64,000 bases of DNA, taken from contig JALDTO010000155.1 of assembly GCA_023515725.1 (NCBI GenBank), positions 655,147 to 719,146 on the forward strand, written 5' to 3'. Each line of letters starts with the position of its first letter. Positions within the stretch are counted from its first letter, which is position 1. Shown here piece by piece: positions 1 through 64,000 of this stretch. Origin of the DNA: Amoeboaphelidium protococcarum X5. Taxonomy: Eukaryota; Fungi; Aphelidiomycota. Position numbers and translations under genes: made by a program. The notes beneath the pieces were generated by a model. It was given only the letters and a program-made list of their open reading frames with translations, ran no database searches and had not been told where the DNA came from.

Positions 1-1
1 T

Positions 2-523
2 GATGCGTATAACAAGCATGGATTGGCACCGGCTAAGCATCGCGTCAACATGCTCAAACTGGCTCTTGATAATGGCGGGAGCGACTGGCTTATGGTTGAC
101 GAATGGGAGAGTTAGTAGAGCGTATTTCAGCGGACAGCTATTGTGTTGGATCATTTCCACCGCGAACTAAATGAGAAAATGAAGCCGTCTCGGCCAATAA
201 GACTTATGCTACTAGCTGGTGGAGATTTGATTGAGAGTTTTTAAATCCCCAATCTGTGGGATGTTTAAGATCTTCATCATATATTGGGCGATTACGGTTG
301 CCTAGTGCTTGAGCGAACGGGGGCAGATACCCATAGTTTCCTGCTGGAAGATGACATCTTATACATGCATCGTAAGAATGTGTTTGTTATCAAGCAGTTG
401 ATCTAGAATGACATTTCCTCCACCAAGGTTCGCCTCTTTGTCAAGAGGGGCTTCAGCATAAAGTATCTCGTACCAGATGGTGTTGTCAAATACATTTACG
501 AGAATCGATTGTTTCTAGAATGA
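2..523 (+). CDS. NMA1: Nicotinamide/nicotinate mononucleotide adenylyltransferase (NMNAT), 5'-truncated by window edge
   Basis: With TAR=Gln reads [17 protein letters not shown]...[11 protein letters not shown]...[11 protein letters not shown]...[27 protein letters not shown]; ends at TGA 521-523. Confidence 0.95.
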
Positions 524-622
524 ATAAATATAGGTGAGAGATGTATCAAGTTATAGTACAGAAAAGAGATGTTAATAAACGCGTTTTTATTGTACAAGAT
601 GTATCTCTTTCATTTAGAGTAA

Positions 623-2314
623 TCAAGTCCTGTTATTTCGCTAGTCAGCAGAGCTTGAGGACACTGAGCGCGGTCTGGAGCCAGATGAATTCTCAACGTC
701 TGGACTTGCCAAATTACCAGCGGCCATTGGGACTTCAAGGTTGCCACTGAGAGGATTCACTTGACGCTCCTACTGAGTTTGTAGCACTTTGGTATTGTAT
801 GAGCCGCAGCATTGACACTTGTGATAGAGGAAGTGATACTTGGTCTTGCTCTTCTCCTCGCAGTCATTGCACAGAATTACACTGTAAAAATCTTCATACT
901 CCGCAGGCATGGTATGATTCTCGAGCATCTTATCAATCTGCTAAAAGTACGCGTTCATATTAGAAAGAGATTTCCAGCAGATGGGACACTGATACGAGTT
1001 CTTGATATGCTCATTGTAACATGTTAAATGGATACTATGCCCACAAGCCATAAATATTACCGTGCTCGTACTAGTGAACATGTAATCTTCACAAATCGGG
1101 CAATTTTAATCCAAATTACGCTCAATGCAACGATGATTATCTTTCAGATTCATCGCCAGGCAGACATTACATTTATCACAATGGAAGTAATCGATACCAA
1201 GTCCTCTACCAATACGACACAGACCACATTTATCGCAGTGATAGATACTCTAATTAGGATCATTATTCCAGAATTTGCATACATCGCAATAATACTTCGC
1301 CATAGTAGCCTAACAAGGAGGATTAGCGCATTGTTAAGCAGCTGGTTAAACCACTTTACATAGCATGCACATCATATTCACAGTGGCGTGTCTGTTAATT
1401 TAATGATCAGTCTCCTACTCATCATGACAAAGTCTGCAAGTGTAGAATTATCCGCAACAAGCAGCCTATAACTTACAAGACCTCTGATAATGCTTACATC
1501 CTATTAGGCGTACAGATTCATCGAAATACGTATTATCAAGAGCTGTGGGGGCGACATTGTGCTCAACTCCATGCAAATCATACACCACCGCGGCAGTATC
1601 CATATCAATCTGATCACCGCTTGTTATTGCTTAATGATTAAATTAAGATAATCTTTTAACGGGTGGCTAGTGTGAAAACTATTACATCATCAACTTTTAG
1701 ATACGACGGGCCTTCTCAGAGTTATCGAGCGCCAAGTCCTTCAGCACCTCCATAATCTGTCGACGTAATTATACTTACGCTTGATTCTCTGCTTAATCGC
1801 TGGAAGAGCTAGTTTACCCATTAATGTCCATATTGTCTCCACCGCCATTACTTGGATTCACAATAGAGGACGACTATTAGCCAGAGGCTTAAGATACAGC
1901 AGTCATCATTTAATAAGGCGACACTTCGACATAGACGCGATGCTCAGCTGCAGGATCACTTGAAGTATTGTCAGTCATTGAAAAATCAGATATATCATTC
2001 GTGGTGGCAGTTGCAGTGGTGGCCATATCGGAATCCATAGCCAAATGAGATGACATACCAGTAGAATTAGTAGCTGCCGATGGATAATGAAAGTGTTGAT
2101 CGATATTATTGTTCAATGCCTGCTAACGATTACGACGACTGTTCGACTATTGCACAGAAGAAGAGGAAGTGGATGGGGCAACAGCAGACAGTGAAGGTGA
2201 TGCATCAACATCATTACTCCCACCACTTGGATCATCAATCGGAGTGCGTGCCAAATCTTCCACCATTCTATCAAACTGCTCATCCACCGACTACCCAGCC
2301 GAGCTTCCGGACAT
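623..2314 (-). CDS. RCHY1: Pirh2/RCHY1-type CHY zinc finger and RING E3 ubiquitin ligase
   Basis: One frame with TAR=Gln: LRRQIMEVLKDLALDNSEKARRIQKLM, CHY GCKHYQRSCKLQAACCGQFYTCRLCHDE, RING CPICEDYMF...CGHSIH...CPIC, C-terminal CNDC...YHKCQCCGSYNT; TGA at 623-625. Confidence 0.92.
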
Positions 2315-2572
2315 TTAATTACCATCTCTCCCACCCGAAGACATTATATAATAATAAGTTTTAAATTAAAATTGCTGAAATAAAAGATTCTACTAGAAAA
2401 TAGACATTGTGAAAGAGAAACAAAATAATTCCGTTTCACTTTAATGCGAAACAATCCGATCGGGCGCGCGCTCTCTTCAATTTACGCGACCAATTTCATT
2501 GACCAATCAGGAGAATGGATAGGAAGTTGTTCAAAGCTTACTCGATGCAAGGTGGAGATAATGCATAAAGAC

Positions 2573-5260
2573 TAGACCTCCTAAACAAAGAGTGTATTTG
2601 TAAATATTCGACAAATATTCGATTTGCAATCGAATATTTCACCGTGAAAAGACGCCACTATTTGTGCAAATATATTTGTTCATATATCCAAATATTCGAA
2701 CTTTGCTCTCCTACTGATCTTCATCCCGTCAGCTGTAATGAAACGAGAGAATATTCAAGCTAATAGTGAGGTTTAAAGTATATATTAGATGTACAAATGC
2801 ATAGAGAAAAAGTTTCTCCATAGATGGAGCACGTTAAAAACCCAATGGCTCACAATCACTCCTCCTCCGAAGTAGAATCTACGCTCTCAATTCCTTCTAT
2901 TGTATACGTGGACTCCACAAAATCATACACAGACATATTTCCTTGTTTCCGATAGACATCCCTTAACACCATGACATTGCGAATAGTGTTTGGCTCCAAT
3001 GATCCTCGATAATCAGTGACTATCTGACGCCCAGTAGAAAAAGCACTCTCAGATGGAACTGAAGTCGCAGGGATAGCCAGGAAATCCTTCGCCATTGCAG
3101 CCAATACGGCCATTTAAGCTCTCTAATTTTCCAATACTCCAATGGATTTTCAGAAAAAATAGACACACTGTCTCTAAGATACGTCGTCAAATGATTATCG
3201 ACGTTATCAGAAGATACTCCCTCGCCTCCATTCAATTCAGCGTCGAAATCATCCACTTCACTAAGCTCTTCTTCGGCGATGGGGACTCTATCTGGATATA
3301 AGCGAGTTAGATATCTCTAGACTATTGATTAAGCAATTTCAGACCCTGGAGATTCATCATCCACATTAACAATGTCATAATGCAATAGATTCTTGTTCTA
3401 GTCAAAGAATCGCGCTTTAGAACGAGGGTCCAACACGGTAGCTATCACATTGTAATCCGTGAAAGTGGTACAGTATTAATTCAACTTCTATAAAGCAGCA
3501 TCAGCTGCCTGCCGCACCACCTGAACTCTACTAGTTTTCATTTTCAAACAATGATTAGTAAGATTCACATGCATAGGCAAAACTTGATTCAAGGTTCCAT
3601 ACTTAGATCCACTTAGTGTAGTAGTAGCCTTAGCAAATTTTCTCAAAAAGAGGCACAATTGCTCTAAAACATCCCATTTAATCGTGCGATACTGTTCTTT
3701 GAATCCGTCACCTGTAGCTACTAAACACAATAGGTCGAAAACTTTCTTATATTCTACAGCATACGTTAACATTTCCCAGGTTGAATTCCATCTTGTTGGG
3801 ACATCGTAGCAAGGTTACCGAACAGTAACCTCTTTCTTAACACAGATCTCCTCGAACTTCTCCATGAGCAAAGAAGAGCGTCTCAATGAGACGATTAAAT
3901 CACGAATGACTTTGATATCTTTCTCGAATATCTTGTAGGCTTCTTTAACAGCCAAATTGATTACATGAGCAAAGCACCTCATATGTCCAGATTCATCGAA
4001 ATCTTCCAAACTGATCAAAGACTCCACAAAAGTCAAATTATTGGAAGCATTATCGCACGTAACACTCAAAACCTTTTCAAACCCACCAAAAGATTCTTAA
4101 GCTATCAATCTGAACTTCTCACTAATCTTGACCCAGAGTGCTTCCCGGTGAAAGGAACAAAATCAATCAGAGCACTTTACAAATCCCAATTTTTATCAAT
4201 GTAATGACCTGTCACACACATAAAAGGGATTCTATTAGGACTAGTCCACATATCAGTCGTTGTAGCAAACTTACATGGCAGCGCCGTCAATTAGGAACTA
4301 ACCTACATATCACGCTACTAGGCGCTTAGCAATCTCATTACGAACAGTGTCCGCGCTGATAAGATCTTTAGTGACAGTGGGGCGAACCAATTAGATTATC
4401 TCTTTGACCTCAGGATACTCGACAAATTCAAATGATAAATTGTTGGCGACTATTAAACGAATAAGGACATCACGGAATTTCTCAGGACTGTACTGGTTCT
4501 CAATCTAATGACTAATCATGGCCACGACGTCTTCGTTATCCTAAAGATTCAACAAGCTTGGTTACGTTTCAGCAATCAACGCCATCTTCTCATGGACAGC
4601 GTTTATATGCTGCAATTAGGTAGTAGTCGAGCTTGGATTATATTTGAACCATTTACCGCAGCTTGAAACTTTACATTGAATCTTACCTTACTGGTTCACA
4701 GCATTTTTGTCAAAAAATTACCATACAATCGATCTAGACGCCCTTGAAGAAACTTGACTCTTGGATTCAGACTTACTCTTGCACTTAGAAATTGCCTTTA
4801 TTGGCGAGGGACAGGTTAAATTGATAATCTCCGAACTAGACGGAGGGATATTCTCCACATTCAAGTGCGTTTAACTTACAGAGTCTTCCGGGGCTAGCTC
4901 AGACGTTGCATATGCGAAACTTTGAGCCAAAGTAGTCTATGGCTTCTTGCTTATGGATTTACACCTACGAGGACTGTTGATTCCGTTCATGACTCCTACT
5001 TCTCTGAGCTTGCGCAAGACTGAGTAAAATGGAAATAAGAGAGGTTCAAACGCGCGACTCCTCCCTATCTAAATCTAAGGAGCGTTTGAAGGCTTACACA
5101 ACTCTATAGCGTTTCAAAAGCGCCACTTAAGGTCATCGAATAACTTCTAATATTTGTAAATATTTATAAATATTTCCAATCGAATATCTGAGGCAGCGGA
5201 AATTGGAATATTTGTGCAAATCAAAGCAAAGCAAAGCAAAATATTTGTTTAGGAGGTCTA
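2573..5260 (-). mobile_element. hAT-superfamily DNA transposon, full length (2688 bp)
   Basis: Perfect 17-bp TIRs TAGACCTCCTAAACAAA (2573-2589) and TTTGTTTAGGAGGTCTA (5244-5260); identical 8-bp TSD ATAAAGAC (2565-2572, 5261-5268); internal transposase. Confidence 0.97.
2856..4990 (-). pseudogene. hAT transposase (BED finger, DDE core, C-terminal dimerisation domain) with one -1 frameshift near 3108
   Basis: BED motif SIVWQFF...C...C...STTTQLQHINAVH; TCDNASN; CFAHVINL; PLEYWK...WP then frame change to VLAAMAKDFLAIPATSVPSESAFS. Confidence 0.85.
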
Positions 5261-5299
5261 ATAAAGACACCTTATAATAAACATTACATTCCTATTATT

Positions 5300-6241
5300 T
5301 CATTTGAGATAGATTATTTACTCGCTTTTGTTATAATTTTCATAGTCTTGATCGCCGTAAACAACTTTTACTATTACGTAGATGGAGAGCATGTATATAA
5401 TTTCTACGCCATTACTGAGTGCCATTCTTAAGAAATTAAACAACGTCTCCGGATCATCAGCCTTGGGTGGAGTGAGAAACGCGTACAATGCAAACACAGA
5501 AACGCTGAGATACAGAGCCAACTTTTAGCCCGTCTTGACAGCCACAATCACAGCAAGCACCAGATACAGAATACAAGACAAGATAATAGCGATTAATGCC
5601 GGGCTCATTAATCCAGCTTTTTGTGCTCCGGTGCTAACAAACAACTTGATTCCATACTTGTCCACGATATGCAGTGACTAACACGGTCTGGTCTCAACAA
5701 AGAAATCGTAAGCGCCACAGAAAGCCGCCAGCAATGCGATACCATACAACAACTCCTTAATCTTGAGCCATTGCGGGCGAAGATTGGTAGCAGTATAATG
5801 TTGAAATTTATCAACCTGATTCTGGTTTTACTAGATCAATATATGCGATGGCGGGAACAATCTGTCGATAATATGATAAGCCGCAGCGAATAGAATGCTA
5901 ATCGTTGTACCATGCAAAAGATACGTCATACATACACCATATTTGAGCATTTGCACAGCAATAGACTATTCTACATCATCATCAACACCGTCGCCGTTAT
6001 AGGTAATATAATCCACGTCACTTAATATGGATGGACTGGCACAGCGAAGTGCATTATCAAAAATTAACCCGCACACGATAATCAATATACCATAGACAGC
6101 AAGTGCAACAGGAGAAAATTTCCTGAATAGAATACACATCTGGACCAAAAGTATGACATGCACAACAGCATAATTGCCGTGCAAGATTTAAAAAATTATT
6201 TTGTACAGAGCGGATTAAGTTGTTGCTGTATTATCCATCAT
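5300..6241 (-). CDS. Hypothetical multi-pass membrane protein (about 313 aa)
   Basis: Continuous frame ATG 6241 to TGA 5300 with TAR=Gln; about six hydrophobic segments; no family recognised. Confidence 0.7.
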
Positions 6242-6429
6242 AAATTCCGATTGATTAATTGTAAAAATAGCTCTGTTGATGAGAATGGAGAGTGGCTGAC
6301 TAACGAATAAAGTAAAGCGGAGGCGAAATATCAACGCGTCTCCTGATTGCCCTTACGTAGGTGCAGACAACGGGAAGTGACTTCAAAGCGGCTTAACTCT
6401 GTACAATTAGTCACTTAATGTTACATAGA

Positions 6430-7611
6430 ATGGACTCTCTTATAAATAGTTAGATTACTGATTAGATTGCTTTTAATTCGCAACTTTCTGAGATTAGAGA
6501 ATGGTTGAAGCATAATCAGTTGCCGGATTAGGAAAACAATTTCACCTGTAACACCAGAGCCAAGTTATGGAAGCTATTACTTGGTGTCGATTCAGTATCT
6601 GCCACTGAATACAAGTCGTTAATTGGGAGAGGCCCCAGTTCATTTTATGAAAAGATCAAGAAGGATACTAATAGGACGTTTAAAGCTGACAGTGACTTCA
6701 AAAGCATGGTTGATGAGGGAAAGTTGATTCGCGTGTTGAATGCGTTCATTTGGAAGATTGAAGCAGATTGCTGGAATGATTAGAAGCATAAGTTTACGTA
6801 CGTTCAAGGCATGAATGTATTTGCAGGTATATTCCTATATGTAATGCCTGAGCTAGATGCATTCTATTGCTTCTTCAAATTCATTACTCAAGTATGTCCT
6901 CAGTATGTTCAACCACAACTTGATGGCGTCCATCACGGACTTGAGGTATTCGTGATTGACTCGCGTTGTTTCAGATGGAACATTAATTTTTTAATCACTT
7001 TTGAGAGTGTACTGTAGTTACTTGATGAAGCTCTAAAGGAATGTGATTATGAAATATGGAATCACTTTAAAATTCATAAACTCATACCACAGACATATGG
7101 GTTCCCGAGTAAGTTAAGTATTTAGCACTTAAATTTGATTGAATAATACGCGATTTGTAGCTGTCATGACCTTTTCTGCGTGTACGGAGCCACTGTCGCA
7201 GGCAATTTTGTTATGGGATTACTACATTGCGAATGGCTTTCACTGTAACATTGTATCAGCTATTGCTCAGTTTTAATTGATGAAACAAGATTTATTAAAG
7301 TCCTCAAGGTAAGATATGTTCCTAACACGTGGTCAATTTATTTTAATTCGCGTGCGGGTAGTCCAATGAAGCTGGTTCGCGTGATGCCTTCCCTGGATTC
7401 AAAAGCAATCATCGAGCGCATACCATTAATCGCGAGTACTATTTCTGATGACTTATGGAAACGCATTTGTGTGCACATGCGGTAGAGCAAATGCTTCATC
7501 AGTTACAAATCAGAGTCATCTGTCCATCCTTCCAGTGATGCACTTTAGGACATTGATGATTTAGTTATTTCAGACGATGATGGCAATGACCAGGATAATG
7601 TCTTTGACTGA
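6430..7611 (+). CDS. BUB2: Bub2/Cdc16 TBC-domain GAP (mitotic exit/septation network); introns 6946-7017, 7109-7160, 7309-7361
   Basis: RAKLWKLLLGV...GPSSFYEKIKKDTNRTF...LIRVLNAF...YVQGMNVFAGIFLYVMPELDAF...TFSACTEPLSQAILLWDY; splicing restores the frame. Confidence 0.9.
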
Positions 7612-8061
7612 CTGAATTGAAATGTATTTGTGATCGGGATCTCCTTTAAGGTAAGTGACGCTCTATTTGAAGCACATGTATAGGGAGCGCGCGATTTTCT
7701 TCCAATGGTAAACAAACGCCCCATGCCATGTACCAACTTTTTGTATTTCATCTGAAACAAGTAGGGATATGTATTTAATCTCCATCTCTATTCCTAATCG
7801 CATTAACTCTCATCCCAGCATTGTTGCAACTTAAACAGTAACCTATATTCTGTCTGCATCACTCAATCAATCATCACCATCCACACGACCGACCGGCAGA
7901 CGAACCAATAAACAAATCACAGCTTCAATTATTCTTTCACAACGCCACACAATCCTTAACAAATAATAGCACTTTTTTATTATCAATTAGTTCAAACAAA
8001 GCTTTATTTATCATAATTAATAGAACTATCAACATCATCAACATCATAATTTGGTTAAGAT

Positions 8062-11000
8062 ATGAGGATTACGGAGTTGAAACCAGTGGTGCCCTCATAG
8101 AATCAATAGTAGGCTAATCTTAATAAGTCTGCCACAGCTACTAGCGGTTCAACAACAGGGACTAAGGATGATAGTCTGCCTCGTACTTCCAACAGTCTAT
8201 AGAGATCTAATACTTCTAATGATAGTGGATTCAAGTTGAAACCTACTGGTTTGTTGAAGTAGTATATAGATTCTGATATTGGATCATCTACAGAGTCATT
8301 GTAAAAGTTGGAAGAGTCCCTGTCGTTGAGTTAGAACAGAAAGCAGTCTGGTAATATCAATGGATCTCAGTCTTCCGGTACCTACGTAGCTCGATCGTTG
8401 ACTAATCAACAAGGTGCATCAAAGCAATCTCTTTCTAAGGACGATAGCTCCGTGAGATTGAATGCTGTGAGCACTGTATCGCCGTAGAATGAAGTAAAGT
8501 CAAGATTGGCAGGTGGAGCATCTGTAGACAAGAAGGCTTAATCTAAACAGGATCGACCTTCTGATGCCAATAATAAACAAGATGGTTCATTGCGCGGTGC
8601 TAACAGTGGGAGTTAGTCCAGTATTAATAGTGGGCGTCAGCGAAGAAACACTGTAGATTCCATCTCTGAGAAGCAAAATGTTCGTAGCATGTAGTAATAG
8701 TAGCAATCCTACCAGGATGAACAGTTGCAGAAGAGTAAAGTTCGTATTTTGGGCACAGGTTTGATGGATCATCCGATGTTTGGTAGCTAAAACTTATCTG
8801 AAGTCACTGATGAGTATATTCAGAAGCGTCAATCCCCAAAGGCGTCGTAGAAGGATCTAAATTAGTCTTCAAGTTCTGCCGAGTCTACTTTTCAGCAGCA
8901 ACAATAGAAAAGTCTGTCCGCTTCGAGTAAGTAGTAATCGTCCCCCGTTGATGTTACTGAGCTGGTATCTAAGCGATTATAGGAAGAAGAGAAGGCCAGG
9001 TAGTAGTTGTCAGAGTTTAACAAGGTTCGCCAGAAAATTTTGAAGAAGAGTCGTGACAAGTTGAATGCTGGCTTTGATAGAAAGTCTTAGATTTATGGTT
9101 AGGCTAATTAGGCGCTGCTTGCAACTCGAACTTCTAATGGAAAGTTGAATGAAAGTTCCTCGTTCGCGCCACCTGTCTCAAGTAAACTGTCGCACTCTAT
9201 CACCAGTCTGGATATTAAGGACAATAAAGATGCTAAAAAGGTTACTGTGAGCAGTCAAGCTGAGCCATTGTCAAAGCCAATGAATCGCAAGGATTCCCCT
9301 AAAGTTGGAAGACAAGCAAGTTCGAATAACGTCAGGATGTCTTATGAGTTTATAGCTGAATAGGAATAGTATTAGGAGGTTAAAAATTTGCTCAAGAGTC
9401 AGTTTAATATTGCTGCATCAAGTCTTGAGAATTTACACAATCGAAAAAACTATGCTGGTAGAACATTTATTGTGGCAGCTATTGAACGTCAAGTATCCAG
9501 GAAATCCCAAGAGTTAGATTTTGATGAAGGAGATACTATGCTTGTCACTGATGCTACTCATCCAGAGTGGTGGGTGGCTCTTCATGAAGTCAGCGGTAGA
9601 AGTGGATTGGCACAGGCGTCGAAAGTCAAAGAGATGGAGTCATTTTTCGCAGAGATTGTCGCACTGGCTGAAGACAATGTTGATCACTTTGATAAACACG
9701 TCGCAGAATCAAAGTCATCCATGAGAAATTTGGGTGATAAGCGTAAAGATACAGAGATTAGTGGTATCATGGATTCTTGGAAGAGCTCTAGTGTGGGTGA
9801 TGGCCAAGCTGCTATGCCGGAGAATCAGTCTTGGGCATCTAAAGCTGGAGCTGATCTTGTCACCAAACTGGGCAAGGATGAGGTTAAGCGCCAAGAATCT
9901 ATTAGCGAGTACATTGAGACGGAGAAGAAGTTTTTGGAAGATATGCAGAATGTTCTTACTGGCTATGTGCAGCCTTTGAAGGACTCTCGGGTGCTGAGTA
10001 GTTTGGAGTTGCAGGAGATATTCTCCAATTTGCAGTAGATTGTTGATATAGCTCAGGTATTTCATCGCGATTTGACCGAGAGATAAAAGACGTCCGGCAT
10101 AGTTATAGAGTCTGTGGGAGATATACTCCTCAAGAATTTACCATCTCTGCGTGAGTTTGCACCGTTTTGTGCAAATATGTCTCGCTCTATTCAGTACATT
10201 TTGGATAAAAAGAAGGTATCGCAGCCATTCTGTGATAAGCTGGCCGAGTGCTCAAAGAATAAAATATTTAAGAATATGGATTTGAATAGTTTTCTGCTGA
10301 AGCCAATGTAGAGAGTCACGAAAATACCGCTACTGATTAAGGGTATTCTAAAGTACACAAAGCATGATAGTCCTGATTTCTAGAATTTAATGGAGGCCGA
10401 GTCTATTTCGCAGGAAATTTTGCTCTTTATTAACAATAGGTGTGGTGAATCTGATGAGAGGCGTAAATTGGAAAAGATCCAAGGCAAAGTTAATTTTGAT
10501 TTGACTAAAGAGATATCGCTGGATTTCTTTGAGCCGAAGAAGCGTAAAATTTTATATGGTGGTCCTGTGGAGTGCAATGATAAGAAGATTTTTGCATACG
10601 TGTTTGATGATGTTCTCTTATTCTTGCAGTACAAGCTAGTCAATAAGGTGGAAAGATATACTCTGTATCGCCCAATGATGAGTCTGTGGCTGATTGATGC
10701 CAGCGATTCTGAGAGTGATGTTGAAGATACCACAGTGTCTCGAAAAACTTCTCTGAGTGTGGCCAGAAATCTATTTAAGCGTCCATCCTCCGCTAAGCCA
10801 ATGAAGGATCTGTCAGCAATATTTCATATTCATGACCAATTGGCTGAAGTGACGTATGAGATATCCTCTCACAATTAGCGTGATAAAGAAATGTGGCTGG
10901 CTACGATTGAGGCTGCGTAGAAGTTATTGTAGACGTACTCTTGCTTTAGAGTTGATAGATTGAGATCTCTGCCTAATCTGCCACTCAATTCTTAGAATAT

Positions 11001-11940
11001 CAAGCCCAAGAAATTTATGGAATATGTCAGTTATGTTCAGATTAAAGACTATGTTTTGTTCTCAAGTGTCGAAGGTTTATACTGCTCCAGGTTTAATTCT
11101 AGTACTAGCGATTTCTACGAGGTATAAGGTTTCTAACAACATGTGCAGTAGCTTTTGGTTATTGAAGCTGCGAATATGCTTATTCTATAGGATGGTAAGA
11201 CTGGTAGATTGGAAGGATATCAGATTGATAATATGGTGCTCTTATTAGATTATCTTCACGATAAGGATCGTAAAGGGAACGTACCTGGTGTCAAAGTTAT
11301 GAAGTTTATTGAAAGTGACAATTGTCATCACTTTGGCGCTGGATACGTGGATGATAATTTGTATGTTATAGCCGGTACGCCGAGATTTATTTCCATATAT
11401 GAGTATATTGCTGCTAATAGAGCTTTTAAGAAGGTGAGAGACGTTCTATCAGATGATGCAATTGACTTGACTTCGGTAAAAGAAGTTTACGGCAGGTTGA
11501 TGATCACGGTGAAGCACAAGTTTTATTGGATTGATTATAAGAGCGGTATCATGCATGAGTTAATTGATTCTTCCCACGATCTGGCCACTGGATGTTTTAT
11601 GGCCATCACTTGCTTACCTATTAATTCCTAACAGATGGTATTGTGCTGGTCCAACATGGGTGCAGTGGTCACTTTGAAAGAGAAGAACAAGGTGAAGATT
11701 GATAAGATATTGGTGTGGAGATACAATGCTTTCGATTTTATTCTCCAGCTGCCTTATCTGGTAGTCTACGTACAGAATGCAATTGAGATATGGAATGTTG
11801 AAAATGGATAGTTGATTTAGCTGATACACGCCCCTCGCTGTAAAGTTGTTGATGGCACCGAGCATCAGTACTTTACCATTGCTGAGAGTGGAGATTCTAC
11901 TGAGATTCTGTGCACTCTGCAAGCTCTGAGTGATCGTTGA
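8062..11940 (+). CDS. RhoGEF: low-complexity N-terminus, SH3, DH, PH and CNH-like domain (Rom/Rgf-like)
   Basis: Single frame. SH3 ELDFDEGDTMLV...EWWVA; DH RQESISEYIETEKKF...IFSNL...SFLLKPMQRVTKIPLLIK; beta-rich C-terminus with PYLVV...IEIWNV resembling CNH. Confidence 0.85.
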
Positions 11941-12071
11941 ATTAAAGATTGATGATAATATCAATGTCTGCTACTTGTAGATGTTGAATAATTTATGATG
12001 ATTGATGTAAAATGTGATGCCAATAGATATGGTCTTTGATGTTGATTCGACTGATTTTAATTAAACTACTT

Positions 12072-12506
12072 ATGGTTAAGCTCTTACTAAAACTTCACTA
12101 GGAGGGGGATAGATCGTGCAACACCAGCCCTATGCCGCTATAAACGTTGTTATTGGCATTAGTGATAAGCTAAATTGAAAAACTGCTGCATACTTGTCGG
12201 AGTCTGTAGTAATCTTATGGCGATAATCATCCGGAAGAATAACATGCTAATTAGATGGATATTGAGTTAAACTAGGATCCATTTGTGTATTGTGCAGATA
12301 TGCAAGAAGTTTCCTCAGCGCGTTCTATTCATGCGGTGAAGAGTAAGCGGATGTCCGATGCAAGGATTCGCAAGTAATCATCTAATTAAACATAATCTTC
12401 AGATTCCACTCTGAATGTACACAGAGATTTGATGGCAGAGCTTAGGAATGCTTTACCTGCTTTTAACAATTTGGCATTGAGTACTTTTGATATACCAGAG
12501 GAGTGA
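12072..12506 (+). CDS. Hypothetical protein (144 aa)
   Basis: Open ATG-TGA frame with TAR=Gln filling an intergenic gap; no motif recognised. Confidence 0.4.
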
Positions 12507-12648
12507 ATGAATGCATTGTTTGTTGAGCGATTGATCTGATGCAATAAAACACTGATTTAACTTTTAACTCTTCTGGAGCACTTTAATAACCTGGTAATTA
12601 TATTTGAAATTAAAATTATAGATCGCATTTATTAATTCAAAGACAAAG

Positions 12649-13002
12649 ATGAGAAAATCAAGTATTAGTCTGACAGTGGAGTCTCTGTTGTAGAAATCTC
12701 TCGCTTTAGAGGAGAAATTGTTGGAACAAAATCACATTAATATTCAGTTGAGGGAACTCTTGGAGATGCAAAGAAGGTCAAGATTTGTGAATACTTTAGA
12801 CGTTGGGTGTCAAACAGAAAATATATTATTGGAGTAGCTAGTTGTCCGACCTGTATAGACGCGTAGTATTTCAACCAGTGTACACTCTTATAAGCTACCA
12901 TCCCGTGTGTCAGTTGGAGCTTGGCCCATACTCCCCGCTATATTTTCATCTATTCTTAGTATAAAGATTATGATTATATTGTTCATAAATATAATGTATT
13001 GA
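12649..13002 (+). CDS. Hypothetical coiled-coil protein with C-terminal hydrophobic anchor (117 aa)
   Basis: LLQKSLALEEKLLEQNHINIQLRELLE heptads; ends WPILPAIFSSILSIKIMIILFINIMY-TGA. Confidence 0.5.
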
Positions 13003-13030
13003 TTATCATAGACTGAGAAATCACTATTTT

Positions 13031-13577
13031 TCATCCAGCATATGCCACGGCTTTGATCTCAATTAGCAGCTTTGGCGAAGGGAGTTCTTTCACAGCCACA
13101 GTGGTTCGGGATGGTCCTACAACAACAAACTCAATGAATACTTTTATGAAATTTATTGCCATAGCGATATTAAAAATACCTGTCTGAGCATCAAAGAATT
13201 CATTGTAGACTTGGTTAAATTCCGCGTAATGCTTCATGTCCACCAGGAACACGGTAAGATCAACCACGTTCTTCAAAGTAGCACCGGCGCCTTTCAAAAT
13301 AGCTTCAATACTACACACCAAAATTGCAATAAGATTATCTTGAGACAGACTCAGATAGATTAAGTTACTTTTAAATGACTGCGCGCGTTTAAGCCTTAAT
13401 GTCCAAAGTGAGAGTTCCATCGGCATTCTCAATCACCCCTTCATACGTATTATCCAGACGACGTGATGAAATTCCAGACACGTAAATCATTCCATTACAA
13501 ATTCTAGCGTGCGGATAGCGAGCAAGCGCTGGTGCTCTATCCTGCATAATAATGGCTTTGCCGTTGATTTCACTCAT
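13031..13577 (-). CDS. RidA/YjgF-family protein, 2-aminomuconate deaminase type; 2 introns
   Basis: ALARYPHARICNGMIYVSGISSRRLDNT...VDLTVFLVDMKHYAEFNQVYNEFF...GPSRTTVAVKELPSPKLLIEIKAVA; the YPHAR/SGxSSRR/RTTVAV pattern matches the AmnD/NbaF-like subgroup. Confidence 0.85.
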
Positions 13578-13886
13578 GATTACAACTTGATAGATTAGTT
13601 CGACCTGTAAGTAGGTTTGCTGTTTCTTTGTAGAAGAAGAGGCTGCGATGATATAAACGAAAGATACAGAAGACAGTGACATGCAAAACTTCAAGAATAC
13701 GCTAGTAGATATATGGCTAATAATCGCTTAAAATGAACAATTTAATAATAACTCAAATATTGCTAAAGACTGTGATATAGTTAATGACCAGATTCCATGT
13801 AGGTGTTTTCGCTGAGCCTCTTTTGAAACGTTTCCCACACTATCAGTTCTCCTTCCCAAAGCAGCAGTTCTCGGTGATCAACCAAA

Positions 13887-15444
13887 ATGAGACAATTGAG
13901 AAATTTTTTTGACAACAATTTTGTGGAACCAAGCACTAAATGTTATATAGACTCTATTAATCCAGCGAATGGAGAGGTATCTTTTTTTTAAAGGTTCTGA
14001 ATGAATAGAATCGCTTCATGATTTACATCAAGTATGATTGTAGGTGATTGCTTAGATTCCGGATTCTGCTGCCGGCGATGTTGATAGCGCAGTATAAGCT
14101 GCATCGAATGCATTCAAAACTTGGTCCAAGACCACACGCTAGTAACGTTCAGATATTTTGCATAAGATTGCTGATGCGCTTGAGCAGAGATTAGTGGAGT
14201 TTGCGATGGCTGAGAGCCAAGATCAAGGTAAACCTGTCACGCTCGCTCTCAGCGTGGACATTCCCAGGGCAATATACAATTTCAGATACTTTGCTGGTCG
14301 TATTCTTTACTAGAATGATAAGAAGGCTGATCTTGATGGTGTGGCGATGAGTTACACTTAACGAGTACCTATCGGAGTAGCAGGTCTCATCAGTCCATGG
14401 AATCTGCCGCTGTACTTGCTCACATGGAAGATTGCGCCTTGTATTGCTTACGGTAATACTTGCGTATGTAAACCAAGTGAATTTACTAGTGTGACTGCGT
14501 ACATGCTTTGCGAAGTTCTACAGCAATGTCAGCTGCCAGCCGGTGTTGTGAATATGGTGTTTGGTTACGGACACACTGTGGGGTAGGCCATTGTAACTCA
14601 TCGCGACGTCCCTCTAATATCGTTCACTGGAGGCACAGCGACTGGCGAAATTATTGCTAGACTTGCGGCTCCTATGCATAAAAAATTATCATTGGAACTG
14701 GGCGGTAAAAATGCTAATATTGTATTTGAAGATGCGGACATGGACCAGTGTATTGCTACCACCATCCGATCAAGTTTTAACAATCAAGGAGAGATCTGTC
14801 TATGTGGATCTAGAATTCTCGTGCAGCGTAGTGTTTATAAGCAATTTGTTGAGAAATTTGTAGCCTTGATCAAAGACAATGTGATAGTGGGAGACCCTTT
14901 GGACCGCAGTCTGAATAGCGGCGGGTAGAAGTTGCATGTCGGAGCAATCAACTCTAAGCAGCACTTTGACAAAGTTATGTCCTATATTCAGAAAGCCAAA
15001 GATTTGAACGCGTAAATTGTTCATGGTGGCCACTCTATCAAAAACATCCATCCACAAGGCTTATTCATAGAGCCAACGGTAGTTTTAACTGAGCCATTGG
15101 ATTCCAAATTCTCTACATTGGATCATCAATCGTGCGCCTTATGTCAAGAAGAAGTTTTCGGTCCGTTTGTTACCATAACACCTTTTGATAGTGAGGAACA
15201 CGCTATCACTCTTGCCAATAGTACCAAGTATGGTTTGAGCGCCACTGTGTGGACTGAGAATGGCAAGAGATAGAGAAGAGTCGCCGAGCAACTGCAAGCC
15301 GGCACAGTATGGGTAAACTGCTGGATGACGCGTGATCTCAACATGCCATTTGGTGGTATGAAGCAGAGTGGACTTGGTAGAGAAGGTGGTGATTACTCAA
15401 TTGACTTTTTCACCGAACTGAAGACTATTTGCCTCAAGAATTGA
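13887..15444 (+). CDS. ALDH8A1: 2-aminomuconate 6-semialdehyde dehydrogenase (ALDH8A1 family); intron 13977-14043
   Basis: ESQDQGKP...VDIPRAIYNFRYFA, SPWNLPLYLLTWKIAP, LELGGKN, FNNQGEICLCGSRI, NCWMTRDLNMPFGGMKQSGLGREGG. Confidence 0.92.
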
Positions 15445-15567
15445 ACCACCACCTACTACGAAGTGGGAATACTGTCTGAAATGAATTAGCTAAGAGCGAG
15501 TCCGTATAATTAGGACATATCATACTTTTGATTATAAATACTCCATTTCAGAATAAAAGTTATTCAC

Positions 15568-16130
15568 TCAAGCGTAATTTAGTCTGAACACGTCATTGAA
15601 CACGAACCAATTGCCAGATCCATCATTGTTCAGTTGAAATACTTGACTGAAGAATTATGGATTAGACTCATTGTCAACCTACACAACCATGCTCATAAAG
15701 ATCACCCGGATATAGAAACACTAAGATTAATAGTATTAACTTACCAGCAATTAACCAGTGACGGCAACTAAAATTGAATTTCCAGAGGTGTTTCCAGGCT
15801 GGACATCCACAGTGGTCACCTTGTGTGCAACTTTTTGAAATGGCAGACTCTACACGGATAGTGTGAACTCTCATCCAGTAAATAATTAGTATAAACTTAC
15901 CGATAGCTTTTCAACAATCTTGTCGCTGCCTTAAAACTCTTGACCTTCAAAAGTGAGCATCGACTGAGCTTTCTACAATATACATTGTGCACATAGTGAG
16001 AGTATTTCGCGCATCAATAATTAGATCAGCAGTACTGTCTTACGTATAGCGGTGCCAAGTTGGCGCGGGATGCATCGAAAGTGCTATAGTAGTACTTGAC
16101 AAATTCGTTAGCGATAGCTTTAGCGTCCAT
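15568..16130 (-). CDS. NTF2: Nuclear transport factor 2; 3 introns
   Basis: IANEFVKYYYSTFDASRANLAPLY|KAQSMLTFEGQEFQG...LPFQKVAHKVTTVDVQP...VTGQLL|VDNESNPQFFSQVFQL...FVFNDVFRLNYA. Confidence 0.95.
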
Positions 16131-16424
16131 ATTGATTATTTGCCTTAAATGTTCAGTTCGAGTGCTTTTTCAAATTCGTGATAAATGCAATAAAAAGCTA
16201 CTTGATCAAGCGGTCGAGATCTTTTTGACGCGAGCGAGGTGTCAGAAGATTTAATGTAGCGTAACTCTGAGTTGGAGAAACAAATAAGGGATGGAAAGTA
16301 ATTAACATGACAATGATCGTTTATTCAATCTGAAAACTGAATATTATGGCGACATTTAATATAGATCATAGTCCGCAGTCTCTGAAGTGCCGGCAAAACT
16401 TCAGCACTGAAAATTGTAAATTGA

Positions 16425-17216
16425 TCATTCAAGCTACTAACCACCATTATAATTCTGCACCTTAGCCTTCTTAATCTGAGCAGAAAATACAGTTTTCATG
16501 GAGCACTTCTCGTAGATATCCAAATACCAGTCCAGATCATTGGCGAATATCATGGAGAAGTCTGAAGTTTGAAACAAATCTCCTAGATTCATATTGAAAG
16601 CGATCGGTTTAGAGTTCTGAATGAGCATGGACAGAGTGGAAGACCTTATGATAGTCTCCAACTTATTTTCAGATTCGATAGTACCATCCAGCACGTTGAA
16701 ACGCGTTATTTTAAAGACGAGCTTGATAGACTTTTCAAAATCATCAGCATTGACAGAATAACAGAATATTTTGGCCATTCTTGAATGATCTTGTCGCATC
16801 ACTTTATTGTAAAATTCAATTTCGCTGATTTGAATGTTGAGATTAGTAATCGAATGAATGTTCTATGTGATTTTGACAGATTCCAAGTAGCTCTAACGTT
16901 GTTTGACCACTTTCTCGCCCACAGAACTTGGAAGGTACCAGATAATCTAAGGGCGACCAGCGAATTCCAGTTTCAGTCTTTAGAACGTGTACATATTGCG
17001 TGAAGTCTATTAGAAGAGCTCATTCAGATCCAGCGAGACTTTTTTACTTCTAGTTGTCTAGCTGGCTGAACCGAACTCTTCCAACTCTCGGTATTCTTGC
17101 ACGCGGTTCAGGATTGAGGGAGTTTCAGACTTGATTTCAGTGTCATCCCATTGAGGCGGTGGATCCATACAATGGATTCCCTGCAATGCTACAATAAAAA
17201 GGATTTGCCAGATCAT
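16425..17216 (-). CDS. Hypothetical secreted protein (263 aa)
   Basis: Signal-peptide-like MIWQILFIVALQGIHC; continuous frame to TGA 16425; no family recognised. Confidence 0.65.
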
Positions 17217-17396
17217 TGTCGAGAAAGAGAATGGAATATAAGTGTATGCAATTGTTAAACAGAACTGATGTTTAGATGGTTGGGTGGAAATAAAGCACTC
17301 TGCGATCAATGAGGCGTGAGGCGGCCTCGCGTGAATGAAACAAGTGCCAGATAAATAGGTGGCTGGTGCGATTATAAGCTATCTAACGTTCAGAAT

Positions 17397-18325
17397 TCAT
17401 TTTAACCGCGATTCAGCCAACTTTATCATATCAGAGTAATAAAGTTGTCGTATGTTAAAATTCCACATTTCATTATCCTTCTCTACGTCCATAGAGTCGG
17501 GAATTAAACCAGAATTCTGATATTGACAAAACAATTCAGCATCGGCCACCATGGAGCGCGCCACAGTTCGCGCATCAATCGATTACATTCTAGATGGCAA
17601 TAGAATAGAAGGTACCCACATTACAAATGGAAGCATTCTGCAATTTTCTTCGATCCACCACAGAGCTTTCATATGTTTCTATTCAAGTTTAGAGCTGGAT
17701 GCTTTCTAACCATCCTTATTCATCACAATCAGTCTCTACTGATACTCTTCAAATGGTCGTTTGATCCACGCTGGTTTTACCAAAGTGAGATGATCAAAAT
17801 CTAATTCTTTAAGTCCAGCCTCAGCTTATCCTTTCAATTTTAGCATAGTACGCGTAGAAGTTGATAAAGTATGAACATAGCTGAGATATGAAAAGTATGG
17901 AACTTTTGCATATTATTTGCACCAGTTGGCAAACCACAGCGGTATTCTCACATCGGCTTCGTACTGTTGAATCTCGCTTTATAGATTTGGCTAGCGATTG
18001 CCTATGGTACAGAAAGCCACGTTTATCATGTCGTCATTTCTGGATATCTTGACTTTATCAAATGCTTTATTCTGAGTCAAATCTAACTTGATATGCTCAA
18101 CTTTATCCAGAGACGCGTCAACATCATCATCAGACTTTCTACTCCACATTCCAGGCCTTAGGCGAGACATTTGTATTATTTCCGCGCATCTAGTAGATAA
18201 TTGTAATTCTTTCACTAAGCACTACCCATCGCAAGATATATATTGAATAAAAGTTTATAATAATTCACACTCACCTTTCCCACAGCTCCTGTACCTCCCA
18301 AAACTAAAGCTCGATATTTCATCAT
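17397..18325 (-). CDS. HTATIP2/TIP30/Fmp52-like NAD(P)-binding oxidoreductase; 1 intron
   Basis: RALVLGGTGAVGK|CLVKEL...VAFCTIG...LKLKGQAEAGLKELDFDHLTLVKPAWI. Confidence 0.8.
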
Positions 18326-18359
18326 TAAAAACAGATTGCTGAATTGCACGAGAACTAAA

Positions 18360-18977
18360 ATGTAGGAAGTTAAGCGGAATGAGCAAATCGTAATTTGTAT
18401 ATGGATGGGAAAAAGTGGAACTGGGAAGAGTACTTTAGCATAAATAGCAGCCGATAAGCTAGGTACAGACTCGGAGCTGGTGATGATAGAGGGCGACGAT
18501 TTTCATTCTGAAGCTAACGTGTAAAAGATGCGGACTGGGATACCATTGGAGGATAGCGACCGGTGGCCATGGCTCAAGAGCATTGGATCCAAAATACTGG
18601 AAACTTGTGAGAAAGTTTAGAACTTAGATGGCGTCATTGTGACCTGCTCATGCCTCAAAAAGTCTTACCGTGATTACTTTCGTACTCTCGCCGCTTAGTA
18701 TATGTCTTCACCAGCTTGTGGCGACAAGTCAATAAAGATATACTTCTTCTATCTAAAGGGAAGTTTTGATCTTATACTTTAACGTGTGGATAATAGAAAA
18801 GGACATTTTATGGGAAGAAATCTACTCAAGTCGTAGTTCTAGACACTTGAAGATCCTGGATCTGATGGTCTGTCAGACGTATTCACGATTGACCTCGATT
18901 AATATTCGGATTACACGCCATAGTAGCTTCTCGAAAATGAATTGAACCGCATCAAGTAGTTGTTTCAGAAGAATTGA
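18360..18977 (+). CDS. IDNK: Gluconokinase (GntK/IdnK family)
   Basis: MGKSGTGKST P-loop, IEGDDFHSEANVQKMRTGIPLEDSDRWPWL, CSCLKKSYRD, RKGHFMGRNLLKSQFQTLEDP. Confidence 0.93.
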
Positions 18978-19179
18978 TATTTCATGCATGCGATGATTTA
19001 GATTTGTATCATACTCACTTTTGCCCTGAAATGGTAACGTTTCACGACGCGTCATCTGGTCCAGGTTGGAGGCGCTTCTGAAACAAGAAAGTACTCAAGG
19101 TGAAGATTGCCTATTAGAAATATCAAGCTGATATGTCGCTTTTATTTATCTTTTATATGATAATTAGCGTGTTTATAAA

Positions 19180-20763
19180 ATGAAAAGTTTGATATATACT
19201 CTATTTTGGCCTCTGACGCTGTCTTCTCCCCTGTAGCTTATCAGCACCAATGGGTAATCTTCTACTAGCTAAGCTGGACTGATGCAAACACTATATGCTT
19301 CCGATGTTGCACAGCAGTAGCAGTACGACAGTTTTATGGCGACCAACTTTTCGATAAATGTTATTGATTACTTCTTTGACGGTGAAGTGCGTAATTTGAA
19401 CAAGTATCTATCTGCCCAATTTGATTTGATTCCGAAACAGGTATTACTCATATATCAGTCTTTGTCTTACACCCTATTTGCTTTATACTCTGTGCTGTAG
19501 AACAAAAAATTTGTTGAAGTTGATGATGTGAGTAATTACTATAATCATTCAGGATCGCGAAATTCGGAGTGGTCTCATGGGGATCTTGACTCGATCTGGA
19601 GCGAGTTTAAACTGATGGATCATAATAACGATACCAAGGTCACCAGACGGGAGTATGTGAACTACCTATCTGAGAAGATACCCAAAGAAGGAGCTTAGGT
19701 GGCGCCATCTGTGTGTTTGGCTACAGAAGATCGCATACGACGAATGTGTCTAGCTACAGTCAACGCGAACAACAATATTGATGGTTTGAACTTGGCGGTG
19801 ACTGTGCAACGACTAAAATGTTTCACTGGAATCTCGTCCGCTTTCAAGTACACTGCAGAGAGATGTGTTGCATAGGCGTAGTCTTGTTCTGCTGTTTAAA
19901 GCTGCTTTGAACACTATTATCTGTCCAATATTCCGGAAGATGTACTCATGCGCTTACCGAAACTGACTGGTCCACCAGCGAATGACACAAAGCGAGTCAT
20001 AGGAGAACACGTTGCGATTGGTGGTTACTATGCTGCGCTACTAGCAACTTCAATTGCTGGCTTTTTTATTGCCTTCCCCTATTCACTGCTCACAATGATT
20101 CCTACCACTACCGTTGGTTTGACTGGAATGATCATAGCTATTCCGCACCGCGTCAACACCAGGATTGCTAATAAGATGGCCCTCACGAAATGGGATCCGA
20201 CTAATGATGGATTCGGAATATTTGACAAGATTGCAAATAAGACCAACATTCTAGCTCCCAACCCGCCGCCACCTCCTAAGCCCGAGTGTGACGTGTATCT
20301 ATACTGGAGCCAGTCATGCGCTGCCGTCTCGTCGCCGGAGAGCAGAGTTTGCAGCGATGGAGGATCATTAGTGGTGCGAGATAGCTGCAAAACTCACTTC
20401 TCTGCCGCTAGTAAGTCATGTGGAAAGATGCAAAGTTATGGTTGTCATTCTTTGTGTTACAATTCTGAATTGAAATCATGCACCGGAAAATTCAATTACA
20501 TGGACATTCCGTGCTCTGCTGCTATTCCAGATGATCTTGATTCGGAGATAAATCCAATTTTGACCGTTGGCTCTTTTCGTCAATGTTAACAACTTTGCAA
20601 TGAATCGTTACAAAAGAATGACACGTCGTGTGATGCGTTTACTTTTATAAGTAGTGAATGGAATGAGGACACGTCTAAGTGTATCCTCTATGATGCGTCT
20701 CGCGCTCCTGATATGTTATCTTATCCTGCAGCCACTGGATGCGTATTTGCTGCACCCAAATGA
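19180..20763 (+). CDS. Secreted multidomain protein: signal peptide, EF-hand, hydrophobic hairpin, Cys-rich and PAN/apple-like C-terminus; intron 19441-19500
   Basis: MKSLIYTLFWPLTLS; FKLMDHNNDTKVTRREYVNYL; about 40-aa hydrophobic stretch; PNPPPPPKP linker; CQQLC...CDAFTF...CILY. Confidence 0.7.
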
Positions 20764-21001
20764 TGAATAATGAATGATCAATGATACCCAATAATGTTTC
20801 AATCTTTGGAATTAATGTTTTTTATTCTTTTACACACATTATTAAATACAAAGTATTGTTAATGCGCACACCTTTTGTGCATACAGAAAGTATTGTAACA
20901 GTGATTCAAGCTCAAATGTCAATACTCATAGGCTTTTGTGGCCTTGATTGCTTCATTTTCATGCGCCACAGCAGGGTCCGACTAGTCTTATTGTAAGTAG
21001 T

Positions 21002-21358
21002 TCAGGGCGTGACATACGTGATAAAGTCTTTGTCTCTCTTAACCTTAGCAGGTTGTTAGATAAGCAACGCGTTTGAACTTGCCAAAGAGGAATTCGTCGT
21101 AACTAAAGAGGAGATTGCAGTCATCAAAGAAGCATTTACTTATTCCAATGAATGACTCATCTCTTTTATAGCCACTAATTCAGCCTCCAGCCGACTTAAG
21201 TTAATTTGCACCTGAGTATAATCATATTAATCCATGTTATTTGTTATCGTGTTTGAAACACAAGAAGGAGATTGATCCACTCCCGATGGAGTTGATACGG
21301 CATTGGATATGAAACGGGCTCTCACGTTGTCATTGAATCGTACAGCTTTAGGTGCCAT
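21002..21358 (-). CDS. Hypothetical coiled-coil protein (118 aa)
   Basis: ATG-TGA frame MAPKAVRFNDNV...LSRLEAELVAIKEMSHSLEQVNASL; no family recognised. Confidence 0.4.
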
Positions 21359-21495
21359 TATGCTTTTATAACGGGTAGACAGTAATTGAGTAAAATAAGG
21401 AGGATTTTATGAAAAATTACGTTAAAAATTTCTAATTTGGAATCTATTTAGATCTGTGATTTGATTCGAAGAAAGCACTCATTCCGTATGGTCCC

Positions 21496-21553
21496 GTTGC
21501 AACTGGATGTGTATTTTCTGCTCCAAAATAATGATTAGTGAATGATCAATGAT
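21496..21553 (+). repeat. Diverged copy of the last codons and 3'UTR of the 19180-20763 gene
   Basis: GTTGCAACTGGATGTGTATTTTCTGCTCCAAAATAATGATTAGTGAATGATCAATGAT aligns with 20728-20785 GCAGCCACTGGATGCGTATTTGCTGCACCCAAATGATGAATAATGAATGATCAATGAT. Confidence 0.8.
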
Positions 21554-21772
21554 ATTGGTGGATTTCCCGTTTTTAAATTAAATCTTTCTCTGTTATTAAA
21601 CACGCACCAGCAGGAGCACATATTATGTTTCGGCTGTTCAACAAAGCCTTTGTTGGTAGCTAGCTCTCTGACTTCAAACGAAGGGAAGATTTTCGGTGAA
21701 ACAGATCTAGACGCACCTTCACTCCTTCTACTGACTTACTTCTTTACTGGCGTTTAAATACTCATTTTGAAG

Positions 21773-22938
21773 ATGTCATTCACATCTAAATATCAAGAAT
21801 ATCTAGTTAAGAATACTGTCAATGACTTTTCAGAGTTTATAAGTGAGCACAAGAAGTAGATAAAAAAGCAAAAGAAGCCTGTATTGATGGTAAGTTGATA
21901 GTTGAAACTTATGTGAGTAATATTTGATAACGCAACCACATGTAGATTGAATTTTTCAAAGAATGCTTGTAAATTTTTACGTCTGAACTGGAACTTAATG
22001 ATAAATGGCGGACTGTGCCTGAATGTTATCTCTATATTGCAGCCAAGGTGAGGGACCATACCAATGCTCTTATGATCAAGGATGCCCAATTCCAAATCAT
22101 TCTGGCATTTCAACTTTTGCGATCTCTCTTCACATTAAGTAAATCTGTCAAACTCCAATTTAACTAATCTTTGCTGAAAGGCCATGGCACTTTGGATATA
22201 TTTTTGCCTTACCATATCGAAGAGCTATTTGGAGTGATAACCACGTACTTTAGTTGCAACTTCTATGGTGAATCTGGTGGTAATGAGTCTTTAAGTTATG
22301 AACACGAGCAATAATTTCTGGACAGAATACTGAAGAATTCTACATACTCAGAGGGTAGATTGGAGCAGCTGCATCGGAATTTGGAGAGTAAGTTCTCAAC
22401 TAATCTCTTTTCACCTGCCAAGACACAGCCTGGTAAGAGAATTAAGTCCTCAGGCAAGTAGTAGCATTCACACAGAAGAAAGTTATTGGCTGATTCTGAC
22501 CTCAACTGCTCCATTAATGAGAGTCTAATTGAATCTAATGCTGGTAAGTAGCGCGACACATTAAAGACTAATCTATCTAAAGTGTAAACAATTACAATGT
22601 CAAAAGTTGTCAAAGCTAAGAACCAGTCTCCCACCGTAAAGAGTAGGCGTTCAGATAAAAAAATGCATTTATTCAGTGCGTCAAAGTTTTATCATCAAGG
22701 TGATCAGGCACAGGCTAACAAGAGGAAGCGGCTGTAAGATTTATTCGTCTCTGAGACTCCAGTTAAATTATCAGCATAAAAATCTCACCCTAGTAAAAAG
22801 AAATTTCAAGGCTCATTGATTAATGAGAATGCAACACCTGATAGAACAAGACCAATCAAGTCTGGGCTCTTTGTTGAATGCACTCCCATTAAGAATTTTC
22901 AAGAGTTGCTCGCTGCTGAAACGCCATATGAAAAGTGA
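21773..22938 (+). CDS. Probable Sld3/Treslin DNA replication initiation factor; intron 21890-21945
   Basis: IKDAQFQIILAFQLL resembles the Sld3/Treslin core helix (IRExQLQIIL); C-terminus rich in CDK-type sites (VSETPVK, ATPDR, VECTPIK, AETPY). Confidence 0.55.
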
Positions 22939-23254
22939 CACGCTGATGATTAAATTGTATACTACTAAAACTTAGTAAACGAGAAATCATAGTATTGCTA
23001 TCGACCAAATTTCTGAATCTATACGCTATAAGACGACAACGCACAGTAGAGATCTTTCACAAGCCTATGTATACCATTCCATTCCATCATTCAATCATTT
23101 ACTTTAATCGCAACGAGAGCATTAGAGGGGAGCTTTTACCTGTAAGATTCACTCATATACTCGCTCGCTGGCTTTAGAAAATCTGATCATCTCCAGTCTT
23201 ACGTGTTTACCTCAAGAGCATCCGTTATAAAAATATCATTAAGCAGTATTTGGA

Positions 23255-24294
23255 ATGATGGCGAGTAATAGTATGTTATTGGGACGCGTCAATCTCCGCT
23301 GGCTGTGACTTAGACTCTGATGGTTTGTGACGCTATAAGGCAAATGTATCCAGATGATGATGTACAAATAGAAGTTAAGCACATCAAAACTACCGGAGAT
23401 AACGTACTTGATGTGCCTCTAAATAAAATTGGGCAGAAATCTTTGTTTACCAAAGAGTTAGAAGTGGCTCTTTTGAATAAACAAGTGGATTTGGTTGTTC
23501 ACTCTCTTAAGGACGTGTCGACCACTCTGCCAGACGTTCTCCATGTGGGAGCTGTTTTAGAACGGGAAGATCCGCGCGATGGGTTGATCTTACGCGCAGA
23601 TCATCCACTTACCACAGGTAAACTGGAATCACTTGTCCACCTGCCTGCTGGAACTGTACTGGGAACTTCATCTGCCCGTAGACTTGCTTAGCTGATGCAC
23701 ATGTTTCCGCAGTTGCAATTTAAAGATATTCGTGGAAATCTAAATACGCGCTTACATAAGTTGGACACTCTTATGAAAGAGTAGCCAGATGATGACTAGT
23801 ACGCGTACGATGGCCTAATTCTGGCATATGCTGGAGTTAAGCGAATGGGATGGGAGAGTAGAATTTCTCTTGTTCTTGAGAGTGATGCCGCCAGGAGTTA
23901 GTAGCCAGTTTTGTATGCAGTTGGTCAAGGCGCGTTGGCAATAGAATGTAGAGCGGAGGATATACGTGAAAATCAGTTTATCCGCACAGTGTGTGAGAAG
24001 TCGACGCATAAATCAACTTTGATGCGCTGTACCGCCGAGAGGACCCTGATGCGGCGATTAGAAGGCGGATGTTTCGTTCCTATCGGTGTTCATACATCCT
24101 ATGACTCTGGTGATAAGCAGCTGAATCTTTGTGCTGCAGTATGCTTTGTTGATGGAGCATAACGAATTGAAGCGTAGATGGTAAGGAAGTGCGATTCACT
24201 GGATTAAGCGCACCTGCTCGGAGATGAAGTTGCACAAGACTTACTTGACAAAGGCGCATCCGCTATATTATAATTAGTTTCTAGAAATACATGA
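23255..24294 (+). CDS. HEM3: Porphobilinogen deaminase (hydroxymethylbilane synthase); start codon unresolved
   Basis: YVIGTRQSPLA...KTTGD...KSLFTKELE...VHSLKD...GTSSARRLAQL...IRGNLNTRL...YAVGQGALAIECR...LEGGCFVPIGV. The nearest ATG (23255) is one base out of frame. Confidence 0.9.
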
Positions 24295-24909
24295 ACTTAT
24301 CACTTTTTGATGTTAATTTGCAATGGATAGGTTTTTTCTCACTACCTTAATCAGAGTTTTGAAGCTGTGGGTAAGCGGTCTAATATTTAGAATATCCATC
24401 TGAGAAATTCTAGTCGTTAGAATGTGAAAGTACAGCGAGCAGGTAATTTCAGCAAACCTGAAAACAACTTAGATATACAATATTAAGCATGTTGAATCAC
24501 CCAGAGCAATTAGCGAATGCGCAGCATGAGTATTGATGTTGTCTGCGCGCATTTTAATAGCTAAACACTGACTCGCGCGGACTTACTTAGAGTTAACTGA
24601 GCGATTCCATCAGCTAGAATGGAACAGCACATCAAGTAGATAACTTGAGCACAGTTGGAAACTACTTGGATATACACTTTTGACCATACTGAATTTCCCT
24701 ACGCAGTAAGCGAATGCTTACCATGAGTTTTACCGTTGTGAATGAGCAGTTTGACATTGAGACGCTTGCAGTGGCGCAATGGGCGGCTGCGCGTTGTCAA
24801 AACTGGAGTTCTCGCGGCTCTTAAAGTGTCACCAGTTAGTCTTTGACCGTATTCAAAACTACATCTATTCTCCAAAGGTGAATGTTTCAACATCACTCCT
24901 CATAACGTC

Positions 24910-24975
24910 AGACACTTTAGCCATATTTTATGGCTAATCTTTTGACTTTAGCCAGAAAATGTGGCTAAAGTATCT
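24910..24975. repeat. Nested palindrome built from four alternating TTAGCCA/TGGCTAA units
   Basis: Outer arms AGACACTTTAGCCATATTTT and AAAATGTGGCTAAAGTATCT pair at 18 of 20 positions; inner TGGCTAA...TTAGCCA. Confidence 0.75.
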
Positions 24976-26047
24976 CATCTTTCGAGGCTGCCGAATTCGC
25001 ACTTGAAGTACGACTTTATAGATTTTTGATGGTCGACTTCATAGTTCTATCAAGTCCTATAGTGTTGAGAATGTTATAAGGTGGCACTATAGTTGACTGA
25101 TTGAGCCGTAATAGCCGCGCATGGTCAAAACTGAAGTTCAAACACCGGGAACAGGGTCACAGCTTAATTGTGGGTCATTTTCATTGGTACCATTCTGATG
25201 CGCATTCAAAAATATACCTCCTCTCTAAATATTAACGAGTTATAACGGTGAGCATATGCGGGTTTGCGAAGTCTGCCAAATGACCAGAGTTGTAAATAAT
25301 CTCGCTGATGCGAGCTCACACAAAGCCAATTGGCTCTAGCTTAGATTGAAGGAGAGCAACTCAAATTTTACCACTGAAAGTATAGACATTTAATTAGCTA
25401 CTATTTCAGACTATAGACTGAATCCAAAATTAACTAAAAGAATGACGCAAGGAACAGCACTGGGCGACTGTAGTCGTCAGAGCCAAATGGCCCTGATGCG
25501 CGCTTAGACAGGTAATCGAACATTTACAGATGGCTGCTGCGAGTTCACCATAATGTTAACAGACAAAAGCATGGAATAAAACACTTTGTGGAAAGTTTAT
25601 AACATAAAGTTTTTTAACATCGTCTTAAAGGTTAGAACAATGTGACTCATGTTAAGAGTAAAGTAAGAGGGTGAAGTAAATATGATATACAGTATACCAA
25701 GTATACAGTATGTATACTTATTTAAAATCCTGTTCGATAAGAAAGCAGCGTGAGTGCGTGAAACGCGTCAATGCAGTTTCATCTCAACACTGTTAACTAA
25801 CGAAAACTCCCAAGTTGATGAATAAATCGCGGCAAGTCTCAAGACACATCCAAAGCCTATGTGTGGCACGCAGCAACCATGCCCGCTGTGCTCTTCCGTA
25901 GTTGAGTATAAGTCATTGTCTATCTTCAAACCTTTTCCCATCAGTATTCTATCTCTAACCGACATAGAGTCCAAAGACGCAAAGCTCGATAAATAAGATC
26001 ACAAAGCAAATATATTTATTCAAACTACCAGCGATACATCATGCATC

Positions 26048-27381
26048 TCATAAACCTGCAATCCCACTCAACATCTCAATGTCACGCGTGCACATTTGCA
26101 AAAACTCCTATTCTGACATTTGACTTGCCAACTTTGCGTGTCCGAAATCAATTAAGAGCAGCTAATCTCCCTTCCACATTATATTACGCGGTGCAACGTC
26201 ACCATGAGCTACGCCATTTTAATGAATTGACTATAATGAATTAATCAACTGCGAATAATGTGCTTTTATGTCAGCCACAGTAGATACACGTTCCAAGCGC
26301 TCTATCATTATCGCCTCAATCCAGCCATCAATCGACAGACGCGCCAACAATCTCGGAATGACAGTACCTTGCAATCTAGATAGCTTCAGATAACATTAAT
26401 TCTCATAATCGATGGCATCTACTTTTAAATGTTCTGGATCCTTGGTAGAATCAGCCATTTTCAACACCAACTAATGCGATCTAATTTCGGTTGGCCTATT
26501 ACCATCGGATCTAAATAAAGTATGGATACCACCAAAGACTACTGAAGACAAATCAGAACCGCCAACAACTTGTTCGAAATATACTTCATGAAGGTTGACG
26601 CTCTCAACTACGGAAAGGTCAAATTCATGTTTGCGCATCATAACAGGAGTGGTGTATGGAGACGCGTACATGCATTGATCTTTATTTTCACAGAGCTAAA
26701 ACATGGCACATACAGCCTCCATCAACGTGAATGGCGCATTTTAATCACGATGCACGGCGCTACTTACCTCCAACTTACTTTACTATCTCCCATCAAATCC
26801 ACCTCGACGCAGAAAGAAGAACTTATCAGCCGTACAAATTATTCCATATCTGTTATGATTAACAGACATGTAACCATATTCTTGCCGCAGCACCTTTTTC
26901 TTAATCTCGCCTTAATGAGTGAAATCAACAAGATCATCATCCACATCGAAAGCCCACATTGTCTTGATCTCAATCGGCAAGATGCAGCGGCAGCTAGGGT
27001 CGTCCCAATACTACAAAATAAGATCAGGATGGAGCCCCACAGCTGGAGTGATATCTTAATGAATCACGGACCCACCCAAGGATTAGTTAATGAATTTAGC
27101 AATAAAAAAACGCGATCAATCAGATAATGTTTTACAGTTGCCTCACTACCGACCATGACTGTACGCTAGTCAATTTTAATTTGGCAATCCATATCCAAAT
27201 GCGGCTATGTATATTTCCTATATGGTATCATGACATCTTGATCAAAGGATTTCCATAATTTCAACTCAACGCCCACCAATTCACGAGGATTACTGGGTGC
27301 AGATAGCTAGGTATCGGTGCGCTTTGAACTGATCACTGTGCTCGCAGGTGTATGTCGCAATAAATCACGCAGTAGAGTCAT
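26048..27381 (-). pseudogene. Crinkler-type PD-(D/E)XK nuclease plus protein kinase fusion; single -1 frame break at 27103-27110 (pseudogene, assembly error or programmed frameshift)
   Basis: HPDLIL...LPIEIKTMW...QEYGYM...YGIICT (nuclease); LVLKMAD...ENQCYLKLSRLQGTVIPRL...HGDVAPRNIM...LIDFGHA (kinase). Confidence 0.75.
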
Positions 27382-27732
27382 TATTAATACGATAATTGGT
27401 AACAATGTGAAGAGAAAAGAAAGCGAATTAATTGAAGACTGGCCAATCCTTAGCGGTGATTGGACGCATCGCAGAGTTGCCAATCGCTGACAATGCGCGT
27501 GTTTTCGTTGATAAATACGGGGCCTGAGTTTGCACTTTAGCGCTCAAGTTGAGACAAAATCTGCGCTGGTAGATTCTAATTAGATCGCGCGTCGTCGTTC
27601 GACTTTTCCTGATCGACACGAACGAACGTTGCGACAACGACAGTTTGATTTTGATTTTGGTTAGCAATCCGTGTTCAATCTATTTACCAGTAATAAGACA
27701 GGATAGAAAGCTGTAATCTTTATAGTAATAAC

Positions 27733-29531
27733 ATGCCCCAGATGAGTACCGAAGCAGTGTAAGTATTCGTGTATAATTTACGTTTGGTCAATTTCTTCCA
27801 TTGGTAAACCCATTTGTGTAGAGCTGATTTTGGATTAATTGGTTTGGCCGTTATGGTATGCTCACTATATATATGTGTTTACATGACTCTCAACTTGAGG
27901 TTCAATTAATAAAACGCTCTGTCTATGTAGGGTCAAAACTTGATTTTGAATATGAACGATCATGGCTATGTGGTATTAATACACGCTCCAAATTGAAGAT
28001 AATGACATGAACTTCAATTGTTGTATGTAGGTGTGCGCTTACAACAGAACCGTGGAGAAGGTTGACCATTTCTTGCAGAACGAAGCCAAAGGTAATTATC
28101 ACGTCATTTATATAGACTTAGAATCCAAATCTTAATTTTATACGCTATTGTGTGGGTAGGTACCAAGATTGTTGGTGCACATAGTATTCAGGAGTTGTGT
28201 AAGAAGTTGAAGCGTCCACGTAAAGTGATGCTCTTGGTCAAAGCTGGACAGCCTGTTGATGACTTTATTCAGCAGTTGGTGCCATATTTGGAGAAGGGTG
28301 ACATAATTATTGACGGTGGTAATTCGTACTATATAGACACCATGAGACGCTGCAAGGACTTGGAGTCTAAAGGCTTCCTGTTCGTTGGCTGTGGTGTCTC
28401 TGGCGGTGAAGAAGGTGCTCGTTACGGCCCAAGTCTGATGCCTGGTGGTAGTCCTGACGCATGGTATGATATAAAAACTCTTTATCTTTTTGATAACAAT
28501 ATGCGCTATTGTATCGCTATCATTTTTTTGTATGTAGGCCTCATCTTAAGCCAATTCTGTAAGCTGTGGCTGCCAAGGTTGACGGAGAACCGTGCTGTGA
28601 CTGGGTCGGTGAGACCGGAGCCGGTCATTACGTCAAGATGGTCCATAACGGTATTGAGTATGGTGACATGTAGCTGACAGCTGAGGCTTATCATCTGATG
28701 CGCGATGGATTGAAGATGACTTATGATGAGATGGCTGCCACTTTTGTCGAATGGAATAAGGGAGAATTGGATTCGTTCCTGATCGACATCACCAAGGATA
28801 TCTTGGCTTATCGCAAGGATAGATAGCCTCTGGTGGAGAAGATACGCGATGCTGCCGGCTAGAAAGGTACTGGTAAGTGGACCGTGCAGAGTGCCCTTGA
28901 TTAAGGCACTCCGGTGACGCTAATCGGAGAGGCTGTGTTTGCTAGATGTTTATCATCGTTGAAGGATGAGCGTGTTCGTGCCAGCAAAATCTTGAGTGGT
29001 CCTGAGAATCAATTTTCTGGTGATAAGAAGCAGTTTGTGGAAGATATTCGCCAGGCTCTGTTCGCCTCAAAGATCATATCGTATGCTCAGGGGTTCATGC
29101 TGTTCAGAGAAGCTGCTAAGGAGCACAAGTGGAATCTCAACTTTGCAGGTATTGCTCTGATGTGGCGTGGTGGCTGCATCATTCGCAGCGCCTTCTTGAA
29201 CGACATCAAGAATGCTTTCATGAAGAATAAGCAGCTAGAGTGCCTGCTGTATGATGATTTCTTTAAGAATGCCATCAATCGCTGTCAGATGTCATGGCGC
29301 CGTGTTGTTTCTTAAGCATCACTAATTGGTATTCCTGTGCCTGCGTTTAGCACTGCTCTAGCATTTTATGATGGGTACCGTACCGCACGTCTGCCTGCTA
29401 ACTTGATCCAGGCTCAGCGTGACTATTTTGGTGCTCACACGTTTGAGCTAGTCGACCAACCTGGCACGTATGTCCATGAGAACTGGACTGGACGCGGTGG
29501 AAATGTCTCTGCCTCCACTTACAATGTGTGA
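27733..29531 (+). CDS. GND1: 6-phosphogluconate dehydrogenase, decarboxylating; introns 27759-27821, 27856-27930, 27973-28030, 28092-28159, 28464-28537
   Basis: [11 protein letters not shown]|GQNLILNM...IDGGNS...[19 protein letters not shown]...[15 protein letters not shown]...AGQKGTGKW...[11 protein letters not shown]. Confidence 0.98.
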
Positions 29532-29638
29532 TTATATTACTGCACTTTGGAAGTCTAGTTGTAGTGATATTGCTTAAAGTGATATGAAATGAAATCAAAA
29601 GTCAATCTTAAAATTAATTACATGCTATTCTATTAAAT

Positions 29639-30583
29639 TCAAGCGATATTATTTAAACATTAGTTTATTGACAATAATGAAGAGCGACCAATAATTCTCC
29701 TGCAAAGCATCTAGCTAAGTAAATCAGTCATCTATTCAGAAAGATTAATCTAATTCCTGTTAGATCGTAACTAAATCAAGTTGCCAGCCAGTACATTTTT
29801 TGGATTACCATAGGGTGGTTAAGCGTGCAGCATTGTATATAACACAGTGCCGAGAGCCCAGACATCAGCCATTTCTGCAAAGTAAGGAGTGCCGAGCAGA
29901 ACCTCAGGAGGAGCAAACTCCAGAGTGCCATAGAACCTGTCGAATGGTTTATTGTGATCAGCGACGATGTGTGCAGAGCCAAAGTCAATCAGTTTAACCT
30001 GGAAATCCTTGTCAACCACAATGTTCTCATCCTTGATATCCATGTGGTAGACGTTCATAGTCTTCAGGTATGATAGAGCAGACACCACTTGACGCATAAT
30101 GTGGGCAGCCACAGACTCTTGAAGCGGACCAAGCTTCTCTATACACTCGAATAGGTCGGTAGATGACGTGGAAGACGTTGACGCAACAGATTTCTCATCG
30201 TCCGAAGCCGATGACGACGACGACGATTGCGATGACGTATCGCTCTCAGCCAGCTACTTAAGATTCCACTGGGAACCATGACCATGCAGCTCAGTGACAA
30301 TGTAAAAATAACGATCATCTTCGTGGAAATCAACCAGTTTTATAATGTTTGGATGACTTATCCTCCTAAGAACGTAAACCTCCATTGGCACACATCGACA
30401 GGTTCCAGTTGACTCGTTCATCTCGATTGCAAGTCTAGAGTCGGGCACCTTGGACTTTCGCACAACTTTGATAGCACATGGAACACCATCAGACCGCCGG
30501 CAGCCAGCATATACAGCACCAGTAGCACCCTTACCAAGCAGGTGATCAATAGCGTAGAGCTGAGACAAAATAGCAGAAGACAT
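29639..30583 (-). CDS. Ser/Thr protein kinase, PASK/PIM-like (kinase domain only)
   Basis: LGKGATGAV, AIK, VPMEV, VTELHG...DLFECIE, HMDIKDEN, LIDFGSA, FYGTLEFAPPE, DVWALG. Confidence 0.88.
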
Positions 30584-30795
30584 GATAGCTGACGGATAAC
30601 CAATAAGTATATAATAATGTATAAACAGCGTATATCAGAATCGTTCTCTCAAAGTATACGGAGCAGACTGAGATTCAAAGCCTGTACTGTTTTCGACTGT
30701 GTATGTTTGTACCAAACACTATATGTATGTACACAAACACTGGAGCTATATATCCGAGTGTATGTGAGTGTATACGAGAGGATATATAGACAGAA

Positions 30796-30812
30796 TATAT
30801 ATATATATATAT
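30796..30812. repeat. (AT)n microsatellite
   Basis: ATATATATATATATAT run upstream of the kinase gene. Confidence 0.6.
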
Positions 30813-31407
30813 AAAAATGAATGTATGAATAAATGATGTTCTTGTTCTAAACAGAGAGAAGGAGTGAGTGAAGATGATGAAAGATGGTGAGATGCGGCAG
30901 ATTTGTTTTGTAAAGATCCATTTTGTGTCGGAGAGATCATTTAGGCTGTTCCAGACTGCATCGGAGATTCTGTGGTGACTCACTCCGACCATAAAGGTCC
31001 CGCAGACGATCCATCGCGATCCAAAATCTGCGGTGATTCACAAAAAAGGCCGATCAAGATAAGCGAGTATCTCGATGAGAGTCATCTCAGTCCGGGCGGA
31101 TGTCGTTTTGAGGCTGCGGATTGCTGGTCTGGGCTTTCGGCTCGGATATAAGTGTGGGAATTACGTGTGAATGACCATAGATTTTTAGATGATGATATCC
31201 ATGGTGGAATTACTTTTACATCATTGTGCGACACGATTAATCACTAACTTTATATTTCCGAGCGTTTGTTTGTTCGACGATCGATTTTGAAGATCACTTG
31301 CAGATTCCACCAAGATTTTAGATTGAAACAGTTACATTAATCGCTGGAAGTGTATAGTGTGATATCATTATTTATTAGCCAAATGTTGTTCACTATTAGG
31401 ATATACT

Positions 31408-34032
31408 TCAATTTTCTTGTCTCTTTGCTTTTCTAATCGCGTTTCTGGCCTCATCAACTAGCTTTTATGGCTCCAACTTGTACGTGTACAACTTCTCATT
31501 GGCATCCACGAGATTAAACATTCTCTCAGAGTAATGCATCGCCAAGTAGTATACTTTAGACAGCTTGCCGCCATTAAATCTGATACACCTCTTCTGCAAA
31601 TCCATGAAACCCAAAAACTCCTGATTGTACAGCATTTTTAGTGCAATCGATTTGACTTGAGATTCTGGAATGTCAAATTTGGTCTAAAGGTCGGATAAAC
31701 TCAGAGTGTCATAGAAGTCGCCAGCTTTGAGCAGGTAAGTCTTCAGAGCCTGAGTTTTGATATTCTTGGTCAAGTGAGATTTCACTTCATCACGATCGCC
31801 CAGAACATTCCACACGTTTAGACCACACAGCAAGTCTGAACAACCGCGCCAGTCGCCATCAGCCAACAGTCTCGCAGCTTCAAATACAGAATCGCGAAAG
31901 CTCTCAGCCGGTCCACGCGTTAGTGAAGACGCGTACTGGTCATATAATCTCTTGAAATGTCTGCTGTAGAATCTCTTTCTCAGCTCATAAGATTGTGCAG
32001 ACATTTAAGGAATTTCAAGCAGCAGAGTCACAGAGAGCTGGATGACTTCCAACAATTCCAAGTCAATGTGTTAATGGAATGGAATAACAGCAACCTTCTC
32101 TCTCTTGTTGTCCTATTCCAATGCCAAATACTTGCTCAACTAAGTACCTTGAGCCAGCAGATCTTTCGTTTTCAGAGATCCCATAATGTCGTTGAGGGCA
32201 TTGTAAGACTCTTGGAAATGTCCCAATCTGAAAGCTGCAATACCAATCTGTGCCATAACACGATTGAACAGGACTTGAGTGCTGAGCTCTTGTGTGGATA
32301 TGCTATCGCCCAGCTAGAAAGATAATAACAGATTTCTCGCTTATTAATACTTGCCATGTAATGCCAGATAGTACGCATGCTACAACAACACTTTGACTCT
32401 GATTTTATCTTATGAATGACTAATGACGCTAGAACATATTTGGTGGATATAATTATCAGCCGCAGCAGTATCTCTCACGTTCTGATCCAACTTCACGATC
32501 AGATCATTCTTCTTGTAGTACAAGTGATCCAACTTCAGAATCTGCAAAAGAACAACATCATCCTTATCCTATCTAGACTGGCAATATGCTTCTGTTCTGC
32601 AAATCATCTGATACATCGATGCCTCTTCACTCAATCGCTTGATATACTCCGTCAATGTGGATGCACCAGCCTGCAAATTCTTCTCAAACTCATTATCCAA
32701 TCTGCTTATGATAGACACGAGATTACCCTTGATAACACGACGGTTCTGAGTTGTCTCATCTTCATCTTTCGCTTCAAACCACTCTTCACCATTTTCACTC
32801 AGAGATAAATGTTGATTCTGCTCTAATGCATCCAATAGCTGAGAGACTTCCTGCTTAATTTTCAGCACATTATCAACGCTCATATTTACATTGGTGACAA
32901 CATTGAAATCGAGCCTGGCGGATATCAGAGAGAGTAAGACTTTCACCTTCTTCACAGGATTATCAGCCATGGCCAACATCAGTTCCAATTGCTTCATCTG
33001 AGCAACCTTGTCAGTTCCCTTCTTACCGCGAGATTCCAGTAGTAAACGCAAACGCTCATACAAATTCTCAGGAGTCAATTCTTCAACCTTCTTCTCCGGC
33101 TATTACTATTGCTACTTCTAATCGCCACCTTCTTCCGGTTTCTACGCTGCTGCAGATGGTTTAGTAACCTGCTTTGTCTTCTTGGCAGGTGTGGCTGATG
33201 GAGTTTTGGCAAAGGCAGACGGAGTTGTGGATGTAGTCTTTTTCCATCTAGAAGCTATGCCGCTATCCTACTTTTAACCATCCTTCCCTACATCTTGATC
33301 TTCATCAGATTCCTCTTCCTCAGTCTGTTCCTCCTCTTCTTCATCAGTCTCACTGACAGACTTGAAGAAGGCATTTCCACCAGACTGCTGCTTCTTCTTC
33401 TTAGGAGCCAGTTCATCAGCAGATGTCTCCTCTTCAGATTCAGTACTATCCACCTGACGCGATGATGCACCGGAAGCCTTATAAGATTCAATCTCATCCT
33501 CCAGTGGCTACATCACCTTTCTCACCTTGGTCTTGATGGCGACAACACTCTTCTAATCAGCAGAGTTGAGAGATGACTACTTACTATCCTAACCAAGAGT
33601 ATCCTTTGCATAGGCATCCAAATCCAAAAGACACTACAGGAACAGTCTAGGATATCCATGATCTCTGATAATGTTATTCAAATGCTTATTGATGAGTTTC
33701 ATCAGACGATCGAATTCAGAGACAACTCTGGCATACTCATCTTCATCCATAGACGCGTCAATACTGCCGACGATGGCTTTAACTTCATCGTCAAACTTGT
33801 CTTTGGCACTCTTCACCACTCTCTTTCTTCCATCATCAGAGTCATCGTCACTGTCAGCTTCATTACGAAGAAACTTGCTAAATGCAGAAGTCTTCTATGG
33901 CTATTGTTGGGTTTACTACTACTGCTATTATTGCACTTCCTGTTCATCAACAGAAAATTCACTCTCAGTCTCGCTCTCGGTAAAACTATCACTCTCAGAA
34001 TCACTAGCACCACCTCTAAAAAATCTTGACAT
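31408..34032 (-). CDS. NIP1: Translation initiation factor eIF3 subunit c
   Basis: MSRFFRGGASDSES; VVKSAKDKF; ESRGKKGTDK; LISARLDF; GPAESFRDSV; KTYLL; single frame ending at TGA 31408. Confidence 0.95.
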
Positions 34033-34633
34033 AAGGTGCTTTTTATTATTCGGTGAATAAAATTATTACGTATTGTTAAATAGAGATCTAAATTATTTAA
34101 ATATAAGAGAGAGGTTCTCTTTCAGATCAGACTGATGTCACCAGAACGAGAGAAGTTGAGCGCGAAAAGAGAAAATCGAAAAAGTGACCGAAATCCGTCG
34201 ACTCGCACGCGACCACTTTGATGCTTTTGAAATGTAAATTTAGTGTGTGATGTGTCATGTTTATCGTTGTACTGTACGCGTCTAATTAATTCCTTACTCT
34301 TTGTACTTTATAGTCTGTCTCTGCTATAACAAGAGTGAAGATAAGCACCCACAGCTGCCTACAGTCAATAATAAAAGTCGCGCATGATCTTGAACCATCC
34401 AATCAGCGTACTTGATAGGCTTTCCTTCCTTCTGCGTTCAAATTTCTTTTCAGTGTCATCTCAGTCAGTCAGACAGTCGCGTAAATTTTAGTCCTTTACA
34501 GCTGTCGAATCTATTTCTTTTCTCTTAATCACAGAATTGTCAGAAGAAATATCGCGATTACATCTGACAGAAGTTATAAGCATTGCCTGTTTATCTATCA
34601 GCTCTAAATATAATAATTTAAATAATATAGTGA

Positions 34634-35800
34634 ATGATGGTGGCGGGTACTAATTATGTCTAGAGTGCAGAAGATGAATAGGAGTGGCTGTCTGCGTATT
34701 CGGCACTGATGAAAGGTTGGATTATAAGTGGAGTGTTTGCATGGCTTGCCATTGTGCTCTCTACCATACTCATATATAGACATTTGAAGAATTTTACAAA
34801 ACCAGAGTACTAACGACATATAGTGAGGATTCTGCTTATGGTCCCTGTATATTCACTCTGTGCATGGCTTAATTACAGATATGTGTCAATTGGATTGTGG
34901 TTGGACTTTATTCGATCCTGCTTTGAAGCTTTTGTTATTTATGAGTTCTTTGTACTACTGCTTGCGTATTTGGGTGCAGATGAATAGGAGTAGAGGCGGT
35001 TACTATCTAATAAATCTGAGATGAAGCATCTACCTCCATTCTAATGTTATTACTATGATCCATCGCGGCCTTATTTTCTCATGGACATAAAGTTGATGGT
35101 GCTTTAGTACGTGGTTATCTAGCCTCTGACTGTCGTGATTTCTATATTCCTGGAAGCTTATGGTCTTTACCGGGCAGAGTCTATGAGCCCAATGTATGGA
35201 AATTTCTGGATTGTCACCATCAACTTTATATCCACGTCGCTGGCCATGTATGCTCTAATTATATTCTTTCTCACCATCAGAGATAACATTCGAGAGTATA
35301 AGCCCATAACTAAATTCTTATCTGTCAAATTTATCGTCTTTATGACATTCTGGTAGTCACTGATCATTGGCGCTTGTGATTTCTTTGGCCTGATTCCAAA
35401 CTCGATATATTATCCATCGGCCAACATTAGTGTTGGTGTGCAGTCTCTACTGCTGTGTGTGGAAATGTTCCTAGCCTCGATTTGGCATCATTCTAATCTC
35501 TGCTTTGGTGTCGGCGACTTCAAGATGGACAGCCGGAGTGGCGAGGGTACCGACGCGTATGATAGTCTAAAGCAGTGTTTTGACCCCACAGATACCATGA
35601 AAGAGATTGTTAAAGGCTCAAAGCACATTTTACGGCGATTCTGGATATACATGAGACGGCCACATACAGAACTTCCTCAAGATGATGTTATAGACTTGTC
35701 CATTGCCGTGGATCTGGAGGAGAGGAATCTCATGTCGGCATAGAACAAGGAAGTGATGAGCTTGACTAGCAATCCAGTACATTAAAGAAACTATGATTGA
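34634..35800 (+). CDS. TMEM184 / organic solute transporter alpha family membrane protein
   Basis: HLKNFTKPEYQRHIVRILLMVPVYS...FEAFVIYEFFVLL...LQYVVIQP...SLAMYAL...KPITKFLSVKFIVFMTFWQ...LLCVEM. Confidence 0.92.
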
Positions 35801-35932
35801 TTGAAGTTAACTATGTATAAAATACAATTGATAATAAAACATGATTTATATATATTTACATGAAATGAATTTCTGAACACTGTATGGCTGTTGCTTGGTG
35901 ATATATATTGATTAAGGCTATAATAAGAGGAC

Positions 35933-37265
35933 TCAATCCCAGCAATTACTAACGCATCCTTGACTCCGTTCACAGTAAATCTACATCATCTTAGCATTAG
36001 AATATAATTATTCCAAAAGAAAGTTATAATCTTACCTCTGAAAATCCACAAAAACCAAATCTACTACAGCATAACTTGTTTGGGCAATCATTAAACTCGT
36101 CGCAAGTATATGGCGCAAGAGTACTTTAAACGTGGTTCACAGTGGATGTAAAAGAGAAGGTGGCACTGAGTTCAGTAGTAATCAGACTAGTCAAAGTGAT
36201 CAGTGTACCAGAAGGTTCAGGATTAACTTCCGGCTCTATAGTCGACGTGAACACGAAAGGCACACTAAAAGTAGTGGGAAATTCCAGAACGGTTGTGATG
36301 GGAAGCAGAGATCGACTCACGGTACTAACAATTGTCTCCGTTCTCGGTTCCAGCGTCACAGTCCGAGTAAGAATAGGAGTATCAATCACAGGAATATCAG
36401 TCTATGTTATCGTAGTAGGAGGCAGTTGAGATAATGACGTTGAGGTTTAGATTACCGTCACTGATACAGTCTGAGTCTGAATTTTAGTTTGAGTTTGAGT
36501 CAATGTTTCAGTCGGAAGTTGAGTAGGAATGGTAGAGGTGGAGGTAGTGACAGTTCCAGAACACCCACTAACACATCCATTTTCAGGTAGACAATAATCT
36601 GGAGTGATTCCACAAAAACCAATAGCGCCACAGCACCAGCCATTAACATTACATAGCTAGTTACCAAACTGAGGTCCGCATTGGTAATTTGTCGGGAGAC
36701 AAGCACCAAAATCAATCTAACAGCCTTGATTGATATCACAGTCTGAATCCCCGACACCACAGAGATTATCTGCATTACAGCATGTACCGGGTGGACACTG
36801 TCCTTGACCGACACCACATTACTATGCGACAACAGATACATTACGCGACGGTGAAGCGGCTCCAGGTAGTGGTCTGAACACAAGTTGAGTTTTCGGGAAG
36901 CAGAAGCCACCGCTAAGCTATCGATCGCAGTTGATACCACAAGAGAATGGGTCAGTGGCACAGAATCCAGCAGTATTACAGCAATCTGTCTAACCTCTAC
37001 AACTAGTACTCTCAGTTGAAGTACTTCCACACTAGTCTGCATTCTTATAGCTATTACAAAAACCGTATCCAACTTTACAACCCCTGCCACAGTACGCATT
37101 ACCCGTTCCACAAAAACCTCTAGATGAACAGCATTGAGGGAATTCGCATGTCATATTGCCACGACCACACTCAGCAGCATCGGAGGAGTGAACAGAAAAT
37201 AGCAGCATCCACAAGCAAGAGACTAGGATATATCGAACAAGTGTCCTAAGTTCCATTATCAGCAT
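35933..37265 (-). CDS. Secreted chitin-binding protein: five hevein/CBM18 modules and a Thr/Pro-rich linker; 1 intron near the 3' end
   Basis: Signal peptide; repeated CC-S/N-xxG-F-CG...C...GC modules (QCCSSRGFCGTGNAYCGRGC, WCCGAIGFCGITPDYC, LCCSRFGFCGFSE|IYC). Confidence 0.85.
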
Positions 37266-37971
37266 TAATACTCACTCAGAGACTAATATCATAAAGGTGT
37301 GCTGATTGTTTCAAAATAAAATCTCATTGTTTCATCTTGACGCGTTTCACTTTAATTTTCACAATAACAAACGATTGTTTTGATGGTCTCGTACGCGTCA
37401 TAGTGGACCATTCTCTCACCTTGCTATCAAGATTACAGCGCACATCTCACTTATTAATTTCGGCGATTAGAATGAGTGTATCTGTGCTTGTTGTCATTAA
37501 ACTAAAATGAATAGTAATTGCTCTATATACTGACATATGAAATGAAATGAAAAATCACGCAATTAACTCTTTAATGGTCATATCTGGCGTCTCGAAGTAA
37601 TATGAATCTGGTGAAGTTGCAATGAGCGATTTATCTACTGATACTACACCCGATATTCTATTGACAGAGTCAAGAAGCCTTATAAATGCTTAAATGGTTT
37701 TTGAACAGAGCAAACTCAGATATCGGTGCCAAGCTAAACATTTGATCTGAATTCTCCCAAGCCGTAATTATTCTGAGTCTACCAGCGCCCACCGTCAGCG
37801 GCAACGTGGTAGAAAATTCAACCTTAACCAAGGAAACGCGAGCGCGATTTGTTTCTGCCGATCTTTCTCGCTCCGCCACCACTGGTTGGTTGGCAGTAAA
37901 TGTTTGTGAGTGTTTTTTCACCGCCCGTTTCCCCTTTCTCTCCTCTTTGTAAAACAATCATCCGCACGCTT

Positions 37972-38058
37972 AGAAAAATACAAAAAGTAAGAAAATCATC
38001 ATCATCCTTGTTATAGAATCATACTTTCACATCCTAATATATTATCATTTGTCTGTAG
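37972..38058 (+). promoter_or_regulatory. A-rich PAB1 leader followed by a probable 5'UTR intron (37987-38058)
   Basis: AGAAAAATACAAAAA|GTAAGA...TCTGTAG|AAAATG; 72 nt, same size and GTAG end as the coding introns. Confidence 0.55.
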
Positions 38059-38061
38059 AAA

Positions 38062-40008
<1,947 letters not shown>

Positions 40009-40336
40009 ATCGTTTAGGAGCAGAAGATTAATTTAGAATAATGAAAGCGTTTGGCGGGAATAAATAATTTATATTGAAAAGTAGCTTGATCTTTTTCTGT
40101 CTTATGTTGTAATTATGTTTCGCCATTGTTGCCTCTTTCAATACTCATATGTACGTGTGTTATGGATGGTGTTTACCGCCTTTAATTTTTCATTTTTGTG
40201 TTCAGTTCTGATCTGCCCGTTCCTTTTCCTCAAAGCTTTTTAAAATATCTCAATCTTGCTATAAATTCAGCGGAATTAACCAACTTTTGTTCGCTATCAT
40301 CATTAAAGCTATAATACAGTTACTAAACAGTTTATA

Positions 40337-40759
40337 ATGTCGTAATTGTTGAAGAGAATTGGAGAAATGGTGAGACCATATCTGGTGGTTAACGCAGAGC
40401 ATGTTGATGCTCACGATGTTCTTAATGCTAGGACTTACCGGCGTGCATCTGCCACCCTGGAGAAGGTGATGTCTTCAGATCAGTAATCGCCTACATACAA
40501 GACTGGAACTAATCCGTACGGAAAGTTGGCGAACAATTACTATTTCAAAAGAGATCTTAGGAGATCGTTCCCATAAACTGTAGTGATGAAGAATCCTGAT
40601 TTCGTTGGTGGTAATGGCGGTCAAGTGAAAGCTTTGCCAAGTTCTACTGATGGTGCAGCGACTAGCGGATTTAATGAGACTGTACTGCCTGGTAAGGAGG
40701 TTAGATTGAAGTACTCGTCATATCCTTCAGAATATGAGACTATCACCTACTATAAATGA
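40337..40759 (+). CDS. NDUFA7: Mitochondrial complex I accessory subunit NDUFA7/B14.5a-like
   Basis: KLANNYYFKRDLRRSFPQTVV matches the family NNYYxxRDxRR motif. Confidence 0.8.
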
Positions 40760-40829
40760 TTAATAAGAAGAAGGAGTTAAATTTGTACTGGTTCTTAATA
40801 AGTTCAATTCTTGTACTTTAGTTGATAAA

Positions 40830-42251
40830 TCACTCTTTAGATTTACTCTTGCTCTTCTTCAACTTTTTACCACTAGATTTACCTAGAGAATTAGACTGCT
40901 GGACCTGTGCGGGAAATCGTTCAATGTAAGACATCTTACGGGTGGAGTCCATAAACTCAGCCAGAACTTGATCAGTGACGCGTTATCTGCGCTCCTAGAA
41001 AGCAGTGACAAACTAGCTGAGCACTTGAGAACACCTTCCCTTCATCTCCCCCGATGTCCACTCTCCGGATCTATACAGCGCACCGATACGCTCAACCTCA
41101 GCGTCATCATCCAAGAAGAATCTCATGTATTAGTACGAGACATCAACCTCAGTATCGCCACCCAACTATCTGTGAGTCTCCAACGTTTCTCTTCCACCAC
41201 TGAAGGCATACTTTTTAATCTTCTTCTCCACTTATGAGGGTGTATCAGTCATATAGATAGTACTAGCAGCCATGGATGCTGACATTTTAGAATGAGATCC
41301 CAATAGAGATGGAAAGAACTTTGAGTGGATCAGTGCAGGCTTTGGATGATTGAGACGTTTAGAGACATCACGCGTCAATCTAAAGTATGGATCCTGATCG
41401 ATGGCACACGGGATAAGACATGGAACGTCTGTGCGATCAGCGAATATATGGCTAAAAGTACTGCAAAATGCAGGTGCTGCCTACACAGCGACAAATGCCA
41501 ACTTTCCAATACTAGCAGAATCATCAAATCCGAAAGCAGACTTGCTCTAATTCGTATTGATACACTTTTAGATGCGCACAGTATTACGATAGAATGATCC
41601 ACCCATGTAGTTCAAATTGGAGAATATAAATGTCAATGCAAGATCGAATCCAACAGCAATTATATCCTTGGCATTGTCCATAGCGTACTAATGACACTGC
41701 TCCAGAGTGAGATCTTTGAACAGGAATTTCTCATCATCCGTCAACTGGATCACCAACGGAACTTTAAACACTTCCTACAGCCATTTACAGAACAGGAATG
41801 GGATCATATGGCCAAGATGCATAGACTCACTGGATGGTCCACGTCCAGTATACAGGTAGAATGGTTCATTCTTCTCCACACGGTCCAGAAGTTCAGATAG
41901 ATCTCGATGAGAGAAGAAGATGCCGCGCGTAAGGAAGTGATGCAATTGAATTTCATTAACATCTGCTACTGGTACCTGCTCCCCATGTCGCTCCTTGACC
42001 AACTTGATCGCATTCCTGAATCTCTGCAAAAGCCCTTCATCAATAACCATAGATCCAAATTCAGATATCAGCTTATTGTAATCAATCGCCTATGCAACGC
42101 CATCAACCACAGCTCCTTTCACGTCCCAGGGATCAACAGATTGTGACGCCTACTATTACTGAGGTGCCAATTCTTTACGCTCATTTGCAATTTCTAAACT
42201 CTCCATTGAACTTTAAATGGAGGCCTATAATGAACTCTCCTGCTTCGACAT
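40830..42251 (-). CDS. WRS1: Cytoplasmic tryptophanyl-tRNA synthetase
   Basis: VDPWDV...IDYNKLI..FGS; [10 protein letters not shown]; [18 protein letters not shown]; QLTDDEKFL; [10 protein letters not shown]; KMSAS; YAFSGG. Confidence 0.97.
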
Positions 42252-42445
42252 GACTAATCAAATCAACACACGCTCTTGTGAAAAGAAACTTCTTCCTTAA
42301 AAAGAAAAGGACAAGGAAAGATCTCGTCCTCCTGAAGACGCTTTTCTGCAAACGCAATCGACACTCAGAAAGATTCTGCTAGTTGTACAGCGTTAGACTT
42401 AGTTGAGTTTCATCATCAATACAGTGTGGGACGGCGAGAAGAGAA

Positions 42446-43012
42446 ATGATCCGTGTCGCGTTTTAAACAACTGTTGGGGATTTCATGGTGGAGCTGTACC
42501 GAGAGCACGCCGCCCAGACTTGTGATGATTTCGTACAGTTGATATAATCAAACTATTACAGCGATTCTTACATTCACAGAATTATACAGGTAAATGATAT
42601 TATGACGTGTAAATAATTAATGAATGATTTTTTATCCCGATTGAACGTGTAGGACTATATCTTACAAGGTGGCATGCGGTTGTAAGACAATGCTGAAGAC
42701 TCCGATGAGTTCAGAGAAAAAATCGAGTCGTTTCATCTGGGATAGATCAGTAAAGATTTGAAGCATACAGGTGCTGGGGTTTTCGGTCTAGTCAGAGATG
42801 AGACTACCGGTAAATTTAGTGGTCAGTTTTATATCACGCTTGCCCCGACACCATCGCTGGATAGGAAGCAGGTGATTATTGGACGCGTCTGTGAGGGGAT
42901 GAAAGTTGTTAAAAAACTGTCTCTCCTTCAGACTGATGCAGATTATGTTCCTGTTGAGGAAGTAAGAATTATATCTGCCACCATTGATAATCAAGACACT
43001 TATGAACCATGA
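42446..43012 (+). CDS. Cyclophilin, PPIL1-like, with degenerate active site; intron 42590-42652
   Basis: TTVGDFMVELYREHA...HRIIQ|DYILQGG...DLKHTGAGV...QFYITLAPTPSLDRKQVIIGRVCEGMKVV. Confidence 0.85.
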
Positions 43013-43068
43013 ATATATACAATTTAAAATTCAATTTATTCCTAGTTATTATTACAAAAAAACACAAT

Positions 43069-44730
43069 TCACATTCTAGATATTCCGTAAATGTTTCCGC
43101 CTAGAACTTTGTTGCCATAGCAGACGGAGAGACAGAGAGCAATGACAGTTCTGGTGTCTCGTGGATCGATAACACCATCATCTAGGCAGCGGGAGGAGGT
43201 GTAATAGACATCACTCTCTGATTCGACCAGTTGGCGGAACATTTCTTTACGCATCTCCCCCTGCTATTCCATCTCTGGAGACAGTTTCTTCCCCCTCTTC
43301 TGCAGACCGTCCTTCATAATCTGGTCCATCACACCAACCAGCTGGTCACTTCCCATCACACTACACTTGGACTGGGGCCAGCTGAATAGAAAGCGCGGAT
43401 TATACGCTCGACCATTCATGGCATAGTTGCCAGCACCAAATGACGCTGCCATCATGACGGTGATCGTGGGAACCTTGGAGTTGGATACTGCATTTATGAA
43501 TCTAGAGCCAGCCTTGATTACACCAGCCTCCTCATACTTTCTACCCACCATGAATCCGGTGATATTCTACAGATAAATAATAGGAACATTCTTCATGTTA
43601 CACAATTGGATAAATTGGACAGCTTTATTGGCATCTTCAGGAAATATAGGATTATTGTTTGAAATAATACCCACGGGGAATCCATGAATATGCGCCCAAC
43701 CAGTTATTAAATTAGGACCATAGAGGGGCTTGAAATCACTAAATCTACTTCCATCTACAATTCTAGCTATAACTTCCATCGCATTGAATGGAGTCTTTAT
43801 ACTGGCAGGCAGGACGCTCAGAATCTCATCCGGAGAGTATACAGGTTCTGAATACTAGTGGAATAGATGCTACTGAGGTAGAGGAGTCAACTTTTACCAA
43901 TTGAAATACTTTATAAACTCTCTCACCTTCTTAATAGCATCATATTCATCCATAGCCAGATGGTCTGACACACCAGACTTTCGCGAGTGCATGTCAGCGC
44001 CGCCCAGAGACTCATCATCAACCACCTCATTCGTTGCCATCTTCACCAGAGGAGGACCGGCCAAGAACACCTTTGCCTTATCCTTCACCAACACCGTGTA
44101 ATCAGCCATACCAACTGTGTAGGCGCCGCCTGCGGTCGAACTCCCGAAACATACAGTGGCAGTAGGTAGACCCATTTTACTTCTCTCAGCCATATGTCTG
44201 AACGATGCGCCACCAGCATGGAAAACTCGAAACTGCTGTGACAGATTAGCCCCTGCAGACTGAGTCAAATTGATAGAAGGCAAACGATTCTCCACACAAA
44301 TCTAATGCAAGCGGGCAGTCTTCATCACTGCAGCTTCATTAATAGCACCACCGGCCATAGTCGCAACATTGGCGCTGATCATGCACTCAACGCCATTGAC
44401 GAGACCAATGCCGGCAATAACAGACGCTCCGGTTGGAATACCATCTTGACCATGACCAGCTAGAGCCAACAATTCCAAGAATGGCGAACCTTCATCAAGT
44501 ACAAGTTCCACTCTATCTCTGGCGAGCAGCTGATGTCTCTAAAATTAGTGTCTCGACACAACATCAGCCTTCTTGTGCTTTCCGCTTCCATGATCACCAC
44601 CAACAGGAGGAGCTTGTAACAATGCCTGCAACAAGTTCTAGTTCAACTCATTAATCACACCCAAATGGTATTCCCGATTCTTCTTGCACTACTCGCTGCC
44701 AACAACAATCTGCGACTTTATCACTGACAT
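43069..44730 (-). CDS. Acyl-CoA carboxylase carboxyltransferase beta subunit (MCC-beta / geranyl-CoA carboxylase AtuC-like)
   Basis: LLARDRVELVLDEGSPFLEL; QSAGANL; GSSTAGGAY; FLAGPPLVKMAT; LGGADMH; QNITGFMVG; SFGAGNYAM; DDGVIDPRDTR. Confidence 0.93.
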
Positions 44731-44971
44731 TATTATTTACAGCTAATTTAAATGTAATTCTTACTCAGTCGACGCCGCGATGATAAACGATAGTAAAAGG
44801 GATACCGTGGGAACAATAATAAATGAAAGTCGAAGAATGATCGCTTGCAGTACGACCGCGTCGCTCCTTCCTTTGTGCGCCAGTATCCAATTCGATCAAT
44901 TATTCTTCTTCACAACTTGGCGATAGAGTAGAACTTGAAATCTAAGGCATCGAATACTTAATACATACAGA

Positions 44972-45345
44972 ATGGTATGCTTAGAGATAATTTTGCTATT
45001 TTTAATCAAGTTTATTATGATTTAATGTAGACTGCTCTGTTTAATTTTGAGTCTCTATTGTTAGTCATTTTGCTGAGTATATGCACTCTTACGTACGTCA
45101 AGTATCAGTTCCCCTCGCTCCTCCCAGATTCCAAGTATCGACCTACTCCAAACAGTAAAATTATTCTATTCTTCTTGACATTATCTAAATTTAACAACAT
45201 CCGTATGGTTTTTGTAGATGATATTACTAGCACAGGTGGCGTGTTTGGTCTCATGTGGAAGTTGGCGCGAATTGGTGAAAGGTTGTCGTTCTACGTGGCG
45301 CTGTGTTGTATCGTAATGTCTGTACGAATACTTGTAAAAGATTGA
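44972..45345 (+). CDS. KSH1: Protein kish (TMEM167); introns 44975-45030, 45155-45217
   Basis: M|TALFNFESLLLVILLSICTLTYV...GVFGLMWKLARIGERLSFYVALCC. Confidence 0.92.
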
Positions 45346-45503
45346 TGAGAAAATATGAAGTGAACAACTTCATTTAGATTATGCGTAAACGTTGCGATTG
45401 TCGTAAAGAGTTGAAAATCTCAAATTGCAATATTTAAATTTCATTACAGTATTATAAACTAGCCATTCAATGATAAGAACATCAGTGCAAGAACAACATT
45501 GTA

Positions 45504-45928
45504 TCACTTTGTCAGATCCGCGGATCCTCTAGCAATCTCAATCACCACTCCGATTTGGCCATCAAGATGACGAACTCGTCCGCTCACTTGATCAATCTTG
45601 TCCGAAAGCCTCTGGTCTCGGGCCTTCATATCGTCCGAGAGCGTTTACAACAAATTTATTAAATCTTAACTTTGGTGTCTTTGACTCTCTTCAAGCTTCT
45701 ACATGCTCTGGTTTTGATTCTTCTCCAAATCTTTCAAACTATCTTTGATGGGCTGTATCATGAGATTCCCTACTGACAATACGACAGCAGTGTAAGTCGC
45801 AACAAAGGTGAAAACCAGCTACGCAGTACGATAATTTTTGTTTAGAAATTTGCCCCATGATTCTTCATGCTGAGGCCATTTCCATTAGCGTGCACGCTTC
45901 TGCGGAATAATAATCTACGCAATGCCAT
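45504..45928 (-). CDS. Hypothetical protein: mitochondrial-type presequence, TM helix, coiled coil; apparent -1 frame break near 45875
   Basis: MALRRLLFRRSVHANGNG, then the -1 frame PQHEESWGKFL...LVFTFVATYTAVVLSVGNL...IKDSLKDLEK...LSDKIDQV. Confidence 0.5.
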
Positions 45929-46275
45929 AGTAATCAATGTGGCGTCAAGATATTGAGTGATTGACAAATTTAGCCCAAAAGGTGGTGAAAAAGTGGGAGA
46001 GTCGACGAACTAATACAATGTCACATTTTCTCTACAGTAATTTAACGACAGCACGCGATACTTTGGCAAAGCCTCTAAAATCTCAATTTTCGAACCCATT
46101 GATGCTACAGTAATACAATATAAAAAAACCAAGTTTGCTTTCAACACGAGATCAAATTTTGATAACGTAAGTTCATTTTGACTAATTGTCAAACTTACAG
46201 TAGGTGTCCGATTTATCTCTTCGGTATAAAATCACTCGATTTGTAAATAGTTTATTCTGAAACACCGTTGCAAAA

Positions 46276-47213
46276 TCACTGATTAAGAGAAATGACAGAA
46301 AAAGCCACAGATGGAGGTGGAGTACACGCTTCATGACAACATTTCATGATGTAATACACAATGCGGTACACCTGCAACACCTTGGATTCGTCATAAAAAC
46401 GAAGGTCCAATAGAAATTCTTCACTTCGCCACAAAAGGCCATCTTCATCAATATGAACGAACTGCCATTGTTTTGCATTAGAGAGAATTCCCCAGACGCG
46501 CTTTTTGGCCTTGCCAGCATCCACTCGAGTTTTGTATAGAGATGCCGCTTCTGCGACACATTGCCACAGGTCTTGTTCTCCTTTGCTTGTCTTTGCTTCG
46601 ACAGCGACCAGATGAACTTCCCGTGGAATAGTGTTATCAAAGATATCTTTTCCTTTTCCAAATCCAACAGTGTAATCAGTTACTCCGCTCAATTTGCGTT
46701 TCTTTGTACCATTCGTTTGCACCACTGTAACTTGTAGTTCCGGAAAGATACGTAGATCACCACCAAACTCTTCGCGAAGAATGATATCACTGAGAAACAG
46801 GTTGAGGAAAATACGACGTCAGGCCTCATTTTGCTGATGGAAAGCTCTGGATACTTCTTCAAATTTTGTTTGGAAGCCAGGCCGTGGTTGAATTGTAACA
46901 TTGACAGTGTAACCGGTCCCCACCTTCGATATGCGGTGTTGACTCCAGTGACTGCTTAAATCCATTCGCTGTCGGCTTCAGAGAAAGACTTGGTAACTGG
47001 AGGTTCATCCTTCATTGCGAGCTTGATAAATGATTCGTAGCGCTTAACAGAGGCTCTAGCATCGGCAAGGCGCATGTCGAGTCGAGCCAATTCCTCTTAT
47101 TCATCTGAGGTAAGCACCAGCTTTCGTTCCACTTTCTTCAAAGCTGCTCTTTGATCGATAAGGTCTTTAATGTCTTGTTCTACGGCAGCCAGTAGTTGAA
47201 GGCAAGAATCCAT
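46276..47213 (-). pseudogene. Crinkler-like effector: helical header plus PD-(D/E)XK nuclease; -1 frameshift near 46920 and in-frame TGA near 46820
   Basis: MDSCLQLLAAVEQDIKDL header; NEA*RRIFLNLFL...FPEL...LSGVTDYTVG...VAVEAK...QCVAEA...VWGILSNAKQWQF. Confidence 0.75.
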
Positions 47214-47472
47214 TTTGTGATGTTCTCTGTTTTTCAGGAGAGAGAAAAAGATAAAGGAGACCACATGATCTTATTCAATTCTGATCGCCTCTATTTCTTC
47301 TTCTTCATCAACACACTAAAGCAGTATTAGTCTTTGATTGAATCAGTCACTGATCATTAGTTAATGCTCGCATTTTAACAAGATAACATATATACTGTAT
47401 AGATATATTCCGTATCAATTCTCAAATTTGATCAAGTTATTGTAAATTATAGTACGTGAACTAAAATCTATT

Positions 47473-50400
47473 ATGGAAGTTATTGATCTTACAGCGGAGG
47501 ATGATGGACAGAGATTCCGTTAGTTGGTTAGTGAAAGATTACCTAATAAGTTGGATGGATTATCACTGCTTGGTATATATCCTGCGTATGGAAAGTTGTT
47601 GTTTCCTTTGAGATATTTATTAACTAATGCACGTTAATAGTATTAGGGGGGTTATCAAGTCGGTGGTAATAATAATGATCATGATTCTAATGCTGCTGAT
47701 CTGTTCAAGGTGTAGCTGAAGTGCTAGTAATTACCAGGTGATATGGGGCACGAGTTGCACATCCTAGTCCCGAATACTCAGAACCCATAATAATCATAGC
47801 TGATTGGAATTATCTGTCAAGATAGTGCCAAAATTATTTTTAGATTTCTGATGGATCCCTTCCTCCAGTAGAATGTTCAAGTATCCGTCACCATTCCTGT
47901 ACACAATGCTCACCGGTAATCCCTGAATAGTCCCAGTAAGTAGTTTAAATGCTATTGTTGGATATCCCTATATGGTGATCCTAGACAATTGGCGGATATT
48001 AGAAAAGTGTGCCAATTGCTGGATATGAATGTTGTGCCCAGAGATATCGCGATTGATTAGTATGCTGGAGTTCCTCTTGGTGGTGCTTCTTCATCATCTG
48101 CCATGAACTGTCAATAGAATGGAACTAGGGAAACTGTAACGCAGAATCACATTATCGATTCTCTCAAGAATTTGCAAAGTGATGACAGTATTGAAGAGAG
48201 TGAGCAACCTGCTGCACTGAAATCTGATCTATTTTCGCATTAGAAGATGGCGTTGACTTTTATGAAGAATCGCGAGTCTGGACGTGGTAATAGTGTTGTG
48301 GGGTCATTTTACAAGTAGCAGGGACTTGACTCTTGGCTTAATACTGTCACTAGTGCCAATCAGGATAATGTTCCAGTTGAGCCTAAAGGTGGAATATTGG
48401 CTGACGATATGGGCCTTGGAAAAACGCTTACGGTGATTTCTCTTATTTTATGCCATCCATTCGTTGCTTAGAATATAAACTAACGCGGTAATATTGCTGC
48501 AGCACCTCAAGTTCAAAATAATTAATGGCCAGTTTTGGACGCTAAAGCTACTCTGATCATATGTCCTGTGTCTGTTATATCTTCGTGGTAGGATTAATTA
48601 CAGGAGCACGTTGAGTTTGATAGTCGATTGGATGTGTTGGTATATCATGGCAAGGATCGCGAGAAATTGCAGGATCCTGCCATACTTTAGAAATATGATG
48701 TTATTCTTACTACGTATGAGACTGTAAGAGCTGATTTTAAGAAGCATGGTTCTATCGTGACATGTAAATGGAAGAAGAGGAAGACTAAGAAGTAGAATCC
48801 ACCTATTAATGCTAGTTAGATTGATCAACTATAAGATCTTCTCGATAATGATGATAATCTGGCACTACTTGATGAGGCTGTACAGCTGGGACGTAGTTAG
48901 AGATCGACGACTATTAGTGACTCTGATTCTGACTTTAGAGATGACGAGGCGGAGGATGGTAAATAGAGGGCCAGAGCTCCTATGGAGCGTCATAAGAGTC
49001 CTCTATTTTCCCTGCGCTTCCATAGAATTGTTCTGGATGAAGCTCATTATATCAGAGAAAGTGCAAATATCACATCTGAGGCAGTATGCCAGCTGAAGGC
49101 AGATCGTAGATGGTGTCTGACGGGAACGCCAATTATCAATAAGTTGGAAGATTTATTCGGATTGATTAAATTTCTGAGAATTGAGCCATTTAGTGATGAG
49201 AAGGTATGGAGGAGTCGCTTCAGTAAGACTGCGCTCCCTAATGCCAACTAGTCTAATTATTACATTCCACCTGGGGTGTTGCAGCGGGCGGATGAAAGTA
49301 TGGTCATGCTTAGAACTCTTATGAAGTGTATTATGCTCAGAAGAACTAAAGACCAGAAAGTTAATGGTAGAAAGATAATTGACCTTCCAACAAAAGACGA
49401 GTAGATTGTTTACATTTAATTGTCACCTTAGGAGAGGAAATTGTATGATCATGTGAAGTAATTCGGTGTCACGCTATTTAAAAGACTAGTGGCGACAGAC
49501 GAAGTGATGAGACACTATACTCAGATTTTAGAGATATTCCTGAGATTCAGGTAGATTTGTACACACTCTAACATGTGTGAGGGTAAGCTTGACAAGATGC
49601 TGCATGGGTCCTTTCATTCACTTCTTCACAATAATAATGATGGTAGTCAGTTTGCGTTCAGCTTAGATATGGCCAAGTAGATGTTTATGGCTTTGCAGGA
49701 GAGTGGTGATGATATCTGCAGTCAGTGCATGGAGTATGTCACACAGTAGGATTGCTAGAATTGGTGTCTGATTACCAAATGTAGTCATTTGTTCTGTAGC
49801 AAATGCGCCGATGAAATGCTTGATGCTAATGCTAGCTAGTGTCCTGCTTGTGATTAGATGATTAAATTGTCAACTTCTGCTATCTCGGCCCGCAAGCCTG
49901 ATGTACACAGAATTGCATTTGACCCGTTACCGTGCGTGGTGTAGAATGGTAACAATTGTGATGGTCGCACTACTCCTGGCTCCGCTTCATCTTCTCAAGC
50001 ATCCTCATCGTCTCGATAGTCTATTATCGCCAATCGTGTCGACGATGATAATGATGATGATATAAGAGTTGTGGATAATGATTTGGATGCCGAGTTGCGT
50101 CAAAGGGAAGACATTGAGCTATTTGGTCTTGTTGACGACGATCCTCAGTATAATGGCAGATATTCAAAGATCGAGTGCCTCAAGAAGGAGACTCTTAGTG
50201 CAAAGTTTCAATATGTTCTCAAAGATCTACTACAGCACTTGGATACAAAGAGTGTGATATTCAGTCAATGGACAACTTGCTTGAACATTCTGGAACATCA
50301 CTTGAATAGACACGGTGTTAAATTTACGCGTTTGGATGGCTAATGCAATTTAGCTCAGCGTCAGGAAGCTCTTTAGTAATTTAAGAACGATAAGAGCGTT

Positions 50401-51036
50401 CATGTACTTATCATGTCATTAAAAGCCGGTGGTGTTGGTATCAATCTGACTTGTGCTACCAGAGTGTACTTGATGGACATATGGTGGGCGTAGGCTTCTG
50501 AGTAGTAGGCCATTGATAGAGTTCATCGCTTGGGTCAGACACATCCTGTCACATGCATCAGAGTTATCGTAAGTAATTCTATTGAAGAGAATGTGCTTAA
50601 TTTACAGAAGAGAAAGGCTGAAATCGCGCAAATGGCTCTGTCTGACAAGAAATTGGTTGGATTGAATGGCAACAATGATGGCACAGTTGAGGAAGATGCG
50701 GATAATCAGATTGATGTCAAAGGTAAAGGTCTCAAGAAGAGAGAAAGAGCAAAACGCCGCCTGGACAGATAGAAAATGCTTAATTAGCAGAGGCGGATGC
50801 GCGTAGAAGATTTACAGTATCTATTTACAGGTGGCAATTTGGATGATAATTTTGGAGGGTAAGATAATAATAGGCAAGGCTCATTGAGATAGAATAGCTA
50901 ATAGTAGTAGGCTCGTTAGAATGATCGCACCAGAACTTAGAAAGACGATGATCAGTCTAGTGACGATTTTGAGATTCTGCCTGATGCTAAGCATTTCAGC
51001 AAAAAGTAAAAGGCACCAGTGATTATAATTTAGTGA
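47473..51036 (+). CDS. SNF2-family helicase with embedded RING finger (Rad5/HLTF/Uls1 group)
   Basis: N-terminal VIDLT; [13 protein letters not shown]; [13 protein letters not shown]; [11 protein letters not shown]; [15 protein letters not shown]; MLRRTK; CSQC...CSHLFCSKC...CPAC; IFSQWT; [11 protein letters not shown]; [11 protein letters not shown]. Confidence 0.93.
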
Positions 51037-51295
51037 AATTAGAATCAGTTTAATACTACTCAATTGTTTGAGAATGCTTTCCATCTTGTTAGAAGCCATT
51101 GATTTTTGCATCTCTTTAGTTTGTTAACGGAACACAATACCAACCGTAAATGCAATGGCGGCGAGCGTGCTATCTTAGTGAAAATATAAGGTCAATAACT
51201 GTATGAATAAAGTCAACTGGAAAAATGCAGCATGTATTAATACTGTAAATCAATCAATATCACACATACGATAGTAAAATCAATGCTAGATGTAA

Positions 51296-52846
51296 TCAAC
51301 CGGATGCTTGGTTTACAATCAGACTAACGATACATACTGGCATCACAATACATCCAGTGATTAGTAGAATCATCGCGAAAACTCTAGTCATAGTCCACGA
51401 TTTACCTTCAGTTGCTTTCAAGTAAAAAAGACTAGGCAAAATATAACAGATGGTAGTACTACCAGTGGCACCTACGTAACCCAATACCAGACTAAGATCA
51501 CTGACAAAGAATGCAATGATATAACTCAGGAGCAGAATACCAAGAGTCATACAGATGAATTTAGTATTAGTCATCTTCTTTGTTATAGCAGTTACACTAG
51601 AGAAATTACTAAACACACTAAAATGCTTTCCCTTCACAGTGCTAACATTCTGAACACTAGCTGGCGATAGAGATACGGATCCTTAGAACTACTATTATTA
51701 TTCCGTTACCGATGGATCTGACTGTGGTACAGATCTATAAGCATCAGCAGCTCTACTTATAATCTTATCCAGAGACGCCCGGCATGGATGCAACTACAAA
51801 GGATACGAGAAAAGCATCAGGATCGCGTACGCAATACGCCCAATGGTGACTGGCCAAGACTTTTAAAAATTTATAATAATATTACCAGCCGCGTCATTGC
51901 CAAACATCAAGTATCCGAAAATACCGAATGCAATGTAAGACACCATGGAAATTCCAATACAGCTAACAATCACAAAATTGAGTCTCTTCAAAGAGTTATC
52001 GCGTAGTTCATTGTGTACAGAGAACAGATTTTAATGGCAGGTGAAGGCGAATACAAATACAGGCAATGCTTTGAGAAAGGTCAGCTTTGGAGCAAATATC
52101 TCAATATCTTCAACCGGGATGTGAGATTACGTACCATTAAAGAACATGTACACGATGAGGACCATCAAATACAGAATACCACCCAACGCGACAAATGAAG
52201 TGTACTTTAGGGAGTCTAATCGCTTCAGGAAACATAACGGAGTAATAACAGCCATAAAAATAGTAATCCACATCTACCTGGTCAGCAGGATGTGTCCCTC
52301 AGGGAAGACATTAAAATCATGCAGTACAGATGGTGCCAAATCTCCGATAATCACCAGATAAGACACGCCAACACCAAAGCATTTGATAGCCACCGCAATG
52401 TCAAAGAATACAGCAGCTTGGGGATACGTGATTTTGCTCACAGAATTAAATGATGCCGAGCGACCAACCAGTGCAGCACATCTAGCCAACAAATAAAGTC
52501 CAAAAGCAGCTGCAGATCCACTGAGCATTATCACAATCACCGCCAGACCGATGCCAAGGGTAGTTATAGCATTCGGCATCGCAAGGAGTCCAGCACCCAT
52601 TATAGTATTAAGAATATTGATCATACTAGATGGTATACCCGCAGTGCCATCTCCATGATCATCATCGATCGGCACAGATTACTCCAGATCTAGGTATTGT
52701 ACATCAGTATCATCACTCACAGAGATGCTCTACTATTTATTACTATTACTACTGGCATGATCTAAGTCTTGATGTACGAGCAATGGTTGACTATACAGCT
52801 ACTCTGATGATGAATCACGACTAGCAAATTGTTATCTCAAACTCAT
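51296..52846 (-). CDS. Vacuolar amino acid transporter, Avt5/6/7 (SLC38-like)
   Basis: SSMINILNTIMGAGLLAMP; FDIAVAIKCFGVGVSYLVIIGD; FAFTCHQNLF; LGYVGATGSTTICYILP. Confidence 0.92.
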
Positions 52847-53318
52847 ATACTTTAATAAATATCACGGATTATGAGGATTGTTATATCCAATAGATTAAAG
52901 AAATTGTTATCAGCAATGAACCTTTTTTAAAGTGCAAGACTATAAAATTGACGTGACAAGCTATCAAACTTATGTAAGCCTATAAATTTAAAGGGGAAGA
53001 TGATAGCAAATATTACAGAGCGCCCCTACTACTGTACTTGCTGGGAAAGAAAAGCAAATATCTTAAAAATCCAATCTCAAAAAAGCCTCCCGTCGGCAAT
53101 GAGCAAATCATCATCAGCGAGTCGTGTGATTGGCGCAAACGAGATACAACTTTAATCATAAAGAACGCCAGACAATGAGGGAGATATTAGCAGAATACGT
53201 TGACATATGTTTAAGTAGAGTAACTATGCGCGAAGTCTCTTTTTATATAAAGTGAATAGAGTAATATTGAATCAACACTAAAGTAATACTTTAAAGTTTG
53301 AAATCAAAAAAATCTATT

Positions 53319-53990
53319 TCAGTTGAATTAGAACCCAGATTGAGACAGCAGCTTGCCTAACAACTTTTCAGCTTGAGCATGTCGAGCATCCATATCCAAT
53401 TTATCTTGATAGTCTTCTCTGAATTACCGGGCTTACTTCACTAAATGCTCCAAGTTACTATCATCATCATCCTCTTGTTCGTCGACGCGTTAATCTTTCT
53501 AGATTTCAACACTGGGCTCCTCTTCCACTTCATCACCACTAAGATCAGACTACTATTATTACTACTGGTCTAGAATCATATCCGCGAGATGACACTCAAG
53601 AGCATCCACAATGGAGGTAAAATCTTCATTAAAATCATATATTTAATGATGTAGACCCGAATCTACGCTCTAATCAAATTTAGAGACATCTTTACAAACT
53701 ATGATACAGTCTTGAGATTCCAGTAGTGGAGTCAATTTCTATAATTAATCATCATGTATTTAATCAACCAAAAAGATTAAGTATCTGCTCTGGCAATCCT
53801 CTACCTGGTGTTAATCACTTAGTACTACATCCACCGTGACGGAAAAGTATTTAGTCTTTACACTCAACGCATTTAATTCTGTGTTTGGCATTTAGTAGTG
53901 ACTCTACAGCTTCTTCAACAGCAATTGCCCATCTTTACCCGTAATGACAAGTGTCGTGTGAATAGACTGTTATTCTCTTTACAACGTCAT
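53319..53990 (-). CDS. AAGAB/Irc6 (p34 adaptin-binding protein)-like
   Basis: VKTKYFSVTV, IVDALECH, acidic linker, C-terminal LEHLVKQARQFRE...RHAQAEKL. Confidence 0.65.
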
Positions 53991-54229
53991 AATGTTCGAT
54001 TCTCTACTGGTTATTATTATTATTATTATAATTACTATTGCTGTATGAACGCGTAGAGTCTGCAGATCAATAATATCGCGATACTGTTGAGAAAGTGAAA
54101 CGAAAAGAATTAGCGAGCGATCGACGAGGAACCATTTGAAAGTAAAGCAATGGCCTGGTAGGAGTACTCATAGACAACTGTCGATGGAGACTGTACGATT
54201 AACATTAAAATCAACAATTCACTTAAAAT

Positions 54230-54677
54230 TCAAACTTGAGTTGCTGTTACTTTGGACGGACGAGCAGAGGGGATAAACCATAGAAGTATGTACGCGAATC
54301 CTATGGCCAGCACCACTATGGACAAGACGAGAATGTACACTGGCTGCATCTCTAGCATGAGAACACCGACAAAAACGTAATACAGTCCCCTACCAAGTAA
54401 GTTATTCAAAAATCCACAATATTCAACTACAAGAAATCTCAATTTAAACTCGGCCATAAGAATAGTGACTCCAAACAGGATCCCATAAATGCCCAAGACG
54501 AATCTACACGTACGGACGTCAGTTGTAACATTAAATATACTTTAGACGTGGGATTTCCCAAAGTCATTACAATTTAAAACTGCCAATGCCAGATATTATC
54601 TATAATATTCCCAAGACTAACAATAAAACTCCGACGAATACATTGGCCACTGTATAAAAGATATCCTTTTTCAACAT
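54230..54677 (-). CDS. TVP15: Golgi membrane protein Tvp15 (COPI-associated); 1 intron
   Basis: MLKKDIFYTVANVFVGVLLLVLGILQI...FVLGIYGILFG...EF...YCGFLNNLLGRGLYYVFVG. Confidence 0.8.
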
Positions 54678-56377
54678 TTTTAGGTGTTATATAGTTGTTG
54701 AGCTTCTCCTGTTTTAAGAAAGTGAAAAGGGAACAACGCGTAAGTAAAGATCTCTTACACGGATTATTCATTCTACTTATAGACTATAGACTTTTATTTT
54801 TCTTAACATTACGATTTCAATTTATTGATATAGCTTGACTTAATGCTATCACATACTTGCTCATTTCTATCAATTTCATCAATTACAACGGTGGATATAA
54901 AAGGAACGCTTTCATGATTCCGGATTCCGGCGGGGCGCCTAACAGGGTCCACAATTCTACTGGAATTTCTAACAGATGGTGCTTTCAAGCTTACTTATTG
55001 CAATTGAGACTTATCTTCATCAAACTAAAGATCTTTAAATACCGCCGTGCGTACGGGTGCCTCCACTAATGCTTTATCCTATATTCGCTACTTTCCAATC
55101 AATCGCTTCACCCTCTTGGTACCGTCTAATACTAAATGTCGCAATCGCCATAGATTAATTTTGAAAGTAGATTTTAGAAGTGGCCGATCTGAAGTCGACG
55201 ATGATGATGCGGCGCCAGATTACATGATGCGATTATCAATAAGTCGCAAGAGTTCAGCATTCTCATTCATCTGGGCAAAGTCTCGCGCTGTCAGCTTTGC
55301 GCATAAAATACCATCAGCATCATAAATGTTACCCGCATGAGATAGGTCAGCATTACACTCCAGTAGTAATTCAACAACTGGCGCACTCTCACAAGCCACG
55401 GCAGCCATCAGCGGAGTCCAATTACTCTTTTGATTTCGAACATTTACATCAGCACCATAGTCGAGCAATAGTTTGACGGCAGTGGCATTAGCCAGAGATG
55501 CGGCAAAGATAAGGGGTGTATCGCCTGATGCGTTCAGCTTGTATAGACTAGATTTATTACGCGAGAGGAGAGCCAGGAGAGCGGGAATATTATCCAACTT
55601 GATGTATAAAAAGATCTTGGGCTCCTACAAAGACTGCGAGCCACTTATACCATCCATCGAAGAGTCATATCTGTCAGCTGGAGGCTATAGAGGTCCTTGA
55701 ACAGCTTCTAAAAAATAAAAATTACGCGCCTTCTAAGCAATCTAAATACAATCTAGGCCACAGTTGTTTTTCAGTCGAATGTCTGCACCTTTATCCAAAA
55801 GAAGTTTGGCCACAAGGGTGCTGTCTGAACAACCTGATGACGCCACGTACATGAGTGCTGAGTAGCCATTAATACGATTCTGAGTGTTGACATCGGCGCC
55901 ATTACGCAATAGAATACGCACACATTCGGAATTCATCTTTGAACACGCTAGCATAAGAGCTGTCATTCCCATTATTTAGCCGCGTTAATTTACATCAAAA
56001 ACTGCGGTAGATTAAGTGGTTAAGAGCAACTATAACGCAGCGGAATTCCCACGATACGATGCAATCATGAGAGCCGACATTCCAAATTAAGTCTCTTACC
56101 GATTACAATGATTCTAAAGCATTGATTAAAACGAATCCAGCAAATACTTTATAACAGATAATTCACCATAGTATACTGCAATGTGCAAGGCGTTCCAGCC
56201 ATATTTGTTTTGTTGCGTAACGAATTAAGGTGTAGCGAACCTCTTGCATAATAACAAATTCCCATCGGCGATGGCACAATGTAATGATGATGCTCCGCAT
56301 ACCTGGCCTTCTGCTCGCTCTCTATCAAGATTTTACTAATAATTCTGCCTGTGATCTATTATTCGCCGCAGAGACAT
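54671..56377 (-). CDS. Ankyrin-repeat protein (about 7-8 repeats); 3' end uncertain
   Basis: GWNALHIAVYYG, GMSALMIASYRG, GMTALMLACSK, GYSALMYVASSG, GDTPLIFAASL, WTPLMAAV; first in-frame TGA is at 54671 unless a short intron intervenes. Confidence 0.8.
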
Positions 56378-56591
56378 ATCTAGAGATTTTTATGATAAAA
56401 TCAAAATTTGAGGAGTTTATAATTTGATGATCGATGGGAAGAAGAAAGTTTAAAAGTCGGATCAGCGCAAACATCAAACGCCCTTTGTAAACTTGCGCAC
56501 TTTTGCCTATCCATTCGAGATTGCTGTCACCTGGCAACGCGATAAATATATCACTTTAGATTAATCCGAATAATAAGCCAATAGCCTGGGT

Positions 56592-56672
56592 TATTTACAG
56601 CAAGAACACCTCCTCCCGGTTCAGCAAACAAGTTTGTGGATTAATTGAAACTCGACGCTATTTACAGCAAGA
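56592..56672 (-). promoter_or_regulatory. Two identical 14-mers TCTTGCTGTAAATA containing the PUF element UGUAAAUA, downstream of the protease gene
   Basis: TATTTACAGCAAGA at 56592-56605 and 56659-56672 on the + strand. Confidence 0.5.
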
Positions 56673-56828
56673 CTGCAGGCGATTGAGCCAACAAGTGCTG
56701 GTGTAAAAGAGAAAATACTCAGTAAAACAATACAGTAGTTAGTATACAAATATCATATTTCAGTACTATACATTCACTCAAGTCAATCAAACAATCATTA
56801 CAGGGCACGCGTCAAAGTAATCAACAAA

Positions 56829-58241
56829 TCAATTCTGTACCAAGAATAGAGACTTGCTCTTTCTCAAATCATTCAGATAGGCACCATCAACTCCATCAAC
56901 ATCTCTTCCCTTTGGATTCAAATGAGGCTTCATCTAGGCTTCTTCATCATCAGCATTCTTAGCGTAGGAATGATAGATCTATCCATAAGAGTCATAGCCT
57001 TCCTTGTTGTAACAGGATGCAGCACCTCCGTGCAATTGCCCAATAACTCTCTTGGTGACTGCATCAAACAGAGGGCTGCCACTGCTACCAGGCTCCGTGG
57101 TACCTCTTGTCCACTTTGGAACAGTCCAATGATCGCGCACACCAGAGCGACCACAATAGTTACCCCAACATCCAGGACTGACAGAGATATCACTGAAAGA
57201 GATCTTCTTCACATCAACACTAGGATGATGGATTCCGACAACGCTCTCAGCAGAAGAATTAGATGCAGACCATCCAGACAGGTAGACATTGAAAACCTCA
57301 GGGATCTCTTCGATAACCTCAACCAGTGAGTAATCAGAATTGGACCACTGAGCCAACTTCTTCATTCCATGAACAGTCTAAGTCTTGCTGGCAGGAGAAC
57401 GATCACCGCAGCTCTAGTATTCATAATTGAACAACAGCAGGTTGTTGGACACATCTTTACGACCAATGCAGTGATAAGCAGTCAGATACAGTTGACGGCC
57501 ATCTTTCTCGGCATTGTTCAACATGGCACCACTACAGAATCCACTACCAGAGTTGGAAAGAATCATGGCGACTGAGCGAACCTAATCTTACCAGCCATCG
57601 CCAGCTTCACAAGCAACATCCAGATTGCAAGAGCCACTTCTTCCAACAGTCAGAGGACGAAACCCGTGGATAACTTTGGATACATGTACAGTACTTCTAT
57701 CAAACTTCAACTCAATCAACTGCAGCAGCAACTCATTGGTATCAATAGGAGCAATGGCAAACTGACGAAACTCCTTGTTGTTCAGAGAGGTGTAAGGCCC
57801 AAACACTTTACCACTAACAGCGTTGATAACATAAAACTCAGCACTTGGACTCAGTTCAAACTGGTCGAATTGCAAGTTCAGAGACAGCGCCTTCTCTGAT
57901 TTGATGCGCAGAGATTGGATACGAATATCGCCAATCACCTCCTCAGAAACCAGATTGCGATCGCTTGAATCAGTCAAGGAGACATCCGCCTCGAAAACCT
58001 TACCAAAAGTATACTCTCCATAATGCACACCAGCCATCTACTCCTCGATAGCCACTTGTTCGCTAGCCAATTCAGCATTGTCAATTTATGCAGGTAACTC
58101 CAGCGCAATAGGGGCATTTTCAGCAACAAACGTCAGCTCCTCCTAAATCTAACGACGGAGCTAAGCATCACGAAAGACCACTTGCGCAGATACAGAGACC
58201 ACTACTGATAAAGCTGCTGCAAATTTCGTTAATAAAACCAT
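56829..58241 (-). CDS. Secreted lysyl endopeptidase-like serine protease (Achromobacter protease I / LysC family), pre-pro form
   Basis: Signal peptide; prodomain ALSLNLQFDQFEL; mature GRSGSCNLDVAC...CSGAMLNN...LTAYHC...SDYSLVE...GIHHP...GTTEPGSSGSPLF...GQLHGG. Confidence 0.9.
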
Positions 58242-58574
58242 AATTGAAATAATTGAATGCAAAGATATGTCAATGCTGTGATAGCAGTAATAATAAGGTT
58301 GTTGTTGATAACAATGGGAAAGAGAGGGCAGGTGGGCGAAACGACAAAAGTGATAAAGGTTTCGGACGTTTCACAAGATCGCGTGATCTCCTCGGCTGGG
58401 CAGTCCGCGTTTCACCGCATCGATCGAATAGAGGGGTGGGCGATGACGGTGCAATGACAAAGAAGGTGAAACTGTTTCACGCGCATTCCTCCCTGTATAA
58501 TGATACTCGTATTACTAAAAGTTCGTATTCAACTTTATAATCATGATTACGTCTACATACCTATTTCACCACAT

Positions 58575-59757
58575 TCAACCGTACTTTTTTATTTCAATGT
58601 TGTTCATTTGCTCTAGTGCCAATTGCAGAGACTGAGTTCCAAGTCGACCGTGACCTTGAGCTTTTAACGCACAGTACAATTGATGAGCCAATGCGAGTCC
58701 TACTCAAATTTCAGTTAAATCACAAGCAAGATTGGAATCCATTTAAAAATAAAGAAACTTACCAGGTAATGACAAGCCAAGGCGTCGTGCTTCATCTAAT
58801 GCAATCTCCAAGTCTTTAATGAAGTGTTCCACATAGAAGCCCGGTTAAAAATCTCTTTTCAACATTCTTGGACCATAATTCGTAAGAGACCAACTTCCTA
58901 CAATATTATCAGAAGCGAACATCGGTGCAACTATAGTACAAAATATAAGCTTACCAGCAGCACCGGAACCAACGGCTTAAATGACAGTGTTCAAGTCCAG
59001 ACCAGCCTTGTGTCCATAAATTAGAGCTTCCACTAAACCGACCATCATTGTGCTTATCAAGATTTGGTTTACCATTTTTGTGTGCTGACCGAAGCCTGCC
59101 GCACCACAGTAAGTCACATTCTTGCCCATAGCTTTAAATAGCGAATCCAACTGAGACACAACATCTTACTCACCACCAGCCTACACAAAATTGACAATAC
59201 ACAAGAACTTGATCAGTTAGGTGGTAACAGCTTGTTGGTCAAATTTACCATAATAGACAGGGTGGCATTGCGCGCACCAACATCACCACCACTAACTGGC
59301 GCGTCAACAGCGAATATGCCTTTCTCCTAACATACCGATGCAATCTATGAAGCAAGAGATGGCTTGCTAGTAGTCATATCTACAACCACAGATCCAGCTT
59401 TTAAGTGATGAAGAATTCCATTCTCTGCATCAAGATACGTGGATTCGACATCAGCAGGGTAGCCAACAATAGTGAAAACTACATCAGACTACTAAGCGAC
59501 CTCTTTAGCTGAATCAACAACCTGAGCACCAAGTTTTTCCAATGGCAGAGCCTTTGCCTTGGTTCTACATAGGTAATGCGCACGAAAATTACAAAGCGTT
59601 TTAAATGGAGAATTTGCATAATAAACCTGTTGAAAACTGTCATGTTCTTGTAGCCATTATTTATTAAATGCTCACACATATAGCGTCCCATAACTCCAGT
59701 ACCAATCCAGCCAATTCTCGACGCCTTGCTTATTGTCACCATTTTGTTGTCAGACAT
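58575..59757 (-). CDS. 3-hydroxyisobutyrate dehydrogenase-like beta-hydroxyacid dehydrogenase; 4 introns
   Basis: [10 protein letters not shown]; [10 protein letters not shown]; VDMTTSKP; [11 protein letters not shown]; [10 protein letters not shown]; [12 protein letters not shown]. Confidence 0.93.
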
Positions 59758-60442
59758 TGTTCGCGTGTTAGAGAGAGACAGAGAAAACGCCACTTATGAT
59801 AATCGCAGGTTAGTTGAGTACATATTATACACCTTATTTATGCAATTGATTACTCATGTGTGGCGATTTGTGTGTAGATTAATATAACTCCAAAATTATG
59901 AGAGGCTCAAAAATCAAATCTAAAATATTCTGGTGGTTGAAACTACTGTTTTGTTACAGATTGCAGTTCTGCTTTCTGTAATTGATGTGCGCTGCAAGTA
60001 TGGTACTAAATACGAGTCTACGTATGTCATTTTCAAGTAAAGTATTCGTAATTTCATTTGCATTCTAGAGAATTCTGGGCATTATTTCAACATATATAGG
60101 CCAAACTTTGGTTGAGACTCTGACGCTATGAGTTAATCTACCTTTTACATGGCTCATTGTCGCTTGTTACTTCGAGTCACCGATATAACGCTTCTACCGT
60201 ATGTGCAGTAAATAAAAAGAAAATTAACGCGATAAATGCAGTGCCATGTACGTAATTAAATGACACTTATAAAGTTTGGTGCGAAGAATAGTCATAAGCT
60301 AATGACGTCCCAATGTTGAATCAGTTCAAGTGGAATCAATCAGCGGTGTGATCAAACAAACGAAATCCATCACATTTAGTGATCAAACAATGACCACTCT
60401 TGTTCTATTATAAACGATTGATACTAGTAGAATTTAAACGTT

Positions 60443-61675
60443 ATGATGCTGATGACTTTGAAACAAAAGACAGTAATTGGTGATGGTCTGCGTCGCAGAA
60501 TTAACCAAGACTTGCTGTCGTAATAGCGCGCACAACTGTCTGGAATGCCTTCTGAGATCCTGGTGTAAATTGCGTCCTATCTCACGATTACTGATATTTT
60601 GGAACTGGCTCAGTGCAACTAGTATCTGAATCATCTAAGTTTCTCTCGAGCCATATGGGAAGGTGTCTCTTTTCAGTTGGATATGGCGGTCACCTTGCCG
60701 AATACCATTTTGGGTGTGGCTGATCAGTTGCATCTCTCCCGCGAGCACTAAAAGCGACAGCTGAGGCAACGGATCCCTGAAAGCGCATCTATTTGGCATT
60801 TGCGCTCAACCACCATGGCGAGTTAATTCTTGATCAATCTTCCTCCTCCGTCCATGTAGTTTCTGCAAAGAAGTTCTACGACGCATAGATTCCAATGGAT
60901 TTAGACTCTCAAGCTGAACAATATCACCAGTTTCATTACTGATGACTTTTTGCGTGTCCTCCTACCCCTACTTCCTCGCTTGGTTGCAGTTGATTTTTCT
61001 AGTTGCTCAATGCTCACGGATTACTCAATTTATGAGCTGGTAAAGCATCCAGAGAGAAGCCAGCGTCTGCGATCCGTGAAATTGAAGAGATGTCACGGTC
61101 TAACATACAAAAGCTTGCATTACATTGCTAAGTATTGCCAGGAATTGCACGAATTGGATTTGGATGGCTGTGGCGCTGTAACTGATAATGGTCTAATGCT
61201 TCTGTGTTCTACACCTCATAACAGCAATGGACAAGTAAGGCTCCCGTACACTCTTCGTTCGTTAAATCTCTCAAATGCTGATTATCTTATGGAAAATGTT
61301 CTCTGCGCTTTCCTGAGATCATTCACCGCAGTATCTCCAGATTAATCTTAATTATGCGAGATTGAGTTGGAAAATACATTTTGTGTAACTGCAGCGTGTC
61401 TCTAATCCATTTATTCACATGTCTGTCTGTAAAACGACGAAGACTGCATCGATATGGTTTAAAGTAAAAAGCGCTCATTCAATCTCAATGTTAAAGGATG
61501 CGAACAATTACTGAAAACAGAAGTGGAGCAATTCAGTATGAGATTTTTACAAGCGATTGCTACAAATCCCAAGTTTAGTAACGCATTCTCTGGTGTCTCA
61601 GTAGAGGAGAATTGTAAACTGCACGACGATTCCGCGACTTCAATACGAAAGTATTTAGATTCTATTCTTGGCTGA
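60443..61675 (+). CDS. F-box / leucine-rich repeat protein
   Basis: F-box MPSEILVQIASYL...LAQCNQYL...IW; cysteine-containing LRRs (LDLDGCGAVTDNGL, VDFSSCSMLTDYSI). Confidence 0.88.
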
Positions 61676-62063
61676 TTCTTATATTATGATGCTTATCGCT
61701 AAATAGAGGTTCTTTGATTAAATGCGATTACCACTTATTGTTATTAATAACCGTGTGATAGCCACGTTATACCAAGATTTCTCAATCTAATCAACCACCC
61801 AGAGGAGCGGAACATCATCGCTTGGAAATAGCCGCTCGAAAGTGCAAACATCATCGGAAGCGGCCAGATCGTGAAAAAGGCAACCGAAACTTCAACACTC
61901 GCGATATTCTTCCCCTCCTCGCACGCTTGTTGCTCGTTCTCGACGATTTGTAATAGTTATTGCCGCTGTCCATTACAGTTCTTCCTTCGACTGACTAAAT
62001 TATTTTCTCACTTGTTTAATTATTTAGATAGATAATCAAGTTTATACTTTCTTAAAGGATAAA

Positions 62064-63050
62064 ATGATATCACCATTGAGTGGAGTTAAAAGTTAATTGA
62101 TGATTGCTGCACCGGCTGAGAGCAAGTCCAATGCGCCACCATCTGGATATGATCTTTATGCTAGATTTGCGTTCGCTGGTGCTGTATGCTGCTCTGTTAC
62201 TCACGGAGCACTTACTCCTGTCGATGTGGTCAAGACCCGTATTTAGCTGGATCCTGAGAAGTACAACAGAGGTATGGTGACTGCTTTTAGAACTGTGATC
62301 AAGGAGGAGGGAGCTGGTGCTTTACTGACTGGCTTCGGACCTACCGCTTTCGGTTACTTTTTGCAGGGTGCATTCAAGTTTGGTGGTTATGAGTTCTGGA
62401 AGAAGACTATGGTTGAGGCTATGGGTGTGGAGAATGCTGTCAATTACAGAACTCCAATTTACTTGGCTTCTTCTGCTATTGCTGAATTCTTTGCCGATAT
62501 TGCTCTGTGTCCACTGGAGGCTACCCGTATCCGTCTGGTGTCGCAGCCTTCTTTCGCCAATGGTCTAATTGGTGGGTTTATGCGTCTGCTGAGAGAGGAG
62601 GGTGTCGTGCGTGGATTTTACTCTGGATTTGGTCCAATTCTTTTCAAGCAGGTGCCTTATACCATGACCAAGTTTGCCGTGTATGAAGTGGCAGCTGAGA
62701 AGATTTACCATATCATCAATGTTCCAAAGGAGAAGTTGAGTACGTCCACCATCACTGCAGTCAATCTGGGAAGTGGTATCATTGCCGGTGTCTGTGCCGC
62801 CATCATATCCCAGCCTGCTGATACTCTACTATCCAAGATCAACAAGTAGAAGGGTGACTCTAGACCAGTGTCCACTCGTCTGATTGAGATGGCCAAGAAG
62901 TTGGGAACTCGCGGTCTATTCGGTGGTCTGGTTGCGCGTATTGTCATGGTTGGCTCACTGACTGCCTTCCAGTTTGCCATTTATGGTGACATTAAGAGAA
63001 TGCTTGGTGCCACTAACGGTGTGGAAATTGCCAAAATTAAGAAGAATTGA
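62064..63050 (+). CDS. MIR1: Mitochondrial phosphate carrier
   Basis: [24 protein letters not shown]; [14 protein letters not shown]; [12 protein letters not shown]; [10 protein letters not shown]; [10 protein letters not shown]. Confidence 0.97.
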
Positions 63051-63441
63051 TTAAACATTTTTCACTAATTGGTCTCAAATTGAAAGCCTATTAAATATAA
63101 ACTTGAGGGTGCTATTGTTATTTCGCTCTGGCGCAATTTTATCGAAGTTTATGGCCAGTGATCACGAATGAATTATTTATTTACCATTTTACGTGTTGTC
63201 AGAATGCAATTAATCTGATTCAGCTATACTAAAATTACCGATACAATTGAAGTACAATACCTGAATGTTCAGAGCCATCGTCTTCGTTCCATCGCCTTCC
63301 GCCTTCGATTGGCGATCAGAGCAGAGATTTCCTTTTCCGCTTTCCAATCTTTGTGTAAGATCGTGCTCAGTAAACTTGTGTTTTGTTCCTTTCCTTTGGT
63401 GAGGAGTAATCGGTGGTGTGAACAGTCATCTCAAGGTGTAG

Positions 63442-64000
63442 ATGAGTATGAATGGTACTATTTTAAGTGAGGATACTGATAATGAGAATTTTTACGATGC
63501 TCAAGAGGATTTCTCAGAGGTGGTGTTGAAGGCTTTCCCTCCTCAGTAACCAGTTGATGATGGACGAGGTTCTATGATGAGAACACCATCCATAGTGGTT
63601 ACAGATGACAACAATGTCAGTACTTCACCCGCTATAGACACTCTTCCGAGATAGAATGCACAGGATAAATAGCCTGCTGCAGTTATTGATGATGTTACTT
63701 AAGAGTTGACGCAATTGGATGTTTTGAGTAGCAATAAATCTTCTAAAATGCTGGAACCAGTGGATCAGGTAATGGTGAAAGATTTGGATTCTGGGTAGTT
63801 GTTAGATGCCGATGCTTTACATGAAGAGTATAAACTGAAAAGTCGACTTGGTAATAATCCTCTCAATCAGCTGATTATCTAAAGATCCGGTTAGAGTGCT
63901 GTTGATTTGGCATCTGATGACAGCGATGAAGAGTAGAATGGTAGTAATAATAATAACTCTTAGTAAGCGCAACTTTAAGTAGGTGCTCAGTAGTAGAATA
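63442..64000 (+). CDS. WDR44 (Rab11-binding)-like protein, N-terminal part, 3'-truncated by window edge
   Basis: FFAT motif DTDNENFYDAQE and VMVKDLDSG...NPLNQLII, resembling the WDR44 VMIKNLDTG...NPL segment; candidate 5'UTR intron 63370-63441. Confidence 0.7.

Follow-up and report, generated by a model that had tools for sequence, protein, structure and literature searches.

Amoeboaphelidium protococcarum is a parasite of algae that reads TAA and TAG as glutamine. Here we find that its coding introns end, almost without exception, in GTAG, mostly preceded by T. The motif extends across the genome, is under purifying selection and is accompanied by an exclusion of YAG from intron ends and by substitutions in three splicing proteins; a relative that uses the standard code already ends its introns in TAG.

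Introns of the window and their 3′ ends

A first-pass annotation of a 64,000-nucleotide stretch of DNA (the window, in its whole length) had placed 26 coding introns and claimed a GTAG end for each of them. When these introns were rebuilt, 26 out of 26 ended in GTAG with the same tally of 22 TGTAG, 3 GGTAG and 1 AGTAG, and the six introns that had been quoted with coordinates all ran from GT to TGTAG at the positions given. GTAG makes up 5.1% of NNAG words, so this agreement is not due to chance. Among homeologous and other copies of the 26 introns, GTAG was present in 67 out of 68 and T at −3 in 68 out of 68; the lone exception, the homeologous copy of the NTF2 intron at 15679–15744, ends in TTTAG. 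With this copy, and with a few GCAG introns that look real (such rare introns probably exist in the genome), ends that had been described as apparently invariant are better called near-invariant.

Positions are given in window coordinates, and introns end in TGTAG unless stated otherwise. On the forward strand, intron 1 of Bub2/TBC (6946–7017) was placed by reading frame, by Pfam TBC on the exon pieces and by a homeolog that also has TGTAG. Introns 2 (7109–7160) and 3 (7309–7361, GGTAG) of this gene and the intron of a secreted EF-hand gene (19441–19500) were returned by an acceptor-blind finder and agree with the homeologs. The ALDH8A1-like intron (13977–14043) was placed by blind enumeration against an intronless orthologue and by the homeolog; an in-frame TTAG 12 nt downstream has a lower score. 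The intron of a putative Sld3-like gene (21890–21945) re-establishes the reading frame and has a counterpart in the homeolog. Five GND1 introns (27759–27821, 27856–27930, 27973–28030, 28092–28159 and 28464–28537) were enumerated against bacterial Gnd (12 sequences for intron 1) and are supported by the homeolog; the fourth ends in GGTAG, and in CGTAG in the homeolog. Published models imply 63 or 64 nt for the cyclophilin (PPIL1-like) intron (42590–42652), for which there are four copies, and support kish intron 1 (44975–45030), which lies directly after the ATG and is matched in the homeolog. For kish intron 2 (45155–45217), the GTAG boundary is found in all four published 84-amino-acid models, but a rival at 45135–45230 that ends in CTAG fits the homologue length better (213 versus 202), and by homology alone the boundary is ambiguous. 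Outside the 26, a candidate 5′-UTR intron (37987–38058, GTAAGA..TGTAG, forward strand) stops 3 nt short of the start codon of PABP.

On the reverse strand, blind enumeration together with the homeologs placed RidA intron 1 (13311–13368), NTF2 introns 1 (15973–16043), 2 (15850–15900) and 3 (15679–15744), the HTATIP2-like intron (18222–18274, GGTAG) and HIBDH-like introns 1 (59565–59626, GTTTAT..TGTAG), 2 (59181–59248), 3 (58898–58954, by a thin margin over GC..AAG) and 4 (58700–58762, AGTAG; GGTAG in other copies). The model of the sister assembly calls for 236 nt, which the four HIBDH-like introns make up in sum. RidA intron 2 (13117–13179), also matched in the homeolog, is the best GT/GC × AG pair against bacterial RidA, by a thin margin over GC..GAG. 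The hevein/chitin-binding gene has an intron at 35981–36035; in the sister assembly it measures 55 and 65 nt, as the published models of that assembly require. The TVP15 intron (54504–54570) is supported by the homeolog and by Pfam COPI_assoc.

By their sequence these are ordinary U2-type introns, with GT..AG ends, a GTRAGT-like donor, a pyrimidine at −3 and upstream YAG excluded. The 26 introns are 51–75 nt in length, have a mean GC content of 31% and are all GT..AG. In a set of 48 introns, comprising these 26 and 22 from outside the window that were filtered on GTA or GTG donors, the donor has A at +3 in 45 and G at +5 in 30, and the acceptor has T at −5 in 43 (about 90%). The earlier description of introns with no real polypyrimidine tract and no consistent CTAAC branch site was borne out: the pyrimidine fraction is 0.57 both near the intron end and in the interior, and CTAAY occurs in 3 of the 48 introns, with YTRAY within −36 to −6 in 23 and no sharp position. 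A U12-type assignment was rejected, as the donor table does not show the RTATCCTT donor and TCCTTAAC branch.

Genome-wide extent and known acceptor types

Acceptor-blind enumeration, in which every GT/GC × AG pair was scored against orthologues or bacterial homologues, ranked the GTAG boundary first in all 16 introns tested, a few by thin margins. Applied to the Prp8 introns of other eukaryotes, the same enumeration gave GTAG in 6 and CAG in 39 out of 62, with G the commonest base at −4 (24 out of 62). Taken together, these two results indicate that boundary placement is not circular. The acceptor-blind finder gave GTAG in 26 of 29 introns, including 12 of 15 outside the window; several of the non-GTAG calls were discarded as false introns, with odd donors, lengths of more than 100 nt and AAG or GAG at their ends as often as YAG.

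A test of the spacing from donor to NNAG was underpowered on 124 kb, and genome-wide pattern counts took its place. Acceptor words after GTAAGT, counted near (at intron distance) minus far, show an excess of 896 for GTAG (z = 16.6) and no excess for CAG (−321), HTAG (−55) or TGCAG (−81). Dividing 896 by 11/48 gives very roughly 4,000 introns in the genome. Homeologs differ at −3 in 0, at −4 in 1 and at −5 in 2 out of 25 introns, compared with about 22% in intron interiors. Within the last 30 nt of introns, YAG is absent (0 versus 10.5 expected) and RAG is not depleted. This purging of YAG and the existence of a TTAG acceptor suggest that other YAGs are still recognized by the spliceosome; G at −4 is then best regarded as giving a site an edge over its competitors and not as an absolute requirement. 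Recognition of an extended (U)GUAG acceptor, as first proposed, is upheld as a genome-wide signal under purifying selection, but not as the only acceptor that is seen.

The literature searched yielded no description of a (T)GTAG acceptor, although absence there is not proof of novelty, and a survey of 50 species reports five acceptor exceptions, none of this form (PMC2483917). Canonical U2-type YAG introns of fungi, animals and plants share with the aphelid introns GT..AG ends, a pyrimidine at −3, upstream YAG exclusion, a canonical U2 branch-pairing region and the same machinery; the aphelid differs in having almost only T at −3, G at −4 in 67 of 68 and T at −5 in about 90%, whereas the controls have 63% CAG and 39% G at −4. 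Caenorhabditis elegans (TTTCAG) likewise combines a lineage-specific extended 3′ consensus with short introns, but its conserved letters are T at −5 and −6 with CAG (PMC2483917), in contrast to GTAG with a fixed G at −4. The anchored branch–AG introns of Yarrowia, Trichomonas and Giardia resemble those of the aphelid in that their 3′ ends are rigid, a pyrimidine tract is lacking and the genomes are intron-poor, but they have a branch motif fixed 2–4 nt from the AG (PMC2483917), whereas the scarce CTAAY of the aphelid has no fixed position. At human NAGNAG sites, where Prp8 F1509 is involved, G at −4 lets a site win and relieves it of the need for docking factors (10.64898/2026.08.05.741260), a bias at competing sites that in the aphelid is near-fixed genome-wide. 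Ostreococcus lucimarinus (CGCAG) has a purine or G at −4 in intron-poor regions, but this preference is described as notably weaker, both −3 and −5 are C, and the branch site is strong. Reading of TAA and TAG as glutamine is common in the group to which spirotrich ciliates belong. The GTAAG..TAG introns of spirotrichs share the TAG end, but no fixed −4 is reported and the extended signal is inconsistent (PMC1805493).

A standard-code relative and the splicing machinery

The relative is syntenic with A. protococcarum and lacks most of these introns in its orthologues; those of its introns that are fixed by homology end in TATAG (two), TTTAG (two), AATAG and TGTAG. TAG is present in six out of six, T at −5 in five and G at −4 in one, the last compared with 26 out of 26 in A. 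protococcarum (Fisher P = 3 × 10⁻⁵), in a comparison that rests on one relative with 6–7 introns. As a standard-code relative already has TAG throughout, T at −3 probably predates the recoding; G at −4 appears, on this two-taxon comparison, to be confined to the recoded lineage. The idea that the acceptor co-evolved with the code change consequently fails for −3 and may hold for −4 only. The density of TAG in coding sequence is 15.5 per kb in A. protococcarum and 3.95 per kb in the relative, a fourfold difference, and coding GTAG (4.16 per kb in A. protococcarum) is back at the level of TAG in the relative. TG|TAG is under-used at glutamine codons (odds ratio 0.40, z = −3.4), with an antisense control that is also below 1 (0.69).

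The genome encodes U2, U5, U2AF1, U2AF2, SF1, Prp8, Prp18, Slu7 and SDE2. Inspection of U2AF1, Prp8 and Prp18, which had been suggested as a check, revealed lineage-specific changes in the first two and probably in the loop of the third, and these substitutions lie at or beside residues known to contact −3 and −4. U2AF1 has alanine at position 34, which is serine in 32 of 35 others, as well as F22N, R32T and L36Q. Ser34 is in contact with −3U (PMC7505975); S34A loses a hydrogen bond to this base, and the expected direction of the effect is unclear. In the Prp8 α-finger, S1512N, M1513S and K1517N lie beside F1509 at sites that are invariant in 80 out of 80 others, and the direct contacts F1509 and Q1522 are unchanged; F1509 of human Prp8 stacks on the base at −4, most favourably when this is G (10.64898/2026.08.05.741260). 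Of 568 columns that are otherwise invariant, 41 (7%) are broken in this Prp8, the α-finger being one of four such clusters (P of about 0.01), and general divergence of this extent may therefore explain the α-finger changes. The Prp18 loop, which abuts −3 and −4 (10.1101/212811), reads AAILH compared with SVGIH in yeast.

The U2AF2 score is 136 bits, where the cut-off is 310, and the match begins only at RRM2; the short RRM1 piece (54 amino acids) matched no U2AF65 structure. The branch-pairing region of U2 snRNA is canonical and U5 scores only at the cut-off. Neither Rfam nor a core pattern with 3 mismatches matched U6, both blanks being uninformative, and FAM32A gave no match, with a control that was also silent. 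Loss of docking factors is unsupported, given that Prp18, Slu7 and SDE2 are present and FAM32A is thought to be metazoan-specific.

Origin of the extended acceptor

The explanation that we favour, and to which we give an even chance, is a two-step narrowing from YAG to (T)GTAG, with a load of decoys and altered docking surfaces. Judging from one relative, the clade would have settled on TAG (mostly as TNTAG) while it still used the standard code, and −4 would have turned to G in the lineage that recoded TAA and TAG to glutamine. The spliceosome would still take the first YAG past a degenerate branch site, as YAG exclusion indirectly suggests, and the true acceptor would have to out-compete exonic TAG words that became four times denser after recoding. 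G at −4 would dock most strongly under the Prp8 α-finger, as published for human, and the substitutions in the α-finger, the Prp18 loop and the −3 pocket of U2AF1 most likely sharpen a preference for UGUAG that would replace the lost pyrimidine tract. More tentatively, it is possible that TAG-to-glutamine recoding flooded exons with the only acceptor word of the clade, and that the Prp8 α-finger, the Prp18 loop, the U2AF1 Ser34 pocket and thousands of introns co-evolved, adding one letter of specificity.

Selection on introns alone is somewhat unlikely. On this view the machinery has kept the mild preference for G at −4 that is universal, introns that are short, lack a tract and have weak branch sites have drifted to whichever acceptor word is strongest, and the proteins have changed incidentally. 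This accords with control eukaryotes already having G more often than any other base at −4, with tolerated TTAG and probable GCAG acceptors, with machinery that still sees other YAGs, and with a Prp8 that has diverged generally while conserving F1509 and Q1522; yet a rise from about 40% to 67 of 68 would require thousands of sites to be under very strong selection, and three separate proteins have changed at surfaces that contact −3 and −4. Early reading by the U2AF heterodimer, compatible with the two-step narrowing, seems doubtful. A U2AF1 whose finger has been remodelled, together with a U2AF2 with degenerate RRMs, would bind GU-rich UGUAG instead of a U tract, as with UUUCAG in C. elegans, and the missing tract, the weak U2AF2 match, the four U2AF1 substitutions and a T at −5 that lies beyond known docking contacts all point this way; in the solved complex, however, U2AF1 holds −3 to +1 and not −4, and the RRM1 blank is weak for so short a piece.

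The remaining alternatives are less probable still. Pairing of UGUAG with a changed U6, U5 or U1 could draw on the unmatched U6 and borderline U5, but known reading of the 3′ splice site is not Watson–Crick, the U2 branch-pairing region is canonical and no complementary snRNA stretch was seen, which makes it very unlikely. Descent of the introns from one transposon family with a TGTAG end (an introner) would suit their frequent absence from the relative, and is highly improbable given that 48 intron interiors show no similarity and no terminal inverted repeats (mean end complementarity 4/12), that ends are conserved while interiors decay, and that the kish intron after the ATG, which we take to be at an old position, also ends in TGTAG. 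That boundaries were picked for their GTAG look is close to negligible: they were placed from DNA sequence, the published models may have a trained bias in common and, at kish intron 2, an alternative that ends in CTAG scores better, but model-free genome counts, acceptor-blind methods and the control on other eukaryotes argue against such an artefact.

How the spliceosome selects a 3′ splice site with a consensus of three letters to go by has yet to be explained, contacts at −3 and −4 are under active study and U2AF1 Ser34 is a cancer hotspot. A. protococcarum offers a natural test case for the spliceosome's choice of intron ends, as its near-fixed UGUAG and natural substitutions on U2AF1, Prp8 and Prp18 surfaces provide ready-made alleles that can be tested in yeast, and the (T)GTAG rule is of practical use for annotating these genomes. 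If the −4 step tracks stop-to-glutamine recoding, the evolution of the genetic code would be tied to that of splice signals, and parallel tightening would be predicted in other lineages in which TAR encodes glutamine. If co-evolution of the docking site is true, a change in the genetic code would have rewritten the splicing code.

An extended acceptor in the window and genome-wide

The 26 coding introns rebuilt in the window are 51-75 nt in size. They end in TGTAG (22), GGTAG (3) or AGTAG (1), the tally that the first-pass annotation had reported; the six introns that it quoted all match their coordinates. The circularity of these boundaries was examined in four ways, using a gene finder, homology enumeration, genome counts and published models. 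The gene finder was self-trained without a model of positions -6 to -3 (counted back from the intron 3' end). Among its GTA-donor introns of 48-85 nt, GTAG closed 26 of 29 and CAG none, with 12 of 15 ending in GTAG outside the window; GTAG makes up 5.1% of AG contexts. When every GT/GC and AG pair was scored against bacterial homologues and orthologues that are intronless or have their intron elsewhere, the proposed GTAG boundary ranked first in 16 of 16 cases, by a thin margin in a few. The same code applied to 62 Prp8 introns, drawn from 16 loci of other eukaryotes, returned CAG 39 times and GTAG 6 times. For HIBDH, cyclophilin, hevein and kish, the published models of the sister assembly imply intron lengths that also agree with the GTAG boundaries, although these models may share a trained bias.

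Model-free counts compared words 50-79 nt past a donor word (intron distance) with those 160-189 nt past it. After GTAAGT, GTAG occurs 1911 times near versus 1015 far, and CAG 3967 versus 4288; after GTAAGTW (W, A/T), the figures are 1857 versus 1912 for HTAG (H, A/C/T) and 167 versus 248 for TGCAG. Only GTAG is in excess at intron distance, although AT-rich intron interiors could mask a small CAG class, which these counts bound rather than exclude. The motif itself is almost certainly real. A 50-species survey lists five acceptor exceptions, none of GTAG form (PMC2483917), and we found no account of this form in the literature searched.

The assembly comprises 23.6 Mb in 346 contigs; the window lies on contig C155, and C214 bears a second, 91%-identical copy (the homeolog). 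The Mir1 piece of the window matches Amoeboaphelidium protococcarum proteins at 100% identity. The intron end had been called apparently invariant; it is nearly so, with GTAG in 67 of 68 intron copies in two assemblies. The sole exception is NTF2 intron 3 in its second copy, where the end is TTTAG and no alternative is available. Homeologs differ at -3 in 0/25, at -4 in 1/25 and at -5 in 2/25 intron ends, against about 22% of interior positions, which indicates, from this sequence comparison, purifying selection on the acceptor extension. A few AT-rich GTAAGT..GTGCAG stretches, including one homeologous pair, look like real introns.

In kish intron 2, a CTAG end gives a better fit to homologues; all four published copies use a GTAG end, with an insertion of 11-12 residues. 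At 45135-45230, this insertion is flanked by an unused in-frame GT and CTAG, and possibly reflects boundaries moved toward a GTAG, or alternative splicing. Two candidate 5'-UTR introns, before the PABP gene (37987-38058, +) and upstream of an F-box gene (59818-59877, +), both end in TGTAG.

Two segments, 2570-5272 and 23094-27582, have no homeologous counterpart; within them, 2732-4162 (-) resembles by eye a hAT-type transposase relic, and 26048-27381 has a broken frame. The interval 30690-31340 is conserved, looks non-coding, carries indels between homeologs and has no Pfam match; it is possibly a structured RNA.

Intron anatomy and the splicing machinery

The consensus of 48 introns is GTAWGTT ... 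(G)TGTAG; 43 of them have T at -5, and 22 have G at -6. Neither a pyrimidine tract nor a fixed branch word was found among them, as the first-pass annotation had claimed. By their GT..AG termini, the pyrimidine at -3 with YAG excluded upstream, and the spliceosomal genes in the genome, these are U2-type introns. The last 30 nt of the 26 window introns contain no YAG (Y, C/T) where 10.5 are expected, and no depletion of RAG (R, A/G); GTAG is thus the first YAG to follow the branch region. Near intron ends, other YAGs evidently still pose a danger, and G at -4 is an advantage in competition without being an absolute key. The commonest end, GUGUAG, repeats the opening six letters of the U2 branch-pairing sequence, as an identical and not a complementary string, probably by coincidence.

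Altered machinery had been suggested, and rare changes do occur in U2AF1 and Prp8 and probably in Prp18. The U2 branch-pairing region is canonical. A. protococcarum is known to read TAA and TAG as Gln, and open frames of Prp8 and U2AF1 were obtained only with this code. U2AF1 (L040:951-1592, -), matched in one copy though most genes have two, has Ala at the S. pombe Ser34 position, which is Ser in 32 of 35 representatives; Ser34 touches -3U, and its mutants alter -3 choice (PMC7505975). The gene is intronless, with a UHM insertion of roughly 17 residues and no RS tail. U2AF2 was found and is diverged.

F1509 and Q1522 (human numbering) are unchanged in both copies of Prp8. F1509 is placed on the -4 base, with G preferred, in a 2026 preprint (10.64898/2026.08.05.741260), and the yeast equivalent of Q1522 reads -3 (10.1101/212811). 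Both copies carry S1512N, M1513S and K1517N, at positions invariant in the 80 best metagenomic matches and in five aligned structures. These changes are to be weighed against general divergence: the protein departs from 7% of invariant columns overall, and such changes form four clusters, one of them in the alpha-finger. The conserved loop of Prp18, which adjoins -3/-4 (10.1101/212811), has four adjacent residues unlike yeast, against a thin comparison background. The Prp18 and Prp8 genes are separated by about 20 kb on each of the two homeologous contigs (C207, 988731 and 1009279; C264, 1244019 and 1224193). Neither Rfam nor a search with the normally invariant U6 core, allowing 3 mismatches, located U6 snRNA in the assembly; it may be divergent, intron-interrupted or outside the assembly. 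The window cyclophilin (42446-43012), which looks divergent, has spliceosomal PPIL1/Ppi1 as its nearest PDB match.

Recoding and a proposed origin of the acceptor

A 59.7-kb metagenome contig (ERZ19026233 scaffold_211) has at least 14 genes in common with the window; most of its genes stop at TAA/TAG, which identifies a relative that uses the standard code. Six introns of this contig, fixed by homology, end in TATAG, TTTAG, TGTAG, TTTAG, AATAG and TATAG, and a seventh candidate in TGTAG. The AP-mu and CK1 boundaries were placed by frame and known motifs. TAG thus ends 6/6, most with T at -5, and TTTAG is also the form of the NTF2 exception; G at -4 occurs in 1/6 versus 26/26 in the window (p 3e-5). 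The proposed tie to the code change is therefore lost for -3 and kept for -4, as a correlation across two taxa. Coding TAG density is 15.5/kb in the window and 3.95/kb in the relative, and coding GTAG in the window is 4.16/kb, so that one added letter cancels a fourfold rise in decoys. Among synonymous Gln codons, TG|TAG is rarer than expected (odds ratio 0.40, z -3.4), although the antisense control, at 0.69, is below 1 as well.

The reading to which we give about an even chance is that the branch would be chosen first and the first YAG then taken, with docking strongly preferring UGUAG; the TAG-only state would be old, and fixation of G at -4 would have come together with recoding or later, so that acceptors beat the TAG of exons. 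A less probable but serious competitor is selection on the introns with the machinery unchanged, which faces the substitutions in U2AF1, Prp8 and Prp18. Early reading of the acceptor by U2AF is unlikely, although the Ala in U2AF1 and the lack of a pyrimidine tract speak for it. Pairing of an snRNA with the acceptor is very improbable, given a canonical U2 region, and an introner or artefact is the least credible of all.

The relative is very intron-poor and shows strong micro-synteny with the window; in a tree of Mir1 proteins, the metagenome protein from its contig is placed close to A. protococcarum, with weak support. As an outgroup, the relative is useful for timing the change of code.
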